A stretch of DNA of 64,000 bases from a virus. The position numbers and the translations under genes were made by a program. Of this stretch, positions 1-64,000 are shown piece after piece. Positions within the stretch are counted from its first letter, which is position 1. Each line of letters begins with the position of its first letter. The stretch lies in IMG/VR virus record IMGVR_UViG_3300033984_000473, positions 91,393-155,392 of that record. The stretch is one strand, 5' to 3'. The notes under the pieces were generated by a model that ran no database searches, was not told the DNA's origin, and worked only from the letters and a program-made list of their open reading frames with translations.

Positions 1-15
1 TTCTATCTACTCCCA

Positions 16-366
16 TTATTCTTTTTCTTTTATAAGTTTTAATCCTTCTTGCAGTCCAATTTCCAATGCTTCTTCCCAAGTTGGGAATCTATTAATAGGA
101 AGCTTTGGGTTATTATGTGAAACGTAAATATCATTTACGGTACATACATATTCTAGTGTTTTATCAAACGCATAACTTTCTCTGGGTGTTACGTGAATAT
201 GATATTTTTCTCTAAGCCATTTTTGAAGTATAGCTTGTGTTGGCACATAGGTATATTCAACATTTTTAATGGTCATATCGTTATTATAATGTATCATTCT
301 ACCTATTGGGTAATTTTTCCCAAAAGCTAAAATAGTAGTTTCAACATTAATTTTTTCTTCTTTCAT
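16..366 (-). CDS. hypothetical protein (116 aa)
   Basis: Intact ORF in minus-strand gene train; no recognisable motif. Confidence 0.5.
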   Translation of the reverse strand: MKEEKINVETTILAFGKNYPIGRMIHYNNDMTIKNVEYTYVPTQAILQKWLREKYHIHVTPRESYAFDKTLEYVCTVNDIYVSHNNPKLPINRFPTWEEALEIGLQEGLKLIKEKE

Positions 367-444
367 AGCATTATTTAATTTTCTTTATCCACCTTAACCA
401 GATGAATGTTGTTTGTGTCAGCACCCATGTGATTATTCTCTGTT

Positions 445-642
445 TCATACTAGGTCAGTGGTTATTATTTGTTCTTCTGGTGTTAGTGGTATATTGCTAG
501 GTGATGTAGAGTGTTGTCCACATACTACGCACCATGTTATACCCAACTTGTTATCTCTAAACTTATGTTTACCGTTAGAACATTGTTGTCTTAGTTTCCA
601 ATAGTGTTCAAGTGTTTGAACCACCTTAACTATTTTACCCAT
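445..642 (-). CDS. small hypothetical protein (65 aa, Cys-containing)
   Basis: Short ORF co-oriented with neighbours; CxxC motif. Confidence 0.35.
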   Translation of the reverse strand: MGKIVKVVQTLEHYWKLRQQCSNGKHKFRDNKLGITWCVVCGQHSTSPSNIPLTPEEQIITTDLV

Positions 643-654
643 AGCCTATATATG

Positions 655-1050
655 TTAAATTGATATGTCGTACTCTTTGATGAATTGAATGATTGCTCTT
701 ACGCATTCAAGTTCGGCTTCCATAAATGTATCATAGATACCTACGCTAGTTCCTTCTGTTGGTGTTCTTCCACCGTACCAAAACTTGGCTTCACATTTTC
801 TAGGTTCTGGTGATAGGTATGGTTGTACCCATCCTTCGATTCTAAACTTCTCTCTAAAGAAATCGAATGCTTGTCCGTATGTCAGACCTAGTATGGTATC
901 TAGTGTACAGTGTGTAGAATGGAAGAAACCTAGTGCAAGTTTTTCGTTTATGTAGTTACCATGGCAAGTTACTTGTTCATTGTTAACACCGAAGTTTTTT
1001 AGTTCAAGTGCTTCTGGGTATGGTACGTAGTTTTCGTTAATATTTCTCAT
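655..1050 (-). CDS. hypothetical protein (131 aa)
   Basis: ORF in gene train. Confidence 0.5.
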   Translation of the reverse strand: MRNINENYVPYPEALELKNFGVNNEQVTCHGNYINEKLALGFFHSTHCTLDTILGLTYGQAFDFFREKFRIEGWVQPYLSPEPRKCEAKFWYGGRTPTEGTSVGIYDTFMEAELECVRAIIQFIKEYDISI

Positions 1051-1328
1051 TTGATTTGTTTTAATTTACAACCTCTAAATGTTTTCTGTCCTTTGATATA
1101 TGGGAATAGGTTATAGAAGTTTCTCCATACCTTATCGGAACGTTTCAATGATGGCACTCTAACAGATATTTGACCGTAACCACCATCACCACTTTTGACA
1201 TTGTAGGCTTTTTGGTTATCTCTGGTAACTTGCTTTGGCATATAGTTATAGTCTGGTCTTCCATTCCATCTAAGTCCCCAGTGTCCGTTATAGGATTTGA
1301 CTAGTCTGTATATTGGTTTTTCTTCCAT
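1047..1328 (-). CDS. hypothetical protein (93 aa)
   Basis: ORF with 4-nt overlap with upstream gene (ATGA-type coupling). Confidence 0.5.
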   Translation of the reverse strand: MEEKPIYRLVKSYNGHWGLRWNGRPDYNYMPKQVTRDNQKAYNVKSGDGGYGQISVRVPSLKRSDKVWRNFYNLFPYIKGQKTFRGCKLKQIK

Positions 1329-2077
1329 TAGTATCTTTCGTTAAATCGTTTAAGGATATCTAGTAGATAAGGGTCTAGTTTACTTTCTACGTAGTCTATA
1401 TCTGCTTGTGTTAGGTCTTGAAGGTGATAGTTTAGTAGTTCACCAACTATTGATGCGTTTGTATCGGTATCACCGCCACAGCTAACAACGTTTTTGATAG
1501 CATCTTGGGTGTTCTTATCTGAATGATAGATAAATGCACTTTTACAGAATCTAAAAGTATCTTTGGCTTTCACTTCAAACTTTTTAAATGGAAATAATTT
1601 AAACTTAATAAAGTAGTCATACTCCTTAACGTTTGCATAGTACAGTTCAGCCAGTTCCAACGAATATACAATGCTTTCAGCGTTCACGTGTGATGTTAGG
1701 CAAGATTCAGCGATAAGTTCTTTGGTTGTTAACAAAGCATTTGATAGATACATAAACGGTGCTATTCTCATAAGACAGCCGTTACCCCAAGATTTATTAA
1801 TGGTACCCATTGGTGAGTTAAGCCATTCTTTGAAGTCTTTCCCATAGTGGTCGCCTTGGTATCTCATACCAACTTCTTTGTATGCTTCCTCGAATGATTG
1901 GTTATCTAGGATTGCTTTGGCAGTTGCCAGTGTCATTAGCGTATCATCGCTAAATACTGAATCTGGGTTATGTAGGTTGATTGTATCTTCTGGTGGGAAG
2001 TTTGCCATAATGGGAAACTCGTAGGGTTGTCCTACGAGGTCACCAAGTATTGCTCCGTATAGTTTATCTTTTTTCAT
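1328..2077 (-). CDS. ADP-ribosylglycohydrolase family protein
   Basis: N-terminal GAILGDLVGQPYE, central GNGCLMRIAP, C-terminal GGDTDTNASIVGEL, the three hallmark ARH/DraG motifs. Start moved to MKKDK because the ORF-track start reads through the promoter -7 box. Confidence 0.8.
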   Translation of the reverse strand: MKKDKLYGAILGDLVGQPYEFPIMANFPPEDTINLHNPDSVFSDDTLMTLATAKAILDNQSFEEAYKEVGMRYQGDHYGKDFKEWLNSPMGTINKSWGNGCLMRIAPFMYLSNALLTTKELIAESCLTSHVNAESIVYSLELAELYYANVKEYDYFIKFKLFPFKKFEVKAKDTFRFCKSAFIYHSDKNTQDAIKNVVSCGGDTDTNASIVGELLNYHLQDLTQADIDYVESKLDPYLLDILKRFNERY

Positions 2078-2081
2078 AGTA

Positions 2082-2114
2082 CAAAGGTACATATAATATT
2101 TCATATATGCAAAT
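2082..2114 (-). promoter_or_regulatory. promoter (-33 TTTG / -7 TACCTTTG), leaderless type (ATG 4 nt after the -7 box)
   Basis: gtacaaaggtacatataatatttcatatatgcaaa. Confidence 0.6.
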
Positions 2115-2127
2115 TTAATATTAGAAA

Positions 2128-2535
2128 TTAGTCAACCAGAGCGTAGTAATGTACATTCCACAATTCATCAGCATCAATTTCTTTTAGCAATTGTAGTGCA
2201 TCTTCATCAGACGTTGGTTCTCTATCAACTTTGATAGCACCTTCGTCACCCGATTCTGTTCTGTATTGTATGTACCAACCTTTTTCTGTTGGGGTAAATG
2301 ACTTGTCGGTGTTTGACGAATAGAACACTGGGTTATTCTTTTTGACATTATTTTGCCAGAATAAGGTTTCCAATTCTTCATCGATTAACGGTTTGTAATC
2401 GGCTGTATTATCTTCGTTAAGATGCCAAGTGATTGTTATTTCACCATCAACCCATTGGATTTCTTCTCTGACGTATGAGTGACCTTCGGCTTCGCATAGC
2501 CATTTTCTTCTTGATTCTAGTTTTCTGATATTCAT
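2128..2535 (-). CDS. hypothetical protein (135 aa)
   Basis: ORF in gene train. Confidence 0.5.
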   Translation of the reverse strand: MNIRKLESRRKWLCEAEGHSYVREEIQWVDGEITITWHLNEDNTADYKPLIDEELETLFWQNNVKKNNPVFYSSNTDKSFTPTEKGWYIQYRTESGDEGAIKVDREPTSDEDALQLLKEIDADELWNVHYYALVD

Positions 2536-2696
2536 AGTATTAGTATTTACTGCTAAGATATTGGATTTCCTTTAAGGTGTAGCAACCATCAAAAACACTA
2601 TTTGCTTTTGAAAGTAATTCCATATATCTTTTATGTGATATTTTATTGAATAGATTTCTTTTACCCTTTAGGTAAACTCGTAGTAGTCTAAACATA

Positions 2697-2981
2697 TTAC
2701 TTCTTTTTAAATTGTTCTTTTAACTCCCTTTTGATATCTCGATATGAGTCTGGGTTTATACCATTAATCAAAAATGCCAATGGTATATAAAACAACAACA
2801 TGATGTAAGTCAGTGGGTTATAGATGTTTATTCTAATTTCACTATAATAATCATTATTGTTTTTCCAAACATTCTGGTCGGTTATGATAAGTTTGAACAA
2901 TTTTATTTGCACCATGAATCGCATAAAACCACTTAGTCTACGCATTTCAAATTTTCGATATTCTTTTAAGGTCATTTTCAT
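2697..2981 (-). CDS. hypothetical membrane protein (94 aa)
   Basis: Hydrophobic segment LTYIMLLFYIPLAFLI; promoter -7 box 3 nt upstream of ATG. Confidence 0.45.
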   Translation of the reverse strand: MKMTLKEYRKFEMRRLSGFMRFMVQIKLFKLIITDQNVWKNNNDYYSEIRINIYNPLTYIMLLFYIPLAFLINGINPDSYRDIKRELKEQFKKK

Positions 2982-3021
2982 ACTACAAAGGTACGAATAC
3001 TATTTCAAAAAAGCAAGTAAA

Positions 3022-3360
3022 TTACAGAATATTTAGAAACTCTGCCAATTTATCTTCAATCATTTCACCCACGTCCAAATCGGTTCCTTTGGCTGACGTT
3101 CTAACAAGACAGCTCATTAACCCTAAAGCTTCTGCTTTGGTTAATTCTAGTGTAAACTTAGGTTCTACATATAGAATTGAGTCTGATTCATCATCCAAGC
3201 AACTTATCCAGTAATCACCAAGACTTTCGTCATTGGCAAACGATGCACATTTAGCTTCTAATTTAAGTTCACAAGACTTTTCACCACCATTATTGGTGTT
3301 ATGTAAATTGCAAGTAGCACAGCTTCTATTTGAGTAATCTCTTACACGAGTTTCTGGCAT
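3022..3360 (-). CDS. hypothetical Cys-rich protein (112 aa)
   Basis: ORF; multiple Cys (CATCNLH, SCELKLEAKC). Confidence 0.5.
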   Translation of the reverse strand: MPETRVRDYSNRSCATCNLHNTNNGGEKSCELKLEAKCASFANDESLGDYWISCLDDESDSILYVEPKFTLELTKAEALGLMSCLVRTSAKGTDLDVGEMIEDKLAEFLNIL

Positions 3361-3361
3361 C

Positions 3362-3550
3362 TTATTTCTTTTTAAGGATTTCTTTTAGCTTCGCCACGAT
3401 TTCTCTGTAAGCATATTCCTCACCTACTTCAACGCCATACTCATAGCTATCGTCAAAGTTTCCATTGTCCCAGTGTTCCACTTCAAAATCAAAATCTGGG
3501 TCAATCTTTGATTCCATTTCGTTCAATAATCCTTCTAATTCTTCTTGCAT
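3362..3550 (-). CDS. small acidic hypothetical protein (62 aa)
   Basis: Short ORF tightly packed between neighbours. Confidence 0.4.
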   Translation of the reverse strand: MQEELEGLLNEMESKIDPDFDFEVEHWDNGNFDDSYEYGVEVGEEYAYREIVAKLKEILKKK

Positions 3551-3552
3551 AG

Positions 3553-4161
3553 TTATTGTTTTTTAAATTGTTTAAACCATTGTTTTAAATCTACCTTAAC
3601 TAAAGCAGATTGTAATGCTTCTGAAATTATAATTTTAACTTCTTCCTCATTATAAAGACTTTTCATCTTAGCATCCAAATCGTTAATGATTGATTTGAGT
3701 GCTGATATTTCAAAGTTAAGTGCGTTGATATTCATGTTTTCTCTTTCCCATTTAACACCTTCCTCAAAGCTTTTAGGGCATTGCCAAACTCCGCTGTTTG
3801 CAAAATCTTTGGTTGCTTTCTCTAGCATTGCTTTTTTGATATCTTTCGTACCGTGATAGATTTCTTCAAGTTCTTCTGGCATGATACCAAATAGTGTATT
3901 GATACCTTTTGAATTACCGCCAATAAAGTAGTTTGTTATTAGGACACGTCTTTCAGTTTCTTGTTTGGCTAACCACCATGTTCTGACAATCTTATCGGTA
4001 TATCGGTCTTCAACTTCTCTCTCCCACATTGTTTCAATTTCGCTACCAGTAAGGCTACCAGTTTGTCTATCTGGAAAATATAATCTTGTAGCATCGGCTT
4101 GACATTTAGCCATTCTACCGCTATTCCACCAACCCATTGCGTTTTCTCTCGTTGTAGTCAT
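3553..4161 (-). CDS. hypothetical protein (202 aa)
   Basis: ORF in gene train. Confidence 0.55.
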   Translation of the reverse strand: MTTTRENAMGWWNSGRMAKCQADATRLYFPDRQTGSLTGSEIETMWEREVEDRYTDKIVRTWWLAKQETERRVLITNYFIGGNSKGINTLFGIMPEELEEIYHGTKDIKKAMLEKATKDFANSGVWQCPKSFEEGVKWERENMNINALNFEISALKSIINDLDAKMKSLYNEEEVKIIISEALQSALVKVDLKQWFKQFKKQ

Positions 4162-4976
4162 TATCTTTTTAATTTATCAATGATTTCTTTAAATTTAATC
4201 ATGTAATCATAGTGTACATTTTCATTATGAACAATACTAAGTCTGTCAAAAATAAATGTTAAGTGTTTGATATCATCTTCGGATATATTTTCAGATATGT
4301 TTTCATCAAAGCCATCGATAAATCCAATACATTCCTCTTGTGTATGTTTTTCTTTCACATATTTATCCAAGGCTTTTGCAAGTCTATCTTTGTGAGTTAC
4401 TTTAGATTGTTCTCTTATCTTAAACCTTTGCATTGGTGATAACCATTCACCATCGCCACCGAAATACTTTTTAGGTATCTTAAATATATTAAGAAAATCA
4501 TCTATGTTTAATGTTTTTTCACTAGGTAGCTCAATGTAGTACATGAGTTTTTCGTAGTCACCTTCTTGACAGATTAAACTAACACAGAAACCATGTTTAT
4601 CGTAAAATTTAATTTCGGATTCAATCTTGACAAAATCATGCGTTGGGTTTTTGGCGTACCATTCCAGAACTTCCATGGATATTTCTTGAACACCCGCTCT
4701 GATAAGTTCTTGGTCGGTGGTCATAATGATTTTCTTACAGTATAGTTTACCGTATTCATCAGAGGTAAATCCTTTGTCTTTAAAGATAATATTATTATCA
4801 ATGTTGATTCCCCATTCATCAAGCTTCGGTTCTTCATTGATTGTGATGTGCATATCCAAGGCATCCATTCTAAGTGATGGTTCACCGAATATTGGTGTAT
4901 AATCAAAACGAACCCTACCATTCATGACGGTAAGGTAAGCTTTTTCTTGTGTTATTGTTAGGTGTATGTTTTTCAT
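4161..4976 (-). CDS. hypothetical protein (271 aa)
   Basis: ORF; consensus promoter immediately upstream (leaderless arrangement). Confidence 0.55.
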   Translation of the reverse strand: MKNIHLTITQEKAYLTVMNGRVRFDYTPIFGEPSLRMDALDMHITINEEPKLDEWGINIDNNIIFKDKGFTSDEYGKLYCKKIIMTTDQELIRAGVQEISMEVLEWYAKNPTHDFVKIESEIKFYDKHGFCVSLICQEGDYEKLMYYIELPSEKTLNIDDFLNIFKIPKKYFGGDGEWLSPMQRFKIREQSKVTHKDRLAKALDKYVKEKHTQEECIGFIDGFDENISENISEDDIKHLTFIFDRLSIVHNENVHYDYMIKFKEIIDKLKR

Positions 4977-5012
4977 AGTACAAAGGTATGTAAAGTTTTT
5001 GGAATATCCTAA

Positions 5013-5303
5013 TTAATCTGTAACAAAATGACAACTTGCAAGTCCTTGAATTGAAATCATGCGATAGAAATCATCTAAGTTAATCATTCTAGGTGTTTTA
5101 TCAGCATAAGAATGTGCATAATACATAATGGTAAAGTCATGGATATATTCTGTGATATGCCAACATGGTGACTTACTTGAATAGTAGGTATTGAATATTC
5201 CAGTAGGTTTATGTAGTATCATCAAATCAACAAATTCATCCATTGATAATTTTTCAGTTTTTACACTTACTACTTCGACTAACCTATATAATTTTATTTC
5301 CAT
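5013..5303 (-). CDS. hypothetical protein (96 aa)
   Basis: ORF in gene train. Confidence 0.45.
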   Translation of the reverse strand: MEIKLYRLVEVVSVKTEKLSMDEFVDLMILHKPTGIFNTYYSSKSPCWHITEYIHDFTIMYYAHSYADKTPRMINLDDFYRMISIQGLASCHFVTD

Positions 5304-5472
5304 CTACGAGTTTTAATATACGAGAAGACTTAGGGCAAAGCACCATATCTTCTCCAATGCGTTCATATTGAACACCATTTATTTCTAGTGTCTTTCCGTT
5401 TCTCTTTGAGTTTCTGATTTCTTTCAGACTGGTTGAATCGTCTTCGCACCAGAATCTTTTTGATTTACTCAT
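5284..5472 (-). CDS. small basic hypothetical protein (62 aa)
   Basis: Short ORF overlapping neighbours by a few nt. Confidence 0.4.
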   Translation of the reverse strand: MSKSKRFWCEDDSTSLKEIRNSKRNGKTLEINGVQYERIGEDMVLCPKSSRILKLVDGNKII

Positions 5473-5830
5473 GGTATTGTTCAGCCAATTCGATTACTCT
5501 AATTACCTTAGAGGTTTCTTGTTTGATGATAAGGTGTTGGAATCTCTCATAGAACTTCACATCGGTAGCTTCAAACTCATGGATAAACCAACCTTGTTCT
5601 TGTAGTTGTAGGATATCTTCGTTAGTAAACCAATTGTATAATGTTTCTAAGCTTTCGGTAGCTGAAAGCCAACCAACAATCTCTGGGTCGAAATCCATTT
5701 CAAGTTTGTTGTTCAAACAAAAGCTAAATTCCTCATGGATAAGTCCTGTAAATTGACCTTTCCAATCGTACCACAATCCTTGTAGGGTATCTTTGTGGCA
5801 TACTCTGTAATATATTTTTTTATTGCTCAT
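5465..5830 (-). CDS. hypothetical protein (121 aa)
   Basis: ORF in gene train. Confidence 0.5.
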   Translation of the reverse strand: MSNKKIYYRVCHKDTLQGLWYDWKGQFTGLIHEEFSFCLNNKLEMDFDPEIVGWLSATESLETLYNWFTNEDILQLQEQGWFIHEFEATDVKFYERFQHLIIKQETSKVIRVIELAEQYHE

Positions 5831-6014
5831 TTTTCAATGTTTTTCTGCCCACACATTTTGTTTCTTCTTTGCAATCCCATAACCCACCTCTTTTCTCTGA
5901 TGGTATCATATGACAGTTATGTGGTTTGTTATGTTTTTTTGAATGTTCGATAATTATATCGTTATGCTGTGTTCTAACAACCCATGGACATTCCTTGCAT
6001 GGTTTCTTACTCAT
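5820..6014 (-). CDS. small Cys/His-rich protein (64 aa), possible zinc-binding
   Basis: CKECPW...HNCH...CKEETKC pattern. Confidence 0.4.
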   Translation of the reverse strand: MSKKPCKECPWVVRTQHNDIIIEHSKKHNKPHNCHMIPSEKRGGLWDCKEETKCVGRKTLKNEQ

Positions 6015-6390
6015 TTTTCAATGTTTTTAACTTGGCTTCCAACGCTTCAATATCACGTTGTTTTTTGGCATCCGCTTTCACTTTCAATGCGTTGTGGTAC
6101 GCTTCGATTTCTACTTGTTTAGCAAGACGATATTCAACACCGTACAAATCCAACTCGCCATGGTCACAGTGCCAGTCACAACTAACGTGTGTTGCACCAT
6201 GCGACCTCATTTGAGTTAGGTTATTGATAAGAGTTTCAATATCTACAAGACCAACATCGGTCAATGCACCATCACCTAATTCAATATAGTTATCGTGTTT
6301 GTCGTAATCGTAACCCATTTCCTCATATGGTCTTGAGTCCATTGAGATTTCTTGAATATTTTTCTGATGTAAATAGATAGCGTTTTTCAT
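6007..6390 (-). CDS. hypothetical protein (127 aa)
   Basis: ORF in gene train. Confidence 0.5.
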   Translation of the reverse strand: MKNAIYLHQKNIQEISMDSRPYEEMGYDYDKHDNYIELGDGALTDVGLVDIETLINNLTQMRSHGATHVSCDWHCDHGELDLYGVEYRLAKQVEIEAYHNALKVKADAKKQRDIEALEAKLKTLKNE

Positions 6391-6394
6391 TGTT

Positions 6395-6751
6395 TTAAGA
6401 TTTGATTGTTGATACTTTAGTTATTCTTCCACCGCCACCCCAAGAGTAGAAATCTGGGTGTTCCACTGCGTAGCTTAGTGCTTCTTTAAGAGTTCCCTCG
6501 AAGATACCTAAGTCTGGTTCGTGGTGATATCCACCCATATCACAGTTAGGGTCTTCACCTTTGATTTTCCATAAGCCAAAATCATCAAGGTTATTCTTAG
6601 CCATTAGTTCTTTGGCAGAGTAAGCACCATCTAAGTATTTTTGAATCTTGCGTTCAACCAGTGGTATTCTCTCTATGGCTTCTAGCTTTTCTTTTTCAAG
6701 GTTTAGCTTTTGAATTTCTTTTTCGATTTCGTTGATGCGGTTTTGACTCAT
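6395..6751 (-). CDS. hypothetical protein (118 aa), N-terminal coiled coil
   Basis: ORF; heptad-like N-terminus. Confidence 0.5.
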   Translation of the reverse strand: MSQNRINEIEKEIQKLNLEKEKLEAIERIPLVERKIQKYLDGAYSAKELMAKNNLDDFGLWKIKGEDPNCDMGGYHHEPDLGIFEGTLKEALSYAVEHPDFYSWGGGGRITKVSTIKS

Positions 6752-6803
6752 AGTATTTCGATATTAGATTACAAAGGTATGAATAATATTTCAGACTACC
6801 AAA

Positions 6804-7388
6804 TTAAAATGTAAATTTTAATTTATAATTGTTTGATTCCCAGATTTCACTCGTAATGTCTAGTTTATCTTTAAGAATTTCTAACATTTTCTCGTGATTC
6901 CTAGACCGATACAATGTCATTTTACCAGTACAAGTTTCAATAACCCATGGATAATTTTCCTCATTTTTCCTACACTTCAATTTAAAATCGTTCAAACCAT
7001 GGTCTTGGTTTATAATCGTAACCACCAACTGATAATAAACCAAATGATACATATAACCACCTTCACCACAATGTCTATTTTCACATTTAATAATTCTAAA
7101 CTCCATAGTTTCTCTAGGGAAATAAAAACACTCATAGTAAACACCTTCGGTATCTTTATAATAATCTAAAATATCATCATTTATTAATTTAGCACCATAA
7201 TCACTAATGTTGGCTTTGAACCTTTTTTCCATGGTAAAACCCTTACCATCTGCGAAAAATATTTGATTGCGTCTTTCATCGTATCTTTCGAATGTAGTAA
7301 GGGTGTTATCGTAATACTCTTTAAACTCTTTCAAGTCAAAGTTATCGTAATAGGTAGTTTCTTGTCTAACTAACTTCTTCATTGACAT
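6804..7388 (-). CDS. hypothetical protein (194 aa), paralog family A
   Basis: N-terminal RQETTYYDNF motif shared with the 11968..12333 product (RQESTYYEDF). Confidence 0.55.
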   Translation of the reverse strand: MSMKKLVRQETTYYDNFDLKEFKEYYDNTLTTFERYDERRNQIFFADGKGFTMEKRFKANISDYGAKLINDDILDYYKDTEGVYYECFYFPRETMEFRIIKCENRHCGEGGYMYHLVYYQLVVTIINQDHGLNDFKLKCRKNEENYPWVIETCTGKMTLYRSRNHEKMLEILKDKLDITSEIWESNNYKLKFTF

Positions 7389-7848
7389 CTTCCACTACTT
7401 CAAAATAAAAAGTTTCGTCATTATATTTAAGTGAAAACTTTAATTGGTTGTTAATAACCAATGAACTAGAAATCATAAACCCAACAGCATCTTTGTAGTA
7501 TTCAGAACCTTTAGGTATTGTACACTCATAAATCTTGTGAATTTCGTTACCTTCAACTAAAACCTTCTTTGCACTTTCCAGATTATCAATCGAATGGAAC
7601 CCTTGTCCTAGACAAATCAAATCTGGTTCTCTTTTCCACCCATTAGGATAATTTGATTGTAACCATTCAACATCGAGAATACCTAGACAACACCATTCAT
7701 CTGAATGTTCTATCTTTTCTGTATAAACCTTACCTATTTCATAGGTGAATAACTGATAAACAGCACTCTCATTTTCGGTTAATACTTTGAAAACAGTAAT
7801 GTCTTCATTAGCAATCAATGCTATTTTTTGTGTTGTAATTAAGCACAT
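7366..7848 (-). CDS. hypothetical protein (160 aa)
   Basis: ORF in gene train. Confidence 0.5.
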   Translation of the reverse strand: MCLITTQKIALIANEDITVFKVLTENESAVYQLFTYEIGKVYTEKIEHSDEWCCLGILDVEWLQSNYPNGWKREPDLICLGQGFHSIDNLESAKKVLVEGNEIHKIYECTIPKGSEYYKDAVGFMISSSLVINNQLKFSLKYNDETFYFEVVEDVNEEVS

Positions 7849-7866
7849 AATATTTTTGTTTTTAGA

Positions 7867-8940
7867 TTAATCTTCGTCTTCTTCGTATTCATCAACATAC
7901 GATTTGTTGATTTCAGCAAATGCTTCAAGCAACTTTTGGTGGTGTGCGTGTTCGCCACATTGTGGTGTTAAGTACAAAACGTGTGGGTAAAATCTACTAG
8001 ACATTGGGTGCATATTACCTCTAATGTTGATAAGGTCAACAATTCTATCACCATAAGCATCCAAGTCCTTGAAATACTTATTGACAATTGTTGCTGATTT
8101 TTCAGCTTTGGCTAATATTTTCTTAACGCTTTCTTCGTTTTTAACATCACCATCACTTGCCAACTCTAACATCATTGCTTTCAAGTCCAACTCTCGTTCC
8201 ATATTTCCAAATCTGTCACCAAAGATGTAATTTAGCGTTGACATTTGTTTTCTTTCTGACATCAATCTCCATGCTTCGCTTTTGGTTTTACCTTTAAGGT
8301 ATTGCAATTCTTCTGGAACATCAATGTACGTTTCAATGCTACTCTCGTTTCCTTTACCCATGTGGTAAACATATCGCCTACTTTGACTTAACAAAGTGCT
8401 TCCATCGGAGTACAAGATAGTATCACCTTTTTTGTATGCAGTCTTAAATCTTGTTGGGTCGTAGTTGTTAATCTCAAATCCTTCAACTATTTCTAAACCT
8501 AATAGCTTTGTCATTTCTGGTGTGCCATAGTCCATATACCCTTGGTCGTGAATGTTTAAGTTTTGAATCATTACTTCATATACTTGTTTGTCAACCCACA
8601 TAAAACGCCAGTTAGCAACTTCTTCCAGTCTATCGTTAGCTTCCAGTTTTGCTTTGGTAGCTTTAGCTTCATCTCTATCGTAGGTAAATTTACCATCGAC
8701 CAAGAACTCAACAAATTCATCAATCGTGATACCTAAGTGGTCTTCGATTAATTTGGTGTTGTCGTCATGAATGATGTCTTCCATTCCACCGTAGTCATTG
8801 TATCTACCGAAGATAGGCAACGTAGATGGTAAGTAACCGCCATACTCACTGCTATCACCTTTGATAGGTATAATTACACATTCATTTCCAGATGTAATAG
8901 CGATATTACTTATTCCACAGCTTACTGACCAACTTCCCAT
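7867..8940 (-). CDS. hypothetical protein (357 aa)
   Basis: Long ORF. ORF-track start (8967) is a TTG inside the -7 box; the ATG at 8940 (MGSWSVSCG...) is the likely start. Confidence 0.55.
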   Translation of the reverse strand: MGSWSVSCGISNIAITSGNECVIIPIKGDSSEYGGYLPSTLPIFGRYNDYGGMEDIIHDDNTKLIEDHLGITIDEFVEFLVDGKFTYDRDEAKATKAKLEANDRLEEVANWRFMWVDKQVYEVMIQNLNIHDQGYMDYGTPEMTKLLGLEIVEGFEINNYDPTRFKTAYKKGDTILYSDGSTLLSQSRRYVYHMGKGNESSIETYIDVPEELQYLKGKTKSEAWRLMSERKQMSTLNYIFGDRFGNMERELDLKAMMLELASDGDVKNEESVKKILAKAEKSATIVNKYFKDLDAYGDRIVDLINIRGNMHPMSSRFYPHVLYLTPQCGEHAHHQKLLEAFAEINKSYVDEYEEDED

Positions 8941-8964
8941 AATAGTTTCTTTTAGATTAGAGTA

Positions 8965-8996
8965 CAAAGGTATGTATAATATTTTAGATATGCAAA
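8965..8996 (-). promoter_or_regulatory. promoter (-33 TTTG / -7 TACCTTTG), 24-nt leader
   Basis: agtacaaaggtatgtataatattttagatatgcaaa. Confidence 0.6.
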
Positions 8997-8999
8997 TTT

Positions 9000-9239
9000 T
9001 TAATCAAAAAAATCAGTATCAAATGTCCAATTAAAAAATGCAAAGAGAATAGCTTGGCAAATCCCTACAAAACCAAACATTAAAACAACACCAAGACCTA
9101 TTAGTGTGAACATACCAATCATTAATGGTATTACTAACCAATTTGATGTATTGTTACTCATAAAGACTACACTATACACAGAAAATAACCAGAATAATAA
9201 AAGTAAAATTCTGGTTATTAGTTTTAATTTATTTTCCAT
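9000..9239 (-). CDS. small membrane protein
   Basis: Two hydrophobic helices; start trimmed to the internal Met MENKL to avoid a 31-nt overlap. Confidence 0.4.
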   Translation of the reverse strand: MENKLKLITRILLLLFWLFSVYSVVFMSNNTSNWLVIPLMIGMFTLIGLGVVLMFGFVGICQAILFAFFNWTFDTDFFD

Positions 9240-9496
9240 TATCGATTTGGATTTGTTCCACACCCACAACCCTTAGACCCAACATATTGAGCTTTGTTAT
9301 AGACTGAACTGGATAAATAATAATGTCCGTTGGTACCAATTGGTGGTGTAACAGATAGTCCACCGCCAGATGATTCAACACTCCAAGCCTTAACGACTTG
9401 ACCATCATTCATGTAGATAAGGTATTGATAAGCACCTTTCTTTTGACAACTGACTACCATTAACATAATGGCTAGTAATAATAAGATTTTTTTCAT
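9239..9496 (-). CDS. putative lipoprotein (85 aa)
   Basis: Signal peptide with lipobox-like LMVVSC. Confidence 0.45.
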   Translation of the reverse strand: MKKILLLLAIMLMVVSCQKKGAYQYLIYMNDGQVVKAWSVESSGGGLSVTPPIGTNGHYYLSSSVYNKAQYVGSKGCGCGTNPNR

Positions 9497-9499
9497 AAT

Positions 9500-9754
9500 T
9501 TAAGGCATTACCCAATATAGCTTTCCATGTTTGTAGCATACTGGTATGTTTGTTAATGGTTGTTCCAATGGTACTCGGTGTATAACTACTTCACCGTTAG
9601 GTGTTTGTATCACTACCATTCTTGTTTTGTTCGGTGTTGGTATTGCGTAGGTTACTTCACCGTTTATACGGATTGATTCTTTACAGATATTTTCAAGGTT
9701 CACACAAGATATGGTGAAAATAAAAAAGATTACGAAAGCATAAAGATATTTCAT
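9500..9754 (-). CDS. secreted small protein (84 aa)
   Basis: N-terminal signal-peptide-like segment. Confidence 0.45.
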   Translation of the reverse strand: MKYLYAFVIFFIFTISCVNLENICKESIRINGEVTYAIPTPNKTRMVVIQTPNGEVVIHRVPLEQPLTNIPVCYKHGKLYWVMP

Positions 9755-9999
9755 TATTGTTTGATTTGTTTTACGCTATTCATTACAGTATCAACAGCTA
9801 GTTGTAAGGCATCTTCTTTGATTACGTAGATTACGCTACCTTTGATATCGTAGTGATGTAGTTTGTTATCAACTGCCCACAGTACTCGGACAACATCAGC
9901 CATTTTGATACACATCACTTCGATTGCAGTAATCTTAGTGATATGTTTCTCCATTGCTTTGGCAGACTTGATTTTAAATTTGTCGTCTATGTATTCCAT
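9754..9999 (-). CDS. hypothetical protein (81 aa)
   Basis: ORF in gene train. Confidence 0.45.
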   Translation of the reverse strand: MEYIDDKFKIKSAKAMEKHITKITAIEVMCIKMADVVRVLWAVDNKLHHYDIKGSVIYVIKEDALQLAVDTVMNSVKQIKQ

Positions 10000-10559
10000 T
10001 AGTTCTGTCTACCATCATTCCATTCAATCCTAGGACAGTATTCACCATATTTAGCTTTGATAAACTCAATTGCCATGTTAGGTGTTTTTTCTTTAGGTTT
10101 TTCCCAAATTCTGTACCCATTTTCATCGTATTTTATTCTACTATTAATGATGTATTCACGCCATGCTTTGATTCCTTGATAACCACCTATTATGATAGTA
10201 GCAATCCATAATAAAATACCAATAGGTACAACTTTAGTACAGAAACCATACTTGGCATACGTTATAAAAAACGCCCCCACTGCTATAACCATAAAACTAG
10301 CCAATAAAACTGCTACATACATAAGGAAACTCAAACCAAGTCTTTCACCAGTTTTATTGTCACCGTTGGAATAGTTTTTATCCAACAATTCAGTAAAAAC
10401 TATCATTGGTAACGAGAAAATAGCATAAGGGATAAACAATATGTAAGCCAACACCAACTTCCAGAAATATGGACATAAGTTGTTAGGTAATTGTTTCACA
10501 CGTTTAGCATAAAACCAACAATATAATTTTGCACTAATAGAATTTGTATTCGCTTTCAT
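9999..10559 (-). CDS. integral membrane protein (186 aa)
   Basis: Several hydrophobic spans; promoter element 24 nt upstream of ATG. Confidence 0.5.
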   Translation of the reverse strand: MKANTNSISAKLYCWFYAKRVKQLPNNLCPYFWKLVLAYILFIPYAIFSLPMIVFTELLDKNYSNGDNKTGERLGLSFLMYVAVLLASFMVIAVGAFFITYAKYGFCTKVVPIGILLWIATIIIGGYQGIKAWREYIINSRIKYDENGYRIWEKPKEKTPNMAIEFIKAKYGEYCPRIEWNDGRQN

Positions 10560-10583
10560 AATTATTATTTTTAGATTAGATTA

Positions 10584-10616
10584 CAAAGGTATGTATAATA
10601 TTTGGAACTACCTAAT
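10584..10616 (-). promoter_or_regulatory. promoter (-33 TTAG / -7 TACCTTTG)
   Basis: ttacaaaggtatgtataatatttggaactacctaatt. Confidence 0.55.
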
Positions 10617-10884
10617 TTTTTAACTTATTTTCTTTATCATAAAGTTCTGAACTTATATAATTACCATCTTTATCATAGTAATTCTTACCCCAGTCGCCAG
10701 TGTGTGGGTTGTCTATACCTCTATTTATCTCTGAATAGTAGGCAACATTGGTTGAGCAACCCGCAATGTCTAGGTTTGAGTGTTCAATCCCTTCTTCAAT
10801 CCAATTATCATCAGACCAAAGCGTGTGCCAACCATGTGTTCGTAGGTATTGGCTTTTTTCTTCGTAAGTCGGTTCGTTAGTCAT
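10612..10884 (-). CDS. hypothetical protein (90 aa)
   Basis: ORF in gene train. Confidence 0.45.
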   Translation of the reverse strand: MTNEPTYEEKSQYLRTHGWHTLWSDDNWIEEGIEHSNLDIAGCSTNVAYYSEINRGIDNPHTGDWGKNYYDKDGNYISSELYDKENKLKN

Positions 10885-11287
10885 GGTATAATTTATCTGT
10901 TATTTTTTTTTTGATTTTATCAAACCATTCTTTACCAGATTCAGTTATACCATTTTCATCCCAATAATGGCTTGTATCGTGAAATTCTTGCAAATCAGTC
11001 CAGAAATCAAATTCGTGTCCTCTATATCTAGGTGACAACATTGGGTCAATATTACCAAATTGATAATTTTCATACAAAACAACAACACCCCAATCATTTT
11101 TTTGTAGTTTGTTACCTAACTTGAGGTATTTTGTCATAAGGCATCTACCCACAGCACAATGTGTTCCATCAGCACCATTATACACACAGTTGCTATCGGC
11201 ATCCATTGAACGTCTTTTAGGGTCGGCAGTGTAAAACGCCAACGTTTCTTCAAGTATTTCTAACTTGGTTAATTTTTTATATCCCAT
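10877..11287 (-). CDS. hypothetical protein, tandem paralog 1 (CxnHCAVGRCLMTKY family)
   Basis: Shares CVYNGADGTHCAVGRCLMTKY and PRYRGH motifs with the adjacent gene. Confidence 0.55.
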   Translation of the reverse strand: MGYKKLTKLEILEETLAFYTADPKRRSMDADSNCVYNGADGTHCAVGRCLMTKYLKLGNKLQKNDWGVVVLYENYQFGNIDPMLSPRYRGHEFDFWTDLQEFHDTSHYWDENGITESGKEWFDKIKKKITDKLYHD

Positions 11288-11684
11288 TGTAAGCTTCTTT
11301 TAATTCGTTAAGATTTTTAAGTCCTTCTTCGGTAAAACCTTCTTCATTCCAGAACTTACTACCATCATGAACACGTTGCATAGAACTCCAAAATTGTTTT
11401 GAGTGTCCTCTATAACGAGGAACCAACATTTCATCAAGCATATCGACTTTATTCATTTCAAGCAAATCGCTAATAACGTTTTGGTTTCCTTCCAAATTAG
11501 CACCCATTTTTTTGTATTTTGTCATAAGGCATCTACCAACAGCACAGTGTCTTCCACCACCACCATTATACATACAAGTATCTGGATTACCTTTAGGGTT
11601 CTTACCTCTCAATAAAGGATTTGCGATAAAAAAATCGAATGTTTCATTGATGATTTGCGTTTTGGTCATTTTAGTTTCTGACAT
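11277..11684 (-). CDS. hypothetical protein, tandem paralog 2 (CxnHCAVGRCLMTKY family)
   Basis: CMYNGGGGRHCAVGRCLMTKY and PRYRGH motifs. Confidence 0.55.
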   Translation of the reverse strand: MSETKMTKTQIINETFDFFIANPLLRGKNPKGNPDTCMYNGGGGRHCAVGRCLMTKYKKMGANLEGNQNVISDLLEMNKVDMLDEMLVPRYRGHSKQFWSSMQRVHDGSKFWNEEGFTEEGLKNLNELKEAYNGI

Positions 11685-11743
11685 AATAGTTTTTATTTAT
11701 TGATTAGATTACAAAGGTAATAATAATATTTGACACTACCAAA

Positions 11744-11971
11744 TTATTTCTTAAAAAGAATTTTAAATTCTATCTGTAACATTTTATTCATAATCGAAAT
11801 TGTAAATCTAGTCATGTTTTCACTAAGATAGCTTTCATACATTCCCATTGATAAAATATGAACCAATACATCAATGAATAACAATAACCAAACAATCGGA
11901 TATGTGATTATAAAGAACAACCCTTTTATGATTGTCATTAACGCTAATTTAACTGTATCTCTTTTTCTCAT
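11744..11971 (-). CDS. small membrane protein (75 aa)
   Basis: Hydrophobic core. Confidence 0.4.
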   Translation of the reverse strand: MRKRDTVKLALMTIIKGLFFIITYPIVWLLLFIDVLVHILSMGMYESYLSENMTRFTISIMNKMLQIEFKILFKK

Positions 11972-12333
11972 TTTTTTGTTTTTTTATCTAATAAACGACT
12001 ATCAATGCAGACATCTGTTTCTGCGTTAAAAATGCCAATCCAGATAGATTTTTCAGCGGGTCGGTTTACCATTAACCGATAGGTATTATTGGTTTTTGAA
12101 TACGAATATTTATCCCATTGACCGTCTGAATAATGCTTACTTATCAATTTTTTACCTCGATACTTTGATATTCGAGAAAGAATAACAATACCCGAAACAT
12201 CATCCATTACTTCTTGATGTGTTTCTTGCCCCAACTTATTGTATTGAATGTATCTAGTTAAAACACCACCAGTAAATTCACTGAATGTCTTGATTGTAAA
12301 GTCCTCATAGTAAGTGCTTTCTTGCCTAATCAT
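11968..12333 (-). CDS. hypothetical protein (121 aa), paralog family A
   Basis: N-terminus similar to the 6804..7388 product. Confidence 0.5.
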   Translation of the reverse strand: MIRQESTYYEDFTIKTFSEFTGGVLTRYIQYNKLGQETHQEVMDDVSGIVILSRISKYRGKKLISKHYSDGQWDKYSYSKTNNTYRLMVNRPAEKSIWIGIFNAETDVCIDSRLLDKKTKK

Positions 12334-12461
12334 TAAAAAATCTTTTGGCTAATGGAAACCACTTCAATATTCGGCATCGATTCTTGGCTCTCTTGAAACC
12401 TTCTGCTCTCACCTTATCTTTTACCTCTTGTGGTGTTTCCTGTAAGATACGCTGTGCTGTT

Positions 12462-12956
12462 TTACTTCTCATTGGTTTTCTTGTTAGGAATCTCATAGTT
12501 CTTATCCAACCATTCAAACAATTCGTTTGGTAAGATACAAGGATAAAAATCAATAAAATCGAATAGAATTTCTTCCCAATCATTCTCAACTGGTTCTGGC
12601 TCTGGCAAACTTATCATGTTTGACAACGCATCTCTTGCGTGGTCGTTAAGTCTTTTGAATAATTCTTGACCTTCAAGTTTTTTAGCGACTTCTTTGATTC
12701 TCTCGTAGCTACCATCCAAAACAATTGCCATGTCTTCAAACTCACCGCCATTGTGTAGGTTAGGACAACTTTTAATATAGAACTCACATTCTTTATCAAC
12801 CTTAGCCAAAGAGTATTGGTTTGGGTGTAATGATAATCTCTTGGTTATAATGATATCATTTTCAGTAGTTTGATACACTACATCCCATGTTAGTTCTGAT
12901 ATATCCCAGTTTGTATTAGGCAAATCGAATTTACCTTTTAATTTTGTTTGTTCCAT
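12462..12956 (-). CDS. hypothetical protein (164 aa)
   Basis: ORF with promoter element 16 nt upstream. Confidence 0.55.
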   Translation of the reverse strand: MEQTKLKGKFDLPNTNWDISELTWDVVYQTTENDIIITKRLSLHPNQYSLAKVDKECEFYIKSCPNLHNGGEFEDMAIVLDGSYERIKEVAKKLEGQELFKRLNDHARDALSNMISLPEPEPVENDWEEILFDFIDFYPCILPNELFEWLDKNYEIPNKKTNEK

Positions 12957-13034
12957 TTTGTTTTATTTGATACAAAGGTACTAATTAAAATCCATATAAA
13001 CAAAAAAAGAGAGTAAAATTTACCCTCTTTATTT

Positions 13035-13346
13035 TTATTCTATTTTCCAGTTAATATTTTTAGGATTGACAAACTTAGGAACGCTAGATGTTATCAAGTC
13101 GATAACACAGTCACTAGCTGAATCAGAGATTACAACACTAATAACTTCGATTTCAACGAGGTTCTGGTAAACTTCCACAACTCTTACCTTTACGAAGATA
13201 TTGTGCTTTAAACCATCCGTTGTGTCGTTTGAACTAAAGAATGTCAGAATGTCTTGAAGTACTCCTTCATCACCCTTGTTTGGTATTCTAATTTTTTTAA
13301 AAAAATCTATGAATCTATCATAGAATGTTGTTTCTTTATTACCCAT
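13035..13346 (-). CDS. hypothetical protein
   Basis: ORF-track start is a TTG in the -7 box; the ATG (MGNKETT) is the likely start. Confidence 0.5.
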   Translation of the reverse strand: MGNKETTFYDRFIDFFKKIRIPNKGDEGVLQDILTFFSSNDTTDGLKHNIFVKVRVVEVYQNLVEIEVISVVISDSASDCVIDLITSSVPKFVNPKNINWKIE

Positions 13347-13409
13347 AGTTTTATTTTGTAGGTTAGAGTACAAAGGTAGGAAAAAGATTTCAATCTACCA
13401 AATATTTTG

Positions 13410-13709
13410 CTAAATTATTTCACCTCTTTTTATTTCGTCTTTTCTATCCAATAGTTCTACTTCACGTTCAAGCCATTTTCTAATTTCAGCTTTGGTATAG
13501 GTTTCACTTTCAATGTTTTTCCAAAGGTTAAAAGCAAACCTAGGTTCTATCTTAACAAGTTCTTCACCAAATAACCAATACTTTTTGTAAATGGTAGTTG
13601 TTGTCCCTTGATAAAACTTCGTCCATTCAAAAGAACCATCTTCACCATTATCAATTATTACTTGATATTGAAATTCTTTTCCGTTTATTTTCAGTGGTTT
13701 TAGTATCAT
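13410..13709 (-). CDS. hypothetical protein (99 aa)
   Basis: ORF in gene train. Confidence 0.5.
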   Translation of the reverse strand: MILKPLKINGKEFQYQVIIDNGEDGSFEWTKFYQGTTTTIYKKYWLFGEELVKIEPRFAFNLWKNIESETYTKAEIRKWLEREVELLDRKDEIKRGEII

Positions 13710-13957
13710 ACGTAATAGGTATATTCGTGGTAATGGTATTCGTTGGGTCTAGGTTGGGTGATTTCACCATGTCGGTTGCAATACACTTTGATTATTCGAT
13801 GTTCTGCTTCAACATAAGAACCAAATTCCAACTCAACTAAATCACGATTTTCACCACCTTTAACGGTTTTCCAACCCCAGAAGGTTTTATATTGGATTTT
13901 CCATTTAATCTTGGTTAAATCGTTTGCAGATACGGTAATTATTCTATACTTTGCCAT
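13706..13957 (-). CDS. hypothetical protein (83 aa)
   Basis: ORF, 4-nt overlap with upstream gene. Confidence 0.5.
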   Translation of the reverse strand: MAKYRIITVSANDLTKIKWKIQYKTFWGWKTVKGGENRDLVELEFGSYVEAEHRIIKVYCNRHGEITQPRPNEYHYHEYTYYV

Positions 13958-14124
13958 TAGTTCCTATCTTCTATGTCTTCTTTTAAATCATCAATAAAAT
14001 CAGAAATTACGTCAATATAAAACACACATTGAAGATTATGCCAAAACCCTTGTCTAGGTTGTGCAATAATTCTAACTATTCCGAAGAATATTATGATTCC
14101 TAATATGATTAAAGCTATAACCAT
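13957..14124 (-). CDS. small hydrophobic peptide (~55 aa), not in ORF track
   Basis: My translation: MVIALIILGIIIFFGIVRIIAQPRQGFWHNLQC...; start overlaps the stop of the next small ORF (ATGGTTATAG). Coordinates +/-3. Confidence 0.35.
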   Translation of the reverse strand: MVIALIILGIIIFFGIVRIIAQPRQGFWHNLQCVFYIDVISDFIDDLKEDIEDRN

Positions 14125-14285
14125 TTTTTAAAATCCAAATCAATTGGTCTTAAATAAGCCAATAATACTGCCATAACAACTCTCATTGGTATGAAACCAC
14201 CAATACCTGTTAGTAATGCGAAAAATCCAACTACAAGTGATAGTAATACGTAGTAGATTGCGAATGTTATAAAGAATTTTTTCAT
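14115..14285 (-). CDS. small hydrophobic peptide (~56 aa), not in ORF track
   Basis: My translation: MKKFFITFAIYYVLLSLVVGFFALLTGIGGFIPMRVVMAVLLAYL...; coordinates +/-3. Confidence 0.35.
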   Translation of the reverse strand: MKKFFITFAIYYVLLSLVVGFFALLTGIGGFIPMRVVMAVLLAYLRPIDLDFKKWL

Positions 14286-14295
14286 AAGTTTTTTT

Positions 14296-14598
14296 TTAGT
14301 TTTCCCAGTCTTTGATTAAATAATATTTGACGATTGTTAGAATAAGATTTAACGGTGCAAATGTGACACCAAAAAGACAATGCGTGACAGCATCATCATC
14401 TTCGTTTTTATACCAGTTTCTTTTTTTACAGATGAATAAACCTAAGTTTATCCAAACAATTATAATAAGTATGATTTCAAGTGTGGTCATTTTTATTTTT
14501 TTAAGTATCGATGTCGAAGGCAACCAAAATGCAAAAAAAGATTGCCTTCTAACCGATTGTGATTCGTTGTCTTTCCAACTGTCTGTCTTCACCGCCAA
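14296..14598 (-). CDS. membrane protein (100 aa)
   Basis: Hydrophobic span LEIILIIIVWINLGLFI. Confidence 0.45.
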   Translation of the reverse strand: MAVKTDSWKDNESQSVRRQSFFAFWLPSTSILKKIKMTTLEIILIIIVWINLGLFICKKRNWYKNEDDDAVTHCLFGVTFAPLNLILTIVKYYLIKDWEN

Positions 14599-14810
14599 AC
14601 GCTAATCTAGTACTAGCACGTATGTAAGTCACCAAAACCCAAATTATGTCTAAGGAGTCGAGGGGGGTTTTTGGAGCCGATGGCGAGTGATTTCATTATC
14701 CGACAAGATAAATCCCTAGCTAGTATTTCCCTCTATCCTATATATTGTTAGGGCTACCTACATCCCTTGTAGGTACTTTCCTCTCCCGTGTATAAGAGAA
14801 CCCGATTATC

Positions 14811-15800
14811 CTATGCTATGATTTTAGTGTCATGTGTAACTGTATTGAAGAAGTTTAAAGCTTTTTCATTTAAGTCACCACTAAATTGAACGTTGATAAG
14901 ATTTGAACCATTTGGTCTACCAACCAATTTTTTTCTTGGTTTCATTTCAACATTTTTCATGAATTTGTTTGAAGCATCAATCATCAAACCTAACAAGTCT
15001 TTCGTCTTGAATTTAAGACCAAACTTTTTCATTGCGTTTTCTTGTAACACATCTCTCAATTTGGTTGCGGGACAAGTTGTTGGATTTTGAGCAACTTCAT
15101 TACCACACACAATATTAATAAATTGAGTTATACGTCTTTTGTTAAAGAATTTGTGCATTTGGTACACAAAGAATAAATGTGTATCTTGTGCATATTTACA
15201 ATTCTTACTCAAACCAGTAACGTATAAAACTGATTCCATCAATTCATCTTCATTTTTTTGAACGAAGTCAACAATTTCATCATTTGTAATTATATTACCA
15301 AATGCTTGAATGTTATTGAAACGATTTGTTTGGTGTAAAATGATGTAAGCCGATACAGATGCCAACAATTTTGAGTAATCTCTTTTCTTACCTTTTGCTT
15401 CTTTTAAACCTAAGTTCATCATTTGAAGCGAATTAGCATGACTTCTTTTACGACCAGTATCTACTACTAACCTAGCTTTTGGGTCTAAGTTTCTGGCAAC
15501 AATCATTTCAACAGGTACGTTTGATTTGACAATTGCACTCAATCTTTGCTGACCATCAGTCAATACATTGTTTGTGTCGATACCGACACCAACGTTTGTG
15601 GTAACGAACGAACCGTTCACCATGCTTTGAGCAATACGATTAACCGTTGAATGACAAATCTTACGGTTTTGTGTATTTAAGCTTAATAACTCTGTTGCTC
15701 TTTGAGGTGTAATAAGCTCAAAAGCTACTGTACGAACTTTTTGTTTCGTGTACTTTCTTTTTGGTTTTTCAACTAATAATTTTTTTGTTGACATAGTCAT
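14811..15800 (-). CDS. ParB-like nuclease domain protein
   Basis: GVGIDTNNVLTDGQQRLSAI resembles the ParB/Srx-fold catalytic motif; basic N-terminus. Confidence 0.55.
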   Translation of the reverse strand: MTMSTKKLLVEKPKRKYTKQKVRTVAFELITPQRATELLSLNTQNRKICHSTVNRIAQSMVNGSFVTTNVGVGIDTNNVLTDGQQRLSAIVKSNVPVEMIVARNLDPKARLVVDTGRKRSHANSLQMMNLGLKEAKGKKRDYSKLLASVSAYIILHQTNRFNNIQAFGNIITNDEIVDFVQKNEDELMESVLYVTGLSKNCKYAQDTHLFFVYQMHKFFNKRRITQFINIVCGNEVAQNPTTCPATKLRDVLQENAMKKFGLKFKTKDLLGLMIDASNKFMKNVEMKPRKKLVGRPNGSNLINVQFSGDLNEKALNFFNTVTHDTKIIA

Positions 15801-15822
15801 AACAGTTTTAAATTTAACATTA

Positions 15823-15855
15823 CAAAGGTAGTCATAATTTTTTAAACTACCAAAT
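15823..15855 (-). promoter_or_regulatory. promoter (-33 TTTG / -7 TACCTTTG) for the ParB-like gene
   Basis: ttacaaaggtagtcataattttttaaactaccaaa. Confidence 0.6.
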
Positions 15856-15877
15856 TTCTTTCTCTTTTTTTTTCTTT

Positions 15878-16168
15878 TTATTTCAATTGATATTTTTCTT
15901 TCAATATCGAATCAACTTCACTAACTAATGTTTCAAACAAAGTTTGTATTTTTTTACAATCATGTGGTTTAATTAAATCATCAAACCCACGATTATTAAC
16001 TCTTTGTAAAACATTTTTAACTTTCAACCCAGATAACATTAAATTCTCGTTGTCAGTTAAATGACCTCTCAAACGACCTTGTTTTAAAATCTTTGCTTTG
16101 TTTGGTCTTTTTCTAGTAGATGTTGTTAACTCATTTCGATTAACAACATTAGATACTTCTACATTCAT
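15878..16168 (-). CDS. hypothetical basic protein (96 aa)
   Basis: ORF with upstream promoter element. Confidence 0.45.
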   Translation of the reverse strand: MNVEVSNVVNRNELTTSTRKRPNKAKILKQGRLRGHLTDNENLMLSGLKVKNVLQRVNNRGFDDLIKPHDCKKIQTLFETLVSEVDSILKEKYQLK

Positions 16169-16244
16169 AATAATTAGTATTTTAGGATTAGATTACAAAG
16201 GTATGAAATGTTTTTGACATACACAAGTTTTCCTTGTTTTTTTT

Positions 16245-16682
16245 TTAATTATTTCTAATTTCATTGATAACACTAGGAAGGATTGCTTTTAGATTAATTC
16301 TAAATCTAACATTACTTGCATACTCACCCATGGATAATCTGTACGATGCACCCAATAATTCTTTTTCCTTATTTTTGATAAGGGTTTCATCGTTTTGTCC
16401 CAGAATTTTTTCTACTTCAAGGATTAATTCTAATTCTTGACGAGAATTAATTATCTTTTCTTTTTTACGGTCATTGACACCTATAAATAAGTTAAGTTCT
16501 TGTTTCGATAATTCTTCAACAATCAACATACCAATAGCGTGAATTTTTTCAGAAGTAATTTCTACTTCGTTATGTGAAACAAAATATCTTTGAACAATAA
16601 CGTGCCTATCTTTATTATAGATAGTTAAATTATGTGTCTGATTTTTTTCTTTTTTTAACTTTTCCTCTAATGTCGATTTCAT
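16245..16682 (-). CDS. hypothetical protein (145 aa)
   Basis: ORF in gene train. Confidence 0.5.
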   Translation of the reverse strand: MKSTLEEKLKKEKNQTHNLTIYNKDRHVIVQRYFVSHNEVEITSEKIHAIGMLIVEELSKQELNLFIGVNDRKKEKIINSRQELELILEVEKILGQNDETLIKNKEKELLGASYRLSMGEYASNVRFRINLKAILPSVINEIRNN

Positions 16683-16692
16683 TTTTTTATTT

Positions 16693-17157
16693 TTAATTAA
16701 ACCATTCTGGTATTTCTCTGTTTTTCCAAACTGCTATGCTACGTTTCTCAACCATATAATAAGTTCTATATGCTTGAACTATATCATCATTTTTACATTC
16801 ATCTGGCATAGCTACTGCGAACTCGGTAATGTCACCATTGTCACGTAAATCGGGTTGGTTCATCAAACACCATTCAATGATGTCTTCCGACTTATGTCGT
16901 TTACCATAACGATACGTGTATTCGGCACATAGTTCAAGACCCAAGTCACATAACCAAATGTAATTCTCAATACATTCACGTGTCCAAATGGCACATGGAT
17001 GATTCTTGTGTGAAAGTTTATATGGTGCTTCACCACCCAACACCCAGTGTACACCACAAAGAAGTTGTGCAGTTTCAAGTATCATTTTTACGCAGTGCTT
17101 ATCATTATGATATTCAGCACATTTTTTCGGATTGGAATCTAATACAAATATATTCAT
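16693..17157 (-). CDS. conserved phage protein (154 aa), function unknown
   Basis: N-terminus MNIFVLDSNPKKCAEYHNDKHCVKMILETAQLL looks like a widely conserved family that I cannot place; leaderless promoter. Confidence 0.5.
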   Translation of the reverse strand: MNIFVLDSNPKKCAEYHNDKHCVKMILETAQLLCGVHWVLGGEAPYKLSHKNHPCAIWTRECIENYIWLCDLGLELCAEYTYRYGKRHKSEDIIEWCLMNQPDLRDNGDITEFAVAMPDECKNDDIVQAYRTYYMVEKRSIAVWKNREIPEWFN

Positions 17158-17176
17158 AGGGCAAAGGTAGTAAAAA

Positions 17177-17446
17177 TTAATCTTCTTTCCAAATTTCTTT
17201 TGAAGAATTATTCTCCTTTCCGTTAATTGTCCGTGTAATACCTAAGTTATTACCAAAAAGTAAACAGAAAATAGCGAAAACAACCCAACCATTGGTGTTG
17301 TACCATAAGAAACCATAACCCAAGGAACTTACAAATAGTTCAAACCATAATCGTTTTCTTTGTATCCTACGTTTCTTTGAAGCCATTCTTTGACTTAATT
17401 CATTTAATTCGCCAAGCAATTCGTTTTTATCTTTTAAAGTACTCAT
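17177..17446 (-). CDS. small membrane protein (89 aa)
   Basis: Hydrophobic segments. Confidence 0.4.
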   Translation of the reverse strand: MSTLKDKNELLGELNELSQRMASKKRRIQRKRLWFELFVSSLGYGFLWYNTNGWVVFAIFCLLFGNNLGITRTINGKENNSSKEIWKED

Positions 17447-17844
17447 ATCTCTATTGGTTTTGTATTGGTATCATTCATAGAAGTATAAACATGAAGCTTT
17501 AATCTATTGTACTCATTGGTATCAGTAGCTTGTTCAAAGTTCATAAGCATTCTCATTTGTGCCAATTCGCCATAGTCTAACGATTTAGCGTTCTTACTAA
17601 ATCTAACACCATTGCCAGTGATAGTCATTTTCATAGCCAACTTACCTCTAATTCGAGAAGACCAGAAATCAGCCTCAGAATAGTGCAACGATAAGGTTCT
17701 ACCATTCTTTCTTTCTCGCTCTATGATATTGTACTCGTGTTGTCCATTGTCCAAGACAACGTAGGTTTTATTCTCCATCTTTGATAAGTCTTTGAAGTTC
17801 GTTAAAGTCTGAATCACGTAATGCTTCATCTTCGTAATAAACAT
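17443..17844 (-). CDS. hypothetical protein (133 aa)
   Basis: ORF in gene train. Confidence 0.5.
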   Translation of the reverse strand: MFITKMKHYVIQTLTNFKDLSKMENKTYVVLDNGQHEYNIIERERKNGRTLSLHYSEADFWSSRIRGKLAMKMTITGNGVRFSKNAKSLDYGELAQMRMLMNFEQATDTNEYNRLKLHVYTSMNDTNTKPIEI

Positions 17845-17992
17845 AGCTACTATAAGCCATTTCCTCTTTGAAGTCCACTTCTATTGAGAAGCCACTTACA
17901 GTACCCTTTTCAACTCTTGATACATTTCCTGGATTTTCCAAGATAAGCTTTAAGTCGTTTTTAAGTCCGATATTTAGTATTTTATTTTTCAT
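17768..17992 (-). CDS. small hypothetical protein (74 aa)
   Basis: Promoter -7 box immediately upstream; overlaps the next gene by 77 nt in another frame. Confidence 0.35.
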   Translation of the reverse strand: MKNKILNIGLKNDLKLILENPGNVSRVEKGTVSGFSIEVDFKEEMAYSSYVYYEDEALRDSDFNELQRLIKDGE

Positions 17993-18029
17993 AGTACAAA
18001 GGTATGGAATTAATTTAGATATTCCTAAT

Positions 18030-18335
18030 TTATTCGTATTTTATTTTCCCAATCCAAAATCCCTTATCGATGATGTCAGCGTTAGGTTCGCCAGTGGTGT
18101 AACCTTTACTAATCAAAGCATCAATTTCGTATCTGAAAGAGATAAGTGGGTGATAAGGCAGTCTAAGACAACCAAAACGGTTAGCCAATTCTTCAATGAT
18201 AACCATTGGTGGTTTTGTTTCCAACACTATATTGAAATAGTACCATATATTTGACAAGTGTTGGTGAGATAGCTTAGATATCTCCATTGTCGTTCCGTAG
18301 TGGGTTCCCCACATTGTTGGTTTTTTTTCAGCCAT
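18030..18335 (-). CDS. hypothetical protein (101 aa)
   Basis: ORF in gene train. Confidence 0.45.
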   Translation of the reverse strand: MAEKKPTMWGTHYGTTMEISKLSHQHLSNIWYYFNIVLETKPPMVIIEELANRFGCLRLPYHPLISFRYEIDALISKGYTTGEPNADIIDKGFWIGKIKYE

Positions 18336-18685
18336 TAGTAATCTAATTTACATTCAAATTCTTCGGTAATAGGTTCTTCGGTTACAAAATACCCAATTCG
18401 ATTGACAAGGTGATATCCACTAACGTAGTAGATTGTAGAACCACATTGACAAGCTTCACACTCACCAGAACAAGATTCATCATCACCTTCAAGTATAGTG
18501 ATAACTCGGTTCTGTTTAGCCATTTCTATTACGAAATCAACTTCTTCACCAAAGGTTTCAAACATATGTCCGTTGAATGAACAAATGTCTTCGTTAGCAA
18601 CCGTGTCTGGTTGTTTGGCTCTCTCAAAATGGTTGAATGCCAATTTGTATTTTTCGTCAAATTCTGTTTCGTCTATCTGTTTCAT
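18335..18685 (-). CDS. hypothetical Cys-rich protein (116 aa)
   Basis: CSGECEACQCGS cluster. Confidence 0.5.
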   Translation of the reverse strand: MKQIDETEFDEKYKLAFNHFERAKQPDTVANEDICSFNGHMFETFGEEVDFVIEMAKQNRVITILEGDDESCSGECEACQCGSTIYYVSGYHLVNRIGYFVTEEPITEEFECKLDY

Positions 18686-18695
18686 AGTTCTAATA

Positions 18696-19046
18696 TTAAA
18701 TGAATCCTAAATATCTACTTGGTTTATCAAAACCTTCCAACGCCATGTACTCTTTCGCTCTAACCTCGGAAGTTCCTTCGGCAACGTATTGAGCCGTTTG
18801 AGCTTCTTTAAATCCTTTCATAAGGGTTTGTGCCACTTTCTTGGAATCAGCGTTTCTGGCATCGGTATGATACTCGTCAGAAGCCATGTGTTCCATCAAT
18901 TGAAGTACCAACCCAAATGCTGATTGTTGTAGTGTTCGGTGTTGGTTGCTGAATGATTGAATAAACTCTTGATACTTCTCTTTGTTGCTAGAGTTAACGA
19001 AGTCTGCTAACTCTGATGCTAATTCTTTACCTGTAAGTCTTGACAT
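18696..19046 (-). CDS. hypothetical protein (116 aa)
   Basis: ORF with upstream promoter element. Confidence 0.5.
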   Translation of the reverse strand: MSRLTGKELASELADFVNSSNKEKYQEFIQSFSNQHRTLQQSAFGLVLQLMEHMASDEYHTDARNADSKKVAQTLMKGFKEAQTAQYVAEGTSEVRAKEYMALEGFDKPSRYLGFI

Positions 19047-19096
19047 GATAATTTGTTTTATTGATTAGAGTACAAAGGTAGATATAATAATTTAAA

Positions 19097-19528
19097 CTAC
19101 CTAATAATAATTGAGTTATTTTTAGTTGTTACCATTTTATTATTGTCAGTCGTTATCGTAACGGTTAAAATATATTCACCTTTTTCAACATTTTCAAATA
19201 AAAAATTATAATTCTGTTTTAACCATTTGCAATTTTTGATGTTCTCATAAAATTCTTCACTATGGTTAGGTCTTGTAAACCCACTAAACGCAAAATAGTT
19301 ATCACCAACACTATATTGGACACCATCTATTTCCATAACCAAATCGTATTCTCTGGTTATCCTTACATTAAAATTTTTGTCATTGGTTGAGAACACCAAA
19401 CACTTAGGCGGTATTACAATAAGCATTGACTTGGTTTTTTGTTCATAGGTAAGTGTAACGTTTTCAACCGTAATTGATTGTCCGAAACACATGGTAGATA
19501 CCAGTAAAAAGAATAATAGCTTTTTCAT
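19097..19528 (-). CDS. secreted protein
   Basis: MKKLLFFLLVSTMCFGQ signal peptide; start trimmed to this Met. Confidence 0.5.
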   Translation of the reverse strand: MKKLLFFLLVSTMCFGQSITVENVTLTYEQKTKSMLIVIPPKCLVFSTNDKNFNVRITREYDLVMEIDGVQYSVGDNYFAFSGFTRPNHSEEFYENIKNCKWLKQNYNFLFENVEKGEYILTVTITTDNNKMVTTKNNSIIIR

Positions 19529-19529
19529 A

Positions 19530-20027
19530 TTAGATTTTTTTAGTTGCACCGTTAGCATCTGTAGCTATCATATAGCTATTCAACCTTGTTAACCATTTAT
19601 GGTTAGTTATGAAGTCACTTGCTCTGTTAAGACTTTTTGTTTTGAATAACAAATTATCTGTTTGGTCGTAAACTCTAAAGGTAAGACTTGATGTTGCATC
19701 AAATCTGTATTTGAAACGGTCTTCTTTGAAGTAATCATCACGATTACCTATTGCTTTCACTTTGATTGATGTGTAATCATCCCAGTTGGTTGATTGGTAG
19801 CCATCTTCGTTTGGTTCTTCCAAAGCATAGATACTAAGATAAGGTTTTTCACCTTTGGTATCTTCCCATGTAAAGTTGATATCCCATACTACATCGTTTT
19901 GGTCTTGGATTGAGTTCCAATTATCGTGTAAGTCACCCTCTCTTAGGTCAACTACGTGTTCTTCTCCGTTGAAGATAATTGTAAGTGTTTTAGTTTTGCA
20001 ATTTACAATGGCTGAATTCTTTTTCAT
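19530..20027 (-). CDS. hypothetical protein (165 aa)
   Basis: ORF in gene train. Confidence 0.5.
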   Translation of the reverse strand: MKKNSAIVNCKTKTLTIIFNGEEHVVDLREGDLHDNWNSIQDQNDVVWDINFTWEDTKGEKPYLSIYALEEPNEDGYQSTNWDDYTSIKVKAIGNRDDYFKEDRFKYRFDATSSLTFRVYDQTDNLLFKTKSLNRASDFITNHKWLTRLNSYMIATDANGATKKI

Positions 20028-20086
20028 AATTATTGGTTTATGTTAATGATGATACAAAGGTAAGAATAATATTTTAGATAACCTAA

Positions 20087-20395
20087 TTAATTCTTAGAAA
20101 TATTTAACTCAATACCCATTGAAGTCATTAGGGTTTCAAAAGAGTTGATTTCAAAATAATCTAAAGCATCTTTAAATGTTAGTATATTTAAAGCCAAATA
20201 CCGTAATTGTCTATCAATTGATGCTTTGATTGTTCTTTCTGGAACACTGGTTAAGTTAGATAGTGCATATTTTTCATATGTTAATTCACTTGAAACTTCT
20301 TCCAAGTTGATTATCATTTCTAATGTTTTAGAATAATTTAGTTTAGTAATAACTTCTTCGAGTGTGAAAAGTTTAGTATTAACGTTGATTGCCAT
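20087..20395 (-). CDS. hypothetical protein (102 aa)
   Basis: ORF with upstream promoter element. Confidence 0.5.
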   Translation of the reverse strand: MAINVNTKLFTLEEVITKLNYSKTLEMIINLEEVSSELTYEKYALSNLTSVPERTIKASIDRQLRYLALNILTFKDALDYFEINSFETLMTSMGIELNISKN

Positions 20396-20452
20396 AATTT
20401 ATATTGATTAGAATACAAAGGTACATATAAATATTGATATATCCTAATTTTA

Positions 20453-20478
20453 TATAAAAAAAGGGTAGACTAGCTACC
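20453..20478 (-). terminator. rho-independent terminator
   Basis: Hairpin GGGTAG-ACTAG-CTACCC followed on the minus strand by T7. Confidence 0.6.
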
Positions 20479-20660
20479 CATTTCTCCAATATACAAGAAC
20501 CACCAAGTATATTTATCACTAACATAAAACTAATACCATACTAGTATAGTTATTATAGTTAGTTATTTATATATTATTTATTATATTTTATTATTATAAT
20601 ACAAAGGTACGGATTTTTTAGGACAATTTCAAGTAAATTTACTTTTATTTTTATTAAATT

Positions 20661-21281
20661 TTAGATATTATCGTAATTAAGTGGTTCATCAAGTCTTAAA
20701 CGGTTAGGTGAATCGTTATAATCACCCAACTTTAGTACTTTATTTACCCAATCTTTGTCTTTATTAACGATAGAATTACCTTTTATACACCCAAATACGA
20801 AAAGTAGTAGTACAAATCCAAATAAATATGCTAACTTGCTATGATAATTTTCAATTTTTTCATTTATCCAATAAAATAATGGTCTTCCAAACAACATCAA
20901 CCCACTAATTGTAATCAAAACACCTAGATTTATAGATACCAATAGGTTAATGAACCAATAACACCCTGTTCCAGTGTCACCATTACAGATAAAACTTAAT
21001 AATAGTAGTATTAACCACCCATGGTAACAATCATATAGGAAGTACCCACTAAATATGATACCTAATACATATAGCATATTAAACCTACCATTGAAAGATA
21101 GTATTGATACCAATAAAACAATAGGTGCTACAAATCCAGAGAACAACGCACCGAACAATAGATATACAAAGAAATTAGCAGAAGCTATATTTGCATACGT
21201 TGAGAAATCATATTCGTTGGCAGTAAACTTACTACCATCAGCGTTCGTGCCTTTAAAGACACTCTTTGGAAATATATTCAT
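20661..21281 (-). CDS. integral membrane protein (206 aa)
   Basis: Multiple hydrophobic helices. Confidence 0.5.
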   Translation of the reverse strand: MNIFPKSVFKGTNADGSKFTANEYDFSTYANIASANFFVYLLFGALFSGFVAPIVLLVSILSFNGRFNMLYVLGIIFSGYFLYDCYHGWLILLLLSFICNGDTGTGCYWFINLLVSINLGVLITISGLMLFGRPLFYWINEKIENYHSKLAYLFGFVLLLFVFGCIKGNSIVNKDKDWVNKVLKLGDYNDSPNRLRLDEPLNYDNI

Positions 21282-21291
21282 AGTTTTGTTT

Positions 21292-21510
21292 TTATAGTTC
21301 GTCTATCGAATCCAAATAAATGATTGTATCATTCACTGTAATGTACTCTCTATCTTCCATTTCGGAATCATACCATACTTGAAACCAACCCAACGTACAT
21401 GGTTCACTTAAATCATCATAAAGACAAACAACATCACCCTTATGCTCGAAGAATAAGTTTTCTTCGCTTGAAAAATCTGCGTACTCGATTACTTTTATTG
21501 TGTTTGACAT
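21292..21510 (-). CDS. hypothetical protein (72 aa)
   Basis: ORF in gene train. Confidence 0.4.
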   Translation of the reverse strand: MSNTIKVIEYADFSSEENLFFEHKGDVVCLYDDLSEPCTLGWFQVWYDSEMEDREYITVNDTIIYLDSIDEL

Positions 21511-21522
21511 GGCTTTTGGTTT

Positions 21523-21861
21523 TTAGTTATAGTTAAAGGTATTTGCAACTTCATTCATTCTGGCGTAAGCACGTTCAAGGTTTCCAAATGAACCCACACT
21601 AGCAGTTTCATCTTTCAAGTCTTTGTAGACTTCCGTACCATCAGCAAATTCAGTACATTCTTCAACTACAAGCCAAACCTTGTATGTTTTTTTAACCACT
21701 AGGGTTGATAAATGGTCACGTAGTGCTTGGAAGCAAAGAGTTCCACCAGTACATTCACCAGTTTTGATATTGATTTTACCGTAAGATTTCGTGTTGTCTT
21801 CGGCATCAAAGGCTACAATGTTGTTACCTTTCTTTTTAAATTTAAACTTTAATTCTGACAT
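21523..21861 (-). CDS. hypothetical protein (112 aa)
   Basis: ORF with upstream promoter element. Confidence 0.5.
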   Translation of the reverse strand: MSELKFKFKKKGNNIVAFDAEDNTKSYGKINIKTGECTGGTLCFQALRDHLSTLVVKKTYKVWLVVEECTEFADGTEVYKDLKDETASVGSFGNLERAYARMNEVANTFNYN

Positions 21862-21939
21862 GACTTTTGGTTTTTATTAATGATTAGAGTACAAAGGTAA
21901 GGAATGTTTTTGACATATCCTAATTTTATTAAATATTTT

Positions 21940-22335
21940 TTATTCAGTTTCAAATCCTTCGTAGTATTCGATTTCTTCTAAAAATTCTTCACAAGTGAAT
22001 GTATTAGATACCTTATCCCAAACGATTATCCCATCAACCCAATCAACATACGCATCTTGGTCTTCGTGGTTAACAACGGCTCTAACAGCTTCAACAACTT
22101 CTTCGTCAGTATCTAACTCGCAAAGTAAATGACGTACTCTGGTGATTACATTCTGTTTTTCAGTTGGCACCACACCCATTCCAGATTGTGCGATTTCATC
22201 AACGTGGTCTTCTTCGACATACATCAAAGCATTGGCTTTCATTGTGTCACGTTCATCATCGTTGGTAGTAAAATTATCGATATAGTTTTCGATAATCATC
22301 AATTTAATCTCTTGTGTTTTTGTTAATTTTGACAT
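21940..22335 (-). CDS. acidic hypothetical protein (131 aa)
   Basis: ORF with upstream promoter element. Confidence 0.5.
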   Translation of the reverse strand: MSKLTKTQEIKLMIIENYIDNFTTNDDERDTMKANALMYVEEDHVDEIAQSGMGVVPTEKQNVITRVRHLLCELDTDEEVVEAVRAVVNHEDQDAYVDWVDGIIVWDKVSNTFTCEEFLEEIEYYEGFETE

Positions 22336-22425
22336 AGCTTTTGGTATTTGTTATTGATTAGAGTACAAAGGTAAGTAAAATCCTGGACACTTGCAAATTT
22401 TTGCCCAGGTTTTTTTAAATTATTT

Positions 22426-23058
22426 TTAGATGCACTTGATAATCCAGTGTTTATCACCTCTTTCCAATTCAAAAGTTTCTGGTGAATCATCCCAATCCAA
22501 GAATGTTTGAACACCCTCTCTTACATCACCTTCGCTAAATTTTAAGCTTAATGTAGTTGAATAAATCATTTCACCACTCGTTACATCAGAATGCAAGTAT
22601 TCATCACACAAGATATCGTAAACTTCGTCTGACTTATCATCATCAACTTCAACAGTTTCAAAATAGTTACAAAACTTTTCAAGACTAGCATAATCTTCTC
22701 TATGGATTCTTAGGTTGATATTCCAGTCGTCTTCGTGAGTCATTCTGGACTCGTTATCGTGATGATTTATACCATCGATAGAGAAAGACATGATTTCTTC
22801 TTTACAACGCAACCACGTGTCTAATTCAACACTAGCGTAAACATCAATATAGTTTTCGATGTCTTCATCTTCTGATTCTTCGTAAGGACATTCGGTATCA
22901 TCAACGATTTCATCAATGCTATCAAATGGAGAATCCATAAGATTTTCAGATAACTTTGGAACTGCAAGTTCCATTATCTCTTGTTCTGTTGCATCGATAT
23001 CAACAATTACTCTTGTTACCAACGATACTCTTACTAATTTTGCTACTTTTTTTGACAT
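22426..23058 (-). CDS. acidic hypothetical protein (210 aa)
   Basis: ORF with upstream promoter element. Confidence 0.5.
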   Translation of the reverse strand: MSKKVAKLVRVSLVTRVIVDIDATEQEIMELAVPKLSENLMDSPFDSIDEIVDDTECPYEESEDEDIENYIDVYASVELDTWLRCKEEIMSFSIDGINHHDNESRMTHEDDWNINLRIHREDYASLEKFCNYFETVEVDDDKSDEVYDILCDEYLHSDVTSGEMIYSTTLSLKFSEGDVREGVQTFLDWDDSPETFELERGDKHWIIKCI

Positions 23059-23133
23059 GACTTTTGGTTTTTGTTAGTGTTACTATTTTAATACCCGACA
23101 AAGGTAAAACAAATTTTTGATTTGTGCAAATTT

Positions 23134-23415
23134 TTATAGAACTTTTTTTGGTTGACCTGTTGGTTTACTATAACCATCTTTGGATTCAACAGCGTATATA
23201 CAAGGTTCTGTAATTTCAATACCTTCCATAACTTCAGTACCATCGTTGCCCCATGATTGGTAAAAGTAATCTCTAACATAACTTATAGATATTCTTTTAC
23301 CTATGGTATCAAATAATTCAACTACTTGCTTTTGAGAAGAAGCCATAATATAATATCGAGTTCCTTTATCTGACCCAAATTGACTCCAGTAACTAAATTG
23401 TTTTAATTTTTTCAT
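23134..23415 (-). CDS. hypothetical protein (~94 aa)
   Basis: Start moved to MKKLKQF; the ORF-track N-terminus reads through the promoter. Confidence 0.45.
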   Translation of the reverse strand: MKKLKQFSYWSQFGSDKGTRYYIMASSQKQVVELFDTIGKRISISYVRDYFYQSWGNDGTEVMEGIEITEPCIYAVESKDGYSKPTGQPKKVL

Positions 23416-23443
23416 AGTACAAAGGTAAACAAAAAAAATGACA

Positions 23444-23650
23444 CTACCTAACGATAATGTCATTATTTTTTCTATTTTCTTCTATTTGTTTCTTTTCCAA
23501 GCTTTTACGATAGCGTAACATTTTCTTACCATATTCATTTGCGAACACTGGGTCACCCATCCTTATAGGGTTATAGGTCGGAATCTTCATATCTGTCTTT
23601 TTTGTTCTTATAGTATTTCTTAGTCCCAATGTGGATACTAGGAAAACCAT
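23444..23650 (-). CDS. small basic protein (68 aa)
   Basis: ORF co-transcribed with the upstream gene (no promoter between). Confidence 0.4.
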   Translation of the reverse strand: MVFLVSTLGLRNTIRTKKTDMKIPTYNPIRMGDPVFANEYGKKMLRYRKSLEKKQIEENRKNNDIIVR

Positions 23651-23703
23651 TCATAAGAAATGCAAATGCTAAGATACATAATGGTATTGCGAATACTTCC
23701 ATA

Positions 23704-24330
23704 TTACTTTTTCTTTTTTAAAATTTCACTCAACTGTCTTTCAGCAATCGTAATCACCGATACTATCTTTCTACAATCTTCATCGGATAATAGATTTGTA
23801 CCACCAACCATGTCTTTTATACCTCTAGCAGATAAATTGACATAGATATTTTTCAAGTCGTTTACCTTTAACATAGCACGTTGAACTGGCTTTGCGTTTC
23901 CACCTTGTGCCAATATGTCTGCGTTAATCTTTTCCTTTCCGTATCTACGAGGAATATCACTTTCTTTCTTCACGGACACTTTGTCCTTGATAATGTCCTT
24001 GATAGGTTCTTCAACCACTTCTTCGATAACTTCAACGACTTCTGGTGTTACCATAGAAACATTGATAACCTTTCCATCTTCACTAGCCAAACGCAAGTAC
24101 TTATCGATTAATTCTTTCTTGGTAAGAATAATCATCTGGAAGATACTAGAAATCAAGTCTTTGGTTTCATCATTAAGTTTACCTTCTTTCTGTAGTTTAT
24201 ATAACATAGAGAAAGGTATGTTGATTTCACCGCTGAATATGTCACGTAAATCATCATCTTGTTCAATGATAGCCAGTGTGATTAGTTCATCATAATCTAA
24301 ATCACGTATTTTTTCTACTGTTGTTGCCAT
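23704..24330 (-). CDS. hypothetical protein (208 aa)
   Basis: ORF in gene train. Confidence 0.55.
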   Translation of the reverse strand: MATTVEKIRDLDYDELITLAIIEQDDDLRDIFSGEINIPFSMLYKLQKEGKLNDETKDLISSIFQMIILTKKELIDKYLRLASEDGKVINVSMVTPEVVEVIEEVVEEPIKDIIKDKVSVKKESDIPRRYGKEKINADILAQGGNAKPVQRAMLKVNDLKNIYVNLSARGIKDMVGGTNLLSDEDCRKIVSVITIAERQLSEILKKKK

Positions 24331-24332
24331 AC

Positions 24333-24686
24333 TTATACTTTTACTGCTCTTTCTTTAATCTCAATTAAAATTTCGTCATGCTTCGCCAATCGTTTATCGT
24401 TAGCCACCTTCAACGTTTTGATTGAGTTTCTAAGAGTATCACAAGTAGATGATAATATGATTACGTCTAACTTGTTAATTCTACGCTTTTCTAACAACGC
24501 TTGTAAGTATTTCAACTTCTCGTGTGACTTATAGGTAGCACCCAATTTCGTTCCTTCTAAGTTATGGTAAAATTCAGAGAGTTCGCAGTCAATTTTGCTT
24601 TGGTCTACTCTGGAAGCTTCTAATAATGCTTCAATGTTTTCGTACTCTTTAATAAAGTTGGTAACGATGGTAATTTGATTGCTCAT
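24333..24686 (-). CDS. hypothetical protein (117 aa)
   Basis: ORF with upstream promoter element. Confidence 0.5.
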   Translation of the reverse strand: MSNQITIVTNFIKEYENIEALLEASRVDQSKIDCELSEFYHNLEGTKLGATYKSHEKLKYLQALLEKRRINKLDVIILSSTCDTLRNSIKTLKVANDKRLAKHDEILIEIKERAVKV

Positions 24687-24750
24687 AATGGTAAGTGTTA
24701 ATGATTAGAATGCAAAGGTAAGAATAATATTTGAATATACCAAATAAATC

Positions 24751-25179
24751 CTAGAAAAAATCTTCGTCAAATGGTTGATTTAATAAACGTTCTCTTTCTG
24801 TTATAAATTCTTCTTTGGTAATTTCAACAAAATATCGGTCTTTACCAAGCATTATCTCTAACGCTGTTCGTCTAATATCGTTGGTATCTGAAAGCCAGTA
24901 ATCTTGTCTACAATCTTTAGTAGGTACAAAATCAGTATAGAATTGCTTTCCTCTCTCAACTTCAAAGAGTAAAAAAGTGGTTGAGTATTTTACAAGAATA
25001 CCAAATAGAATAACACCTCTAGCGAAAAAAGCACCATCATCATTTCTTTTGTAAAACTTATCTTGTGTTGGATATTTTAAGTTGATTGTTTCTCTAACTT
25101 CTTCAACAATTGTTTTTTTAGCTCTTGTAAGTAATTGAATTTCTTTTACCATTTTATTGTGTATTAAATTAAAAGACAA
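24751..25179 (-). CDS. hypothetical protein (142 aa)
   Basis: ORF with upstream promoter element. Confidence 0.5.
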   Translation of the reverse strand: MSFNLIHNKMVKEIQLLTRAKKTIVEEVRETINLKYPTQDKFYKRNDDGAFFARGVILFGILVKYSTTFLLFEVERGKQFYTDFVPTKDCRQDYWLSDTNDIRRTALEIMLGKDRYFVEITKEEFITERERLLNQPFDEDFF

Positions 25180-25225
25180 AGGTACATATAATATTTGAAC
25201 CTACCAAATAAAAAATGGTAAATTT

Positions 25226-25261
25226 TACTTGCATATTAAAAAAGTTTGTTATACCTTTGCA
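25226..25261 (+). promoter_or_regulatory. plus-strand Bacteroidetes-type promoter (cTTG-20nt-TACCTTTG)
   Basis: The only plus-oriented copy of the -7 TAnnTTTG element in the window; lies upstream of the HNH gene. Confidence 0.5.
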
Positions 25262-25345
25262 GAACTTACATAAAACTTGTAGTCTAACCAACTACAACCA
25301 AAGCCATGCGACCCAACACCAAATACGGTGATTGGGTTTACGTGT

Positions 25346-25373
25346 TGACTATTTTATTTTTTTAACTATATTT
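25346..25373 (+). promoter_or_regulatory. second plus-strand promoter (TTGAC-19nt-TATATTTG) abutting the HNH start
   Basis: -33 and -7 spacing fits; ATG 3-4 nt downstream (leaderless-type). Confidence 0.45.
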
Positions 25374-25377
25374 GTAT

Positions 25378-25827
25378 ATGACAAAAGAAGAAAAGTGTAA
25401 AATAGTTATAGATAAAGGTTTTACCTACAACCCAGAAACTGGAATTATTTATGGTGTTAGAGGTGGTGTTTTAAAAAATATGGACGGTAGAGGATATTTC
25501 GAAATAAACTTCAATTATGAAAAAAAGAGATATTATTTAAAAGGTCATATCTTTGCATGGTATTGGGTTAATAAGGAATGTGTTGAAGAAATAGACCATA
25601 TAAATAGAATACGTTCAGATAATAGAATCGATAATTTAAGAAGTGTGACTCGTGGTCAAAATATGTGGAACACTAAAGGTAAAGGTTTTTATTATCATAA
25701 AAATATAAAAAAATGGCACGTACAAATAACCGTAAATAATGTTAAAAAACACATTGGTTATTTTGATACTGAAGAAGAAGCTAATAAAATTTATAAACTA
25801 AATAAAAATCTATATCATTTAATTTAA
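25378..25827 (+). mobile_element. HNH homing endonuclease with AP2-like DNA-binding domain (free-standing)
   Basis: EIDHINRIRSDNRIDNLRSVTRGQNMWN (HNH) followed by GFYYHKNIKKWHVQITVNNVKKHIGYFDTEEEANKIY (AP2-like). Only plus-strand gene; own promoters and terminator. Confidence 0.8.
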
Positions 25828-25906
25828 GAAAATCGTTTATATCGGCAGTAATCACCGTTAACTAATAAAATGTTAAACTATGATAGAAAAAAAGATTCAG
25901 AAATAA

Positions 25907-25932
25907 AAAACCCCGAACAGTGTCGGGGTTAG
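25907..25932. terminator. bidirectional rho-independent terminator
   Basis: CCCCGA-ACAGTG-TCGGGG hairpin flanked by an A-run upstream and T-rich downstream. Confidence 0.65.
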
Positions 25933-25938
25933 TGTGTA

Positions 25939-26304
25939 TTAGTTATAAGCACCAGGATTCTTAGTTACCTTACTAAGAGCGGCTGCTTCTTTGGGTGAAA
26001 GATGTCTATCATTTCTACCGAAGATTTTCTGTGTGAATTTACCTCTCGCACTGGCATCTGTTGCTGAACCTAAGTTAGCGTCTTCAATGGCTTGAGAAAT
26101 CTTAAGGGATTTACCAGGACCAACTGCTTGTCTTATCTCAATGGTTTGAGTATCCACTTTCTTTTGTTCTTTTGGTGAAAGCTCACCATATTCTTTGCTA
26201 GTTTCCTCATCTTCAGATTTAGGCTCTTGCGTATTTTTACTTTTCTCTGCCAAGCGTTTGAATAAGTTCTCTCTCAAAGCTTGTTTTATAAATGTTTTTA
26301 TCAT
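25939..26304 (-). CDS. hypothetical protein (121 aa)
   Basis: ORF in gene train. Confidence 0.5.
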   Translation of the reverse strand: MIKTFIKQALRENLFKRLAEKSKNTQEPKSEDEETSKEYGELSPKEQKKVDTQTIEIRQAVGPGKSLKISQAIEDANLGSATDASARGKFTQKIFGRNDRHLSPKEAAALSKVTKNPGAYN

Positions 26305-26379
26305 GACGTATTTCTTTTAATATAAATATCTAGTTTTTCAATAAAAGACAACCTCTATGTACACAATTGTGTACATGAC

Positions 26380-26724
26380 TTATTCATTCATCCTTATTAT
26401 TTGCTCTAAGTCGTCCTTACTTAAAACCGCATTTATTTCATTGATACCCACTTCAACATCTTGTCCAGTTATTTCAAAAATCTTATATCGAATATCAGTA
26501 ATTCGGTTATTCAATTCAATTATCTTTTTATCGGCCCAGAAATCCCAAATATCTTGAAGTTCGTCATCCTCAATACCAAAAATAACTTTAAGGTTTTCGA
26601 ATACAGTTCTAAGATACACGTCTTTTTTCGTATATCTATCTTGTAACATGTAAGATGAGTACGTTGATAACGTAAAACGATATTGGTCGTCTAAGAATTT
26701 AGATACTATCTCCTTCATAATCAA
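26380..26724 (-). CDS. hypothetical protein (114 aa)
   Basis: ORF in gene train. Confidence 0.5.
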   Translation of the reverse strand: MIMKEIVSKFLDDQYRFTLSTYSSYMLQDRYTKKDVYLRTVFENLKVIFGIEDDELQDIWDFWADKKIIELNNRITDIRYKIFEITGQDVEVGINEINAVLSKDDLEQIIRMNE

Positions 26725-26995
26725 ATTTTAATTGTTTGGATTGTAATTTTAAGATTTCTTCGTTACATATTTCTTTGAAGGCTGCCGCTACTATTGTATC
26801 TTCAACACCAAATAATTTGTTCAATAAATTGTACACGTTGTAGTTATTAACTTCACACTTTTCCTCATAACTAAAAATACTAAAGCTTCTATATCCATTG
26901 GAAATGTCATCAGTAAATGGATATATCCTATAAACTTTATAATGCTTGCGAATATAAACCTTCACAAGCATTACGTTATGTTTTACAATGTCCAT
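26699..26995 (-). CDS. hypothetical protein (98 aa)
   Basis: ORF in gene train. Confidence 0.45.
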   Translation of the reverse strand: MDIVKHNVMLVKVYIRKHYKVYRIYPFTDDISNGYRSFSIFSYEEKCEVNNYNVYNLLNKLFGVEDTIVAAAFKEICNEEILKLQSKQLKFDYEGDSI

Positions 26996-27879
26996 TAGTT
27001 CATCTCATTGTATGCTAAATTTACTCTAGCATTTTGTCTTAATTTCTTAAGTGATTTTTCTTTGATTTGACGAGCCATCTCACGTGTGATGCCAACTTCA
27101 TCACCAATCTCTTTCAAGGTCATTGGTATCGCCCCATTCAACCCAAACAACGCTTCCATTACACGTTTATCTCTTGGTTTCAATATATCTAGACTAGCCG
27201 CAATCTCTGATTGGACATCTTGTTGATATAATAAATGGTCAGTAGCCTTATATGTTGAATCATCAGAGATTAAATCTGATAACATAGACCCAGAACCACC
27301 ATCATCAGTTCCAATAGTACGGTCCATTGAGTCCATGTTGTATGTATTCAAGACATCCAAGAACATAAAGTCCTCACTAGATATCTCGTTTCCAAACTCA
27401 CTTATCACTTCGTTGATGTCAACACTACGACCAGCTTTTTGTTCCAATTCTTGGATGTACTTATCCAACTTAGACAAGTTATTAACCTTGTTTGCTGGAA
27501 TACGAACCAACTTACCATATTTGGTAATGTGTTCCATAATGATTTTTCTAACCCACCATACAGCATATGAAATGAATTTGTAGCCCATGTCTGGTGTGAA
27601 CTTTTCAGCCGCCAATACCAACCCAATGTTACCTTCGTTAACCAAGTCTTCCAAGTGAACATTTTCTGTAGCATATTGCTTAGCAACCGATACTACGAAA
27701 CGTAGATTTCTACGTACCAATTCATCGATAGCCTTTCTATCGCCTTTACTAGCCTTTTCAGTACATATCTTTTCTTCTTCTGGTGTGAACATAGGAATAC
27801 ATGAAATGTCTTTCAAATACTGTTTAAACGATTCATTTTCCGTGTTCGTGTACTTCTGTGCAATTTTAAATTGTCTCAT
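26995..27879 (-). CDS. sigma-70 family RNA polymerase sigma factor
   Basis: Region 2 (NLRFVVSVAKQY...GNIGLVLAAEKF...YAVWWVRKII) and region 4 HTH (TLKEIGDEVGITREMARQIKEKSLKKLR). Confidence 0.85.
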   Translation of the reverse strand: MRQFKIAQKYTNTENESFKQYLKDISCIPMFTPEEEKICTEKASKGDRKAIDELVRRNLRFVVSVAKQYATENVHLEDLVNEGNIGLVLAAEKFTPDMGYKFISYAVWWVRKIIMEHITKYGKLVRIPANKVNNLSKLDKYIQELEQKAGRSVDINEVISEFGNEISSEDFMFLDVLNTYNMDSMDRTIGTDDGGSGSMLSDLISDDSTYKATDHLLYQQDVQSEIAASLDILKPRDKRVMEALFGLNGAIPMTLKEIGDEVGITREMARQIKEKSLKKLRQNARVNLAYNEMN

Positions 27880-27914
27880 AAAAAATTTTGGGGTTTAGTT
27901 GTTTATTGTTAAGT

Positions 27915-27949
27915 GCAAAGGTAGGAATAATATTACATATATCCTAATT
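27915..27949 (-). promoter_or_regulatory. promoter (-33 TTAG / -7 TACCTTTG) for the sigma factor gene
   Basis: Conserved element agtgcaaaggtaggaataatattacatatatcctaatt. Confidence 0.6.
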
Positions 27950-28391
27950 AATCTAAGTTTCTTTCAACTTCTCTTTTTAAGTCTTTCTCTTTCAAACTGT
28001 TGCGTTTGTCGTATAGGTGCTTACCTTTGGCAAGACCAATTTCCACTTTAATGAATCCAGTGTTCGATAGTATAATCTCTAAAGGTACAATAGTCAAGCC
28101 TTTTTGTGAAATACTTTCACGTAATTTGATTATTTCTTTCTTCTTCATAAGAAGTTTTCTATCCCTTAGTGGTTGATGGTTATAGTATTTACCACCTTCT
28201 TTGTGTTCAGTTACGTGCATTCCTTTGATGAAGATTTCATCATTGGTAATAAAACAATAGGCTTCTACTATAGAAACCTTGCTTGATTTTATTGATTTAA
28301 CCTCGGAACCTTGTAATTGAATACCAGCTATGTGCTTTTCGAGTATAATGTATTCAAAATATGCTCGTTTGTTTTTAGTTATTGATTTCAT
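27948..28391 (-). CDS. smpB: SsrA-binding protein SmpB
   Basis: RAYFEYIILEKHIAGIQLQGSEVKSIK...VEAYCFI...KLLMKKKEI...KGLTIVPLEI, typical SmpB sequence. Confidence 0.8.
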   Translation of the reverse strand: MKSITKNKRAYFEYIILEKHIAGIQLQGSEVKSIKSSKVSIVEAYCFITNDEIFIKGMHVTEHKEGGKYYNHQPLRDRKLLMKKKEIIKLRESISQKGLTIVPLEIILSNTGFIKVEIGLAKGKHLYDKRNSLKEKDLKREVERNLD

Positions 28392-28395
28392 TGTA

Positions 28396-28428
28396 CAAAG
28401 GTACGATTAAATTAGTTAATATCCTAGA
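28396..28428 (-). promoter_or_regulatory. promoter for smpB, leaderless type
   Basis: tgtacaaaggtacgattaaattagttaatatcctag; ATG 3 nt after the -7 box. Confidence 0.55.
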
Positions 28429-29119
28429 GTTTTTTCGCTATCGGTATGTTTTTTTCTATTACTAGATACTCACCACTAGTACCTATGGTATCTATAGCAA
28501 TGATTTTATCAGTGATTACTATGTTTTCTTGTGTAGTATGCCCTATTACATATGTAATATCATCAATAGTATCAGCAAATAGCGATGGAATACGTACCCA
28601 TATAGGTGATTGGGTAACATCGTTACCTGTTTGACTCATATTTGGACCGTATGCAAAGCAAAATGAGTCTAAATCAGTAGTAAATTTATCATTTATTTCC
28701 TTTTCTAGGTCATTTGTTTTGATTCCATTGCGTAAACACCATGTTTTTGTTACTCCAGCATGTGTAAAAACATATTTATCATGTTGAAAACACATTTGGA
28801 CTAGTCCAGAATCTATTGCTGGTTGTAAAACTGTGTTAATATCTAATGCTCTGTATGTATTATGACCAGAATATTTCTCTCCAGCACCTTTTAAATAGTG
28901 AAAATCATGGTTACCAAGAAGTAAAACTACTTGTTCCATGTTATTTTTCTTAAATTCTAAGATTTTTGTGAAGTTTTCTATCTGTTGGTCAGTAGTAATA
29001 TCATAATGAGTATCAAAATAGTCACCTATGAAGATAATTTTATCAGCATCCTTATTTTTTTTCACGATTTCTTCCCATAATACACGACCATGTGTATCAC
29101 CTAGTGCTACTATCTTCAT
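28424..29119 (-). CDS. Ser/Thr protein phosphatase-like metallophosphatase (lambda PPase-like)
   Basis: GDTHGR, GDYFD, GNHDFH metal-binding motifs. Confidence 0.8.
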   Translation of the reverse strand: MKIVALGDTHGRVLWEEIVKKNKDADKIIFIGDYFDTHYDITTDQQIENFTKILEFKKNNMEQVVLLLGNHDFHYLKGAGEKYSGHNTYRALDINTVLQPAIDSGLVQMCFQHDKYVFTHAGVTKTWCLRNGIKTNDLEKEINDKFTTDLDSFCFAYGPNMSQTGNDVTQSPIWVRIPSLFADTIDDITYVIGHTTQENIVITDKIIAIDTIGTSGEYLVIEKNIPIAKKL

Positions 29120-29136
29120 ATTCTATTCTTTTTATG

Positions 29137-29235
29137 TACATAGCGAGGGAATCGAACCCCCATCTCCGCAAGCGATTGGTACTGCATCTCACGATGTGCT
29201 CCCATTTCGGCACTCTACCACTGAGCTAGCTACAT
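29137..29235 (-). tRNA. tRNA-like gene, 99 nt, with an expanded central region
   Basis: Minus-strand read: acceptor ATGTAGC/GCTATGT (2 G-U pairs), D-arm GCTC-AGTGGTA-GAGT, T-arm GGGGG-TTCGATT-CCCTC. There are 50 nt between the D- and T-arms, containing GTGC..GCAC and CATC-GTGA-GATG hairpins. No canonical anticodon arm found by eye. Confidence 0.5.
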
Positions 29236-29342
29236 ATTCGGTTATACTATATGGTGGTCTATCACCTTAGCCTTTCGCTAAAACTGTTAATGTGTGCCTC
29301 ACTGGACTACTCAACCAATGTCGCTTTAATAGTATAACCTAG

Positions 29343-29413
29343 AAACTCATACTGGATTCGAACCAGTGTCTGCGGGCTCCACGCCCCCCGTGGTTCCACT
29401 CCACTAATGAATC
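29343..29413 (-). tRNA. tRNA, 71 nt, possibly Pro (UGG)
   Basis: Acceptor GATTCAT/ATGAGTT, D-arm GTGG-AGTGGAA-CCAC, T-arm ACTGG-TTCGAAT-CCAGT. Anticodon stem GGGGG/CCCGC has one mismatch; loop CGTGGAG. Confidence 0.6.
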
Positions 29414-29510
29414 AACTATCACCATGTCGCTCGGCAAAGCTAAACGTAATAGAAAGGATTATAACCGTCTGAAAGTTTGCCGACCTTCATGTTGCTATTC
29501 CCCAATTTTG

Positions 29511-29610
29511 TGCGAGAGGGTGGATTCGAACCACCGACACCTAGTCCCTAGTTGTTCCCTTGTACTTTGGGCTAAAGACCTTAGCGTTTACCAACTTCGC
29601 CACTCTCGCA
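29511..29610 (-). tRNA. tRNA-like gene, ~100 nt (type-II-like length)
   Basis: Perfect acceptor GCGAGAG/CTCTCGC, T-arm GGTGG-TTCGAAT-CCACC, 3-bp D-stem. The ~48-nt central region has no obvious 5-7-5 anticodon arm. Confidence 0.5.
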
Positions 29611-29722
29611 GTTTCTAGTCTTTCCCAGTGTCAACCATTGCAGTATGAAGAGTGCACATCGTCATTGCCAATTACCATAGTTTGTATACAGTGACCATAG
29701 GGCTTAACCGTTGGATTTCTTG

Positions 29723-29796
29723 TGGAAGTAACGGGACTCTAACCCGTGTTCTCGCAGCTACAGCCGCTTTATACTATACTATTGTACTATACTCCC
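29723..29796 (-). tRNA. tRNA-like gene, 74 nt, G3-U70 acceptor, anticodon arm replaced by a 5-bp stem plus tetraloop
   Basis: Acceptor GGGAGTA/TACTTCC (G3.U70), D-arm GTAC-AATAGTATA-GTAT, T-arm ACGGG-TTAGAGT-CCCGT. Central region GCGGC-TGTA-GCTGC; no 7-nt anticodon loop possible. Confidence 0.5.
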
Positions 29797-30034
29797 ATTT
29801 GATTACTACCAGCAACGAGTAACATATATCCGAATCATTAGCATCACGGAGCGTCTTTCTTTGTTACCCTACTCTCGGTGTCGCTAACGCCTCATGTCAA
29901 GTAGTAATCTTCGTCTTTCCGAATTGTCAAGATATTTTCAGACACATTGTCCAAGACTGCTTCTCAATCAGCTAAGCACCTTATACGTCAGAGGATTACG
30001 CTTAGATTTACCTCTCGAACAGGCTTCGTGGTTA

Positions 30035-30232
30035 GAACAGGAATCGAACCTGTGTGTAATTATAGTCGCTTAGTCGACACCATTTGACTGGGACATAAGG
30101 TTTTATTATTATTACGACTTTTATTGGGTTGATGAATGTTACACCTGTTTACACGACTTGTCCACTAACTCATCTCATCGGCAACCCATTACTTAACCTT
30201 GTTAATTAGCAATTCCATTCTGCCATCTAACC
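30035..30232 (-). ncRNA. candidate structured RNA with tRNA-like termini (~200 nt)
   Basis: 3' end has T-arm ACAGG-TTCGATT-CCTGT plus TCTAACC. The complementary GGTTAGA, followed by a D-arm-like GCAG-AATGGAA-TTGC, lies ~180 nt upstream. Could be an intron-containing or otherwise atypical tRNA. Confidence 0.3.
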
Positions 30233-30421
30233 ATTTGGGTGCTACCTTTAGCATCGGTCAACACACCCTCATGTTATTTTTGTTTCTGTATTAGGCTAGG
30301 AAACTCCTTTCTTTGGAAATAAGCCGTACTTTAATATGGTTTAACTTTTAACACCTCTATTTTGCAACCAGTTTCATAACTATCCAAACTGTTCTCCATA
30401 GTGGAGTACCAAAGCGACTTG

Positions 30422-30575
30422 TGGTAAGGATGGGACTCGAACCCACAATCTCTGGCTTATGACCACCAGCGAATACTTTTCTTTCTAATGCTAGGAACCT
30501 TGTTATCGGGTTACGTACCCCTCAAATTAAAAACTAAAATTTCAAACAAAAGAACTTCCAATCATTCTTCCTTAC
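30422..30575 (-). ncRNA. candidate structured RNA with tRNA-like termini (~150 nt)
   Basis: T-arm GTGGG-TTCGAGT-CCCAT plus CCTTACC at the 3' end; 6/7 complementary 5' strand with a D-arm-like AGAA..TTCT hairpin near 30540-30575; hairpin CTGG-N10-CCAG precedes the T-arm. Confidence 0.3.
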
Positions 30576-30749
30576 GAACGGTTTTGTTTAAGAACTTTTC
30601 CTCATAGCACCATGACAATTCATGGGTATTAAAACCGCCAAACTGGGGGTTAGCTATAAGTAAAAGCCATGTGATTAATTAGGACACCATTTCTGGGATA
30701 TCATTCTACTTTCTTTCAACCACATATTTAACTTAGTAGATAAGGCAAG

Positions 30750-30840
30750 ATTTGAACTTGCACCGCCAAGCTAGCCACGCTCGGATTGAGTGTTTAACGA
30801 GCTATCCCCAATTGCTCCAAGCCGTTATGTGTCTACTAAT
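30750..30840 (-). ncRNA. tRNA-like T-arm element; termini unresolved
   Basis: Perfect T-arm GCAAG-TTCAAAT-CTTGC on the minus strand; adjacent GCTCG-N14-CGAGC hairpin; acceptor pairing imperfect. Confidence 0.3.
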
Positions 30841-31235
30841 TTAAGATTCTCCCAGAACCACCACTTCTAATGAAGTCAGCTTAGCTTTTCCACCACTTAT
30901 CTAATTCTTGTCACCTATACAAATCGGTGAGTAGCGTACATGCACGAGAATGGAAGCATCTGCTCATCTCTTTAGGAACTTGTACTCCCTACTATTTACG
31001 GCATAGTTGCCAGTGCTACCTCTTAATTAACATACGTCATTTGTATTTGACTAATAGTGGATAGACATACCAAGTCTAATTGGTTTTGATTACACTCTCA
31101 GCCGCTAAGCTTTGTGTCACTTGCCAGACCTTACTGGCATTATTAGTGGTCCCACTATCTGTTAACCTCGAACAAAAAAAATCATCATGTGCAGAATCCC
31201 ACTGCAAGTGCCAGTTCATAAACTGACTAAATTAG

Positions 31236-31329
31236 CGTGGAGAAGAGAGGATTCGAACCTCTACAAGCCGCTAAGCTATCAGCCATGACCTTCCTTGGGA
31301 CTCGAACCCAACTTCCATCCAAAGCTTCT
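31236..31329 (-). tRNA. tRNA-like gene, 94 nt, with two T-arm-like hairpins
   Basis: Perfect acceptor GGAGAAG/CTTCTCC and T-arm AGAGG-TTCGAAT-CCTCT; an internal second hairpin TTGGG-TTCGAGT-CCCAA. Shares the motif agccgctaagct with a copy near 31100. Confidence 0.5.
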
Positions 31330-31517
31330 CCAGTAATTACACATCCATCAAGATTGGGATTCCGAAGTAAGTAACTTAATCCTACCAGTTAATCATACTC
31401 AACAACCATATTACTTCTTGTAGTAAACGCAATTTCTATACTAGCTTGCACAAAATCTAGTTATTTAACGTGCTTTATAGAATCTACTTGTTTGTCTTTC
31501 TATGCGTAATTATAATA

Positions 31518-31550
31518 CAAAGGTACTACCTTTTTATTTGATATGCAAGT
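31518..31550 (-). promoter_or_regulatory. promoter (-33 CTTG / -7 TACCTTTG) for the SPFH gene
   Basis: Conserved element aatacaaaggtactacctttttatttgatatgcaag. Confidence 0.55.
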
Positions 31551-31559
31551 TTTTTGCAA

Positions 31560-32411
31560 TTAATTTCTATTCAAAAGAATATTTGATGAAGAACCGAATA
31601 CGTTGTTTGAACCGTATGGTGATTTACCCTTTTCTGCCCAAATTCTTTCAGTTTCTGCTCTATATAATTCTAACAACTTAGGTTGTGATAAAATCTCTTT
31701 CGTTTTAGCATCGTAGATAGCCGCTTCATAGTTACCTTTAGCCAAAGCTACTTTCTTCAAAGCTGTTTGTTCTGCTTGTACAGTTTGTGATTTAATCGTA
31801 GCCGTTTCTTGCAATACCGCAATCTTTCTTTCAATCGCTTGTTTATAAGATGGTGGCAATGCCATTTTCAAGATAGCAATATTGGTCAAGGTGAAACCTT
31901 CTTTCTCCAAAGATGCTGATAATGTTTTAGTTACATTTGCTTCATAAACATTTCTATGTTGTAATAAGCTATCAGATGCAAACATAGTAGCGTTGTCTAA
32001 TAATTCTTTTCTAACAATTGTTCTAACTCTCGTATTAATTAAATCTTCCATCCCAACTCTATACTTGATGAATAAATCAGATGCTTTTGCTCTCTGTAAT
32101 TGTAAGTTAACCGCTACATCTAATCCGAATGTTGCTCCATCTGCTGATGTTACATCAATATGTTCATCTGTTGGTGAATCTTCATCTACTGCTGATGTCC
32201 AAACCTTGTGTTGAACTGATGTTGGATACATAAACACGTCTTGTGTTGGTGGGAAATAAAAGATAAAACCAGAAGCCATTTCAATATTCGGAACCCCTTT
32301 GTCATTCCCAATCTGGTCAACGACCAATGCAACTTCTGCTGAGTCTGCTGTTGTACACGATGTAACACTCATTAATAATACCAACGATAATAATCCTAAT
32401 AGTTTTTTCAT
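31560..32411 (-). CDS. SPFH/band-7 domain lipoprotein
   Basis: Signal peptide with lipobox (LLMSVTSC); SPFH-like IAILKMALPPSYKQAIERKIAVLQETA...ALKKVALAKGNYEAAIYDAKTKE. Confidence 0.65.
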   Translation of the reverse strand: MKKLLGLLSLVLLMSVTSCTTADSAEVALVVDQIGNDKGVPNIEMASGFIFYFPPTQDVFMYPTSVQHKVWTSAVDEDSPTDEHIDVTSADGATFGLDVAVNLQLQRAKASDLFIKYRVGMEDLINTRVRTIVRKELLDNATMFASDSLLQHRNVYEANVTKTLSASLEKEGFTLTNIAILKMALPPSYKQAIERKIAVLQETATIKSQTVQAEQTALKKVALAKGNYEAAIYDAKTKEILSQPKLLELYRAETERIWAEKGKSPYGSNNVFGSSSNILLNRN

Positions 32412-32412
32412 T

Positions 32413-32652
32413 TTACTTTTTTGTTTTTGTTTTTGTTTTTAAATTTAGTTTGAAATTTGTGAATACTTTTGTTTTAATGATAACAATCACTAACGTTACC
32501 AATCCGATAATTCCAGTAATGTTTAGTAATGTATTTGCTTTGCTTATTAATGGTAGCAAATTCATAATAGCGATTAAGCTTAGAAATATACCTAACGGTA
32601 TCGTGTAATAGTTTTTCATATTGTTTGTTTTTATTATAATACAAAGGTACAA
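32413..32652 (-). CDS. small membrane protein (79 aa)
   Basis: Two hydrophobic helices; KTKTKTKK tail. Confidence 0.4.
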   Translation of the reverse strand: MYLCIIIKTNNMKNYYTIPLGIFLSLIAIMNLLPLISKANTLLNITGIIGLVTLVIVIIKTKVFTNFKLNLKTKTKTKK

Positions 32653-32664
32653 CCTTTTTTTTTA

Positions 32665-33711
32665 TTATGCAAGTATTTTTTCTAAAATTTCTTCTTTTTT
32701 ATAATCTTTTTCTAAAGACTTGGCAAAGAATACTTTATCAGTAGTCATACCTTCTGTTAATTCAGCTAATTCTATGTTACCATCTAGTATTTCTAGACGT
32801 TTTGCGTAGGATGGGCCAGTTATTTCCCTAACGAACTTCATTCTAGACGGTCTATTCTTGATTGAATCATCGATTTTTTCGATATCATTACATGACATAA
32901 CGAACAAAACCTTGTTATACTCATTGTAAACTCCATCTAAGATACTTAATATAACGTCAAACGTAAATTTTACTTCATTATTCTTCATCAAACATGTTCT
33001 TTTATCGAAATAGTTATCAAAATCTTCAAATAATACGATACAATTCTCTGGTACATCGTTAAACATCACCAATATATCCAAGTTATTATACTCTGGGTTA
33101 AGATAAATCGAATATATCGGTAAATTATACTTAAGAGAGAAGTATTTTACTAGTCTAGTCTTACCAGTTCCAGGAACACCATGTAATAAAGCACTTGTTT
33201 TACCACCGTTTTTTAGCATATTGACAACATCATTCTCTATATCACTATATTGTTCGTTATCTATATACACTTTAGGTACTTCTCTAGTATATATCTGCCC
33301 TAACTTATCTGACCCCCATGGTGTCAACGCCATAACATTGACATGTTCCTCGTTGTTGACTATAGAGTGTATGAATTTCTCTACCTTATCTCTATGCCAT
33401 CTTAAAAAATATAGCTCAGATATGATTTCTTTGGACTGCCAACCAGCTGTAAGCAAACGCTCACTTCTAGAAAACAAAACTGGAATACCATTTACGATAG
33501 CAAAAGCCGAATAAGTAGATGGGTATTTTTTGTTAACAGTAATCTCGTTAACCAACTCAAACTTATATTTCGCACCTTTAACCAATGGTATTATCAACTT
33601 GCTCAAATTGTTATCAAGTCTTGTATTTTGTGACACAAGATATTTCATTGCAGCCCAAATAGAAACCAATACACTTAATAAAACTCCAAATATTCCTAAT
33701 AATCCTGTCAT
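32665..33711 (-). CDS. membrane-anchored AAA+ ATPase
   Basis: N-terminal TM helix; Walker A LHGVPGTGKT; Walker B VLFEDFD; NRPSR sensor-like. Confidence 0.75.
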   Translation of the reverse strand: MTGLLGIFGVLLSVLVSIWAAMKYLVSQNTRLDNNLSKLIIPLVKGAKYKFELVNEITVNKKYPSTYSAFAIVNGIPVLFSRSERLLTAGWQSKEIISELYFLRWHRDKVEKFIHSIVNNEEHVNVMALTPWGSDKLGQIYTREVPKVYIDNEQYSDIENDVVNMLKNGGKTSALLHGVPGTGKTRLVKYFSLKYNLPIYSIYLNPEYNNLDILVMFNDVPENCIVLFEDFDNYFDKRTCLMKNNEVKFTFDVILSILDGVYNEYNKVLFVMSCNDIEKIDDSIKNRPSRMKFVREITGPSYAKRLEILDGNIELAELTEGMTTDKVFFAKSLEKDYKKEEILEKILA

Positions 33712-33712
33712 A

Positions 33713-33943
33713 TTAGCATCTTAATGTTACTCCATCACTATCTTTACTCGGAAACGATGGTGCTGAATGTGTTTGGTTTAATTCTAATTGATGTTCTGGA
33801 CCACCCATGCTTGGGTCAATCTCATGCTTGAATACAAGATTCAAGTGTCTTTTAATCATTTCGGTTTCCACCTTCCCAATTTGAACTGGGTCTGAAACTT
33901 CGAAGTATCCTTGAAGCCAGAATGCAAAATCTCTGCTTGTCAT
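33713..33943 (-). CDS. hypothetical protein (76 aa)
   Basis: ORF in gene train. Confidence 0.45.
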   Translation of the reverse strand: MTSRDFAFWLQGYFEVSDPVQIGKVETEMIKRHLNLVFKHEIDPSMGGPEHQLELNQTHSAPSFPSKDSDGVTLRC

Positions 33944-34056
33944 AGTTATTGTTTTATATAGTTTTCATTTGAATCCAACACATACTCAATTAGAGTACCG
34001 CTATTTTTAATAATAAAGTTGGTTTTCTAGCGTATGGTCCTAAGTTATGTGCAAGG

Positions 34057-34239
34057 CTACTCCCCGACATAAGTCCACTTGAAATATAGGTTTACATAAT
34101 CAAGTCCTGGTGCTACCGTAACATTATCTAAATACATATCCGATACGTCTCCAGCGTTCTTTTCAGTTTCTTGCGTAAACACTATATCATAATGCTCTGG
34201 AAACTCTTCTAAAATTGCTAATAATTCTTTCTTTGTCAT
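34057..34239 (-). CDS. small hypothetical protein (60 aa)
   Basis: Short ORF. Confidence 0.35.
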   Translation of the reverse strand: MTKKELLAILEEFPEHYDIVFTQETEKNAGDVSDMYLDNVTVAPGLDYVNLYFKWTYVGE

Positions 34240-34369
34240 TTTGTTTTTAAATTTAATTCAGTGCTGATAATCCGCCCAGCACATAACAGCGGTTTTGCGT
34301 CAGTCTTTCTATTATAGTCATTCCAGAATGTATCATCTGGATTATAACTTGGATATTTATTACTCATTG

Positions 34370-34675
34370 TTAACCAAATTTAGGTTCTTGATGAACCACG
34401 TTAATATTTGGTTTTGTTTTTTTGACTGGCTTCTCGTAGTTTGGTAAGTAATCACCAAATTCTCTAAGCATATTTACCTTAGCTATGTAATGATATTTTA
34501 TTTCAACATCAAAGTCTTTAGCTAGGATATTCCAAGCTGTACCTTTTGTCATACCTTTATTAACCTTGCTAACTTTGGTCCAATCAGTAATATTACATTT
34601 AGCGTTGTTAAACATTAAAAGTAATTCTTGATTTGATACCATCATCCCAAGTCTTATCGCTTCAGACTTATTCAT
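34370..34675 (-). CDS. hypothetical protein (101 aa)
   Basis: ORF in gene train. Confidence 0.45.
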   Translation of the reverse strand: MNKSEAIRLGMMVSNQELLLMFNNAKCNITDWTKVSKVNKGMTKGTAWNILAKDFDVEIKYHYIAKVNMLREFGDYLPNYEKPVKKTKPNINVVHQEPKFG

Positions 34676-34678
34676 TAT

Positions 34679-35182
34679 TTAACTATTTAATATTTTAACA
34701 ATATTTTTAGCTTTTGCGAAGTCATCAATACCCAATTCTTTAAGAACCAAATAAGCTTTGAAGTCTTCATCAGAGTAATTTTCAATACCTTGAGTTTCCA
34801 TAAATTCAAGTTTTGTTTTCAACAAATTATTCTTGATGTTTAAATCAGAAATTTCTTCTTCGTTTTCAATGATTTGATTTTTCAAGTCTTCCGAAGTTGA
34901 TAATTGTGCCTTTAATTCGTACTCATACACCCAACCATCACCATTATAATCTTTACCATCTCTATGAGTCATAGATACTCGGTAAGAAGTTGTGTGTGAG
35001 TTATCAACACCAGTAACCTTAACTATAAATTTACTCATAGAAGTTCTTTCCGTACCACTAAAGTTAGACGTTGCGTATCCTTCTGGTGTTTTTAGAATCT
35101 CATAAGATTCACCAATTTTAATTTTGTTTTTTCCCATTTTTTGTTTGATTATAAACGTTATTATTTTTATTAATTCCCTCAT
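34679..35182 (-). CDS. hypothetical protein (167 aa)
   Basis: ORF in gene train. Confidence 0.5.
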   Translation of the reverse strand: MRELIKIITFIIKQKMGKNKIKIGESYEILKTPEGYATSNFSGTERTSMSKFIVKVTGVDNSHTTSYRVSMTHRDGKDYNGDGWVYEYELKAQLSTSEDLKNQIIENEEEISDLNIKNNLLKTKLEFMETQGIENYSDEDFKAYLVLKELGIDDFAKAKNIVKILNS

Positions 35183-35184
35183 TG

Positions 35185-35511
35185 TTATTCTACTTTATTT
35201 TTGTTATCTAAGATAAAGATTGCTGTGTCTTCCCAACTTTCATCATCATGAGCCATTATATATGAAATACCATCTTTCTCACCCATAAAGAATTCTTTAC
35301 CACTAGCACCCAAAGAAGATATTTGAAACGAGAAATAGTTATCCTCTAAATCTTCATCTTCTATTTGAATGTGCAATTCATCACCAACAATTTCCCATTT
35401 TTTATCTAATAAAAGCTCTAATGGTGATTCATCACAATAACCCATTATTGTTTTTAATTCTTCAATGATAGCATCTCTTTCAGCTACGTGTTTTAAAATT
35501 CTGTCTTTCAT
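35185..35511 (-). CDS. acidic hypothetical protein (108 aa)
   Basis: ORF in gene train. Confidence 0.5.
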   Translation of the reverse strand: MKDRILKHVAERDAIIEELKTIMGYCDESPLELLLDKKWEIVGDELHIQIEDEDLEDNYFSFQISSLGASGKEFFMGEKDGISYIMAHDDESWEDTAIFILDNKNKVE

Positions 35512-35512
35512 A

Positions 35513-36169
35513 TTATTCTGTTTTAGTTAATTCGATTTCTAAAGGCAAATTGCTCATTACATAGTCTAAGTTCAATACACTAGCATTCATAAACACACCG
35601 CCATCTGGGAAATCAACTCTACCATAAGCTTCATGTATGTGTCCGTGAACAAACAAAGCAAGGTTTGTCATTTCTGTTATTTTTTCTAACAAATAAGGAC
35701 AACCTGTTGATGTTCCTCTTTTGGTTAAGTCCAAATAACCTTTGGCTGGACCATGTGTAATAAGAATATTGGTATCCAATGGAATCATATCCCAGTGAGC
35801 ACAAATTTCAGTACCCTTACGATTAAATGCCCATGAATAGAACCATGGCTGAACTGGACTTCCCCAAATCTTAAACCCTTCAATCTCAACACCACTATCA
35901 TTCAAGTAGATGATGTTAGGGTATTTCGCTAACATAGCTTCTATCTCATACTCTGGTGCTTGCTCAAAGAAGAAATCGTGATTACCAGCAATAAGAATCT
36001 TGTACTTATATGGTAACTCATTATACCATGCTAAGAAAACTTCTATCTCTTGTTTGGTACCTCTACCAGAAACATCACCCGCATGGATTATACAATCACC
36101 CCCAGTCAAATACTTACTAGGGATGTGTTCGTGTTTTGAATGCGTATCGCTGATACATGTAATATTCAT
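35513..36169 (-). CDS. metallophosphoesterase (calcineurin-like, YfcE-type)
   Basis: ISDTHSKH, HAGDVSGRG, AGNHD motifs. Confidence 0.8.
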   Translation of the reverse strand: MNITCISDTHSKHEHIPSKYLTGGDCIIHAGDVSGRGTKQEIEVFLAWYNELPYKYKILIAGNHDFFFEQAPEYEIEAMLAKYPNIIYLNDSGVEIEGFKIWGSPVQPWFYSWAFNRKGTEICAHWDMIPLDTNILITHGPAKGYLDLTKRGTSTGCPYLLEKITEMTNLALFVHGHIHEAYGRVDFPDGGVFMNASVLNLDYVMSNLPLEIELTKTE

Positions 36170-37581
36170 TATGAAAAGTTTTCACTATTAGTGTTATCTT
36201 CCCATGAACCACCAGCACCGCCACCACTGAATCCACCACCACCAAATCCATCAGTAAATCTTGGGTCTTGACCCTCATTAAACCCTTGGTCATCGTTATT
36301 TAACATATCACCCAAAGCAGCACCTAAAACATCACCACCTATAGCTGTTCCTATAAGGCTTGAATCTGTGATGTAACCAATCACCATTGATTCAATGAAA
36401 GAATCATCTTGAGTTGGGTATTGTCTTCTCAAATCTCTACGTGCTTTATCCTTAAGTTCGTTGTCAAGTTTTTCTCTACGTTTAAATTCAGCTTCTCTTA
36501 AAGCCATACGTTGATTGGTATCTGGAACAATGTTGTGTTTATGTTGCACCTCTGGGTACAACTCAGTGTAACTCATATCAACTGCCTTATAGTTTTTCGT
36601 ACTACCAGTATCTTCTCTATGGTTCATGTATTGTTTAACATACTCATCATTATCAGTCACATATAAACCATTGGCATCTTTCTCAGTGATTCCTTTAGCA
36701 ATCGGTGTGAAGTCTTGAATACGTTTCAAGTATTGACGCTTAGTGACATCACCATGCCAAATGTGATATAAGTCACCTTTAACATAACCTAATCTTTGTC
36801 CAACAACTCGTCTGAATTGTTCTGACCATTCGTTAACAGCATCAATATCATCGGTAAATGATTTTGTAATACATGAGTGACCGATTTGTCCAGCAGCAGC
36901 ATGTGCCATGATATGGTCTGCACCACCGATAAGAGCTTTGTCATATAATGGCATAGCATCTACAACACTTCGTCTAGCACCCCATGCAAATCCTACGTGA
37001 CCATGACGGTCATAGTTAGAATCACTAGAGTAATCGGTTGTTGCGTAGTTGGCACCAAAGCTTCTCCACAACTTAGGATTTCTAAGTGATGGTGTTGCAA
37101 CATCTCGTCTTTCAAACTCAACGTCAAAGTCTGGTTCAGTTTGGTCTTGGTCCAAGTGAACACAATATTCAAACAATTGAACCATTCTATTGTTTTTTGG
37201 TTGCAATTGCTCAACAGCATCAACCATCCAATTAAAGTTTGTGAATTTTACATCGGCATCAATCCAAAATACATATTTGAATTCTCTAGGTAAGTTTTTC
37301 ATTACACCATTTAACAAAGCTTCTTTATGCCAAAGAGTTGTATTTGTAGATACTCTTGTAATAAACTCAGTCAAAGGTAATTGTGGTTCTGAATCACCAA
37401 TAACACATTCCACGATTCTGTGGTTAAGGTGTTTGATTGATTCATAGAAGGTATTGAAGGCTGATAACCTATAAGGATTGTTTGTTGGGTTGTAGTAACA
37501 CGCAACGATTACAGCTTCTGGATGCGATTTGTATCTGTTAGGATAGAAAAAAAGATTGTAGAGTTTCTCTAAAAATTTCAT
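36169..37581 (-). CDS. putative nucleotide-sugar glycosyltransferase (GT-A-like), Gly-rich C-terminal tail
   Basis: Rossmann-like N-terminus VIVACYYNP..., DxD-like FWIDADVKF; start moved to MKFLEKL past the promoter. Confidence 0.4.
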   Translation of the reverse strand: MKFLEKLYNLFFYPNRYKSHPEAVIVACYYNPTNNPYRLSAFNTFYESIKHLNHRIVECVIGDSEPQLPLTEFITRVSTNTTLWHKEALLNGVMKNLPREFKYVFWIDADVKFTNFNWMVDAVEQLQPKNNRMVQLFEYCVHLDQDQTEPDFDVEFERRDVATPSLRNPKLWRSFGANYATTDYSSDSNYDRHGHVGFAWGARRSVVDAMPLYDKALIGGADHIMAHAAAGQIGHSCITKSFTDDIDAVNEWSEQFRRVVGQRLGYVKGDLYHIWHGDVTKRQYLKRIQDFTPIAKGITEKDANGLYVTDNDEYVKQYMNHREDTGSTKNYKAVDMSYTELYPEVQHKHNIVPDTNQRMALREAEFKRREKLDNELKDKARRDLRRQYPTQDDSFIESMVIGYITDSSLIGTAIGGDVLGAALGDMLNNDDQGFNEGQDPRFTDGFGGGGFSGGGAGGSWEDNTNSENFS

Positions 37582-37634
37582 TTGTTTTATTTTAAGTTCA
37601 TACAAAGGTACTACTAATATTTTAAATAAACAAA

Positions 37635-38411
37635 TTATCCCCAACCTTTTTTTACTAATCTTTCAGAAGCTTCAATTACAGCTTCCTCATACCATTTATC
37701 ATAAGAAGATAAGATATATTTTGTGTGAAAATCACTTTCACCAGCAAAATTAGAAAGCATTTTTGTTTGACTCAAAGGCCCATGACCAATCCATGTTACA
37801 ACCCAATTCTTGCTACCTAGTGTGACAATAAGTTGTGAGAAGAAATCGTTTAATTTATCACCAATTACAGTATTTGAATACCATTCATTCAACCAATTGG
37901 TTGCAAATTTTTGTTGGTAATCGGTTTCGTAATCAATCCTTGATTGTAATGACTCAATCAAGGATTTACTACTATCGCCTTCTTTGTATAAACTAATCAA
38001 TTCATTCAAGGTTGGTATAATGTATTTTTCTTTATAGAAATCATTAAAGAAGTTGGTTATAAATTCTTCATGGTACAATTGTTTTCTGGCACTGGTAAAA
38101 TGATTAAGAGTTTCATTTAACATAATCATACTTCCATCAGAACCAGACGCTTTTTCCAAATAATCTGTAAGAACGTGTGTTAAGATTCTTTTCTTAGCGT
38201 TAAACCAACGTTGGAAGTATTCGATTGAATTAACAGTTCCATCAATATCTGGACTCACAAACTCACCAAATATTTTTCTGTATACCAATACAAAATCTCT
38301 TGGACTTATCTCTTTATAGCTATCTACTTCTGTAATAACAAAACTACTCTTTGAAGTTTTCACAGTATAGTTTTTTTCTAAAAACTCGGTAATTAATTTT
38401 TCATCTGTCAT
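37635..38411 (-). CDS. hypothetical protein (258 aa)
   Basis: ORF in gene train. Confidence 0.55.
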   Translation of the reverse strand: MTDEKLITEFLEKNYTVKTSKSSFVITEVDSYKEISPRDFVLVYRKIFGEFVSPDIDGTVNSIEYFQRWFNAKKRILTHVLTDYLEKASGSDGSMIMLNETLNHFTSARKQLYHEEFITNFFNDFYKEKYIIPTLNELISLYKEGDSSKSLIESLQSRIDYETDYQQKFATNWLNEWYSNTVIGDKLNDFFSQLIVTLGSKNWVVTWIGHGPLSQTKMLSNFAGESDFHTKYILSSYDKWYEEAVIEASERLVKKGWG

Positions 38412-38459
38412 TGGTTAAATCTTTTCACCAATATAACTCATACTAAAATAAAATAAAGA

Positions 38460-40379
38460 TTATAGATTGATTAATGATAAATTAATGTTCTTTTTCTCAA
38501 TATCTACACTAGATACAACCACATGAACCATATCACCAAGTCTTAATTTAGAACCAGTATTGTATCCTTTTACACAGTAATTAGCCATGTCAGCCGAATA
38601 AACATCACCACCAATATCAGACAATTTGATAAGTCCTTCACACTTGTTTTCCAGGATTTCAACAAACACACCATACTCAGTAACCGAACTAATGATACCT
38701 TCAAACACTTTACCAATGTTATCACTCATGTAAATACATTGCATGTACTTGATTGAATCTCTTTCAGCTTTTTGTGCTTTCTTTTCTCTCTCAGATAAGT
38801 GAAGACATCTAGTTTCAAGCTTCTCTAACTTAGGCATAGTTGTTTTGTTCTCATCCAAATACAAACCTAACAACCTATGAACGATTACATCTGGGTAACG
38901 TCTGATTGGACTTGTAAAGTGTGAGTAGTCTTTAAACCCAAGACCATAGTGACCAATGTTTTTGGTTGTATAGTTTGCTTTCTGCATAGTTCTAACTACC
39001 AGATTATCAATCATATCCGACTCAGCAGTACCTCTTGAATCAACTAGCAACTGGTTAAGTGTTTTTGTTGTTTCTTCTGGGCTAGTTGTTCTAATCTCAT
39101 AACCGAATTGTTTAATGAACTCTTTAAGACTATCTAACTTAGTTTCGTTAGGTTTGTCGTGAGCTCTGTTAACATTTGGCAGTGCTCTTTTGTTAATGTA
39201 TTGAGCAACGTGTCTGTTAGCCAATAACATATATTCCTCGATAAGCTTGTTAGCATCTTTGGCAACCTTGAAGATGATACCTGTTGGTTTGTTGTTCTCG
39301 TCTAACTTGAACTTAACTTCTTGTTTATCAAAAGATATAGAACCCTTAGACAAACGAACCTTACGCATTTTTTGTGCTACTCTATTCAAATGTAAAACAG
39401 CGTACTCCAATTTACTAACTACTTTATCAGTACCACCTTTTGTTTCAATTATTGTTTGAGCTTCTTCATAAGTAAGTCTACAATCAGAGTTGATTACAGT
39501 TCTACCAAACCATTCTTCTAACACATGTCCATTATGGTCCATTTTAAAGACAGCTGAGAAGCAAAGCTTATCTTCGTTAGGTCTTAACGAACATAGTCCG
39601 TTAGATAAGTTCTCTGGAAGCATAGGGACACATCTATCTACTAGGTAGACACTTGTTCCTCTAGCATACGCTTCTTTGTCTAATTCGGTATCTGGTCGTA
39701 AGTAATGTGATACATCGGCAATGTGAACACCCAAAAACAATTCACCGTTTACCCATTCAACACTCAAAGCATCATCAAAATCTTTTGCATCAGCTGGGTC
39801 GATGGTAAATGTAAGTACATCACGCATATCTCTACGCTTATCAATTTCAGCTTGTGTAATCTCCGTTGATATTGCTCTGGCTTCTGCCAACACATCTTCT
39901 TCAAAGTCGTATGGTAAACCATATTCTTCAAGGATGCTATGGATTTCAGTTTCATGTTCACCAGAATTACCTAGAATTCTAATTACTTCACCATTAGGGT
40001 TCTTTGCGTTGTCTTTCCATTCAGTTAACTTAACAATAACCTTTTGACCTTCAGTCGCATTCATTGTTTTATTTAAAGGAACAAAGAAATCAATTGGAAG
40101 CTTGCTGCTATCTGGTACAAAGAAAGCAAACTTTTCACTCAATTGGAGTACACCAACGAATTCGGTTCTGAATCTCTCTACGATTTCAACAACTTCACCT
40201 TCTAAAGCTCTACCATTTCCAGTAATAACTTTTATTTTTACAGTATCTAAGTGTAACGCTTTGTTGGTGTTACTTTTGCTTAGATAAATGTCTTTTGGTA
40301 AATCTTGACTTACCAAGTAAGCGGAGCCGCTAGCATTCATGCTAACTTTTCCTTCTAATATATCATCTATTTTAATCAT
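38460..40379 (-). CDS. rnr: RNase R / RNase II family 3'-5' exoribonuclease
   Basis: RNB-domain signatures GTSVYLVDRCVPMLPE, LCSLRPNEDKLCFS, HYGLGFKDYSHFTSPIRRYPDVIVHR; C-terminal S1-like domain. Confidence 0.85.
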   Translation of the reverse strand: MIKIDDILEGKVSMNASGSAYLVSQDLPKDIYLSKSNTNKALHLDTVKIKVITGNGRALEGEVVEIVERFRTEFVGVLQLSEKFAFFVPDSSKLPIDFFVPLNKTMNATEGQKVIVKLTEWKDNAKNPNGEVIRILGNSGEHETEIHSILEEYGLPYDFEEDVLAEARAISTEITQAEIDKRRDMRDVLTFTIDPADAKDFDDALSVEWVNGELFLGVHIADVSHYLRPDTELDKEAYARGTSVYLVDRCVPMLPENLSNGLCSLRPNEDKLCFSAVFKMDHNGHVLEEWFGRTVINSDCRLTYEEAQTIIETKGGTDKVVSKLEYAVLHLNRVAQKMRKVRLSKGSISFDKQEVKFKLDENNKPTGIIFKVAKDANKLIEEYMLLANRHVAQYINKRALPNVNRAHDKPNETKLDSLKEFIKQFGYEIRTTSPEETTKTLNQLLVDSRGTAESDMIDNLVVRTMQKANYTTKNIGHYGLGFKDYSHFTSPIRRYPDVIVHRLLGLYLDENKTTMPKLEKLETRCLHLSEREKKAQKAERDSIKYMQCIYMSDNIGKVFEGIISSVTEYGVFVEILENKCEGLIKLSDIGGDVYSADMANYCVKGYNTGSKLRLGDMVHVVVSSVDIEKKNINLSLINL

Positions 40380-40386
40380 TCAATTT

Positions 40387-40908
40387 TTAGTATTTTATGA
40401 ACTGTTCAATCAGTTCATTATATTTTTTTTCATCATTTTGTATCTTACCATAATACAACTTTGTCATCGGTTCGTATTCTTTTTGTTTCACTTTCAGATT
40501 TAATTGTTGTGTTTGCCACCATGGATAAATATCTCGATTAAAGTGATAAAACATCATACACGCATATCTATCTGCAATTATTTCTTCCTCGAAAATGTGT
40601 TCAGTAAACTCTGTAAAGTCTTCAAAAGACAATTTTCGTAATATCTCACTTCTACCAAACTTAGTAATCCTTTTAAAATGAGCAACTTCGTGAACTATTA
40701 TAAAGAAAACCAGCTTATCACTATATTTGTCAATCAATTCAATATTCAAATATATACAATCCAGAGTGGCAATACCCAAAGGACCATTTAAACATCTGTC
40801 TTTAAAAGTTATACCACTATTTTCAATAAAGGTTACTAAATCGTTAAAATTTAATTTCCCATGCCTTGCTTTCAACGCTGTTATTATTGTTTCATCTATC
40901 ATACACAA
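40387..40908 (-). CDS. putative zinc metallopeptidase-like protein (HExxH)
   Basis: IIVHEVAHFKR motif. Confidence 0.45.
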   Translation of the reverse strand: MCMIDETIITALKARHGKLNFNDLVTFIENSGITFKDRCLNGPLGIATLDCIYLNIELIDKYSDKLVFFIIVHEVAHFKRITKFGRSEILRKLSFEDFTEFTEHIFEEEIIADRYACMMFYHFNRDIYPWWQTQQLNLKVKQKEYEPMTKLYYGKIQNDEKKYNELIEQFIKY

Positions 40909-40970
40909 AGATACTACAATTATTTGTTTATTGCAATAAAAAAACCCACTAAATTTAGCGGGCCTCTATC

Positions 40971-41486
40971 TTAATGCCTATCAGCTGGCACTACATTTAT
41001 CTTGAAAGTTTTAATTCTTCCGCTTGAAATTAGCTTATCACCAAATGCTTTGAATATTGGAATATGTTCCAATCTATCATCCCATAGTTCAATCTCAGTA
41101 ACCTGTGGGTACTTATGTAGTAAAGATTCAATTGTTTTCATCTTAGCCACTTCTGTTGCACCACCTCTGTTGAAATGGTATTCATCAAACTCTAGGTTTT
41201 TGCTATCTAAGATTTCTTTAACTAGGTCAGTAAGTAGAACCATACGACCAGTAAGCATAACCATAACAGTTGATTGGTCTTGTTTTTCTACATTGTAAGC
41301 ATCAATGACCATTGGTACACTTGGCATGTCAAATATTTTCATATCTAAGCTTAGTGGTCTACCCCACCATCCTGGAAAAGGCCAATCTCTACCTGTCTGT
41401 TCTTTGTAATGTTTCTTACCAAATTCTGGTAATGGTGTATCAACCAGTGTTCCGTCAAAATCGAATATCGATAATTTTGTTTTCAT
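40971..41486 (-). CDS. HAD-superfamily hydrolase
   Basis: Motif I SIFDFDGTLVD. Confidence 0.6.
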   Translation of the reverse strand: MKTKLSIFDFDGTLVDTPLPEFGKKHYKEQTGRDWPFPGWWGRPLSLDMKIFDMPSVPMVIDAYNVEKQDQSTVMVMLTGRMVLLTDLVKEILDSKNLEFDEYHFNRGGATEVAKMKTIESLLHKYPQVTEIELWDDRLEHIPIFKAFGDKLISSGRIKTFKINVVPADRH

Positions 41487-41491
41487 AGTTT

Positions 41492-41872
41492 TTAATTTAT
41501 GACCAACAATCCGATTGTGATTACTATAAAAATCATTCCTAGTATGAATGACCCTTTATTTATTTTCACATAATCCTGTTGGTCTGTGGTTCCATTGGCC
41601 AATAGTGACCCGTGTATTCTTTTTGTTGCTGAACCAATCAGTACTGCTGTTATCGGTCCATGTGCGTTAATAGTTTGTTTTAAAGCACCGTTTATTCTTT
41701 TCGTTTCATATATCTTTTCCTTTCTCAATTTCTCGATTGAATCCAAGTTATTTTTCTCATAGTCATCTACTAACGTAAGAATGGTTTCTAGATTTGGTTT
41801 GGTTTTATCTAATTCAATTTGAATCTTGCTACCTAATTTTCCTCGTCTAGTTTTTAATATGTTAAATTTCAT
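41492..41872 (-). CDS. hypothetical protein with C-terminal TM helix (126 aa)
   Basis: ORF in gene train. Confidence 0.45.
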   Translation of the reverse strand: MKFNILKTRRGKLGSKIQIELDKTKPNLETILTLVDDYEKNNLDSIEKLRKEKIYETKRINGALKQTINAHGPITAVLIGSATKRIHGSLLANGTTDQQDYVKINKGSFILGMIFIVITIGLLVIN

Positions 41873-41895
41873 TTTTCATTTCGTTTACAAAGGTA

Positions 41896-42375
41896 TTAAT
41901 TATTTTTGAATAATCCTAATATTCTATAATAAATATTCTCTATAACTTCAATAATTTTATTTTTTATCTTTTCATACATAGTTTCTTGTTTGTATTGAAA
42001 ATCCATATAAAACAATTGACCAACTGGTGCTGACATAGGCTGAACTGGTACCAAATCCATGGCTATGGTTTGTGCGAACACTCTTCGAACCATTGGAAAC
42101 GCTACGTTTTCAAATAAATTTTCAAGGGTTTGCCAGAAGAATTCTAAATCAATATCTGGTTTTATTTTGGTAGACCAAAGATGTATATAAAGCTTAGCTT
42201 CTTCTTCTTCAATGTTAAATACAGTGATTAACTCATTGGTTAGCTTGGTGCCGCAATGTGGTGTTTTAAATTTCCTATCATCGGAAAATGAGTATATTCC
42301 ATCGTTACCAACTTCGCTAGTATCAACGTAATAATTTTTTGACAAATAATCGTATATGAGTTTTTCCATATACAA
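41896..42375 (-). CDS. hypothetical protein (159 aa)
   Basis: ORF in gene train. Confidence 0.5.
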   Translation of the reverse strand: MYMEKLIYDYLSKNYYVDTSEVGNDGIYSFSDDRKFKTPHCGTKLTNELITVFNIEEEEAKLYIHLWSTKIKPDIDLEFFWQTLENLFENVAFPMVRRVFAQTIAMDLVPVQPMSAPVGQLFYMDFQYKQETMYEKIKNKIIEVIENIYYRILGLFKNN

Positions 42376-42405
42376 TTATAGTCATAATAAAAATAAGTGT
42401 CAAGG

Positions 42406-42900
42406 TTATTTAACAACTTTCGGCTTGATTACCGCAAACATTTTTTTACCTTCTAACTTAGGCATAGCTTCTGCTGACCCAAATTCTTCAACAGCAACAA
42501 TCATTTTAAGTATTTGTTGTTGACCAATATCAATATGTTGCATTTGACGACCTCTAAACTGAAGGCTAATCTTAACCCTGTGACCTTTTTTAAGGAACTC
42601 AACCATGTGTTTGATTCGGTATTCCAAATCATTATCGGTTGTGTTTGGTCCAAGCTTGATTTCTTTTACATCTAATCCTTTGTTCTTAGGCTTTTTGCTT
42701 AATTCGTATATGAACTTTTCATAGTTCATTATCTTACAAATTACTGGAACTGTCTTATCGTTGATAAGAACCAAATCCATGTTTCTAGACTCAGCGATTT
42801 GTAAGGCTGCTGATAACGCCATAACACCACCTTCTTCAGCGACACGCACTTCTTTTGCGATGATTTCTGAATTAAGCTTATGCTGTTTCTTTTTGTTCAT
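42406..42900 (-). CDS. infC: translation initiation factor IF-3
   Basis: N-domain IAKEVRVAEEGGVMALSAALQIAESRNMDLVLI; C-domain KEIKLGPNTTDNDLEYRIKHMVEFLKKGHRVKISLQFRGRQMQHIDIGQQQL. Confidence 0.8.
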   Translation of the reverse strand: MNKKKQHKLNSEIIAKEVRVAEEGGVMALSAALQIAESRNMDLVLINDKTVPVICKIMNYEKFIYELSKKPKNKGLDVKEIKLGPNTTDNDLEYRIKHMVEFLKKGHRVKISLQFRGRQMQHIDIGQQQILKMIVAVEEFGSAEAMPKLEGKKMFAVIKPKVVK

Positions 42901-43429
42901 TTACTATTTTTTTAATCAATTCTAATTCTAATTGTTTTATGAAATTTTCATCGGTAATTCTACTTAAGTTGTTTGACCAACCTATTTTATGTTTAAGGTT
43001 TTCATTATAGGTAACTGGTTGAAACCATACAACATGCTTGCCTTGAAATTCGCCTGGGTTATCTCGTTCTGATTCATTTGGATTGTATAATTTGTATTTA
43101 TAATATCTTATAGAATCTAACATTACATGGTCAAGTGCATCAATGATATAGATGGGCCCTACTGAAACATCAACATAAGCATATCTAGCCATCAAAAAAG
43201 ATTGTGTACCATCCAGACTTAAACTTAACTTACCATTAAACACATTCTCAATGCTATAAAAAACTACATCGATTTCAGAATCTGGGTTATTGGCTTTGAT
43301 TTTTCTTACATGAGTTTCAATATTAGTATCCAAGTCAGCAAAGTTTTTAAGACCTCTTGAATTAACGTACTTAAGTTCATCATTTTGAAAAAAAATTGGA
43401 AACGTACTATTGTGAATCTTTGTTAACAT
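42878..43429 (-). CDS. hypothetical protein (183 aa)
   Basis: ORF in gene train. Confidence 0.5.
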   Translation of the reverse strand: MLTKIHNSTFPIFFQNDELKYVNSRGLKNFADLDTNIETHVRKIKANNPDSEIDVVFYSIENVFNGKLSLSLDGTQSFLMARYAYVDVSVGPIYIIDALDHVMLDSIRYYKYKLYNPNESERDNPGEFQGKHVVWFQPVTYNENLKHKIGWSNNLSRITDENFIKQLELELIKKIVNEQKETA

Positions 43430-43890
43430 AAATCTTCTAAGATAAATTGAATCAATTCTTCTATAGATTCAACCATTGGTATGTCATATGTATTACAAAC
43501 AATATCAACATTACCTTTTCGCCAGAAACCTTCTGGACACATAACAACTAACTTACCACTTTTTGAATGCAATCCTAATTCCAATAAAGAAATTGGTGAC
43601 ATAGTGTTAGGGTCAAATACCATGACGATGATGTCGGCACGTTCCATAGAATCTAATTCCCATTCTACTTGTGTTCTAAACTGCTCATCGTTAATGTTTT
43701 GTATCAATGATGAATCCCAATCATCTCTACGAGGATTTAAGAATAAGATTGGTTTATCGGCCAATGCTTCGATAAGTGTTTTTTGCCAATTTATGGCTTT
43801 ACCCATTTCAATTGAACCACCTAAGAAGACTTTTAAATCGTGGGTTAGGGGTATTGAGTTAGGTGCTTGTATTTCTATTGCTTTTCCCAT
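43423..43890 (-). CDS. nucleoside 2-deoxyribosyltransferase-like (NDT-fold) protein
   Basis: KVFLGGSI near N-terminus; ADIIVMVFD...SPISLLELGLHSKSGK resembling the NDT catalytic region. Confidence 0.55.
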   Translation of the reverse strand: MGKAIEIQAPNSIPLTHDLKVFLGGSIEMGKAINWQKTLIEALADKPILFLNPRRDDWDSSLIQNINDEQFRTQVEWELDSMERADIIVMVFDPNTMSPISLLELGLHSKSGKLVVMCPEGFWRKGNVDIVCNTYDIPMVESIEELIQFILEDLC

Positions 43891-44153
43891 TTTGCTTGCT
43901 CTTTTAATAATTCTTCTAATTCTTTTTCAGCATCAATGTGATGATAACAGTGAAGCTCATCCATCTCTACTTTATATGTAACTGGTGTATCTAGGTAAGC
44001 TCTAAATGAGATACCTCTTTTGTAAAAAACCCAAACTAGTATTGTTTTAATTTTACCAATAAAACCCACATAGAACATATTTCTAACGGTCATCTTAATG
44101 ATTTTACCACCAGTAATTGTTCTACACTCTAATTTTAAATCTAATTCTTCCAT
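43875..44153 (-). CDS. hypothetical protein (92 aa)
   Basis: ORF in gene train. Confidence 0.45.
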   Translation of the reverse strand: MEELDLKLECRTITGGKIIKMTVRNMFYVGFIGKIKTILVWVFYKRGISFRAYLDTPVTYKVEMDELHCYHHIDAEKELEELLKEQAKWEKQ

Positions 44154-44160
44154 AAAACTT

Positions 44161-44361
44161 TTAATTTAAACCAATGTCCAAATTAGCAAGACCTTCATTG
44201 TCTTCATCTATATTCTTGTTAGGTTCAGCGTTGGTTATTGAAATATATTCAATAATTCCTTCTAGCTCATCCAACACGCTAACATCAATTGCTCCTGTAG
44301 CGTCTTCATATTCAATCTCAACAATGTATTCTCCTAAATCGATTCTTCTTGTAATTAACAT
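44161..44361 (-). CDS. small acidic protein (66 aa)
   Basis: Short ORF. Confidence 0.4.
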   Translation of the reverse strand: MLITRRIDLGEYIVEIEYEDATGAIDVSVLDELEGIIEYISITNAEPNKNIDEDNEGLANLDIGLN

Positions 44362-44366
44362 TTTTT

Positions 44367-44606
44367 TTAATAGTTCATAGTATTCGGGGTTATGTTACCA
44401 GCAATGATGTCTGGAAGTACCTTTTCTTGGTAATCGTTCAGTAAAACTTCTCGATTAACAGTCCAATCCAAAGGTGGAAGCGTATAATCTTCAAAGTATG
44501 TATAACGAATTATCCCACGAAGTGTTGGTCCAACTTCCTTTACGGAACCATCAGCCATCAAAGCTTCAAACTTACCTTCACCCACATGTTTTATTTCGCT
44601 ATACAT
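44367..44606 (-). CDS. hypothetical protein (79 aa)
   Basis: Short ORF. Confidence 0.45.
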   Translation of the reverse strand: MYSEIKHVGEGKFEALMADGSVKEVGPTLRGIIRYTYFEDYTLPPLDWTVNREVLLNDYQEKVLPDIIAGNITPNTMNY

Positions 44607-44627
44607 ACTCTATTAGATTATTATTTA

Positions 44628-45884
44628 TTATCCACCACTTACTTCATCATTAATATCATCCCATGGAAATGGTTCTGATTCCATTACACTCCCTACTGAT
44701 ATTGGTCTTGAAACTGATTTTTCTTTCGTTTCAAAGATATTTTCACTACCATCTTCATCATCTTCATCAACAGCTTTCATGATGTTTTTAGCAAACTTAG
44801 AAATGCTTTTGCTAGGTTTATCAATCATTGAACTACCGTACCCATCATAAGCGTATGAATAGTTAACAACATCAGCATCAGAAACCTTTAAGATAATTGG
44901 TTTATCGAAACCTAATTTCTTACCCTTCTCACCATCAAATGGTGAAACTTCAACTGTAGTCCAGTCGATTACTCTAGTAATCATACCAATTGATTGACCA
45001 TCAATTTCAAATCTATAGTTCACATTGTTATCACCATAGGTTGGTCTAGGATAAACCTTAACGCTGTTAGCCAATTGAGCCATTGTTCCATCTTCTTCTT
45101 TGATAGAAATATTGTACGACCCTTTCAATTTTTTAACATTGAAAATGCTTTCAAATGCTGATGGTCCTTCTTCGTGGATGTTTACTTCATTGATAACTGC
45201 TTTCACAATATCAACAGTAATTGTTTCCAAGTTAGAGATGAATTGAACGCATTCTTGTTTGAATTGTTTGTGCACCAATACATCGTCAACGATTTCCTCA
45301 ACAATTTCTGGTTTAAGGTCTTCAAATTTCTTAAGATAACGAATTCTTCCAGGTCTTTGGATAAGATTTCTATCAACATACAACTCATTTGTAGTTAATA
45401 AAAATACTCGTCTGTGGTCTGAATTCATCGCACCATCCATGATTGTTAGCATTGACGCTGACTCACCGAATACCTTCTCATACTCATCAATAAATATCGT
45501 AATATTTTGAGAAATACCATTTAAAAACACATGAATTCCCTTGATTGCGACATCCACTAGGATAATTGGTTGGTTTAATCTACTGGCGATAATTTTCGAA
45601 CTAACAGTTTTACCAGTTCCTTTCAACCCATTCAATAGAATACCTAAGTTTCCATTGGTTGTGGCGTTGTAAGTTTTTACAACTCTGTTAACCAATTCAG
45701 TTTCTAAACCATAAATCTTATAGTCAAAAACAAACCCATCACTACTCTTTGTTAAGAAGAAACGACCATACTCATCTATACCTACGTTATAGATTGCATT
45801 CTCTAAATTGTCAAACTCCCTAGATGGATATGCTGGGTATAATCTGTTGCTATCCTCATTCCACACTTTTTTCACTTCTGCCAT
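44628..45884 (-). CDS. AAA+ ATPase
   Basis: Walker A GLKGTGKT; Walker B IFIDEYE. Confidence 0.7.
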   Translation of the reverse strand: MAEVKKVWNEDSNRLYPAYPSREFDNLENAIYNVGIDEYGRFFLTKSSDGFVFDYKIYGLETELVNRVVKTYNATTNGNLGILLNGLKGTGKTVSSKIIASRLNQPIILVDVAIKGIHVFLNGISQNITIFIDEYEKVFGESASMLTIMDGAMNSDHRRVFLLTTNELYVDRNLIQRPGRIRYLKKFEDLKPEIVEEIVDDVLVHKQFKQECVQFISNLETITVDIVKAVINEVNIHEEGPSAFESIFNVKKLKGSYNISIKEEDGTMAQLANSVKVYPRPTYGDNNVNYRFEIDGQSIGMITRVIDWTTVEVSPFDGEKGKKLGFDKPIILKVSDADVVNYSYAYDGYGSSMIDKPSKSISKFAKNIMKAVDEDDEDGSENIFETKEKSVSRPISVGSVMESEPFPWDDINDEVSGG

Positions 45885-46135
45885 TATTTGTTGTTTAATT
45901 TGTTTATAAATTCTAATTTTTCTTTCCTAGAAAGTTGTTTGATTCTGTATTCTTCTTTGCATGCGTTGCTTCTATCTACAGCTTCAAATGAGGCTCTTAG
46001 AGCAACTGGTAATCTAGTCTTGGTATATTTTGCACCTTTACCTTTATTGTGTGTTAAAATGCGTTTCTGTATGTCTGTTGTTATCCCAGTGTACAATGTA
46101 CCATCGGCACACTCTAAGATATAAACATACCACAT
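45884..46135 (-). CDS. GIY-YIG domain protein (UPF0213-like)
   Basis: MWYVYILECADGTLYTGITTDIQKRILTHN... Confidence 0.7.
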   Translation of the reverse strand: MWYVYILECADGTLYTGITTDIQKRILTHNKGKGAKYTKTRLPVALRASFEAVDRSNACKEEYRIKQLSRKEKLEFINKLNNK

Positions 46136-46356
46136 TATAAATCAAAGGTAACGCTACCTGTGTTGTTGTTTGTCAATAAATTGTTAGGTGTTAACCCATG
46201 TTCAGCTAAGCAACTAGTAACTATTTGTTTCATAATCTGAGAATTCCCAGTAATTATCTTTCCTTGAGGGGTATTGTTTTGAATGCACTCCCATATAAAC
46301 ATGTCAATCTTTCGTATTACATCTTCATGTTTAGTCCCATGTAAATCTATTTGCAT
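46135..46356 (-). CDS. hypothetical protein (73 aa)
   Basis: Short ORF. Confidence 0.4.
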   Translation of the reverse strand: MQIDLHGTKHEDVIRKIDMFIWECIQNNTPQGKIITGNSQIMKQIVTSCLAEHGLTPNNLLTNNNTGSVTFDL

Positions 46357-46358
46357 GA

Positions 46359-46811
46359 TTACCCAATTATTTCTAAAATTTTATCGATACATGCTGCTTG
46401 TGTGTTGTGCAAAAGAGGTCTAGCTTCTTCTAGTGTTACCCATTTGTAACCATCCATTTCTGGAAAATTACCACGGGCATCTTCCACATCAGAATTACAC
46501 TTCAACTCAACAGCATCCCATTCAATCTTTGAATCAAAGTTTTCTAAACACACAAACGGATATAGTATCTTTCTTTTATGTGTATAGTTTACCGATTGCA
46601 AAGGGTAAACAGTAAACTTATTACTATCTTTTAAATTTAGATTGGTTTCTTCATAGGTTTCCCTAAAAGCACCTTCTAAAAAAGTCTCATTTTCTTCTAC
46701 CTTACCCTTTGGAATGCTGTAAAAATCTTCGGCATGATTTGTTGGATGACAAATCAACAGTTTTTTATCTTTTCTTATGATAAATAAACCAGCTGCTATT
46801 ACCTTTGCCAT
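46359..46811 (-). CDS. Nudix hydrolase
   Basis: Nudix box GKVEENETFLEGAFRETYEETNL. Confidence 0.75.
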   Translation of the reverse strand: MAKVIAAGLFIIRKDKKLLICHPTNHAEDFYSIPKGKVEENETFLEGAFRETYEETNLNLKDSNKFTVYPLQSVNYTHKRKILYPFVCLENFDSKIEWDAVELKCNSDVEDARGNFPEMDGYKWVTLEEARPLLHNTQAACIDKILEIIG

Positions 46812-47149
46812 TATAATAATGTTGCACCAACACTGTAATTGGTTAATTGCGTAGAACCGTTAGCATCAGCAACCATAATCATTGCTTCGCTAGTTATACC
46901 CATCATTTTAGATGGTTTAAGATTCATAACAAAAGGAAAGTTAAGTCCAACAAACGCATCTGGTTCAAAAATTGACCCTAAATTGGTTACGACTGTGTAT
47001 TCATCTTGTTCATTGATTCCAAATATAACGTTTAACTTCAAAAGCTTATCACTTTTTTCTACACGCTCAGCAGCAACTACATGACCGATACGTATTTCTA
47101 GTTTTGATTCTATCTCTAAAAATTCAGAGAATTCAATTTGTGGTTTCAT
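46811..47149 (-). CDS. hypothetical protein (112 aa)
   Basis: ORF in gene train. Confidence 0.5.
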   Translation of the reverse strand: MKPQIEFSEFLEIESKLEIRIGHVVAAERVEKSDKLLKLNVIFGINEQDEYTVVTNLGSIFEPDAFVGLNFPFVMNLKPSKMMGITSEAMIMVADANGSTQLTNYSVGATLL

Positions 47150-47315
47150 TGATATAATATTGTTCTGTTAATATTCTAATTTGTTCCTCGTTTTTTTTGA
47201 TTGCACTATATATCCATGGTGAATCATTTGTTTCTCTCAATTCAGTTAGTACTTCATTTGAGTTTACCAAAGCTGCTTTTAACGCTTTAAGTGTAGTAAT
47301 CGATAATTTGTACAT
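47133..47315 (-). CDS. small hypothetical protein (60 aa)
   Basis: Short ORF. Confidence 0.35.
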   Translation of the reverse strand: MYKLSITTLKALKAALVNSNEVLTELRETNDSPWIYSAIKKNEEQIRILTEQYYINETTN

Positions 47316-47326
47316 TCTTTTTATTT

Positions 47327-47752
47327 TTAAATTAAACCTCTACTTTCTAACCATTCCTCTACCTTACCCCAGTCAACAAAAGGTCTCCTTGAGATACTTA
47401 AATCATATTTCAAAGGACAACCCAAAGCACTATCATCAATCATCAACGGAGCGTAGCTTTTAGGGCTTTCAGTCCATGTGTGTTGAGTCGGATTCGTTTG
47501 AATACCATAAACTGGTATGTCATTGTCTGCGAACCATTTAACCACATCATTCAAACCATTATGGTCAACCGTACCATCATACTTTGTAAATGGTCGGTTG
47601 CTTCTCATGGTGAAGATAATCAGTCTATGACCTTTATCTGTCAGTCTTTTCAATACTGGCACAGAACCTATATCTGACCCCACATCTGGGAAGCTATGTG
47701 AAACACATGTCCCATCAAAATCAATATTAATCTCAATCGTATTATCTTCCAT
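47327..47752 (-). CDS. HAD-like phosphatase
   Basis: Motif I NIDFDGTCVS. Confidence 0.5.
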   Translation of the reverse strand: MEDNTIEINIDFDGTCVSHSFPDVGSDIGSVPVLKRLTDKGHRLIIFTMRSNRPFTKYDGTVDHNGLNDVVKWFADNDIPVYGIQTNPTQHTWTESPKSYAPLMIDDSALGCPLKYDLSISRRPFVDWGKVEEWLESRGLI

Positions 47753-47753
47753 C

Positions 47754-49349
47754 TTAAAATGTTGTAAACTCTCCGTTAATGAAGTTTATGTGTTGTGACC
47801 TTCCATCGTTATGGATAATCACATGTGATTGTAACCATGTGCTGGCCCCTTTATTATACCCAACTCTTAATTTGGTTGATGTTCCAACTGCCAGTGCTCC
47901 GTCTTTTCTTCCTGGACTATGGTAGTGACCTACGATAATCTTTGTGTTTAATTTACGGAACTGTAACAATGAACCACGACTTCCATTCGAACCAATATCG
48001 CCATGTTGTCCTAACTCCCAATCTTTAACCCTATATGTGGCACTTCTACCAAGAGTAATGAACTTAGGGAATTTCTCGTTGATGATACATGGGATAACAC
48101 CTTTTACATTGTAAGGGTCATTACCATATTGTTCTAACAACATATCAGACATTTTCATGTAAAGTCTTGAGTTCTTGTATGTTGGTTGTTTTTTCCAATC
48201 TTCATTCTTTAACCAACGGTCTAAGAAATCATCATGATTACTTCTAACAATCACAACGTTATCGAACTTAGCAAATGCATCCAATCCATCTAACATCAAA
48301 TCAATCTCTTTACCTAAGTCATTGGTTCCAGCAACCTCTTTACCATATTGGATAAAAGGGTCTTTCATTTCATGGTGGCTAATAGAATTTCCATCAAAAA
48401 CGTCATGAAGAATCACGTGTTTTGGTTTTAACGAATCTAACAATCCCATTGTTGAATCCAAAACTTCTTGGTCATGGTGTCCGTAGTGAATATCACCTAG
48501 AACAGCAGCAGCGATAGTGTTTAAACCACTAATACTTCCACCTTCAACTCTATAATATAAATCACTAAAGTTACCAGTTTTATCATCGGCAGTTACCTGT
48601 CTAACAAAGAATGTTTCATCATCTTTTATTTCAACAATAACAAAACCAAACGTGTGGTGAAACTCACCAGTCTTACCAGACTTAGAATCAGTATAGTTTT
48701 TCTTGGTTACTGAACCTGTGGTAAGCATAATCTTAGGTTTGTTACCCTCTAGTACTGGTATCATTTCCATTTGTACCTTTGGACTACCAAAAATAGATGA
48801 ATTAACACCACTTAATGCTTGTAATCCAGTCATAGGGTTAACCGCAGTAGCTTGTATCTTGATATCTGATAGTATAGAAACGTACTTATGTATGTCATGT
48901 CTATTGGCATCTAGGTATTTTACCACTTCATCAGCCCAAAACTCTTCATTTTCTTGTTCATTTGACCATATACTAGTCGGATTCTTATACCTACCAGCAA
49001 TTACATGGACATCTGCATTGATATATTCAGCATAGGCTTCAATATTCTTAAGGAAACCCTTATGTACTGGTGTGTTATTCTGTGCCCAAGTGATGATAAA
49101 TCGTTTTTTAGTACCATCATGTACCTTAGCTTTAGCTTTTACGTACTGTTCTGGTTCGATTTCAGTCTTTTCTTTGAAATTTAATTTTTTAAACCATTTT
49201 CTTACAGTTCTTTCTGAAAGATTAAACTCATTACCTAATTTTATTGCTAATCGTTCAACAGTTAAATTATTTTCTAACCTATTATCATATTCTAATTTAA
49301 AACGTGAAATTATTTCATCGGTTAAATCTTTAAATTTAAATTTACTCAT
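47754..49349 (-). CDS. calcineurin-like metallophosphoesterase with N-terminal HTH-like domain
   Basis: GDIHYGHHD, HDVFDGN, IVRSNHDDF metal-binding motifs; N-terminal LSERTVRKWFKK. Confidence 0.7.
   Translation of the reverse strand: MSKFKFKDLTDEIISRFKLEYDNRLENNLTVERLAIKLGNEFNLSERTVRKWFKKLNFKEKTEIEPEQYVKAKAKVHDGTKKRFIITWAQNNTPVHKGFLKNIEAYAEYINADVHVIAGRYKNPTSIWSNEQENEEFWADEVVKYLDANRHDIHKYVSILSDIKIQATAVNPMTGLQALSGVNSSIFGSPKVQMEMIPVLEGNKPKIMLTTGSVTKKNYTDSKSGKTGEFHHTFGFVIVEIKDDETFFVRQVTADDKTGNFSDLYYRVEGGSISGLNTIAAAVLGDIHYGHHDQEVLDSTMGLLDSLKPKHVILHDVFDGNSISHHEMKDPFIQYGKEVAGTNDLGKEIDLMLDGLDAFAKFDNVVIVRSNHDDFLDRWLKNEDWKKQPTYKNSRLYMKMSDMLLEQYGNDPYNVKGVIPCIINEKFPKFITLGRSATYRVKDWELGQHGDIGSNGSRGSLLQFRKLNTKIIVGHYHSPGRKDGALAVGTSTKLRVGYNKGASTWLQSHVIIHNDGRSQHINFINGEFTTF
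49190..49222. repeat. direct repeat copy 1 (ttaaaccattttcttacNgttctttctga)
   Basis: 31/32 identical to the copy at ~50288-50320; the two copies bracket the endonuclease-like gene. Confidence 0.6.
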
Positions 49350-50241
49350 TCATTTTGATTTTTAGTATTTTCGTTATTTTATCTATTTTTTCATTATATT
49401 TAATAATAATTAATTTTATTTTATTATTTTTACAATATTCTTTTTTAATTATATCTGTTTTATTTTGTTCTTTAAAACGTTTTTCACCGCCAAAGTATTC
49501 AATAGCTTTATAATGTTGAATACCGTTAAATTCAATACATGTATTATAATCTGGTAAATAAAAATCAAATGGTAAAACATTTTTATTTTTACAGTCATCA
49601 AATTTATGTTGAGCTATGAATTTAATAGAATATTTGTTTAATAAATCTCTAATTTTATTTTCACCTTTAGATTCTTTACAAAAAGGACAATTTTGGCCCT
49701 TTAAATGATTTTGTGGTGTTTGTTTAAATTCACTATGAATTGGACAAATAACCACTACCTTTTTATCAAAACCTAAATAATCAACTAATGAATAATCAAA
49801 TTTATCCCCATGAACTAATTTAGCTTTTTGAATAAATTCTAATGTTTTTGTTTTTCTTTTTACAAAACTACATAATTCACAATCAGAACCTTTTAAATGA
49901 TTCGATGGTGTTTGTTCAAACCCACCATGAGTTGGACAAATTATTTTAACTTTAGTATCATAATTAACATAATCAACCAAAGAATAATCAAATTTATCTC
50001 CATGAATTAATTTACTTTTTTTAATAAATTCATTAATAGATAACTTTTGTTTATTTTGTGAACATTTAGAACATCCATTACCACTTAAATGCCCACTAGC
50101 CCTTTGTTCAAACTCACCATGAGCTGGACAAATTATTTTTACTTTAAACTTACTTTCAATATAATCAATCAATGAATAATCATATGTATCACCATGAACT
50201 AATTTAGCTTTTTCAATAAATTTTAAATTTTTATCTATCAT
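49342..50241 (-). mobile_element. putative homing endonuclease: three zinc-ribbon repeats plus C-terminal Vsr/DUF559-like PD-(D/E)xK nuclease
   Basis: Threefold repeat KAKLVHGDKFDYSLVDY...KVKIICPxHGxFEQxPxNHLKGxxCxxC; C-terminal LPFDFYLPDYNTCIEFNGIQHY...IKLIIIKY; flanked by a duplicated 32-nt segment. Confidence 0.55.
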
Positions 50242-50263
50242 AATATTATTTTATAATAAATAT

Positions 50264-50431
50264 CTAGATAAAACTAAAAAGACAAACTTTAAACCATTTT
50301 CTTACTGTTCTTTCTGATTTACCAAAGAATTTAACCAAAATATTCATTCTATCATCCCATGATAAAGTTTTATCTTGATAAACACCCCTAGCATAGTCAA
50401 TTTGTTCTGTAGTTAATTCTTTAAAATCCAT
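50264..50431 (-). CDS. small ORF (~55 aa) homologous to the N-terminal HTH-like domain of the 47754..49349 product; possible gene remnant
   Basis: My translation: MDFKELTTEQIDYARGVYQDKTLSWDDRMNILVKFFGKSERTVRKWFKVCLF...; compare LSERTVRKWFKK in the large gene. Coordinates +/-3. Confidence 0.4.
   Translation of the reverse strand: MDFKELTTEQIDYARGVYQDKTLSWDDRMNILVKFFGKSERTVRKWFKVCLFSFI
50288..50320. repeat. direct repeat copy 2
   Basis: See copy 1. Confidence 0.6.
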
Positions 50432-50508
50432 TTTATTATTTTAAAACTTGTTATTTTATACAAAAATACGAATTTAATTGTATATTTGCAACATTCATAC
50501 CTAATTAT

Positions 50509-51279
50509 TTACAATTTAGGTATAAGATTTATTAAAAAATCTCTATCACTAGTGAATATAGGTGTTTCTAAGGCTACCCAGTTACGTCTAACAGCAGCTG
50601 CTTCACCACTATAGTCAATATCTGCTACTCTTTTGATAACTACCCCACGTTTATACTTGGTTTTATAGTCATTCCAATTGATACCCTTCTCATTAAACAA
50701 CATTTCCTGTTTATCACTACCAGATTTACCCTCTAATAGTTTGTGTGAAAAGTTAGCAGATGCGGCCATACTAATACTATTTCTAGTACAGTCTTGCTGT
50801 CTGAATATCATAGCGTTAACCATTTCATCAACCGTAGGTACTTGGAATACACGAGCATCAAAGAAAGCTAATTTGTTTAAGCTTTCAGCTAACCCTTCCA
50901 TACCTTGCATCGTTGACCTTAGATGCCTTAACTGGTTGAACTTAGCAGTTGCCAAAGAGGCAGCAATACTTGTCATCTTTTGTACGCTGTAATCAAACCA
51001 CGCACTAGTTTCAAGTGTGTCATAATCGCACAACACCACGCTGATTTCGTCAGATTGTGTGTAAGCAAACTTTGCACCTTGAATGTTCTCACATAAGAAG
51101 ATTGCGGTTGCATCCATGTCATCGCTAAACCCATCATCGAATGGTTTGTTTAAGTTTTTAGTGAATTTAGAAAATCCTTTACCATCAAGTCTAATGATTG
51201 TAATTGTTCTTCTATTCAAAAAAGTTTTGGTTCTGTTTTCGTAGAATTCTTTCATTCTATCACCTAAAGATAAAGTCAT
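50509..51279 (-). CDS. Thg1-like protein (tRNA-His guanylyltransferase family, 3'-5' nucleotidyl transferase)
   Basis: TIIRLDGKGFSKFTK, FAYTQSDEISVVL and GINWNDYKTKYKRGVV align with Thg1 VVRIDGKKFHEFSK, AFGESDEYSF and GINYNN..FKKGS. Confidence 0.7.
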   Translation of the reverse strand: MTLSLGDRMKEFYENRTKTFLNRRTITIIRLDGKGFSKFTKNLNKPFDDGFSDDMDATAIFLCENIQGAKFAYTQSDEISVVLCDYDTLETSAWFDYSVQKMTSIAASLATAKFNQLRHLRSTMQGMEGLAESLNKLAFFDARVFQVPTVDEMVNAMIFRQQDCTRNSISMAASANFSHKLLEGKSGSDKQEMLFNEKGINWNDYKTKYKRGVVIKRVADIDYSGEAAAVRRNWVALETPIFTSDRDFLINLIPKL

Positions 51280-51280
51280 T

Positions 51281-51904
51281 TTATTTTTTGTTTAGTTTAA
51301 GAATGCAAGTAATTGCTATTCTTGGTTTTGTTGTTGAATTTTCGTTTGAATAATGAACCGAGAACTGATTATGTACAACGCAATCACCATACTTCAACTC
51401 TACTGGTGTAAAGTCTTCCATTGGAATTTCTGATGTGTATTGTGACATACCAGTCTTACCAGTTCTTGTTCTTAGATTTGACCCACAATTTTCGTGATTG
51501 ATTATTTCTCGTTTACCATCCCAATCAGCATAAAACATCGTTGAAGTCGAAACATCAACGTCATGCAATGGAATCCAGAAGGTTAGAATGTCATCATCAT
51601 TGTTATCAAAGTAAGCACCATCTTGATGTGGTGCTGTAATCTTGTAATCTGGATGTTTGATAAAATACTGCATGTTAATAACTTCACCATCATAACCCAA
51701 TACATTTTTTATGTATTTGGCTAACTCCATAAACAGGTGATAACCATGGCAGTTCTGGATTTGTTTTACGTCACCATTCTTGGTTCTGAAAACATTTTCG
51801 TCTTTACATTGCAAAGCAATTGTTTCAAAATCTCGACTGAAAAGGTCTAACAATTCTGTATTAAAAGCTTTTTTTAGTATTTCATATCCTTTTTCCATTA
51901 CCAT
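51281..51904 (-). CDS. PhyH-like 2OG-Fe(II) oxygenase
   Basis: APHQDGAYF (HxD) plus downstream His; fold-typical spacing. Confidence 0.6.
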   Translation of the reverse strand: MVMEKGYEILKKAFNTELLDLFSRDFETIALQCKDENVFRTKNGDVKQIQNCHGYHLFMELAKYIKNVLGYDGEVINMQYFIKHPDYKITAPHQDGAYFDNNDDDILTFWIPLHDVDVSTSTMFYADWDGKREIINHENCGSNLRTRTGKTGMSQYTSEIPMEDFTPVELKYGDCVVHNQFSVHYSNENSTTKPRIAITCILKLNKK

Positions 51905-52089
51905 GAGTCATAATCGGTTATATCCTTTTCAATTCCATAGTCTTCAAATCTTACCTTTACGTTAAGACCGATACCAGTATAAGAAATTAGATAAGAAACC
52001 TTACCAAGCTTTCCATGTAAAAAATTTACACTTTCTTCTAGCTTTGCAAGTGTTTCCACTTCTTTTTCGTTTAAGTTAAAGTCAGCCAT
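51898..52089 (-). CDS. small hypothetical protein (63 aa)
   Basis: Short ORF tightly coupled to neighbours. Confidence 0.4.
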   Translation of the reverse strand: MADFNLNEKEVETLAKLEESVNFLHGKLGKVSYLISYTGIGLNVKVRFEDYGIEKDITDYDSW

Positions 52090-53081
52090 TAAAATCTTTC
52101 TTTTTTAAGCCCTTCGTAGCTTGTTTTACTATTGATTGCACTAACAGCTAAACCGATTTGTTTTGCCATGCTAATAACATTTAGTTTATCATTACCAAAG
52201 ATACCATTGTAATCTGTTGGTTTTCTTAATGAATCACTAATAACCAATTCAGTTAGTACTGAATTTTCAATACGAGCCAAAGCTGGTCCAGAACAGATAC
52301 CATGACTGATGATTGCTCTTACACTCTTGGCACCAGCTTCCATAATAACTTCAGCGGCTTTGCAAAGTGTTCCAGCAGTATCAACCATATCATCTAAGAT
52401 GATTACGTTCTTACCACTAACATCACCAATGATAACCATATCATCAATAACGTTGGCTTGTTTACGAGTTTTATCCAACATAACATAATTGATTGAAATG
52501 TCATGGTAGTTAGCCAATTGGTCTTTCATACGTTTAACACGTTTACCAGAACCAGCATCTGGGCCACACAAGATTGTATCTTCATCATATATCGAAGCGA
52601 TGTACGAATCAAAAACATTTTTACCTTCTAAGTGTGTAACTGGGATATTGAAAAACCCTTGAATTTGGTCAGCATGTAAATCAAATGTGATAACACCTGT
52701 TGCTCCACGATGCTCAATCATTTCAACCATAACCTTGGCACCGATAGGTCCACGTGATTGGTCTTTCTTGTCTTGACGAGCGTATGGGAAGTAAGGTAAG
52801 ATTGGAATAATCTCTCTAGCGGCTGCACGTTTGGCGGCATCTATCGCTAGATTTAACTTTATGATTTCATCTGAATTATTAGGGCTAGACAAGATATAAA
52901 CTCGCTTGCCTCTAATTGATGATTCAAAATCCACACATAACTCACCATCAGAAAATTTCTGACTGTTGATTATGTCTAGCTTTACTTTCTCTTTTATCTT
53001 TGAATTGTTATTGATAAAATCAATAACACTATTGGCTAAATCTTCTCTACCATCTAACGCCACTAATACTGAATCATTCAT
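52089..53081 (-). CDS. prs: ribose-phosphate pyrophosphokinase (PRPP synthetase)
   Basis: HADQIQGFF, PYARQDKK and PRPP-binding DDMVDTAGT motifs; start moved to MNDSVLV past the promoter. Confidence 0.9.
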   Translation of the reverse strand: MNDSVLVALDGREDLANSVIDFINNNSKIKEKVKLDIINSQKFSDGELCVDFESSIRGKRVYILSSPNNSDEIIKLNLAIDAAKRAAAREIIPILPYFPYARQDKKDQSRGPIGAKVMVEMIEHRGATGVITFDLHADQIQGFFNIPVTHLEGKNVFDSYIASIYDEDTILCGPDAGSGKRVKRMKDQLANYHDISINYVMLDKTRKQANVIDDMVIIGDVSGKNVIILDDMVDTAGTLCKAAEVIMEAGAKSVRAIISHGICSGPALARIENSVLTELVISDSLRKPTDYNGIFGNDKLNVISMAKQIGLAVSAINSKTSYEGLKKERF

Positions 53082-53098
53082 AGTTATATATTTTTTAA

Positions 53099-53130
53099 CA
53101 AAGGTACATAAAAATTTTTGAATAAACAAA
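53099..53130 (-). promoter_or_regulatory. promoter (-33 TTTG / -7 TACCTTTG) for prs
   Basis: taacaaaggtacataaaaatttttgaataaacaaatg. Confidence 0.6.
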
Positions 53131-53136
53131 TGTTTA

Positions 53137-53310
53137 TTATTCTTTATTACTTTTTCTATTAAATAAATAAATAACACCAGCAATCAAAGATGCCGTTGCC
53201 AAGTATTTCAATACACTAACGAATAAAAATATTCCAAAGAAAATACCTTGTAAGACGAACAATACTAGTAATACTGCTATAAAAATTCCGATTAATTTTA
53301 CTGTTTTCAT
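53137..53310 (-). CDS. small membrane protein
   Basis: Hydrophobic; start trimmed to MKTVK. Confidence 0.4.
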   Translation of the reverse strand: MKTVKLIGIFIAVLLVLFVLQGIFFGIFLFVSVLKYLATASLIAGVIYLFNRKSNKE

Positions 53311-53314
53311 AATT

Positions 53315-53677
53315 TTATTTTGTTTTTTTCCATTCTCTATCATGGAATTTTGTTTTATAAGTACCTAATTCAAAACTTCCACGATACAATATTATATCCA
53401 AAGCCATTGGCAATTCCAAGTATAATTTATCCCATTCAGCTTTTTGTTCATCCGAATACTCTGGCATTTCTTCGGTGTTAAAAGGGTCGAAACCTTCTGG
53501 AACACCATTAAGAATAAGGTCAATCGCCTCATATATGTTATTCTCACCAAATGGTGGAATATTTTCCACACCATCATGACCGACAGCAACAATTTGGTTT
53601 TCGGTGTTTAGCGACCAACGTAAATGCTTGATTAGTTTTACGTGTTCTTCTTTTATTTCTAATTTTAATATACTCAT
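53315..53677 (-). CDS. hypothetical protein (120 aa)
   Basis: ORF in gene train. Confidence 0.5.
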   Translation of the reverse strand: MSILKLEIKEEHVKLIKHLRWSLNTENQIVAVGHDGVENIPPFGENNIYEAIDLILNGVPEGFDPFNTEEMPEYSDEQKAEWDKLYLELPMALDIILYRGSFELGTYKTKFHDREWKKTK

Positions 53678-53955
53678 TACTCTATGATATTTTTTCTTTC
53701 GAAATTAATAATATCACCTAACTTAAATTTGTTGATTGAATCTGTAAATCTAAATGATAAGTTACTACCATCTCTACTTGAAAAGTAATTACCGTCAATT
53801 ACTTCGACAGTATAGATTGACATTTGAGGTAGACTATCATCACCTTGCATTCCAGTGATAACAAATCGTGTTGGAGAATCAACATAATCATTATTTTGAG
53901 TTTTATTACATGATATAAACAAACCTAAAATTAGTATTGCTATTATTTTTTTCAT
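53677..53955 (-). CDS. putative lipoprotein (92 aa)
   Basis: Signal peptide plus ISC lipobox-like. Confidence 0.45.
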   Translation of the reverse strand: MKKIIAILILGLFISCNKTQNNDYVDSPTRFVITGMQGDDSLPQMSIYTVEVIDGNYFSSRDGSNLSFRFTDSINKFKLGDIINFERKNIIE

Positions 53956-54308
53956 TATTTTTTTACTTTAACAGAGTCAAGCAATTGCTGAACTCTTTTG
54001 TTATCTTTTTTCGCTTTAGCAAATTCTTTTGCCGCTCTTTCGTCAATAACTTCACAAATCGCTATTGCTCTTAGATTTACATAGTGCTTACCTTGATATT
54101 CACTTCCTTTCACTACAAACGCAACTGTAACAACTTCGTTTACCATAAAGGTATCCAAGGCATCTACATTGTCGTTAATGAAATCTAATTTTAATTTTTC
54201 TGGGTAAGCTTCATCAGTTTCAATGATAAATTCTATTTTTTTAAATTTATCACCAAATGTTTGTACTTCACCAATGTGTCTAATTGTTCCTTCTACAAAA
54301 TAATGCAT
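53955..54308 (-). CDS. hypothetical protein
   Basis: Start trimmed to MHYFVEG to reduce overlap with the Sir2 gene. Confidence 0.45.
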   Translation of the reverse strand: MHYFVEGTIRHIGEVQTFGDKFKKIEFIIETDEAYPEKLKLDFINDNVDALDTFMVNEVVTVAFVVKGSEYQGKHYVNLRAIAICEVIDERAAKEFAKAKKDNKRVQQLLDSVKVKK

Positions 54309-54309
54309 C

Positions 54310-55062
54310 TTATTTGTCGTTTTTATCGTCTCCGATTGCATGCGTTAATAATCTATTTACTACTTCTGTTACACCTTCAACTGCTGATTTCTTTACGTAC
54401 TCAACCTTAAGCCCATAATTATCTAAATAATGCATCGGCTCTGGGTCGATGTAAATTATTTGACAATCGGTTCTCACATTTTGTAACATATCCAAAGTAT
54501 AACCAATTTGTAAGCTTGTACCAATTATTAATAATATATTGGCATTACGAACTGCTTGATATGCTCTGTCAACATGTTTTGGATATTCACCAAACCATAC
54601 AATATCTGGTCTAAGTTGTGAATCAAATTTATCATCTTTATCACCAATGTTGATGTCGTTGTATCCTATGTCTATTGATTCGCAAACATCAGAAAAAGGA
54701 CCTCGACTACCACCATAACAACCTTTGGCTTTGGTTAATTCACCATGCAAGTGTAATATATTGGTTGAGCCACCTCTTTCATGTAAATCATCAACGTTTT
54801 GAGTTGTGATAGTTACATCATATTCTTCTTCCAAGGAAGCCAACGCTGTGTGAGCAGCATTCGGGTGAACATCTGGTAATTGTCGTCTTCTCTCGTTGTA
54901 GAAGTCCAATACCATAGCTCTATCTTTTTTCCAACCTTCGATAGTTGCTACGTCCTCAACCTTATGGTTATTCCATAGGCCATCTTTGACATCTCTAAAG
55001 GTGAGGATTCCAGATTCTTTGCTGATACCAGCACCACTAAAAATTACAATTTTCTTTTTCAT
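54310..55062 (-). CDS. Sir2-family NAD-dependent deacylase / ADP-ribosyltransferase
   Basis: GAGISKESGILTFRD, QNVDDLHERGGS, IIGTSLQ sirtuin motifs. Confidence 0.85.
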   Translation of the reverse strand: MKKKIVIFSGAGISKESGILTFRDVKDGLWNNHKVEDVATIEGWKKDRAMVLDFYNERRRQLPDVHPNAAHTALASLEEEYDVTITTQNVDDLHERGGSTNILHLHGELTKAKGCYGGSRGPFSDVCESIDIGYNDINIGDKDDKFDSQLRPDIVWFGEYPKHVDRAYQAVRNANILLIIGTSLQIGYTLDMLQNVRTDCQIIYIDPEPMHYLDNYGLKVEYVKKSAVEGVTEVVNRLLTHAIGDDKNDK

Positions 55063-55361
55063 TATCTATTGTTTAATGTTCTTAAACCAGCAAAAAAGAT
55101 TTTGATACCCTTGATTATAATACCTAACCCACCAACATAACCGAAGTTATACCAGAAACCGTTATTGTTTATAGCGTAGATAGCAATGTTATCTGAGAAA
55201 AGACTACAAATGAATGCTGGGAACATAATCATACCATGCCAAACTCCACCCCAAAATCCATAAACTTCTTGATTTGGGTCAAGGAATTGTATATGTGCAA
55301 CATCGGCACATCCAGTTAATAACAACAGCACAAATGCTGCTAAGAATATTTTTGTTTTCAT
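55062..55361 (-). CDS. membrane protein (99 aa)
   Basis: Signal and TM segments. Confidence 0.45.
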   Translation of the reverse strand: MKTKIFLAAFVLLLLTGCADVAHIQFLDPNQEVYGFWGGVWHGMIMFPAFICSLFSDNIAIYAINNNGFWYNFGYVGGLGIIIKGIKIFFAGLRTLNNR

Positions 55362-55567
55362 ATTTTTTTGTTTTTTATTATATCAAATGTTAAGTTATTA
55401 TGTATCTTGATTTGGTCTGACCTATAATGTTTAATATCGCCACCGTCACATAAAACAATGCACCATATATCATTTTCAAATGTTCCACCATTTGTAACAT
55501 AAATAGCATAACCTTCTTTATCTTCTTCAACAATCACAGGTATTGGAGTTTTAAATTCTAACATCAT
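55358..55567 (-). CDS. small hypothetical protein (69 aa)
   Basis: Short ORF. Confidence 0.4.
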   Translation of the reverse strand: MMLEFKTPIPVIVEEDKEGYAIYVTNGGTFENDIWCIVLCDGGDIKHYRSDQIKIHNNLTFDIIKNKKI

Positions 55568-55926
55568 AGTGAATCTTTTATTTTTTTCAAACGAGCTTCA
55601 ACCCGTCTGTTTACTTCTTCTTCAATAACTCTACTAGTACTTAAAGAAACAATCTTTTCCGTGATACCGTTGATTTTATCATCAACATGTCTAATCATGC
55701 TACTTTCAATTTGTTTTAGTCTGAAGTTAACCCTTTCAGTCAACGCTGATTTTGTTTCTTTTGTTATACCTTCTGCGAAGAAATCTAATTCATCGTTTAG
55801 ATACTTGGTTAATATCTCTTTGACTTCACTATTAGATAATAAAACTGTTTCATCTGAAGTAGTTTTAATCTTCATGTTATCAAATTTATTTGAGTTGTAC
55901 GTTAATAAATCACTAATCCTTGCCAT
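55564..55926 (-). CDS. hypothetical protein (120 aa)
   Basis: ORF in gene train. Confidence 0.5.
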   Translation of the reverse strand: MARISDLLTYNSNKFDNMKIKTTSDETVLLSNSEVKEILTKYLNDELDFFAEGITKETKSALTERVNFRLKQIESSMIRHVDDKINGITEKIVSLSTSRVIEEEVNRRVEARLKKIKDSL

Positions 55927-56356
55927 TATAGTTAGCAGTTAATAAATTTAAAACCAAACCCCAATCATTCTCTGGGTCAAATCCAGCTTTGTCCTCAAAC
56001 AAAACGTTCATGTAAGGTTTTTTATCATAACATCCATATCCGTTGGTTTGTGTCGGAACCTCTGGGTTCTCATTCACATACTTGAAATGAATATCATTCT
56101 TTTTGAATAATTCCAAATACTCATCAACCTCGTTAGGGTGTGAACACGTATAAAGGAACATTACAATATCTGGTCGTTTGCTGATAAATTGTAACGTTTC
56201 TATAGCCAAAGGATAAAATTCATCGGGTGTACTACCAACAGTGTAATTAGGTTTAAGAATTGTACCATGAATATCAAAGGCCCAAAATGTTCGGTCCCAG
56301 TTTCTAGTAATTTTGTACTCGAAGTGATTCGTTAGAATCGATTTAGTTATACTCAT
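55913..56356 (-). CDS. hypothetical protein, possibly a degenerate HAD-like fold
   Basis: AFDIHGTI resembles HAD motif I with the second Asp replaced by His. Confidence 0.4.
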   Translation of the reverse strand: MSITKSILTNHFEYKITRNWDRTFWAFDIHGTILKPNYTVGSTPDEFYPLAIETLQFISKRPDIVMFLYTCSHPNEVDEYLELFKKNDIHFKYVNENPEVPTQTNGYGCYDKKPYMNVLFEDKAGFDPENDWGLVLNLLTANYNGKD

Positions 56357-56358
56357 AG

Positions 56359-56538
56359 TTATGTTTCAAAAATGTTTCTAAAATCTAAAATGTTCATTGA
56401 GAAATATGTGTCTTCTACTTTGAAGAACACAGCACTTCCAATATATGTTAGGTTAGTTGGTTGCCATTCTTTGACTACGTTGAGTGGGAACGTTTGTTCA
56501 CCTTCGTTGGCAACGCCTACTTTAACAAGGTCATTCAT
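56359..56538 (-). CDS. small ORF (~59 aa), not in ORF track
   Basis: My translation: MNDLVKVGVANEGEQTFPLNVVKEWQPTNLTYIGSAVFF...; the promoter element at 56569-56602 lies ~30 nt upstream. Confidence 0.4.
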   Translation of the reverse strand: MNDLVKVGVANEGEQTFPLNVVKEWQPTNLTYIGSAVFFKVEDTYFSMNILDFRNIFET

Positions 56539-56568
56539 TAATGCTAAATTTAAAAATTGTTATTTAAC

Positions 56569-56602
56569 AAAGGTACTAATACTTTTGTTAAAAAGCAAGA
56601 GA
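56569..56602 (-). promoter_or_regulatory. promoter (-33 CTTG / -7 TACCTTTG)
   Basis: taacaaaggtactaatacttttgttaaaaagcaag. Confidence 0.55.
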
Positions 56603-56627
56603 AACCTAAAAATTATAGTAAACTGTA

Positions 56628-57077
56628 TTACGGTACATAGTTTACAATCGTAACATACTCACCACGAAGTTCTTCGTCAATGATTGCTTCAATTGTAGCC
56701 CAATCACCACCAGCTAACCCAGCACCAATCTTTGGTAAACCAAATGTTTTACCAGAAAATTTAGCTTTCATCAACTTCAACGCAGAACGCAAAGCATCAT
56801 AGTCTAAATCCATCTGACCACTTCGTCTTCCAGTATAGTCATATTGACCATACAAGTTAACAACTATTGGTTTTGTAGCTTCACTATATGAAATAGTACC
56901 TAGCTTGTTAATATCCCCTTGAACTGTCTTGCAGTCAGCAGCGTAAGCATCTGGGAATTTATGTTTGATTTGCGGGGCAATACCAGCACCCATAGTGTTG
57001 AAACAATTACAACAGTGCCCAATTACTTCGTAGTTTTCGGCATCCTTAACAAGGTCACCATCGATATATCTAATCAT
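56628..57077 (-). CDS. macro-domain protein (ADP-ribose binding or hydrolysing)
   Basis: VIGHCCNCFNTMGAGIA and FGLPKIGAGLAGGDW macro signatures; start trimmed to MIRYIDGD. Confidence 0.8.
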   Translation of the reverse strand: MIRYIDGDLVKDAENYEVIGHCCNCFNTMGAGIAPQIKHKFPDAYAADCKTVQGDINKLGTISYSEATKPIVVNLYGQYDYTGRRSGQMDLDYDALRSALKLMKAKFSGKTFGLPKIGAGLAGGDWATIEAIIDEELRGEYVTIVNYVP

Positions 57078-57591
57078 TTTGTTTAAATTTTTTGTTTGCC
57101 ATTTCAATACTAGCAGCGATTGTGTCAACTAAAGTATTATAAATGATTGGGTTATATAATTCGTTTTCTTTGGCAACAGCTTCCCACATGATGTCTAAAT
57201 AACCCATACGATAAGCATCGTCTGGTCTACCATAAATCATTTTTTGTGGTTCTCTACCTTGCCAGTAACCAAACTCCATATTGGTTGTTAGAGCAATAAG
57301 TTCTCTAGTTCTTGGTATCCAAAATAAGACACAATCAGCTTTTTTAAGACCATTATATTCCCACATAGGAATCCAAGCCTTGTCTTTATCTGATTCAGTC
57401 TTAGAAGTAAATTCTGGGATGATTAAATCACCTTCAAATCCTTGACGTTTAAATTCTTCAATAGCCTCAAAACGCCATGATGTTAAATGAGGTTGATTTC
57501 CTCTTACAGTTGGTCCAGCTAAGAAAACTGAAGGTCTGTTTATCGACCTTACAGTATCTTCTGATTCTTCATATCTATGTACTTGTACCAT
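57070..57591 (-). CDS. nucleoside 2-deoxyribosyltransferase-like (NDT-fold) protein
   Basis: SVFLAGPTVRG and ADCVLFWIP...ALTTNMEFGYWQG. Confidence 0.5.
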   Translation of the reverse strand: MVQVHRYEESEDTVRSINRPSVFLAGPTVRGNQPHLTSWRFEAIEEFKRQGFEGDLIIPEFTSKTESDKDKAWIPMWEYNGLKKADCVLFWIPRTRELIALTTNMEFGYWQGREPQKMIYGRPDDAYRMGYLDIMWEAVAKENELYNPIIYNTLVDTIAASIEMANKKFKQND

Positions 57592-58088
57592 TATGAATTT
57601 TTGTTAAATGTTTCTCTTACTCGCATAATGGCTTCACCTAACCAGTTTTTGCCTTGCCATTTGCTTTTGTCTTCGATGTTTCTGTGGTCAACACCCATTC
57701 CAATACCCCAAATCTTGTCGTATGGACTAGCCTCAACAATTTCTTTGTCATCAGTTTTCATTAACTCAACCTTTAGACTAGGATTTTGTGTGAATTTAGC
57801 CAAGTTACCTTGATAAACAAATTCTCTACACACTTCATTCCATCTGTCTGTGTTAAAGTTTTTAACTGTACGACCCAAAGATTTTTGGTCAACTGGTCTA
57901 GAGGCAGCCATGATAGCATCGTGACTCTCTTGGTCGTTGAATGTCAATGCTTTCATCGCCATCATGTATTGCTCACAGCAATTATATTCGATTCCAGCAA
58001 TGCTGAATTTAGACGAATACCACTGACTGTAGATTCCATTCCAAAAGAATACGAATTCATCAGTTGTTTTTTCGTTTGTATTTTTCAT
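57591..58088 (-). CDS. NADAR (DUF1768 / YbiA-like) family protein
   Basis: FVFFWNG, YNCCEQYMMAMKALTFND, VMYQGNLAKFTQNPSLKVELMKT and DKIWGIG match the NADAR signature. Confidence 0.85.
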   Translation of the reverse strand: MKNTNEKTTDEFVFFWNGIYSQWYSSKFSIAGIEYNCCEQYMMAMKALTFNDQESHDAIMAASRPVDQKSLGRTVKNFNTDRWNEVCREFVYQGNLAKFTQNPSLKVELMKTDDKEIVEASPYDKIWGIGMGVDHRNIEDKSKWQGKNWLGEAIMRVRETFNKNS

Positions 58089-58089
58089 T

Positions 58090-58479
58090 TTAAATAGTTT
58101 TTTTAGTCGTGCTTCTATGAAATTCAATCAATTCCACACTTTTTATTTCTAACCCTTTGGTATATGTGAAAGTTTCAAGTCTTTCTTTTATCATATCCAA
58201 GTGTTCCTGTGTTGGTTCTTCATCAAAGAAAATCACAACACCTTTATTGGTACCACCATCTATATCGTTACCCAACGCTACTGGTCTATACGTACCATTA
58301 TCATCAGCTTCATTTCCGATAACATCATCGAAAAATTCTGCAACAGTTTCATCGATTAATTCGTCACCAACTTCACAATCACCAACGTGACCAGTTAGGT
58401 GTGCACACATTTCTCTTTCAAAGTTTCCAGCGTACTGATTAGTTTCAATCAATACAGCAAATTTAGCTCTCATTCCCAT
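58090..58479 (-). CDS. hypothetical protein (129 aa)
   Basis: ORF in gene train. Confidence 0.5.
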   Translation of the reverse strand: MGMRAKFAVLIETNQYAGNFEREMCAHLTGHVGDCEVGDELIDETVAEFFDDVIGNEADDNGTYRPVALGNDIDGGTNKGVVIFFDEEPTQEHLDMIKERLETFTYTKGLEIKSVELIEFHRSTTKKTI

Positions 58480-59084
58480 TATTCTAAGTTTTTAAGTGCG
58501 TTAGCTTTATGGTTTGCACTAATTTTGTCATACAAACCAGATACAAGACTATAAGTGTATTCAAATAATCTTCGGAATGGGTTATTTAACAACGTACCCA
58601 ACAATGATAAAGGCCAGTATGAAATCCAAGCTACAATCGAAGCTTTATTATCCAATCCTTTCGGCATGATTTTATTTGCGATATCTGATGTAGTTTTAAC
58701 ATCACTACTATAAACACTAATACCAACAAGTCTTAATTTTTCACACAAATTAACGATATAGTTTGGTGCTTTTAATTCATCAACTTTATTAGCCACAGTT
58801 TTAAATTTTCGATATACTGATTTTACAAACTCATTCCATTTTAAGAATGACCATATAACCCCACATATCAAATACCCTACGATAAATAAAACGGTTACGA
58901 GTATGTTGGCGGTCATAAAGGTCCATGCAATACCACCGTAGTTCCAAATTAATAATGCGATAGCTAAACTAAAAGCTGTTGTCGCAGTTCCTTCTGATTG
59001 TAATTCTAGTGATATAATAATCACCAACGCTGCGATAATACTAAACCATAGTATGAATGTCGCACTTGCTAATAATGTTAACAT
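58479..59084 (-). CDS. integral membrane protein (201 aa)
   Basis: Several TM helices. Confidence 0.5.
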   Translation of the reverse strand: MLTLLASATFILWFSIIAALVIIISLELQSEGTATTAFSLAIALLIWNYGGIAWTFMTANILVTVLFIVGYLICGVIWSFLKWNEFVKSVYRKFKTVANKVDELKAPNYIVNLCEKLRLVGISVYSSDVKTTSDIANKIMPKGLDNKASIVAWISYWPLSLLGTLLNNPFRRLFEYTYSLVSGLYDKISANHKANALKNLE

Positions 59085-59096
59085 GTTTTTCTTTTT

Positions 59097-60662
59097 TTAA
59101 ATTGTTATTTTTGCTCTTTCTCTAATTTCTTCGAATGTGTAATCAACAAGGATTTCACCATTTCTAAATACTTCAACCAATTCATCTGTTACTGAATCAA
59201 AGTCAGCATCCATTGATGTAACGGTTCTGTATGTACCATCATCATTCTTAACTAATTTAAGCTTTCCTTGCTTAGATTTTTTGAATGATTTTGTAATGTT
59301 ACCATCAGCATCCATTTCAGTTGGTGACTTAACAATATTTCTTTCTTCACCATTAACAATTGCATAACATGCTTTGGTTGCGAAGTTTTGCGTATCTCTG
59401 TTGATATCTGCTTGTAGCAATTTACCACCCATACCCAACGCTAAGTTCTCTGGAGAGATTTTCAATTCATCTAACATTGCGTAGATTTCTCTGATTGAAT
59501 CCAAATTTACACCATCACCTTGAATAACACGTACTTGTGGTGGCAATACCTTGTAACCTTTTTCATTGGTTGTGTAACCAAATTTATCGAATAAGATGTT
59601 GAAGATTTCTTTTAAAGTCATCAATACATCACCAGAATCTGGGCGTATAACCAATTGATTCCCTGGAGTTGCTGGTCTTGATAAAACCAATTCTTTCAAC
59701 TCAGTTCCCCAATACTCAGAACATGCTCTGAAAATGTTAAATGAATCTGATACACACGCAACCAATCCAGTAGGATAAGTTTTCAATACACGCATCATAA
59801 GTGCTAACTCACCTTCTTCACCGTTTAGGGTCATGATTGAGTGCTCTGTTGCTGGGATTGATAAACCATACACAGTTTCTGTGTTATAAAGGTCACGGAT
59901 TAATTTTGATGCTACTACGGTGTCTGAACCTCTAAAGTTCACCAAGTGAGCAGAACCACCAATCTTAGCTGATTGTACACTTGATACACCACGGAAACCG
60001 AAGTCATTCAATACGAAATCAACAAGGAAGTCGATAAGGCCAGCATCATACGCTGTTCCTTTTACGAATGCGGCAGTAACGATTTTTCTTACTTCTCTAG
60101 AAAGTGAAGCAACGGTAATCGGATACCAAACTTGAAGCAATATTGACTCTAAGAAGTTGGTCAACCATGCACATTCTGGGTCAAGACTTTCAATTACGAA
60201 TAACACATTTTTAGTGTTAACGATAGTTCCTTCTGGAACCGCCTTGATGCTGATAGGTAATTTCCCATCATATTTGTCAACGATGTAATCAAACTTGCTT
60301 CTATCGAATACACCATCACGACCAAAGATACCTAATTCATTACCTAACATATCGTTAGCTTCATCAACTTCTTCTTTTGTAATAGCAATACCCTCTAAGT
60401 ATTGTTTAAGTACAATCTGTAAACCATAGAATACGGTTTCTGAAAATTTACCACCTCTTGATTCCATGTATGAAACCATCTTGGTCATTTCAGAACCATA
60501 GAATTTGTGGTGTGAATATTTGTAACCATCGGAACATAAGACCAAGTTATCTGGCTTAGTGATGATTTTAGTAAGGTATTTTTGCATACCTTCAATACTA
60601 GACCAGTCTTTATTTTGAATGGCTGTCGCTAAATTCGTAGCTAATTGTGTTTGTAAACTCAT
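59097..60662 (-). CDS. nadV: nicotinamide phosphoribosyltransferase (NAMPT / NadV)
   Basis: CSDGYKYSHHKFY, FGFRG, GSDT, SIPATEHS, VIRPDSGD, QGDGV conserved NAMPT motifs; start moved to MSLQT past the promoter. Confidence 0.9.
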   Translation of the reverse strand: MSLQTQLATNLATAIQNKDWSSIEGMQKYLTKIITKPDNLVLCSDGYKYSHHKFYGSEMTKMVSYMESRGGKFSETVFYGLQIVLKQYLEGIAITKEEVDEANDMLGNELGIFGRDGVFDRSKFDYIVDKYDGKLPISIKAVPEGTIVNTKNVLFVIESLDPECAWLTNFLESILLQVWYPITVASLSREVRKIVTAAFVKGTAYDAGLIDFLVDFVLNDFGFRGVSSVQSAKIGGSAHLVNFRGSDTVVASKLIRDLYNTETVYGLSIPATEHSIMTLNGEEGELALMMRVLKTYPTGLVACVSDSFNIFRACSEYWGTELKELVLSRPATPGNQLVIRPDSGDVLMTLKEIFNILFDKFGYTTNEKGYKVLPPQVRVIQGDGVNLDSIREIYAMLDELKISPENLALGMGGKLLQADINRDTQNFATKACYAIVNGEERNIVKSPTEMDADGNITKSFKKSKQGKLKLVKNDDGTYRTVTSMDADFDSVTDELVEVFRNGEILVDYTFEEIRERAKITI

Positions 60663-60691
60663 ATTGTTAAATTTTTTGTTCTTATTTGATA

Positions 60692-60723
60692 CAAAGGTAC
60701 TAAAAGTTTTTTGGATAACCAAA
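60692..60723 (-). promoter_or_regulatory. promoter (-33 TTTG / -7 TACCTTTG) for nadV
   Basis: gatacaaaggtactaaaagttttttggataaccaaat. Confidence 0.6.
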
Positions 60724-60738
60724 TATTATATCGATTAT

Positions 60739-61080
60739 TTATTCATTCGTATTCACGATTAAAACTTTTTTACCTAATTTGTTTGCTTTATTGATACTAT
60801 CTTTAGTACCCTTAGATTCCATATCCCAAAAAGCTACTACTAATTCAGAAGCTTCCACTATCTGGGTATTCCTTAAAAAACCAGCAATTTTGCCATAGGC
60901 TTTCCAATCTGGTTTAAATATAAGAGTTTCAATACCATTTTCTTTGGCATAATCCTCACCCAACGTATCAGCACCAGCGGCACCACCACTTATTATCAAT
61001 GTTATACCTAATGGTTGTAGTGTTTTCTTTACTAATTCATAATCAGTAAAGCCTCGACTACCTATAATAGCTACTTTCAT
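60739..61080 (-). CDS. SLOG-superfamily protein (DUF2493 / YspA-like)
   Basis: IIGSRGF...ISGGAAGADTLGEDYAKENGI...FLRNTQIVEASELVVAFWD. Confidence 0.65.
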   Translation of the reverse strand: MKVAIIGSRGFTDYELVKKTLQPLGITLIISGGAAGADTLGEDYAKENGIETLIFKPDWKAYGKIAGFLRNTQIVEASELVVAFWDMESKGTKDSINKANKLGKKVLIVNTNE

Positions 61081-62576
61081 TAGTAATTACTTAATGTACC
61101 CTTGTTATTTCTAACAATAACACTAGTAGGTTTTAATTCTTTTGGGCTAGTTAACCCCATAGCACCCAAAACTTCACGAATTTCATGAATTACAGCTGTA
61201 TGATAGTTAAAAACACGTACTTTTTTCTCTTCTGGGTTCAACGCACTGATTAAATGCTTGTTTTGAGTAGCAATTCCTACTGGACATGTGTTCATATTAC
61301 ACTCTCTAGCTTGAATACATCCTAAACTAAGCATAAATGCACGTGCTGCGTTAACAATATCAGCACCCAACGCCAATAATTTGATAATATCGAATGAGTT
61401 GCTAGCTTTTCCAGATGCAATAAGAGTAATTTTGTCTCTCAAGTCGTATTGTTTAAGTGTTTTATTAACAAAAATCAACGCATCTACTAGTGGCATACCA
61501 ACATTATTGGTAAAAACTATCGGTGCAGCACCTGTTCCACCCTCTCCACCATCAATTGTGATGAAATCTGGGTATATTTTTAGTTCTTTCATAGTATACA
61601 CCAACGATATGAACTCACTTTCATCACCTAGACATAGTTTTATACCTATAGGTAACCCATCAGATAGGTCTCTAAGCTCACTTATGAACTCTAATAACTC
61701 TTTATGGTTAGTAAATGCACTATGGTATGGGGGACTCATTACATCTACATGTGGTTCTACCCCACGTATGTCAGCAATTTCTTGAGTATTCTTAGATGCT
61801 GGGAGAATACCACCATGACCAGGCTTGGCCCCTTGTGATAATTTTATCTCTACCATCTTGATACTCTTATTATTTAATATAGTATCAAAAAATCTAGGTG
61901 TTGAAAATACACGTCTACCATCAACTGTTCTGCCAGCACCAAAGTAACCAGTTCCAATTTGGAAACATAAATCCCCACCATTCTCTACATGATAAGGACT
62001 AACACCACCTTCACCTGTATTGTGATAGAAGTTACCTAGCTTGGCACCACCATTCAATGCTCGAACAGCAGCATCTGACAAAGCTCCGTAACTCATTGCA
62101 CTAATGTTAAAGATACTAGCCGAATAAGGATGGCGACAGTTTTCACCACCAATCGTTACACGAGGCTCAGCAATCAATGAAATGTCTTTAGGGAACATAG
62201 AATGACCTAAGAACTCGTAACCTTCCTTATACACGTCTAATTGCGTTCCGAAGGGTGTTGTGTTGATTTCACCTTTGGCTTTTTGATAGACATCAGAACG
62301 TTTCTCACGATTGTATGGTGTTCCGTTGGTATCGTGCTCAATAAAGTATTGTTGTATCTTTGAACGTTCCGACTCAAAAACCCATCTAAGTCTTGCAACT
62401 AATGGGTAGTTTTTAAGTAGAGCATGTTTTGTTTGGAATATGTCGTGAATCACAACAATTAACGCAACTAAAAACAAGGTTGCTAATATCCATAAACCTA
62501 AGCTTTGAACTATGTAAGAAATTACACCCAAGGCTATTGTCCAATAAACAAAAAAGATTACGATTTTATCTCTCAT
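61080..62576 (-). CDS. glutamate-synthase-domain (GltS FMN-binding, PF01645-like) oxidoreductase with N-terminal TM anchor
   Basis: GLGCIQARECNMNTCPVGIATQN and GGEGGTGAAP signatures. Confidence 0.75.
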   Translation of the reverse strand: MRDKIVIFFVYWTIALGVISYIVQSLGLWILATLFLVALIVVIHDIFQTKHALLKNYPLVARLRWVFESERSKIQQYFIEHDTNGTPYNREKRSDVYQKAKGEINTTPFGTQLDVYKEGYEFLGHSMFPKDISLIAEPRVTIGGENCRHPYSASIFNISAMSYGALSDAAVRALNGGAKLGNFYHNTGEGGVSPYHVENGGDLCFQIGTGYFGAGRTVDGRRVFSTPRFFDTILNNKSIKMVEIKLSQGAKPGHGGILPASKNTQEIADIRGVEPHVDVMSPPYHSAFTNHKELLEFISELRDLSDGLPIGIKLCLGDESEFISLVYTMKELKIYPDFITIDGGEGGTGAAPIVFTNNVGMPLVDALIFVNKTLKQYDLRDKITLIASGKASNSFDIIKLLALGADIVNAARAFMLSLGCIQARECNMNTCPVGIATQNKHLISALNPEEKKVRVFNYHTAVIHEIREVLGAMGLTSPKELKPTSVIVRNNKGTLSNY

Positions 62577-63580
62577 TAGTATTTGATTAATTTATCAGTC
62601 ACCACTTTTTTCAAGAATGTTTTCATCAACTCAACGTGTTCTGGAACAATCTTATCTTCAACCTTAAAGCCATAGTCAACCTTTGGAATGTGCCCATCAC
62701 CTTGACTTGGTTCTGTTATTACATTTAAGAAATCTTTTAAGTCGAACCAACGAACTTCAGCGATATCGTCAGAAGCTTCTGGACGACCCATTTGGTCCCA
62801 TTCGTATGTCATAAACAATGTTGTCATGATACCAGATTCCTCTTTGGCGTATCTCCAATCTTCAACAGCTTGACTGCAAATATAAGTCATACCCAATGCT
62901 GATAACTTGGTTTCTTCCATCAACTCTCTACGAGCAGCCATTTCCCAGTTTACATCGTCACGGTCAACAAAACCACCAACAAATCTAAAAAGAGTTTCTG
63001 CTGGTTTTCTAGCCAAAAGGATTTGTCCTTCTCTAGCTACAACAACATCAACGGTTGCATAGGTTACTGGTCTTTGTTTTGAGATACCATAGATTATACC
63101 AGCTCTAAAATCTTCACTTTCTTCAACAGTTTGTGCTGCTAAACCTCTGATTTCAGTAGCGTTGTGAGATTCGATTGGTGTAAATTCTTCTACATGGTGT
63201 CTACCATGATAGTGAGGGATAAAAGAATCACGACTACCGTAAATGATAGCTTGTTTCTCTGGAAATATAGTTCTGATAGTGTTATCAAGGTTTGTTGACC
63301 ATTTTTCGTCACTTCTATTATCTTCTAAAGGTAGAACTATAACATTAGGATACGTATTTTGTATCATTTTCTTTCTGGTAGGAAAATCCAAAGGATTTCT
63401 TTTTGTATTCTGGATTCTAGCGATACCTAGAAATACAATAACATTTGAGTGTTTGTTGGTTACATGGTTAAGTAACCCTTTATGACCATCATGTAGATAA
63501 GGCGTTTCAAATCTACCAATAATAATCCCAATTGCTTCCGCTTCGTTTAATTTTTTCATGTTTCTAATTTTATAATACAA
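62576..63580 (-). CDS. nadM: bifunctional NMN adenylyltransferase / Nudix hydrolase (NadM-Nudix, NatV-like)
   Basis: Nucleotidyltransferase GIIIGRFETPYLHDGH (HxGH); C-terminal Nudix box GGFVDRDDVNWEMAARRELMEETKL. Confidence 0.85.
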   Translation of the reverse strand: MYYKIRNMKKLNEAEAIGIIIGRFETPYLHDGHKGLLNHVTNKHSNVIVFLGIARIQNTKRNPLDFPTRKKMIQNTYPNVIVLPLEDNRSDEKWSTNLDNTIRTIFPEKQAIIYGSRDSFIPHYHGRHHVEEFTPIESHNATEIRGLAAQTVEESEDFRAGIIYGISKQRPVTYATVDVVVAREGQILLARKPAETLFRFVGGFVDRDDVNWEMAARRELMEETKLSALGMTYICSQAVEDWRYAKEESGIMTTLFMTYEWDQMGRPEASDDIAEVRWFDLKDFLNVITEPSQGDGHIPKVDYGFKVEDKIVPEHVELMKTFLKKVVTDKLIKY

Positions 63581-63612
63581 AGGTACAAAAAAAATCCCGA
63601 TAAAACAAATTA
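63578..63612 (-). promoter_or_regulatory. promoter for nadM; its -33 lies inside the upstream terminator hairpin
   Basis: aatacaaaggtacaaaaaaaatcccgataaaacaaatt. Confidence 0.55.
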
Positions 63613-63618
63613 TCGGGA
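63588..63618 (-). terminator. rho-independent terminator
   Basis: CCCGATAA-AACAAA-TTATCGGG perfect 8-bp hairpin followed on the minus strand by T8. Confidence 0.65.
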
Positions 63619-63628
63619 AATATTTTTA

Positions 63629-64000
63629 TTAAACTTTGAAACCCATTGATTGTTTCTCTTTTTCAACTTGACTTGAGTAGAATCCTTTGTAAGATTCATT
63701 TATAAGACTCACAGTATCTTCAATACTCCAGTTTTCATCATCCTCAGACATTTCTTTGATGTTGTCAGCCAAGTTGGCAATGAACGCACCAGTAATGTTA
63801 ACCTTCTTTCCATTTATCTTACCATTCAAGGCAGCATAAACTTCTTCTGTTTGCCATTTCTCTGGTAAGTGGATATTACATACCTTGATGATTTGGTTTT
63901 CATCTAAGAAACTGTAATCTAACGTGAAGTTAAATCTTCCAGGTCTTTCAGCCGCTTTATCAACAAGTCCTTTATCATTGGTAGAGGCCAAAAGGCTAAT
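63629..64000 (-). CDS. AAA+ ATPase, C-terminal part (gene continues beyond window)
   Basis: Sensor-2 AAERPGRF motif; no in-window start. Confidence 0.55.
   Translation of the reverse strand: MSLLASTNDKGLVDKAAERPGRFNFTLDYSFLDENQIIKVCNIHLPEKWQTEEVYAALNGKINGKKVNITGAFIANLADNIKEMSEDDENWSIEDTVSLINESYKGFYSSQVEKEKQSMGFKV

Follow-up and report, generated by a model that had tools for sequence, protein, structure and literature searches.

Components of the host gene-expression machinery are known from the largest phage genomes. Huge phages carry IF1 and IF3, SmpB and tmRNA, and sigma-70 factors (Al-Shayeb et al. 2020, PMC7162821), and the "group 2" jumbo phages carry IF-3 together with RpoD-like sigma factors (PMC7824862). 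Among the former (595-735 kb), IF-3 is found in LR756501/03/04/11, SmpB in LR756501/03/04 and in the Lak phages, and RNase R was detected by tblastn in two phages of 635-642 kb (huge-phage carriers LR756502 and LR745206). The predicted roles in these phages are interception of host translation and ribosome rescue, and several of them are thought to infect Bacteroidota (PMC7162821). Among the latter, the "group 2.2" Escherichia phages (350-380 kb), which are T4-like (gp23-type) jumbo phages, encode a two-domain IF-3 with a suggested role in the support of phage translation or ribosome rescue (PMC7824862). A third group, the freshwater "bS21 phages" of Bacteroidetes (293-331 kb, GC 31-34%, from lake metagenomes), was described in a study of bS21 and late expression; its main text does not mention IF-3, SmpB, RNase R or sigma, and the annotation in its supplement includes an SsrA-binding protein and sigma-A in members of the clade (Chen et al. 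2022, PMC9723584).

The window, the 64-kb stretch of viral DNA analyzed here, is best explained as DNA from the early/middle region of a jumbo phage, uncultivated and from fresh water, with a genome of about 200-370 kb and a Bacteroidota host. The phage very probably belongs to the bS21 phages or is closely related to them, and it resembles them in size, GC content, source and host. Relatives carrying the gene order described below were sampled from freshwater metagenomes, and one of them, L129, is a 331,044-bp NCBI assembly with the same module. A bS21-like motif was absent from the window, to which this search was confined.

Four gene-expression genes in a conserved order

The genes for a sigma-70 family protein, SmpB, RNase R and IF-3 are present where the original prediction had placed them, all on the minus strand (Table 1). 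Profile searches left the four family assignments unchanged, and SmpB, RNase R and IF-3 passed NCBIfam equivalog cut-offs. The accompanying statement that such genes are rare in phages is fair, since IF-3, SmpB and RNase R were found in 101, 67 and 42 of 50,697 phage records, counts that include some host contamination. The implied novelty was overstated: huge phages with IF-3, SmpB and sigma-70 were reported in 2020-2021, and none of the four genes is new to phages. The locus shares all four with the huge phages. However, protein identity to the huge-phage versions is only 31-49%, and in this clade a fixed order places all four in a span of 16 kb, in genomes that are half as large. Three features go beyond the original prediction, namely the AUG start of the IF-3 gene (infC), a nearby Smr protein and a conserved cluster of aberrant tRNA-like RNAs beside SmpB.

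Table 1. Features discussed in the text, with their positions in the window
Feature	Coordinates	Strand	Description
Sigma-70 family protein, Bacteroidota sigma-A type	26995-27879	-	294 aa; Pfam r1.2, r2, r4
-7 box TACCTTTG, sigma gene	27916-27923	-	Upstream of gene; 36-nt leader
SmpB	27948-28391	-	147 aa; Pfam E=1.5e-52; NCBIfam equivalogs 175-178 bits vs cut-offs 119-130
-7 box TACCTTTG, SmpB	28396-28403	-	4 nt upstream of ATG
Calcineurin-like metallophosphoesterase	28424-29119	-	Pfam Metallophos 5.7e-12; PHROG NinI-like 3.9e-9
ORF-free RNA cluster, 2.2 kb, beside SmpB	29137-31331	-	Eight tRNA-like genes and one ~250-nt structured domain
Structured RNA, about 440 nt	30734-31175	-	5' domain of about 250 nt and 170-nt tRNA-like 3' domain (30734-30904)
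RNase R	38460-40379	-	639 aa; OB_RNB, CSD2, RNB, S1; TIGR02063 695.7 bits vs 597.85
HExxH protein	40387-40902	-	Gene directly behind TATCTTTG box
-7 box TATCTTTG	40906-40913	-	3 nt before ATG of HExxH protein
HAD-family phosphatase, "Swiss-army-knife RNA repair" type	40971-41486	-	DFDGT; Pfam HAD_SAK_1 4.7e-15
IF-3	42406-42900	-	164 aa; IF3_N and IF3_C; TIGR00168 145.6 bits vs cut-off 60
Smr-domain protein	46135-46356	-	73 aa, DLHG motif; Pfam Smr 31.1 bits vs GA 25.7
tRNA-binding-domain protein, Trbp111/CsaA type	46811-47149	-	Pfam tRNA_bind 5.4e-17
Thg1-like 3'-5' nucleotidyltransferase (tRNA 5'-end addition or repair)	50509-51279	-	Pfam Thg1 2.5e-30, Thg1C

The order NDT, IF3, g159, g126, HAD, (g173), RNase R, g258, g491, PDE, ..., phosphoesterase, SmpB, sigma recurs in different samples, on more than 25 contigs, viral or metagenomic, that reach 368 kb. 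Amino acid identity among these relatives is 52-79% for IF-3, 51-84% for SmpB and 49-67% for sigma; RNase R, with 67-81%, is conserved best. The comparison with L128, the closest relative (dS 0.25-0.56), gave dN/dS values of 0.025 for both sigma and IF-3, 0.023 for SmpB and 0.076 for RNase R. The neighbors of unrelated or unassigned function that were compared lay above these values (g491, 0.16; HAD, 0.21), and two metallophosphoesterases (0.07 and 0.09) were as low as RNase R. The conserved order and the low dN/dS demonstrate that the set is no chance assortment. This conserved and strongly selected set of genes probably supplements or replaces host factors at several stages of gene expression. 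The data establish what the genes are, how they are conserved and selected, and which promoter types and start codons they have; each activity, and its effect on the host, is inferred. It counts against this explanation that the four genes do not form one operon and are interleaved with unrelated functions, among them a GT-A glycosyltransferase-like protein, an MPPED2-like phosphodiesterase, an SPFH lipoprotein and an AAA ATPase.

Proposed roles in ribosome rescue and RNA decay

The C-terminal tail of SmpB is intact (GKHLYDKR followed by about 17 amino acids), and the protein aligns to solved SmpB chains through the tail. Huge phages often carry a tmRNA of their own; neither the window nor the 20-kb loci of its relatives yielded one. 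The RNA partner of SmpB is therefore assumed to be the host tmRNA, with which the phage protein would work. RNase R covers positions 68-711 of the TIGR02063 model. Among PDB chains it is closest to B. subtilis RNase R, over residues 70-708 of 779, and the catalytic stretch DPADAKDFDD is present with its catalytic aspartates kept. It is a bare catalytic core that lacks the HTH and K-rich domains. [quoted passage not shown] The Smr-domain protein lies outside the range covered by the original prediction and is conserved in the relatives L128, L129 and L131. The promoter at 46143-46150 suggests that it belongs to the same transcription unit as IF-3.

With Smr nearby, the region holds three ribosome-rescue components. 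The same three protein families occur together in bacteria (PMC3949413), where SmrB cleavage feeds tmRNA rescue (bioRxiv 10.1101/2021.08.16.456513) and where, in S. pneumoniae, rnr and smpB are co-transcribed and cross-regulated (PMC3534368). The phage version differs from the bacterial pathway in its core-only RNase R, in its Smr protein, which is a bare 73-aa domain, in having no phage tmRNA in view, and in gene arrangement, the genes being 10-18 kb apart rather than in an operon. A small Smr nuclease, SmpB and the core of an RNase R would cover three protein steps of the bacterial scheme of collision, rescue and RNA decay. When host or phage mRNAs are cut, in the course of takeover or by abortive-infection nucleases, such a set may keep ribosomes in supply, and it may clear or recycle RNA.

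RNase R, perhaps together with the phosphoesterases, could instead serve nucleotide scavenging unconnected to trans-translation, converting host rRNA, tRNA and mRNA to 5'-NMPs for phage DNA synthesis. The bare core without the domain that E. coli uses for ribosome recruitment would fit such a role, and many genes of the window belong to nucleotide metabolism (two nucleoside deoxyribosyltransferase-like proteins, PRPP synthetase, NAMPT, NUDIX proteins and the MPPED2-like phosphodiesterase). The best structural relative, 8cdu, is an RNase R solved bound to 30S subunits, and that work reportedly concerned 30S degradation. We consider this alternative rather doubtful: it leaves SmpB, Smr, IF-3 and sigma unexplained, and the high conservation of RNase R is compatible with either role.

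The tRNA-like RNA cluster and RNA-repair-type neighbors

The RNA cluster beside SmpB, also examined by covariance-model search, is what has been explained least in this region. Only one of its tRNA-like units is a 72-nt cloverleaf; the others have insertions of about 25-135 nt, apart from one that instead has a tetraloop replacing the anticodon loop. No tmRNA was found within the cluster. It is kept in relatives at 75-98% identity. The canonical-size tRNA is 94% identical in three phages, with differences almost only in the anticodon loop. In the structured RNA of about 440 nt, made up of the 250-nt domain and the tRNA-like 3' domain, RNAalifold predicted 115 pairs, 16 of them with compensatory changes, a result that none of 500 shuffles reached, and slid registers gave 0-4. 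No Rfam family, GOLLD and ROOL included, matched this RNA at E<=1. GOLLD and ROOL occur near tRNA genes in phages and prophages. They are large ornate RNAs (PMC12286853, PMC5737381). Like them, the window RNA is large, non-coding, conserved and structured, lies within a phage tRNA cluster and comes from lake metagenomes. It differs in its length of about 440 nt and in ending, at the 3' side, in a tRNA-like domain.

Several neighboring genes encode domains of RNA-repair type. The HAD phosphatase also matches a PHROG polynucleotide kinase family (1.4e-6), and the metallophosphoesterase upstream of SmpB matches an RNA-ligase-associated PHROG family. The latter had been predicted to be a lambda-PPase-like Ser/Thr phosphatase. 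That assignment holds at superfamily level only. The protein matched no PDB chain, lambda PPase included, at E<=0.01, and it has GDYFDT as motif II and GNHD as motif III, in place of GDxxDRG and GNHE. It is a candidate protein phosphatase or RNA/nucleotide end phosphoesterase. The tRNA-binding protein, the Thg1-like enzyme and the HAD phosphatase may share with the RNA cluster a theme of tRNA supply and repair. The best unassigned candidate for an RNA ligase, g491, was rejected as GT-A glycosyltransferase-like.

These features also suit a different reading, in which the set is mainly a counter-defense kit against abortive-infection stalling or tRNA/mRNA cutting by Bacteroidota hosts. The tRNA-like RNAs would be spares or decoys, the HAD phosphatase, metallophosphoesterase and Thg1-like enzyme would heal ends, Smr and SmpB would rescue ribosomes and RNase R would clear debris, while IF-3 and sigma would be separate takeover functions that are nearby by chance. 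Besides the repair-type domains (HAD_SAK_1, Thg1 and the phosphoesterase), variation almost restricted to the anticodon loop is the pattern expected under anticodon-nuclease pressure, and the RNA cluster is 97-98% identical to that of L128 despite a synonymous divergence of 0.2-0.55 in the flanking genes. In addition, a defense in Cellulophaga that stalls the synthesis of phage proteins is cited in PMC9723584, and PMC7824862 groups IF-3 and Thg1 with functions in RNA repair and ribosome rescue. On the other hand, no RNA ligase was found in the window, and this reading overlaps the explanation by supplemented host factors rather than excluding it. As the main purpose of the set, counter-defense is possible but on the unlikely side.

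Sigma factor, promoters and IF-3

The phage sigma aligned over its full length to the NCBIfam RpoD_Cterm and RpoS models, below every equivalog cut-off. In BLASTP it was 38-41% identical to Bacteroidota sigma-A (206-215 bits), collinear from residue 1, versus 35% (166 bits) for Firmicutes-type sigma-A. Like the Bacteroidota primary sigma (sigma-ABfr type), it is short (about 287-294 aa), lacks region 1.1, begins M(R/K)Q(L/F)KI..TNRE, contains the signatures NLRFVVSVAKQY and FISYAVWW, and has a similar region 4.2. It differs in a divergent region 3 with insertions and in a clade-specific region 2.4, which reads WW(V/I)RK..(M/L)E in every phage copy, where hosts have WWIRQ..LQ. The phage protein probably descends from the short Bacteroidota primary sigma and should bind the host core RNA polymerase. 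It retains a host-like region 4.2, the region that reads the -33 TTTG element, and the Q-to-K change in region 2.4 falls at the position in contact with the first base pair of the -10/-7 element. The factor may redirect the polymerase to a class of phage promoters.

The promoters in the window lend this idea no support. TACCTTTG occurs 35 times on the coding strand, with 0.7 expected, and 5 times on the other strand. The 35 promoters combine a -33 TT(T/A)G with the -7 TACCTTTG at a distance of 20 nt, and all 35 fit the Flavobacterium/Bacteroidota consensus (-33 TTTG/-7 TAHHTTTG), in which the G is at -5 and 4-5 nt separate it from the transcription start (PMC6847099). From this match and from the nearest relatives of sigma, the host implied by the -7 box was correctly predicted as one of the Bacteroidota. 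The proportion of leaderless genes was not. The -7 box had been said to abut the ATG in about half of the genes; with 3-5 nt from G to ATG as the definition, this holds for only 8-9 of about 115, i.e., about 7-8% of genes and about a quarter of the recognizable promoters. The other promoters give leaders of 15-40 nt. In F. johnsoniae, at most 13% of transcripts have leaders of 10 nt or less (PMC6847099). The leaderless genes include SmpB, whose mRNA is predicted to be leaderless from the 4 nt between box and ATG, and the gene behind the TATCTTTG box, probably the first in the transcription unit to which RNase R belongs.

IF-3 has both domains. In an alignment with the IF-3 of E. coli and Geobacillus, the phage protein has a linker that is shorter by 5-7 residues, and three arginines that contact the 30S subunit in E. 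coli are replaced (R99 by G, R116 by E, R129 by Q), changes conserved across the clade. It shares about 35% identity with the "group 2.2" IF-3, and the host phylum differs, being one without Shine-Dalgarno pairing. The phage infC starts with ATG, immediately preceded by an in-frame TAA; in 31 further copies from related loci, ATG is the first canonical start in 30, and TTG followed directly by ATG in one. The infC start is AUA in F. johnsoniae and AUU in E. coli, in both cases for autoregulation (PMC7797042). With its AUG start, the phage gene would escape the negative feedback by which IF-3 restrains host infC through the near-cognate start of the host gene. If canonical behavior is assumed, the phage protein would raise total IF-3 activity and repress host infC, keep 30S subunits free and tighten start-site selection.

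The original prediction had phage IF-3 bias initiation toward leaderless phage mRNAs. In the systems studied, IF-3 antagonizes leaderless translation (PMC4611024, citing Tedin 1999). Extra canonical IF-3 would thus disfavor the leaderless early mRNAs, which are few, unless its properties have changed. The proposal then becomes one of an IF-3 of altered specificity that favors leaderless phage mRNAs over host mRNAs. The shortened linker and the clade-wide arginine substitutions are in its favor, as are the leaderless share of strong promoters, set against the figure for F. johnsoniae, and the unusual in vitro behavior of F. johnsoniae IF-3 itself (PMC7797042). However, more than 90% of the phage genes in the window are not leaderless and the IF-3 gene itself lies in a leadered, coupled unit, overlapping the upstream gene by 23 nt, which, together with the known antagonism, makes this proposal quite improbable.

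Finally, many "phage" database matches for these families are clearly bacterial contigs, but the possibility that the four genes are host DNA (an assembly chimera, contamination or functionless recent passengers) is effectively refuted by the uniform GC of 30-38% across the window, by dense small ORFs on one strand with phage-type promoters throughout, by the same gene order in independent viral contigs, by an identity of only 35-50% to the cellular-type homologues that came from a genome scan for sigma and from contaminant bacterial contigs of the phage database, and by omega values of 0.02-0.08.

Expression genes of the region and their occurrence in related phages

Profile searches identified genes for a sigma-70 family factor, SmpB, IF-3 and RNase R where the original prediction had placed them (Table). 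Both IF-3 domains were found, TIGR00168 of NCBIfam was passed with 145.6 bits against a cut-off of 60, and the protein could be aligned end to end with the E. coli and Geobacillus factors. The SmpB assignment, besides its Pfam match, passed the two NCBIfam equivalogs TIGR00086 (175.3 bits against 119.1) and NF003843 (178 against 130). The exoribonuclease had been predicted as RNase R/II with an S1 domain, and the TIGR02063 equivalog cut-off resolved it as RNase R (695.7 bits against 597.85); the RNase II models gave 210-240 bits, below their own cut-offs. Its catalytic aspartate stretch DPADAKDFDD and the stretch HFTSPIRRYPD are both present. Regions 2 and 4 of the sigma factor, also part of the prediction, were detected by Pfam. 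Region 3 received no Pfam call, yet the protein aligns through it with RpoD_Cterm (1-230 of 238) and solved sigma-A chains, and over its full length with RpoS and RpoD models.

Table. Coordinates of the annotated features, in window positions
Feature	Position	Strand	Description
Sigma-70 family protein	26995-27879	-	294 aa; Pfam r1.2, r2, r4
SmpB	27948-28391	-	147 aa; Pfam E=1.5e-52 over positions 1-141 of 143
-7 box	28396-28403	-	Predicted leaderless SmpB
Calcineurin-like metallophosphoesterase	28424-29119	-	Pfam Metallophos; weak PHROG NinI-like match
72-nt cloverleaf	29342-29413	-	Sole cloverleaf-size unit; G at position 33
74-nt tRNA-like RNA	29723-29796	-	G3:U70, A73, atypical T loop, UGUA tetraloop replacing anticodon loop
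~440-nt structured RNA	30734-31175	-	5' domain of ~250 nt and 170-nt tRNA-like 3' domain
Second metallophosphoesterase	35513-36169	-	Close sequence relative of mammalian MPPED2, E=6e-41
g491	36169-37581	-	~470 aa; WxDADV (DxD) motif; glycine-rich disordered C-terminus
RNase R	38460-40379	-	639 aa; OB_RNB, CSD2, RNB, S1 domains
-7 box	40906-40913	-	Predicted leaderless HExxH protein heading the RNase R unit
IF-3	42406-42900	-	164 aa; IF3_N 7.1e-20 and IF3_C 4.6e-29, in order
Smr-domain protein	46135-46356	-	73 aa, DLHG motif; just outside the originally predicted range
tRNA-binding-domain protein	46811-47149	-	
Thg1-like 3'-5' nucleotidyltransferase	50509-51279	-	With Thg1 C-terminal domain

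The ORFs of the window, nearly all of them on the minus strand, are intact under the standard code, and the GC content is even (30-38%). Searches of IMG/VR with IF-3 and SmpB, together with exact-protein look-ups, gathered more than 25 related contigs of up to 368 kb. Their common gene order is a nucleoside deoxyribosyltransferase-like gene, IF-3, the conserved neighbours g159 and g126, a HAD-family phosphatase, in some cases g173, RNase R, two further conserved neighbours (g258 and g491), a phosphodiesterase and, after other genes, a phosphoesterase, SmpB and sigma. In comparison with L128, the closest relative (dS 0.25-0.56), dN/dS was 0.025 for sigma, 0.023 for SmpB, 0.025 for IF-3 and 0.076 for RNase R. 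The values for the neighbours were 0.16 (g491), 0.21 (HAD phosphatase), and 0.07 and 0.09 (the two metallophosphoesterases), so that the contrast is valid against g491 and the HAD phosphatase but not against all neighbours, the metallophosphoesterases being as low as RNase R. Judged by their sequences, the four genes appear to be functional and long resident in the lineage, and host contamination was rejected as their source.

The phage is uncultivated and known from metagenome contigs only, and a megablast search of the 16-kb region against 50,697 phage records returned no match. Contigs of up to 0.2-1 Mb from freshwater metagenomes carry identical copies of its IF-3, and one relative, L129, is a 331,044-bp NCBI assembly. 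Size, GC content, habitat and predicted host agree with those of the freshwater bS21 phages of Bacteroidetes (293-331 kb, GC 31-33.7%; PMC9723584). The supplement of that study includes an SsrA-binding protein and a sigma-A factor among the clade genes, and its main text is silent on both and on IF-3 and RNase R. A simple motif scan of the window did not find bS21. Individual members of the set have been described in other large phages. Al-Shayeb et al. (2020) reported IF1, IF3, S21, tmRNA, SmpB and sigma-70 in huge phages (PMC7162821), and Iyer et al. (2021) found that all "group 2" jumbo phages have RpoD-like sigmas and that a few of group 2.2 have IF-3 (PMC7824862). In our tblastn searches of phage records, IF-3 was found in Escherichia phages of 350-380 kb, in other jumbo-sized phages and in phages of 595-735 kb, SmpB in Lak phages, and RNase R in two phages of 635-642 kb. 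The kind of gene set is thus already known, and the region is another well-supported case of a very large phage carrying pieces of host transcription and translation; current understanding is unchanged unless an altered specificity of these factors is shown by experiment. One related locus carries a DUF805b RNA motif that barely reaches the Rfam gathering score (L026:14904-14937, 35.8 against 35.6).

Sigma factor, promoters and IF-3

The phage sigma factor stays below the cut-off of every NCBIfam equivalog (RpoD, RpoS, RpoH and others); it scores 203.9 bits at best, where 378.7 are required. By its sequence it is a distinct phage lineage. It is 33-35% identical to sigma-A of Firmicutes and Proteobacteria, with alignments that begin at about residue 15, and BLASTP gave 206-215 bits against Bacteroidota sigma-A versus 166 bits against a Firmicutes-type sigma-A. 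A genome scan with the patterns FIS[YF]AVWW and NLRFVV[ST]VA, both drawn from the phage alignment, yielded 600 stretches or more. By label, the top 80 are nearly all from Bacteroidota or allied FCB lineages (three carry other labels), and they share 38-42% identity with the phage protein and are collinear with it from residue 1. The phage and Bacteroidota proteins are alike in length (about 287-294 aa), in the absence of region 1.1, in the N-terminus M(R/K)Q(L/F)KI..TNRE, in the signatures FISYAVWW and NLRFVVSVA, and in a similar region 4.2. Shortness, this N-terminus and the absent region 1.1 are traits described for sigma-ABfr (PMC6847099). They differ in region 2.4, where all phage copies have WW(V/I)RK..(M/L)E and the hosts have WWIRQ..LQ. 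Because of this difference, the identity of about 40% and the origin of the scan patterns in the phage alignment, the phage sigma factor is probably derived from the Bacteroidota sigma-A lineage rather than a member of it. It may read a modified -7 element, and a phage version of the unusual Bacteroidota sigma-A whose region 2.4 shows one consistent change would provide a handle on how that element is read.

The sequence TACCTTTG is present in 35 copies on the coding strand, where 0.7 would be expected from composition, and in 5 copies on the other strand. In the aligned sites TT(T/A)G lies upstream at a distance of exactly 20 nt, with an A-rich stretch separating it from the box. The Bacteroidota promoter consists of a -33 TTTG and a -7 TAHHTTTG element with the G at -5 and the transcription start 4-5 nt later (PMC6847099), and the TACCTTTG sites match this -33/-7 promoter. 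The final G of the box lies 3-5 nt before the ATG, predicting a leaderless mRNA, at 8-9 genes, and the remaining promoters would produce leaders of 15-40 nt. The proportion of genes with a -7 box abutting the ATG had been put at about half; it is in fact about 7-8% of the genes, or about one quarter of the promoters. Downstream of about 12 boxes (for example at 8972, 10591, 19080, 21899 and 22373) the initial transcribed sequence GTA(C/A)TCTAATC(A) is conserved, which points to a shared 5'-UTR element or to recent duplication of promoter cassettes.

The phage IF-3 has an inter-domain linker 5-7 aa shorter than that of E. coli, constant across the clade, and in most clade members the hairpin of the N-domain is shortened. 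Residues Y75, R99, R112, R116, R129, R131 and R133 of E. coli IF-3 are those that we take to be implicated in 30S binding and fidelity. With E. coli as the reference, all clade members retain Y75, R131 and R133 and have R99 replaced by G, R116 by E and R129 by Q. The phage infC gene starts at ATG with an in-frame TAA immediately 5' of it. Among 31 further copies from related loci, ATG comes first of the canonical starts in 30, and the exception has TTG with ATG immediately after it. In F. johnsoniae infC starts with AUA, in E. coli with AUU, and through such near-cognate codons IF-3 is able to repress its own production (PMC7797042). This start, a regulatory rather than a family-defining trait, is absent in the phage, and phage infC should therefore escape IF-3 feedback. 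The extra IF-3 activity would then depress host infC and tighten start selection. That IF-3 autoregulation is escaped appears better supported by sequence than the original proposal that phage IF-3 favours leaderless phage mRNAs. The latter is contrary to known behaviour of the factor, which antagonises leaderless initiation in the systems studied (PMC4611024), and it started from an overestimate of leaderless genes. Bacteroidota initiate without Shine-Dalgarno pairing and their IF-3 is odd in vitro; an AUG-started, short-linker IF-3 with changed 30S-contact residues would be a natural probe of start-site choice in these bacteria, and the putatively feedback-free infC is among the parts of the region most worth pursuing.

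SmpB, RNase R and the RNA cluster

A C-terminal tail with a GK..DKR motif is needed by SmpB for trans-translation. The phage protein ends in the basic tail GKHLYDKRNSLKEKDLKREVERNLD, whose GK..YDKR motif aligns with the tails of solved SmpB chains. No tmRNA was found in the window or in the related loci searched, either with Rfam (at gathering score and at E≤1; 7 of 37 loci) or with ARAGORN (default and lowered thresholds; all 37 loci). Within the ORF-free stretch next to SmpB, referred to here as the RNA cluster, the best RF00023 score was 10.7 bits against a gathering score of 47. The "permuted tmRNA" guesses that ARAGORN made at -ps80 were rejected, as their tags, such as GNDDVHSSYCNG, are unlike known tags. 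In the best of them the halves are two separate tRNA-like genes, 29723-29796 and 29511-29609, and the acceptor strands, GCGAGAG and UACUUCC, are non-complementary. In the RNA cluster, G3:U70 occurs together with A73, both alanine-type acceptor features, only in the first of these two, and this RNA lacks a coding part. The phage SmpB could use the host tmRNA.

The phage RNase R is a bare core that aligns with residues 70-708 of the 779 of B. subtilis RNase R. The N-terminal HTH and C-terminal K-rich domains, by which RNase R differs from RNase II, are missing, the TIGR02063 match beginning at position 68 and the protein ending with the S1 domain; the K-rich domain mediates the tmRNA-dependent recruitment of RNase R (PMC3949413). 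In E. coli, SmrB, which has an Smr domain, tmRNA-SmpB and RNase R form a route of collision, rescue and decay (bioRxiv 10.1101/2021.08.16.456513; PMC3949413), and in S. pneumoniae rnr and smpB are co-transcribed (PMC3534368). Finding Smr alongside SmpB and RNase R suggests that rescue of ribosomes becomes limiting in infected cells, and the region may be a set for the maintenance and takeover of translation. There are caveats to this reading: RNase R is a core without its recruitment domain, no tmRNA is in view, and the genes are interleaved with unrelated functions, namely a GT-A-like protein, an MPPED2-like phosphodiesterase, an SPFH lipoprotein and an AAA ATPase.

The RNA cluster (29137-31331, minus strand), which lies between the phosphoesterase and the SPFH gene, had not been predicted. 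For 2.2 kb there is no ORF of at least 60 aa on the coding strand, and the GC content is slightly higher. The cluster consists of eight tRNA-like RNAs, one of canonical size, that keep the acceptor stem and T arm and have structured insertions of 25-135 nt. It is 75-98% identical in related phages; identity to L128 is 97-98%, while synonymous sites of the flanking genes diverged more (dS 0.2-0.55). Four units, with 40-42 bits, reach the RF00005 gathering score of 29, three in the whole-window gathering search and the fourth in an E-value search. Two of these are 99 nt long with inserted hairpins, one has a tetraloop, and one is the 72-nt cloverleaf with G33. No other Rfam family, including tmRNA, GOLLD and ROOL, matches the cluster at E≤1.

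The 72-nt tRNA is 94% identical across three phages (orthologues L033:7693-7765 and L034:5471-5543). Its anticodon loops are CGUGGAG, AUUUUAG and CGUUGAG, with anticodons UGG, UUU and UUG, and U33 is missing in two of the three. One of the 99-nt units has an extended arm with two compensatory changes, and the other an internal GNRA hairpin whose loop, GUGA in the window, is GGAA in two relatives. ARAGORN read 29511-29609 as a suppressor tRNA(UUA) with a 23-nt intron; this was rejected because the MFE fold, together with two compensatory changes in the related locus L013, favours a continuous, extended arm that lacks an anticodon loop. A stretch like the 74-nt RNA is present in L127, another related locus (80% identity over 29920-29722), and no counterpart was found in the first 37 loci. 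Four more units of 95-205 nt each have an acceptor stem and a T arm.

The ~440-nt RNA has counterparts at L129:13040-13471, L131:12745-13179 and about L033:6387-6817, contains no conserved ORF, has no match to an Rfam family, and begins directly after a TACCTTTG box in two relatives. RNAalifold predicted 115 pairs from six sequences representing about three independent lineages, and 16 of them, in a structure derived from the same alignment, show compensatory changes, a number reached by none of 500 shuffles and compared with 0-4 in slid registers. In the 170-nt 3' domain the acceptor stem and the T arm covary, and the anticodon arm looks canonical. A search with a covariance model detected the domain at full length only in the clade; in other relatives the matches were weaker, in the tRNA frame and 100-165 nt long. 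Of 38 stretches retrieved from IMG/VR with a 17-nt pattern, five were true homologues, all within the clade and only one of them new (L159).

Since the cluster sits beside SmpB, its members can be read as a new class of phage tRNA-like RNAs that are working partners of the phage SmpB, tRNA-binding protein, Thg1-like enzyme and RNase R, a reading that we consider improbable. Such RNAs could be non-canonical substrates of ribosome rescue or decoys for host nucleases that target tRNA. If this were true, the RNA class, a feedback-free IF-3 and a sigma-A of changed specificity would together make up a partly orthogonal channel of expression and rescue in Bacteroidota phages. Aberrant tRNA-like RNAs under selection beside SmpB are, like infC, among the parts most worth pursuing.

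Other genes of the region

A lambda-PPase-like phosphatase had been predicted, and the corresponding gene (28424-29119) does encode a calcineurin-like metallophosphoesterase with the motif GDTHG. Motif II, however, is GDYFDT instead of GDxxDRG and motif III is GNHD instead of GNHE, and no PDB chain was matched by sequence at E≤0.01, which leaves the lambda-PPase label unsecured. For the second metallophosphoesterase a protein-phosphatase reading was rejected in view of its similarity to MPPED2, and the enzyme is possibly a cyclic-nucleotide or 2',3'-cNMP phosphodiesterase. The adjacent g491 has no Pfam or PHROG match, and none of its more than 750 metagenomic homologues has a Pfam domain. As a candidate for a missing RNA ligase it was rejected, since Foldseek comparisons of its AlphaFold model (pLDDT 74) consistently pointed to GT-A glycosyltransferases, with low TM scores of 0.2-0.3.

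Between 31560 and 33711 (minus strand) are genes for an SPFH/Band-7 protein with the lipoprotein-type signal LMSVTSC, a small membrane protein and an AAA ATPase that has a membrane segment at its N-terminus, which seem unrelated to gene expression in spite of their place in the middle of the set. Directly upstream of RNase R, a predicted leaderless gene (40387-40902, minus strand) encodes a 171-aa protein with an HExxH motif (VHEVAHF) and no family match. The protein of about 157 aa encoded next to IF-3 (41896-42375, minus strand) is kept in relatives, and a 45-aa stretch of it, MVRRVFAQTIAMDLVPVQPMSAPVGQLFY, matches the N-terminal part of T4 gp23 profiles (Pfam Gp23 and PHROG 138, major capsid protein); it could be a capsid-protein fragment or a mimic that targets the capsid.

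Upstream of IF-3 a run of small genes (45884-47149, minus strand) encodes the tRNA-binding-domain protein, a NUDIX protein, the Smr protein and a GIY-YIG nuclease. They probably share a transcription unit with IF-3, with a box at 46143-46150. The NUDIX, Smr and GIY-YIG genes recur in three close relatives, and the tRNA-binding-domain gene was found within the fetched stretch only of L128. Thg1, represented further upstream by the Thg1-like nucleotidyltransferase, is only sporadic in jumbo phages (PMC7824862). The stretch 52089-63580 (minus strand) holds genes of NAD and nucleotide metabolism: a PRPP synthetase, a SIR2-family protein, a second nucleoside deoxyribosyltransferase-like protein, NAMPT, a glutamate-synthase-domain protein and a NUDIX protein.

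What the first reader, a model, noticed from the sequence alone, without database searches (positions are those of the whole stretch)
27948..28391. Phage-encoded SmpB without an obvious tmRNA partner
SmpB normally works only with tmRNA (ssrA). The phage encodes a full-length SmpB directly upstream of the structured-RNA block. I could not find a tag-peptide reading frame (e.g. ...ALAA*) or an unambiguous tmRNA by eye. Three scenarios follow. The phage may hijack host tmRNA. It may encode a divergent or two-piece tmRNA among the tRNA-like elements, several of which look like tRNA-like domains without an anticodon arm, reminiscent of the tmRNA TLD. Or SmpB may be used as a decoy or inhibitor of trans-translation.
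Basis: partly seen in the sequence, partly recalled or inferred. Interest (0 to 1): 0.6.

Follow-up and report, generated by a model that had tools for sequence, protein, structure and literature searches.

The report
Jumbo-phage SmpB, no tmRNA nearby
A widespread family of giant phages, probably infecting Bacteroidota, carries a genuine, well-conserved copy of the bacterial ribosome-rescue protein SmpB but no tmRNA partner in the 81 kb that could be examined, so it most likely borrows the host's tmRNA; this is a useful but not unprecedented observation.

Summary
The ORF at 27948-28391 (minus strand, 147 aa) is a real, full-length SmpB. It passes Pfam and both NCBIfam equivalog cut-offs. It aligns to solved SmpBs through the C-terminal tail and keeps the GK and DKR motifs. 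It belongs to a large clade (more than 120 clusters at 78% identity or above) on 190-370 kb phage contigs and is under strong purifying selection (dN/dS 0.04-0.13).

Its closest cellular relatives are Bacteroidota SmpBs. The window also carries 29 Bacteroidota-type promoter motifs where about 5 are expected.

SmpB sits in a conserved region: RNase R ... (tRNA-like RNA block) ... phosphoesterase-SmpB-sigma factor.

No tmRNA was found by ARAGORN, Rfam or an nhmmer profile of 28 tmRNAs. The search covered the window, 17 kb of extra flanks and 27 related loci. The same ARAGORN test finds ssrA right after smpB in 27 of 80 cellular loci. About 57% of the genome could not be read.

The neighbouring tRNA-like RNAs are odd and highly conserved, but none meets the tmRNA criteria. 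One, El5, has the alanine G3:U70 mark.

Most likely the phage SmpB loads host tmRNA. Phage SmpB genes were already reported in huge phages in 2020. Interest is moderate.

The parts
27948..28391 (-). SmpB gene (147 aa), full length with C-terminal tail
   Evidence: ORF. Pfam 177.7 bits. TIGR00086 175.3 and NF003843 178 bits, both above the equivalog cut-offs. Aligns to solved SmpBs over residues 2-146. dN/dS 0.04-0.13.
28424..29119 (-). Metallophosphoesterase (231 aa) between the RNA block and SmpB; conserved neighbour
   Evidence: Pfam Metallophos 46.9 bits. PHROG NinI-like phosphatase. Present next to SmpB in most relatives.
26995..27879 (-). Sigma-70 family factor (294 aa), starting 68 nt after SmpB, where cellular genomes often have ssrA
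   Evidence: Pfam Sigma70 r1_2, r2 and r4. Found directly after SmpB in 19 of 20 lineage loci.
38460..40379 (-). [quoted passage not shown]
   Evidence: Pfam RNB 366.5 bits. TIGR02063 RNase R equivalog 695.7 bits, cut-off 597.85; matches only positions 83-725 of the 813-position E. coli-type profile. Within 10 kb of SmpB in 16 of 20 lineage loci.
31518..31548 (-). Promoter-like motif TTG-N19-TACCTTTG at the head of the RNA block; the only such motif on the gene strand between 32642 and 25207
   Evidence: 29 such motifs on the gene strand against 5.2 +/- 2.4 expected. This region is conserved in L010, L011, L017 and L018.
29137..31331 (-). Block of non-canonical tRNA-shaped RNAs plus a 270-nt conserved RNA, upstream of SmpB in the direction of transcription. 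Elements: El1 31238-31331; 270-nt RNA 30903-31176; ElB 30737-30902; ElC 30421-30576; ElA 30029-30232; El5 29723-29796; El6 29511-29609; El7 29343-29413; El8 29137-29235.
   Evidence: Orthologues and covariation. No element meets the tmRNA criteria.
29723..29796 (-). El5: 74-nt cloverleaf with G3:U70 and A73 (alanine identity marks). A 5-bp stem with a UGUA tetraloop stands in place of the anticodon arm.
   Evidence: MFE cloverleaf, z -2.76. 94% identical in L017 and L018, with a paired change G19:C56 to U19:A56. Also present in L101 and L233.

Best explanation
The ORF encodes a working SmpB that the phage lineage acquired long ago from a Bacteroidota-like source and has kept under selection. 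During infection it is made from the phage genome, possibly on one transcript with the upstream RNA block, the phosphoesterase and the sigma factor. It binds the tRNA-like domain of a tmRNA supplied in trans, most likely the host's ssrA RNA. It then delivers the tmRNA to ribosomes stalled on truncated or cleaved mRNAs, so that ribosomes are recycled while mRNAs are being destroyed by phage or host nucleases. The phage RNase R core encoded 10 kb away probably helps clear RNA fragments.

Shown: the identity, completeness, conservation and ancestry of SmpB; the conserved synteny; and the lack of a tmRNA nearby.

Inferred: the use of host tmRNA, the timing, and the benefit to the phage.
For: - Equivalog-level SmpB.
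- Full-length alignment to solved SmpBs, including the tail.
- Nearly all universally conserved residues are kept across 121 clade members. In E. coli numbering these are N17, Y24, G33, L36, G38, E40, K42, R86, R88, K89, L90, L91, G108, K124, K131-G132-K133 and D137-K138-R139, plus the basic tail residues.
- dN/dS is 0.04-0.13 with dS of about 1 or more.
- The clade is large and sits on contigs of up to 368 kb.
- The best-scoring cellular relatives are three Bacteroidota SmpBs in genuine chromosomal context. They share the clade's non-Glu at position 31.
- The TTG-N19-TAnnTTTG motif occurs 29 times against about 5 expected. It matches the Bacteroidota promoter consensus (own knowledge).
- No tmRNA was found in the window, in its flanks (81 kb of a 190.8-kb contig) or in 27 lineage loci, by ARAGORN, by Rfam (window and 14 loci only) or by an nhmmer profile. 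ARAGORN finds ssrA beside smpB in 27 of 80 cellular loci.
- The Bacteroidota smpB loci themselves have no adjacent ssrA, so capture of smpB alone is plausible.
Against: - Only about 43% of the smallest full contig was examined, so a phage tmRNA may lie elsewhere.
- The phage RNase R lacks the K-rich domain. In E. coli that domain is required for tmRNA-SmpB-dependent recruitment (PMC3949413), so the SmpB-RNase R link may not be the classical one.
- No experiment or transcript data are available.
- Host assignment rests on indirect signals.
- Why a phage would need extra SmpB when the host already makes it is not explained by the sequence.
Confidence: 0.5

Rival explanations
1. The phage carries its own conventional tmRNA in a part of the genome outside the 81 kb examined. 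SmpB and that tmRNA would form a complete phage-encoded trans-translation pair, as suggested for other huge phages.
For: Huge phages are reported to encode both tmRNAs and SmpB (PMC7162821). Only positions 69,236-150,484 of a 190,845-bp contig were read. In other huge phages (LR756501, LR756504, Lak-B5) SmpB also has no tmRNA within 20 kb, so distance from SmpB says little.
Against: No tmRNA in about 476 kb of partly redundant lineage loci, nor in the window and its flanks. The tRNA-like RNA block, the natural place for such a gene, holds none in the window, L001, L010-L012, L017, L018, L101 or L103. An exact Bacteroidota tmRNA 5' motif was found in only one unrelated IMG/VR contig.
Confidence: 0.27
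2. SmpB pairs with one or more of the phage's own anticodon-less tRNA-like RNAs rather than with a tmRNA. Candidates are the alanine-type El5 and the scaffolded RNAs with conserved inserts. The result would be a minimal, tag-less rescue or ribosome-targeting particle.
For: - The RNA block lies just upstream of SmpB. No Bacteroidota-type promoter motif or terminator-like site above chance lies between them.
- El5 has a conserved G3:U70 and A73, no usable anticodon, and a maintained elbow pair.
- The inserts are far more conserved than neutral sites.
- Several elements have tmRNA-like topology: the ends form an acceptor stem, a T arm is present, and a large insert sits in place of the anticodon arm.
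Against: - T-arm motifs are absent within 10 kb of SmpB in 9 of 20 lineage loci, and the set of elements varies between relatives.
- El5 is missing from L010-L012 and L103.
- Most of the elements keep a D stem and a stem in the anticodon position, which should clash with the canonical SmpB binding mode (inference from known structures).
- No conserved tag frame was found.
- No Rfam tmRNA or mt-tmRNA signal.
Confidence: 0.06
3. SmpB acts as a decoy or inhibitor. It would occupy host tmRNA or empty ribosomal A sites and so block host trans-translation or a tmRNA-dependent defence or lysis signal.
For: There is no cognate RNA nearby. Phages are known to depend on or sense tmRNA activity (statement in PMC7162821).
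Against: An inhibitor would be expected to lose tail function. Here K131-G132-K133, D137-K138-R139 and the basic tail positions are invariant or nearly so across 121 sequences, and the whole gene evolves under strong constraint. The core RNA-binding residues are also kept.
Confidence: 0.06
4. SmpB has a role outside ribosome rescue. It might regulate or chaperone the phage RNase R core or the processing of the tRNA-like RNAs, or act as a nucleic-acid-binding regulator next to the sigma factor.
For: Conserved linkage RNase R ... SmpB-sigma70. E. coli SmpB-tmRNA is known to modulate RNase R stability (discussed in PMC3949413).
Against: Conservation of the ribosome-binding tail argues for the classical function. 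The RNase R here lacks the domains through which SmpB-tmRNA acts on it in E. coli.
Confidence: 0.05

Closest known systems
Bacterial SmpB-tmRNA trans-translation system (smpB, ssrA, with RNase R)
   Same: The protein meets the SmpB equivalog models and keeps the tail motifs. An RNase R equivalog is encoded nearby, as in many bacteria where rnr, smpB and ssrA are neighbours (own knowledge). In the control, ssrA follows smpB in 27 of 80 cellular loci.
   Different: No ssrA was found; a sigma-factor gene follows SmpB instead. RNase R lacks the HTH and K-rich domains. The genes sit in a 190-370 kb phage genome.
SmpB and tmRNA genes of huge phages (Al-Shayeb et al. 2020, PMC7162821) and Lak megaphages
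   Same: These are phage-encoded SmpBs in very large genomes, embedded in regions rich in tRNA-type genes. tblastn finds 67 phage records with SmpB, including Lak-B1 to B9 and LR7565xx. Several of the published phage SmpBs also have a non-Glu at position 31. Those checked likewise have no tmRNA within 20 kb.
   Different: Identity to the present protein is at most 50%. In those phages SmpB is surrounded by arrays of canonical tRNAs scoring 50-72 bits. Here the neighbours are non-canonical tRNA-like RNAs scoring 17-42 bits. The conserved RNase R-SmpB-sigma70 arrangement has not been described, to my knowledge.
Phages that carry a tmRNA but no SmpB (for example cluster C mycobacteriophages; own knowledge, not tested here)
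   Same: One half of the two-component rescue system is phage-encoded and the other half is presumably taken from the host.
   Different: The halves are reversed: here the protein is phage-encoded and the RNA is missing from the region seen.
Reduced mitochondrial tmRNAs of jakobids that keep only the tRNA-like domain (Rfam mt-tmRNA; own knowledge)
   Same: They set a precedent for an alanine-accepting tRNA-like RNA without an mRNA module working with SmpB. El5 superficially resembles this: G3:U70, A73 and no anticodon.
   Different: No Rfam mt-tmRNA signal was found. El5 has a normal D arm and a stem in the anticodon position. Its co-occurrence with SmpB is incomplete.

Membership tests
SmpB (PF01668 / TIGR00086 / NF003843) | Scores above the curated family thresholds over the whole domain | tested here: met
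   Pfam 177.7 bits (cut-off 27), profile 1-141 of 143. TIGR00086 175.3 bits (cut-off 119.1). NF003843 178 bits (cut-off 130).
SmpB (PF01668 / TIGR00086 / NF003843) | C-terminal tail with a Gly hinge (KGK), the DKR motif and a basic helix needed for A-site binding | tested here: met
   The sequence ...AKGKHLYDKRNSLKEKDLKREVERNLD aligns to solved SmpBs up to residues 143-146. KGK, DKR and the basic positions are invariant or nearly invariant in 121 clade members.
SmpB (PF01668 / TIGR00086 / NF003843) | Conserved core and RNA-binding residues | tested here: met
   Almost all universally conserved columns are kept. One exception: position 31 (E. coli numbering) is Glu in 75 of 79 cellular sequences but T, I or M in the clade. 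The Bacteroidota chromosomal SmpBs L019, L020 and L023 have L, V and S there, so this is a lineage trait and not a defect. A role of E31 in tmRNA binding is from memory and could not be verified in the paper library.
SmpB (PF01668 / TIGR00086 / NF003843) | A cognate tmRNA encoded in the same genome | tested here: inconclusive
   None found in 81 kb of a contig of at least 190.8 kb, nor in 27 lineage loci. The rest of the genome could not be read.
SmpB (PF01668 / TIGR00086 / NF003843) | Binds the tmRNA tRNA-like domain and supports tagging | not testable with these tools
   Needs biochemistry or genetics.
tmRNA (Rfam RF00023 and the alpha, beta, cyano and mitochondrial variants), applied to the tRNA-like elements | Match to a tmRNA covariance model, or ARAGORN tmRNA detection (standard or permuted) | tested here: not met
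   No hit at gathering score. The best relaxed hits are 10.7 and 7.8 bits against 47. ARAGORN finds none in default mode. Only low-threshold artefacts with implausible tags appear. An nhmmer profile of 28 tmRNAs gives no hit at E<=10.
tmRNA (Rfam RF00023 and the alpha, beta, cyano and mitochondrial variants), applied to the tRNA-like elements | G3:U70 wobble pair and A73 for charging with alanine | tested here: inconclusive
   Met and conserved only in El5. In El8 it is polymorphic, G3:U70 or A3:U70. It is absent from El1, ElA, ElB, El6 and El7, and ElC's best 5' partner already gives a C-C mismatch at pair 1-72.
tmRNA (Rfam RF00023 and the alpha, beta, cyano and mitochondrial variants), applied to the tRNA-like elements | tRNA-like domain without D stem and anticodon arm, joined to a long helix and pseudoknots | tested here: not met
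   El5 to El8 align to the tRNA model with a D stem. El5 folds as a cloverleaf with a 5-bp stem and a tetraloop. ElA, ElB and ElC have 60-135-nt inserts but keep D-arm-like stems. Pseudoknots were not assessed.
tmRNA (Rfam RF00023 and the alpha, beta, cyano and mitochondrial variants), applied to the tRNA-like elements | Conserved tag reading frame that ends in a stop codon after a hydrophobic C-terminus | tested here: not met
   In the five-way alignment of the 270-nt RNA plus ElB, indels shift every frame. The 'LAA' reading of GCTTAGCGGCT is followed by a stop only in L011. The El8 insert has no conserved stop.
RNase R (TIGR02063) | Equivalog score with the CSD-CSD-RNB-S1 architecture | tested here: met
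   695.7 bits against a cut-off of 597.85. Pfam domains.
RNase R (TIGR02063) | C-terminal K-rich domain required for SmpB-tmRNA-dependent recruitment to stalled ribosomes (E. coli) | tested here: not met
   The protein ends 3 residues after the S1 domain (553-636 of 639). It matches only positions 83-725 of the 813-position E. coli-type profile. The requirement is documented in PMC3949413.

The most novel reading that the evidence does not exclude
In this phage lineage SmpB has been recruited to work with phage-made, anticodon-less tRNA-shaped RNAs that may share its transcript. Candidates are the alanine-type El5 and the scaffolded RNAs with ultra-conserved inserts. This would be a tmRNA-independent, tag-less ribosome-rescue or ribosome-targeting particle, a new kind of SmpB ribonucleoprotein.
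Probability: 0.06. Interest if true: 0.85.

Novelty: new member of a known kind. Interest (0 to 1): 0.35.

Why it matters
If the phage SmpB does load host tmRNA, ribosome rescue would be a limiting resource during infection by large phages. That is plausible because phage or host nucleases generate many truncated mRNAs, and it would add trans-translation to the host functions that jumbo phages reinforce.

The lineage is abundant in metagenomes and its SmpB is strongly conserved. The question can be tested directly by complementation of a Bacteroidota smpB mutant, by binding assays with host tmRNA, and by CLIP during infection.

The adjacent, unusually conserved tRNA-shaped RNAs without working anticodons are probably the more surprising feature of the locus and deserve their own study.

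Tried and rejected
1. Whole-collection pattern scan for tmRNA 3' ends (GGACNNGGGTTCRANTCCC) in IMG/VR, to see whether lineage contigs carry one.
2. Exact Bacteroidota tmRNA 5' motif GACAGCGGGCAGAAATGG in IMG/VR. It found one unrelated contig, confirmed as a real tmRNA with tag GETNYALAA. This is only weak negative evidence.
3. 18-mer from the 270-nt RNA, used to collect more homologues. It found only lineage contigs (L010/L011 contigs and L233). The other metagenome hits were chance matches in coding DNA. Deep covariation analysis was therefore not possible.
4. Reading El8 as the alanine-type partner. Its G3:U70 alternates with A3:U70 among relatives.
5. Reading the 270-nt RNA plus ElB as one 445-nt degenerate tmRNA. 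The acceptor covariation (AGATAAG/CTTATCT against AGACAAG/CTTGTCT) pairs the 3' end with position 30902, not with the upstream RNA, and no tag frame is conserved.
6. Permuted (two-piece) arrangement. No 5' acceptor strand follows any T arm/3' acceptor within about 100 nt (reading). ARAGORN's permuted calls appear only at a very low threshold.
7. E31 loss as a phage-specific change of RNA specificity. Rejected because chromosomal Bacteroidota SmpBs share it.
8. Looking for a close complete genome in GenBank phages to scan whole. None exists; the best SmpB identity is 50%, and a conserved phage protein gives only 45% to Flavobacteriia phages.
9. Literature search for residue-level SmpB data and for non-canonical phage tRNA-like RNAs found nothing usable.
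10. E. coli-type promoter and terminator scan of 26800-31700: not above chance.

Full report
**Observation**

It matches Pfam SmpB at 177.7 bits over profile positions 1-141 of 143. It exceeds both NCBIfam SmpB equivalog cut-offs: TIGR00086 175.3 against 119.1, and NF003843 178 against 130. It aligns to solved SmpB structures over residues 2-146 (best 7ljp, E 1e-34). It is therefore full length, including the C-terminal tail.

ARAGORN in default mode and Rfam 15 at gathering thresholds find no tmRNA in the 64-kb window. With relaxed filters on 27500-32000, the best tmRNA alignments score 10.7 and 7.8 bits against a gathering score of 47.

One correction is needed. In the direction of transcription the order is RNA block, a 231-aa metallophosphoesterase gene, then SmpB, then a sigma-70 family gene 68 nt further on.

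**The protein and its lineage**

A search of 5.8 billion proteins returns more than 120 clusters at 78-100% identity. All are 146-148 aa and lie on contigs of up to 368 kb. IMG/VR holds 14 related viral contigs. The identical protein lies on contigs of 190,845 and 232,931 bp.

I compared 121 clade members with 79 cellular SmpBs and E. coli. Almost every universally conserved residue is kept, including KGK, DKR and the basic positions of the tail. Pairwise dN/dS against 15 relatives is 0.04-0.13 while dS is about 1 or more. This is a long-resident, selectively maintained gene, not a recent pick-up or a pseudogene.

The one striking difference from most cellular SmpBs is position 31 (E. coli numbering). 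It is Glu in 75 of 79 cellular sequences but Thr, Ile or Met in the clade. Three Bacteroidota SmpBs share this feature, and one of them (L019) lies in a clearly chromosomal context with a TonB-dependent receptor, a T9SS cargo protein and a hybrid kinase. These three are also the best-scoring cellular sequences against an HMM of the phage clade. Several huge-phage SmpBs in the supplement of Al-Shayeb et al. have the same feature. I read it as a mark of Bacteroidota ancestry rather than a change of function.

**Host and transcription**

On the gene strand, the motif TTG-N17-21-TAnnTTTG (mostly TTG-N19-TACCTTTG) occurs 29 times against 5.2 +/- 2.4 expected. It usually lies 15-30 nt before an ORF start. 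This is the Bacteroidota -33/-7 promoter consensus (own knowledge).

Three signals together make a Bacteroidota host likely, though this is inferred: the SmpB ancestry, the 33% G+C content, and 45% identity of a conserved phage protein to Flavobacterium and Maribacter phages.

One such promoter motif sits at 31518-31548, at the head of the RNA block. No other lies on that strand before 25207, and no terminator-like site above chance lies between. The RNA block, the phosphoesterase, SmpB and the sigma factor may therefore be one transcript (inference).

**Genomic context**

The window encodes an RNase R equivalog at 38460-40379 (TIGR02063 695.7 bits against 597.85). Counts in 20 lineage loci:
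- RNase R lies within 10 kb of SmpB in 16.
- The sigma factor directly follows SmpB in 19.
- tRNA-type T-arm motifs lie within 10 kb in only 11.

The conserved core is therefore RNase R ... SmpB-sigma70, and the RNA block is a frequent but dispensable neighbour.

The RNase R is a bare core. It ends three residues after the S1 domain and matches only positions 83-725 of the 813-position E. coli-type profile. It thus lacks the K-rich domain that E. coli RNase R needs for SmpB-tmRNA-dependent recruitment (PMC3949413).

The window also holds other RNA-repair-type genes (HAD_SAK_1, a Thg1-like protein, a second phosphoesterase) and an NAD+/ADP-ribose cluster. These are typical of large phages that counter host RNA- and NAD-targeting defences.

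**Search for the tmRNA**

Beyond the window, I fetched 10-kb flanks on each side. Positions 69,236-150,484 of contig k141_1147203 were covered, and neither tRNA nor tmRNA was found there.

ARAGORN -m on 27 lineage loci (476 kb, partly redundant) finds nothing. As a positive control, the same run finds a tmRNA with a plausible tag immediately after smpB in 27 of 80 cellular loci. An nhmmer profile built from 28 of these tmRNAs gives no hit at E<=10 in the window, its flanks or the lineage loci.

Three other huge phages with SmpB (LR756501, LR756504, Lak-B5) also lack a tmRNA within 20 kb. The Bacteroidota smpB loci have no adjacent ssrA either.

Collection-wide pattern scans could not settle the rest of the genome. 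About 57% of even the shortest full contig remains unseen, so a phage tmRNA elsewhere cannot be excluded.

**The tRNA-like block as a candidate partner**

The block (29137-31331, minus strand) contains at least eight tRNA-shaped RNAs and a conserved 270-nt RNA.

They are real, structured and constrained:
- In El8, the acceptor, D and T stems change by compensatory substitutions, while the 39-nt insert in the anticodon-arm position is nearly invariant.
- El6 is 98% identical across five lineages.
- The 204-nt ElA is 98% identical between the window and L101.
- All this holds although synonymous sites of SmpB are saturated.

They are not normal tRNAs:
- Rfam tRNA scores are 17-42 bits, against 50-72 bits for the tRNAs of other huge phages.
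- ARAGORN in default mode calls only one.
- The apparent anticodon of El7 differs between relatives: TGG, TTT and TTG.

Against the defining features of tmRNA:
- No covariance-model or ARAGORN match.
- No permuted arrangement.
- No conserved tag frame. The repeated 11-mer GCTTAGCGGCT, which can be read as S-L-A-A, is followed by a stop only in L011, and indels shift the frame elsewhere.
- D stems are retained in most elements.
- G3:U70 with A73 is conserved only in El5 (29723-29796). El5 folds as a cloverleaf whose anticodon arm is a 5-bp stem with a UGUA tetraloop.

El5 is an intriguing alanine-type, anticodon-less tRNA mimic with a maintained elbow pair (G19:C56 to U19:A56). But it is absent from several relatives that have SmpB, and its shape does not fit the canonical SmpB binding mode (inference). 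The hidden-tmRNA scenario is therefore not supported.

**Mechanism and rivals**

The best-supported reading is the conventional one. A functional SmpB of Bacteroidota origin loads a tmRNA supplied in trans, most likely the host's, and so increases ribosome-rescue capacity during infection (confidence about 0.5).

Rivals:
- A conventional phage tmRNA in the unseen part of the genome (about 0.27). This would make the case ordinary.
- A new RNA partner from the block (about 0.06).
- An inhibitor of host trans-translation (about 0.06), disfavoured by the conserved tail.
- A role outside rescue (about 0.05).

**Comparison and novelty**

SmpB and tmRNA genes in huge phages were reported in 2020 (PMC7162821). 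PHROGs already holds an unannotated phage SmpB family (phrog_6791), and 67 GenBank phage records encode an SmpB. This locus is a new, well-populated member of that known kind.

What is added here:
- evidence of strong constraint;
- Bacteroidota ancestry;
- a conserved RNase R core-SmpB-sigma factor arrangement;
- a controlled negative search for tmRNA over 81 kb and 27 relatives.

The finding is of moderate interest. The adjacent anticodon-less tRNA-shaped RNAs are the more unusual feature.

Noticed in passing
window 29137-31331 (-); orthologues in L010 6650-7973, L011 4885-5751, L017 7978-8984, L018 7123-8990, L101 6912-8720, L103 8158-8990: A block of at least eight tRNA-shaped RNAs. Their acceptor, D and T stems covary. 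The anticodon-arm position holds a 4-nt loop, an 8-nt loop, a T-arm-like hairpin, or near-invariant inserts of 23-135 nt. Rfam tRNA scores are only 17-42 bits. The inserts are more conserved than neighbouring protein genes. Function is unknown; they could be scaffolded RNA modules, decoys or intron-like inserts.
   Followed up: partly
window 29343-29413 (-), L010 7693-7764, L011 5471-5542: El7 is the only element ARAGORN calls a tRNA in default mode. Its body is nearly identical in three phages, but the anticodon differs: TGG (Pro), TTT (Lys) and TTG (Gln). Two of the three have G33 instead of the universal U33.
   Followed up: partly
window 30029-30232 (-); L101 7196-7271 and 7431-7634: ElA exists in a short form (76 nt, with an 8-nt 'anticodon' loop GGUUCGCU) and a long form (204 nt, with an insert of about 130 nt). 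L101 has both, the window has only the long one, and L017 and L018 have only the short one. The long form is 98% identical between the window and L101.
   Followed up: partly
window 30903-31176 (-): A conserved non-coding RNA of about 270 nt lies directly upstream of ElB. It is 75-78% identical to L010, L011, L017 and L018, and indels break every reading frame. It has no Rfam match.
   Followed up: partly
window 31100-31110 and 31266-31276 (-): The 11-mer GCTTAGCGGCT occurs twice where 0.01 is expected, once in the 270-nt RNA and once in El1. In one frame it reads S-L-A-A, like the end of ssrA tags, but a stop follows only in L011.
   Followed up: yes
window, gene (minus) strand, 29 sites, e.g. 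31518-31548, 32642-32672, 8965-8995: The promoter-like motif TTG-N19-TACCTTTG occurs 29 times against about 5 expected, mostly 15-30 nt before ORF starts. It matches the Bacteroidota -33/-7 consensus and points to a Bacteroidota host, or to recognition by the phage sigma factor.
   Followed up: partly
window 38460-40379, 40971-41486, 50509-51279, 35513-36169 (all -); L238 1788-2351: An RNA-processing and repair toolkit: an RNase R core without HTH and K-rich domains, a HAD_SAK_1 'Swiss army knife' repair domain, a Thg1-like 3'-5' polymerase, a second metallophosphoesterase, and a LigT/2H phosphoesterase just outside the window.
   Followed up: partly
window 59097-60722, 52089-53183, 62576-63580, 1328-2104 (-); L238 14489-18267: An NAD+ salvage and ADP-ribose cluster: NAMPT, PRPP synthase, NUDIX/cytidylyltransferase, SIR2, Macro, NADAR and ADP-ribosylglycohydrolase. 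This is typical of counter-defence in large phages.
   Followed up: no
L003 14904-14937; L009 14896-14930: The Rfam DUF805b RNA motif (RF02914) reaches its gathering score about 4.9 kb downstream of SmpB in two related phage contigs.
   Followed up: no
L009 13903-14062; L001 19430-19528 and 19601-19754: Relatives without the large block still carry isolated tRNA-shaped RNAs with large inserts (99-160 nt) between protein genes, a few kb downstream of SmpB. The one in L009 encodes its own ACCA end.
   Followed up: no
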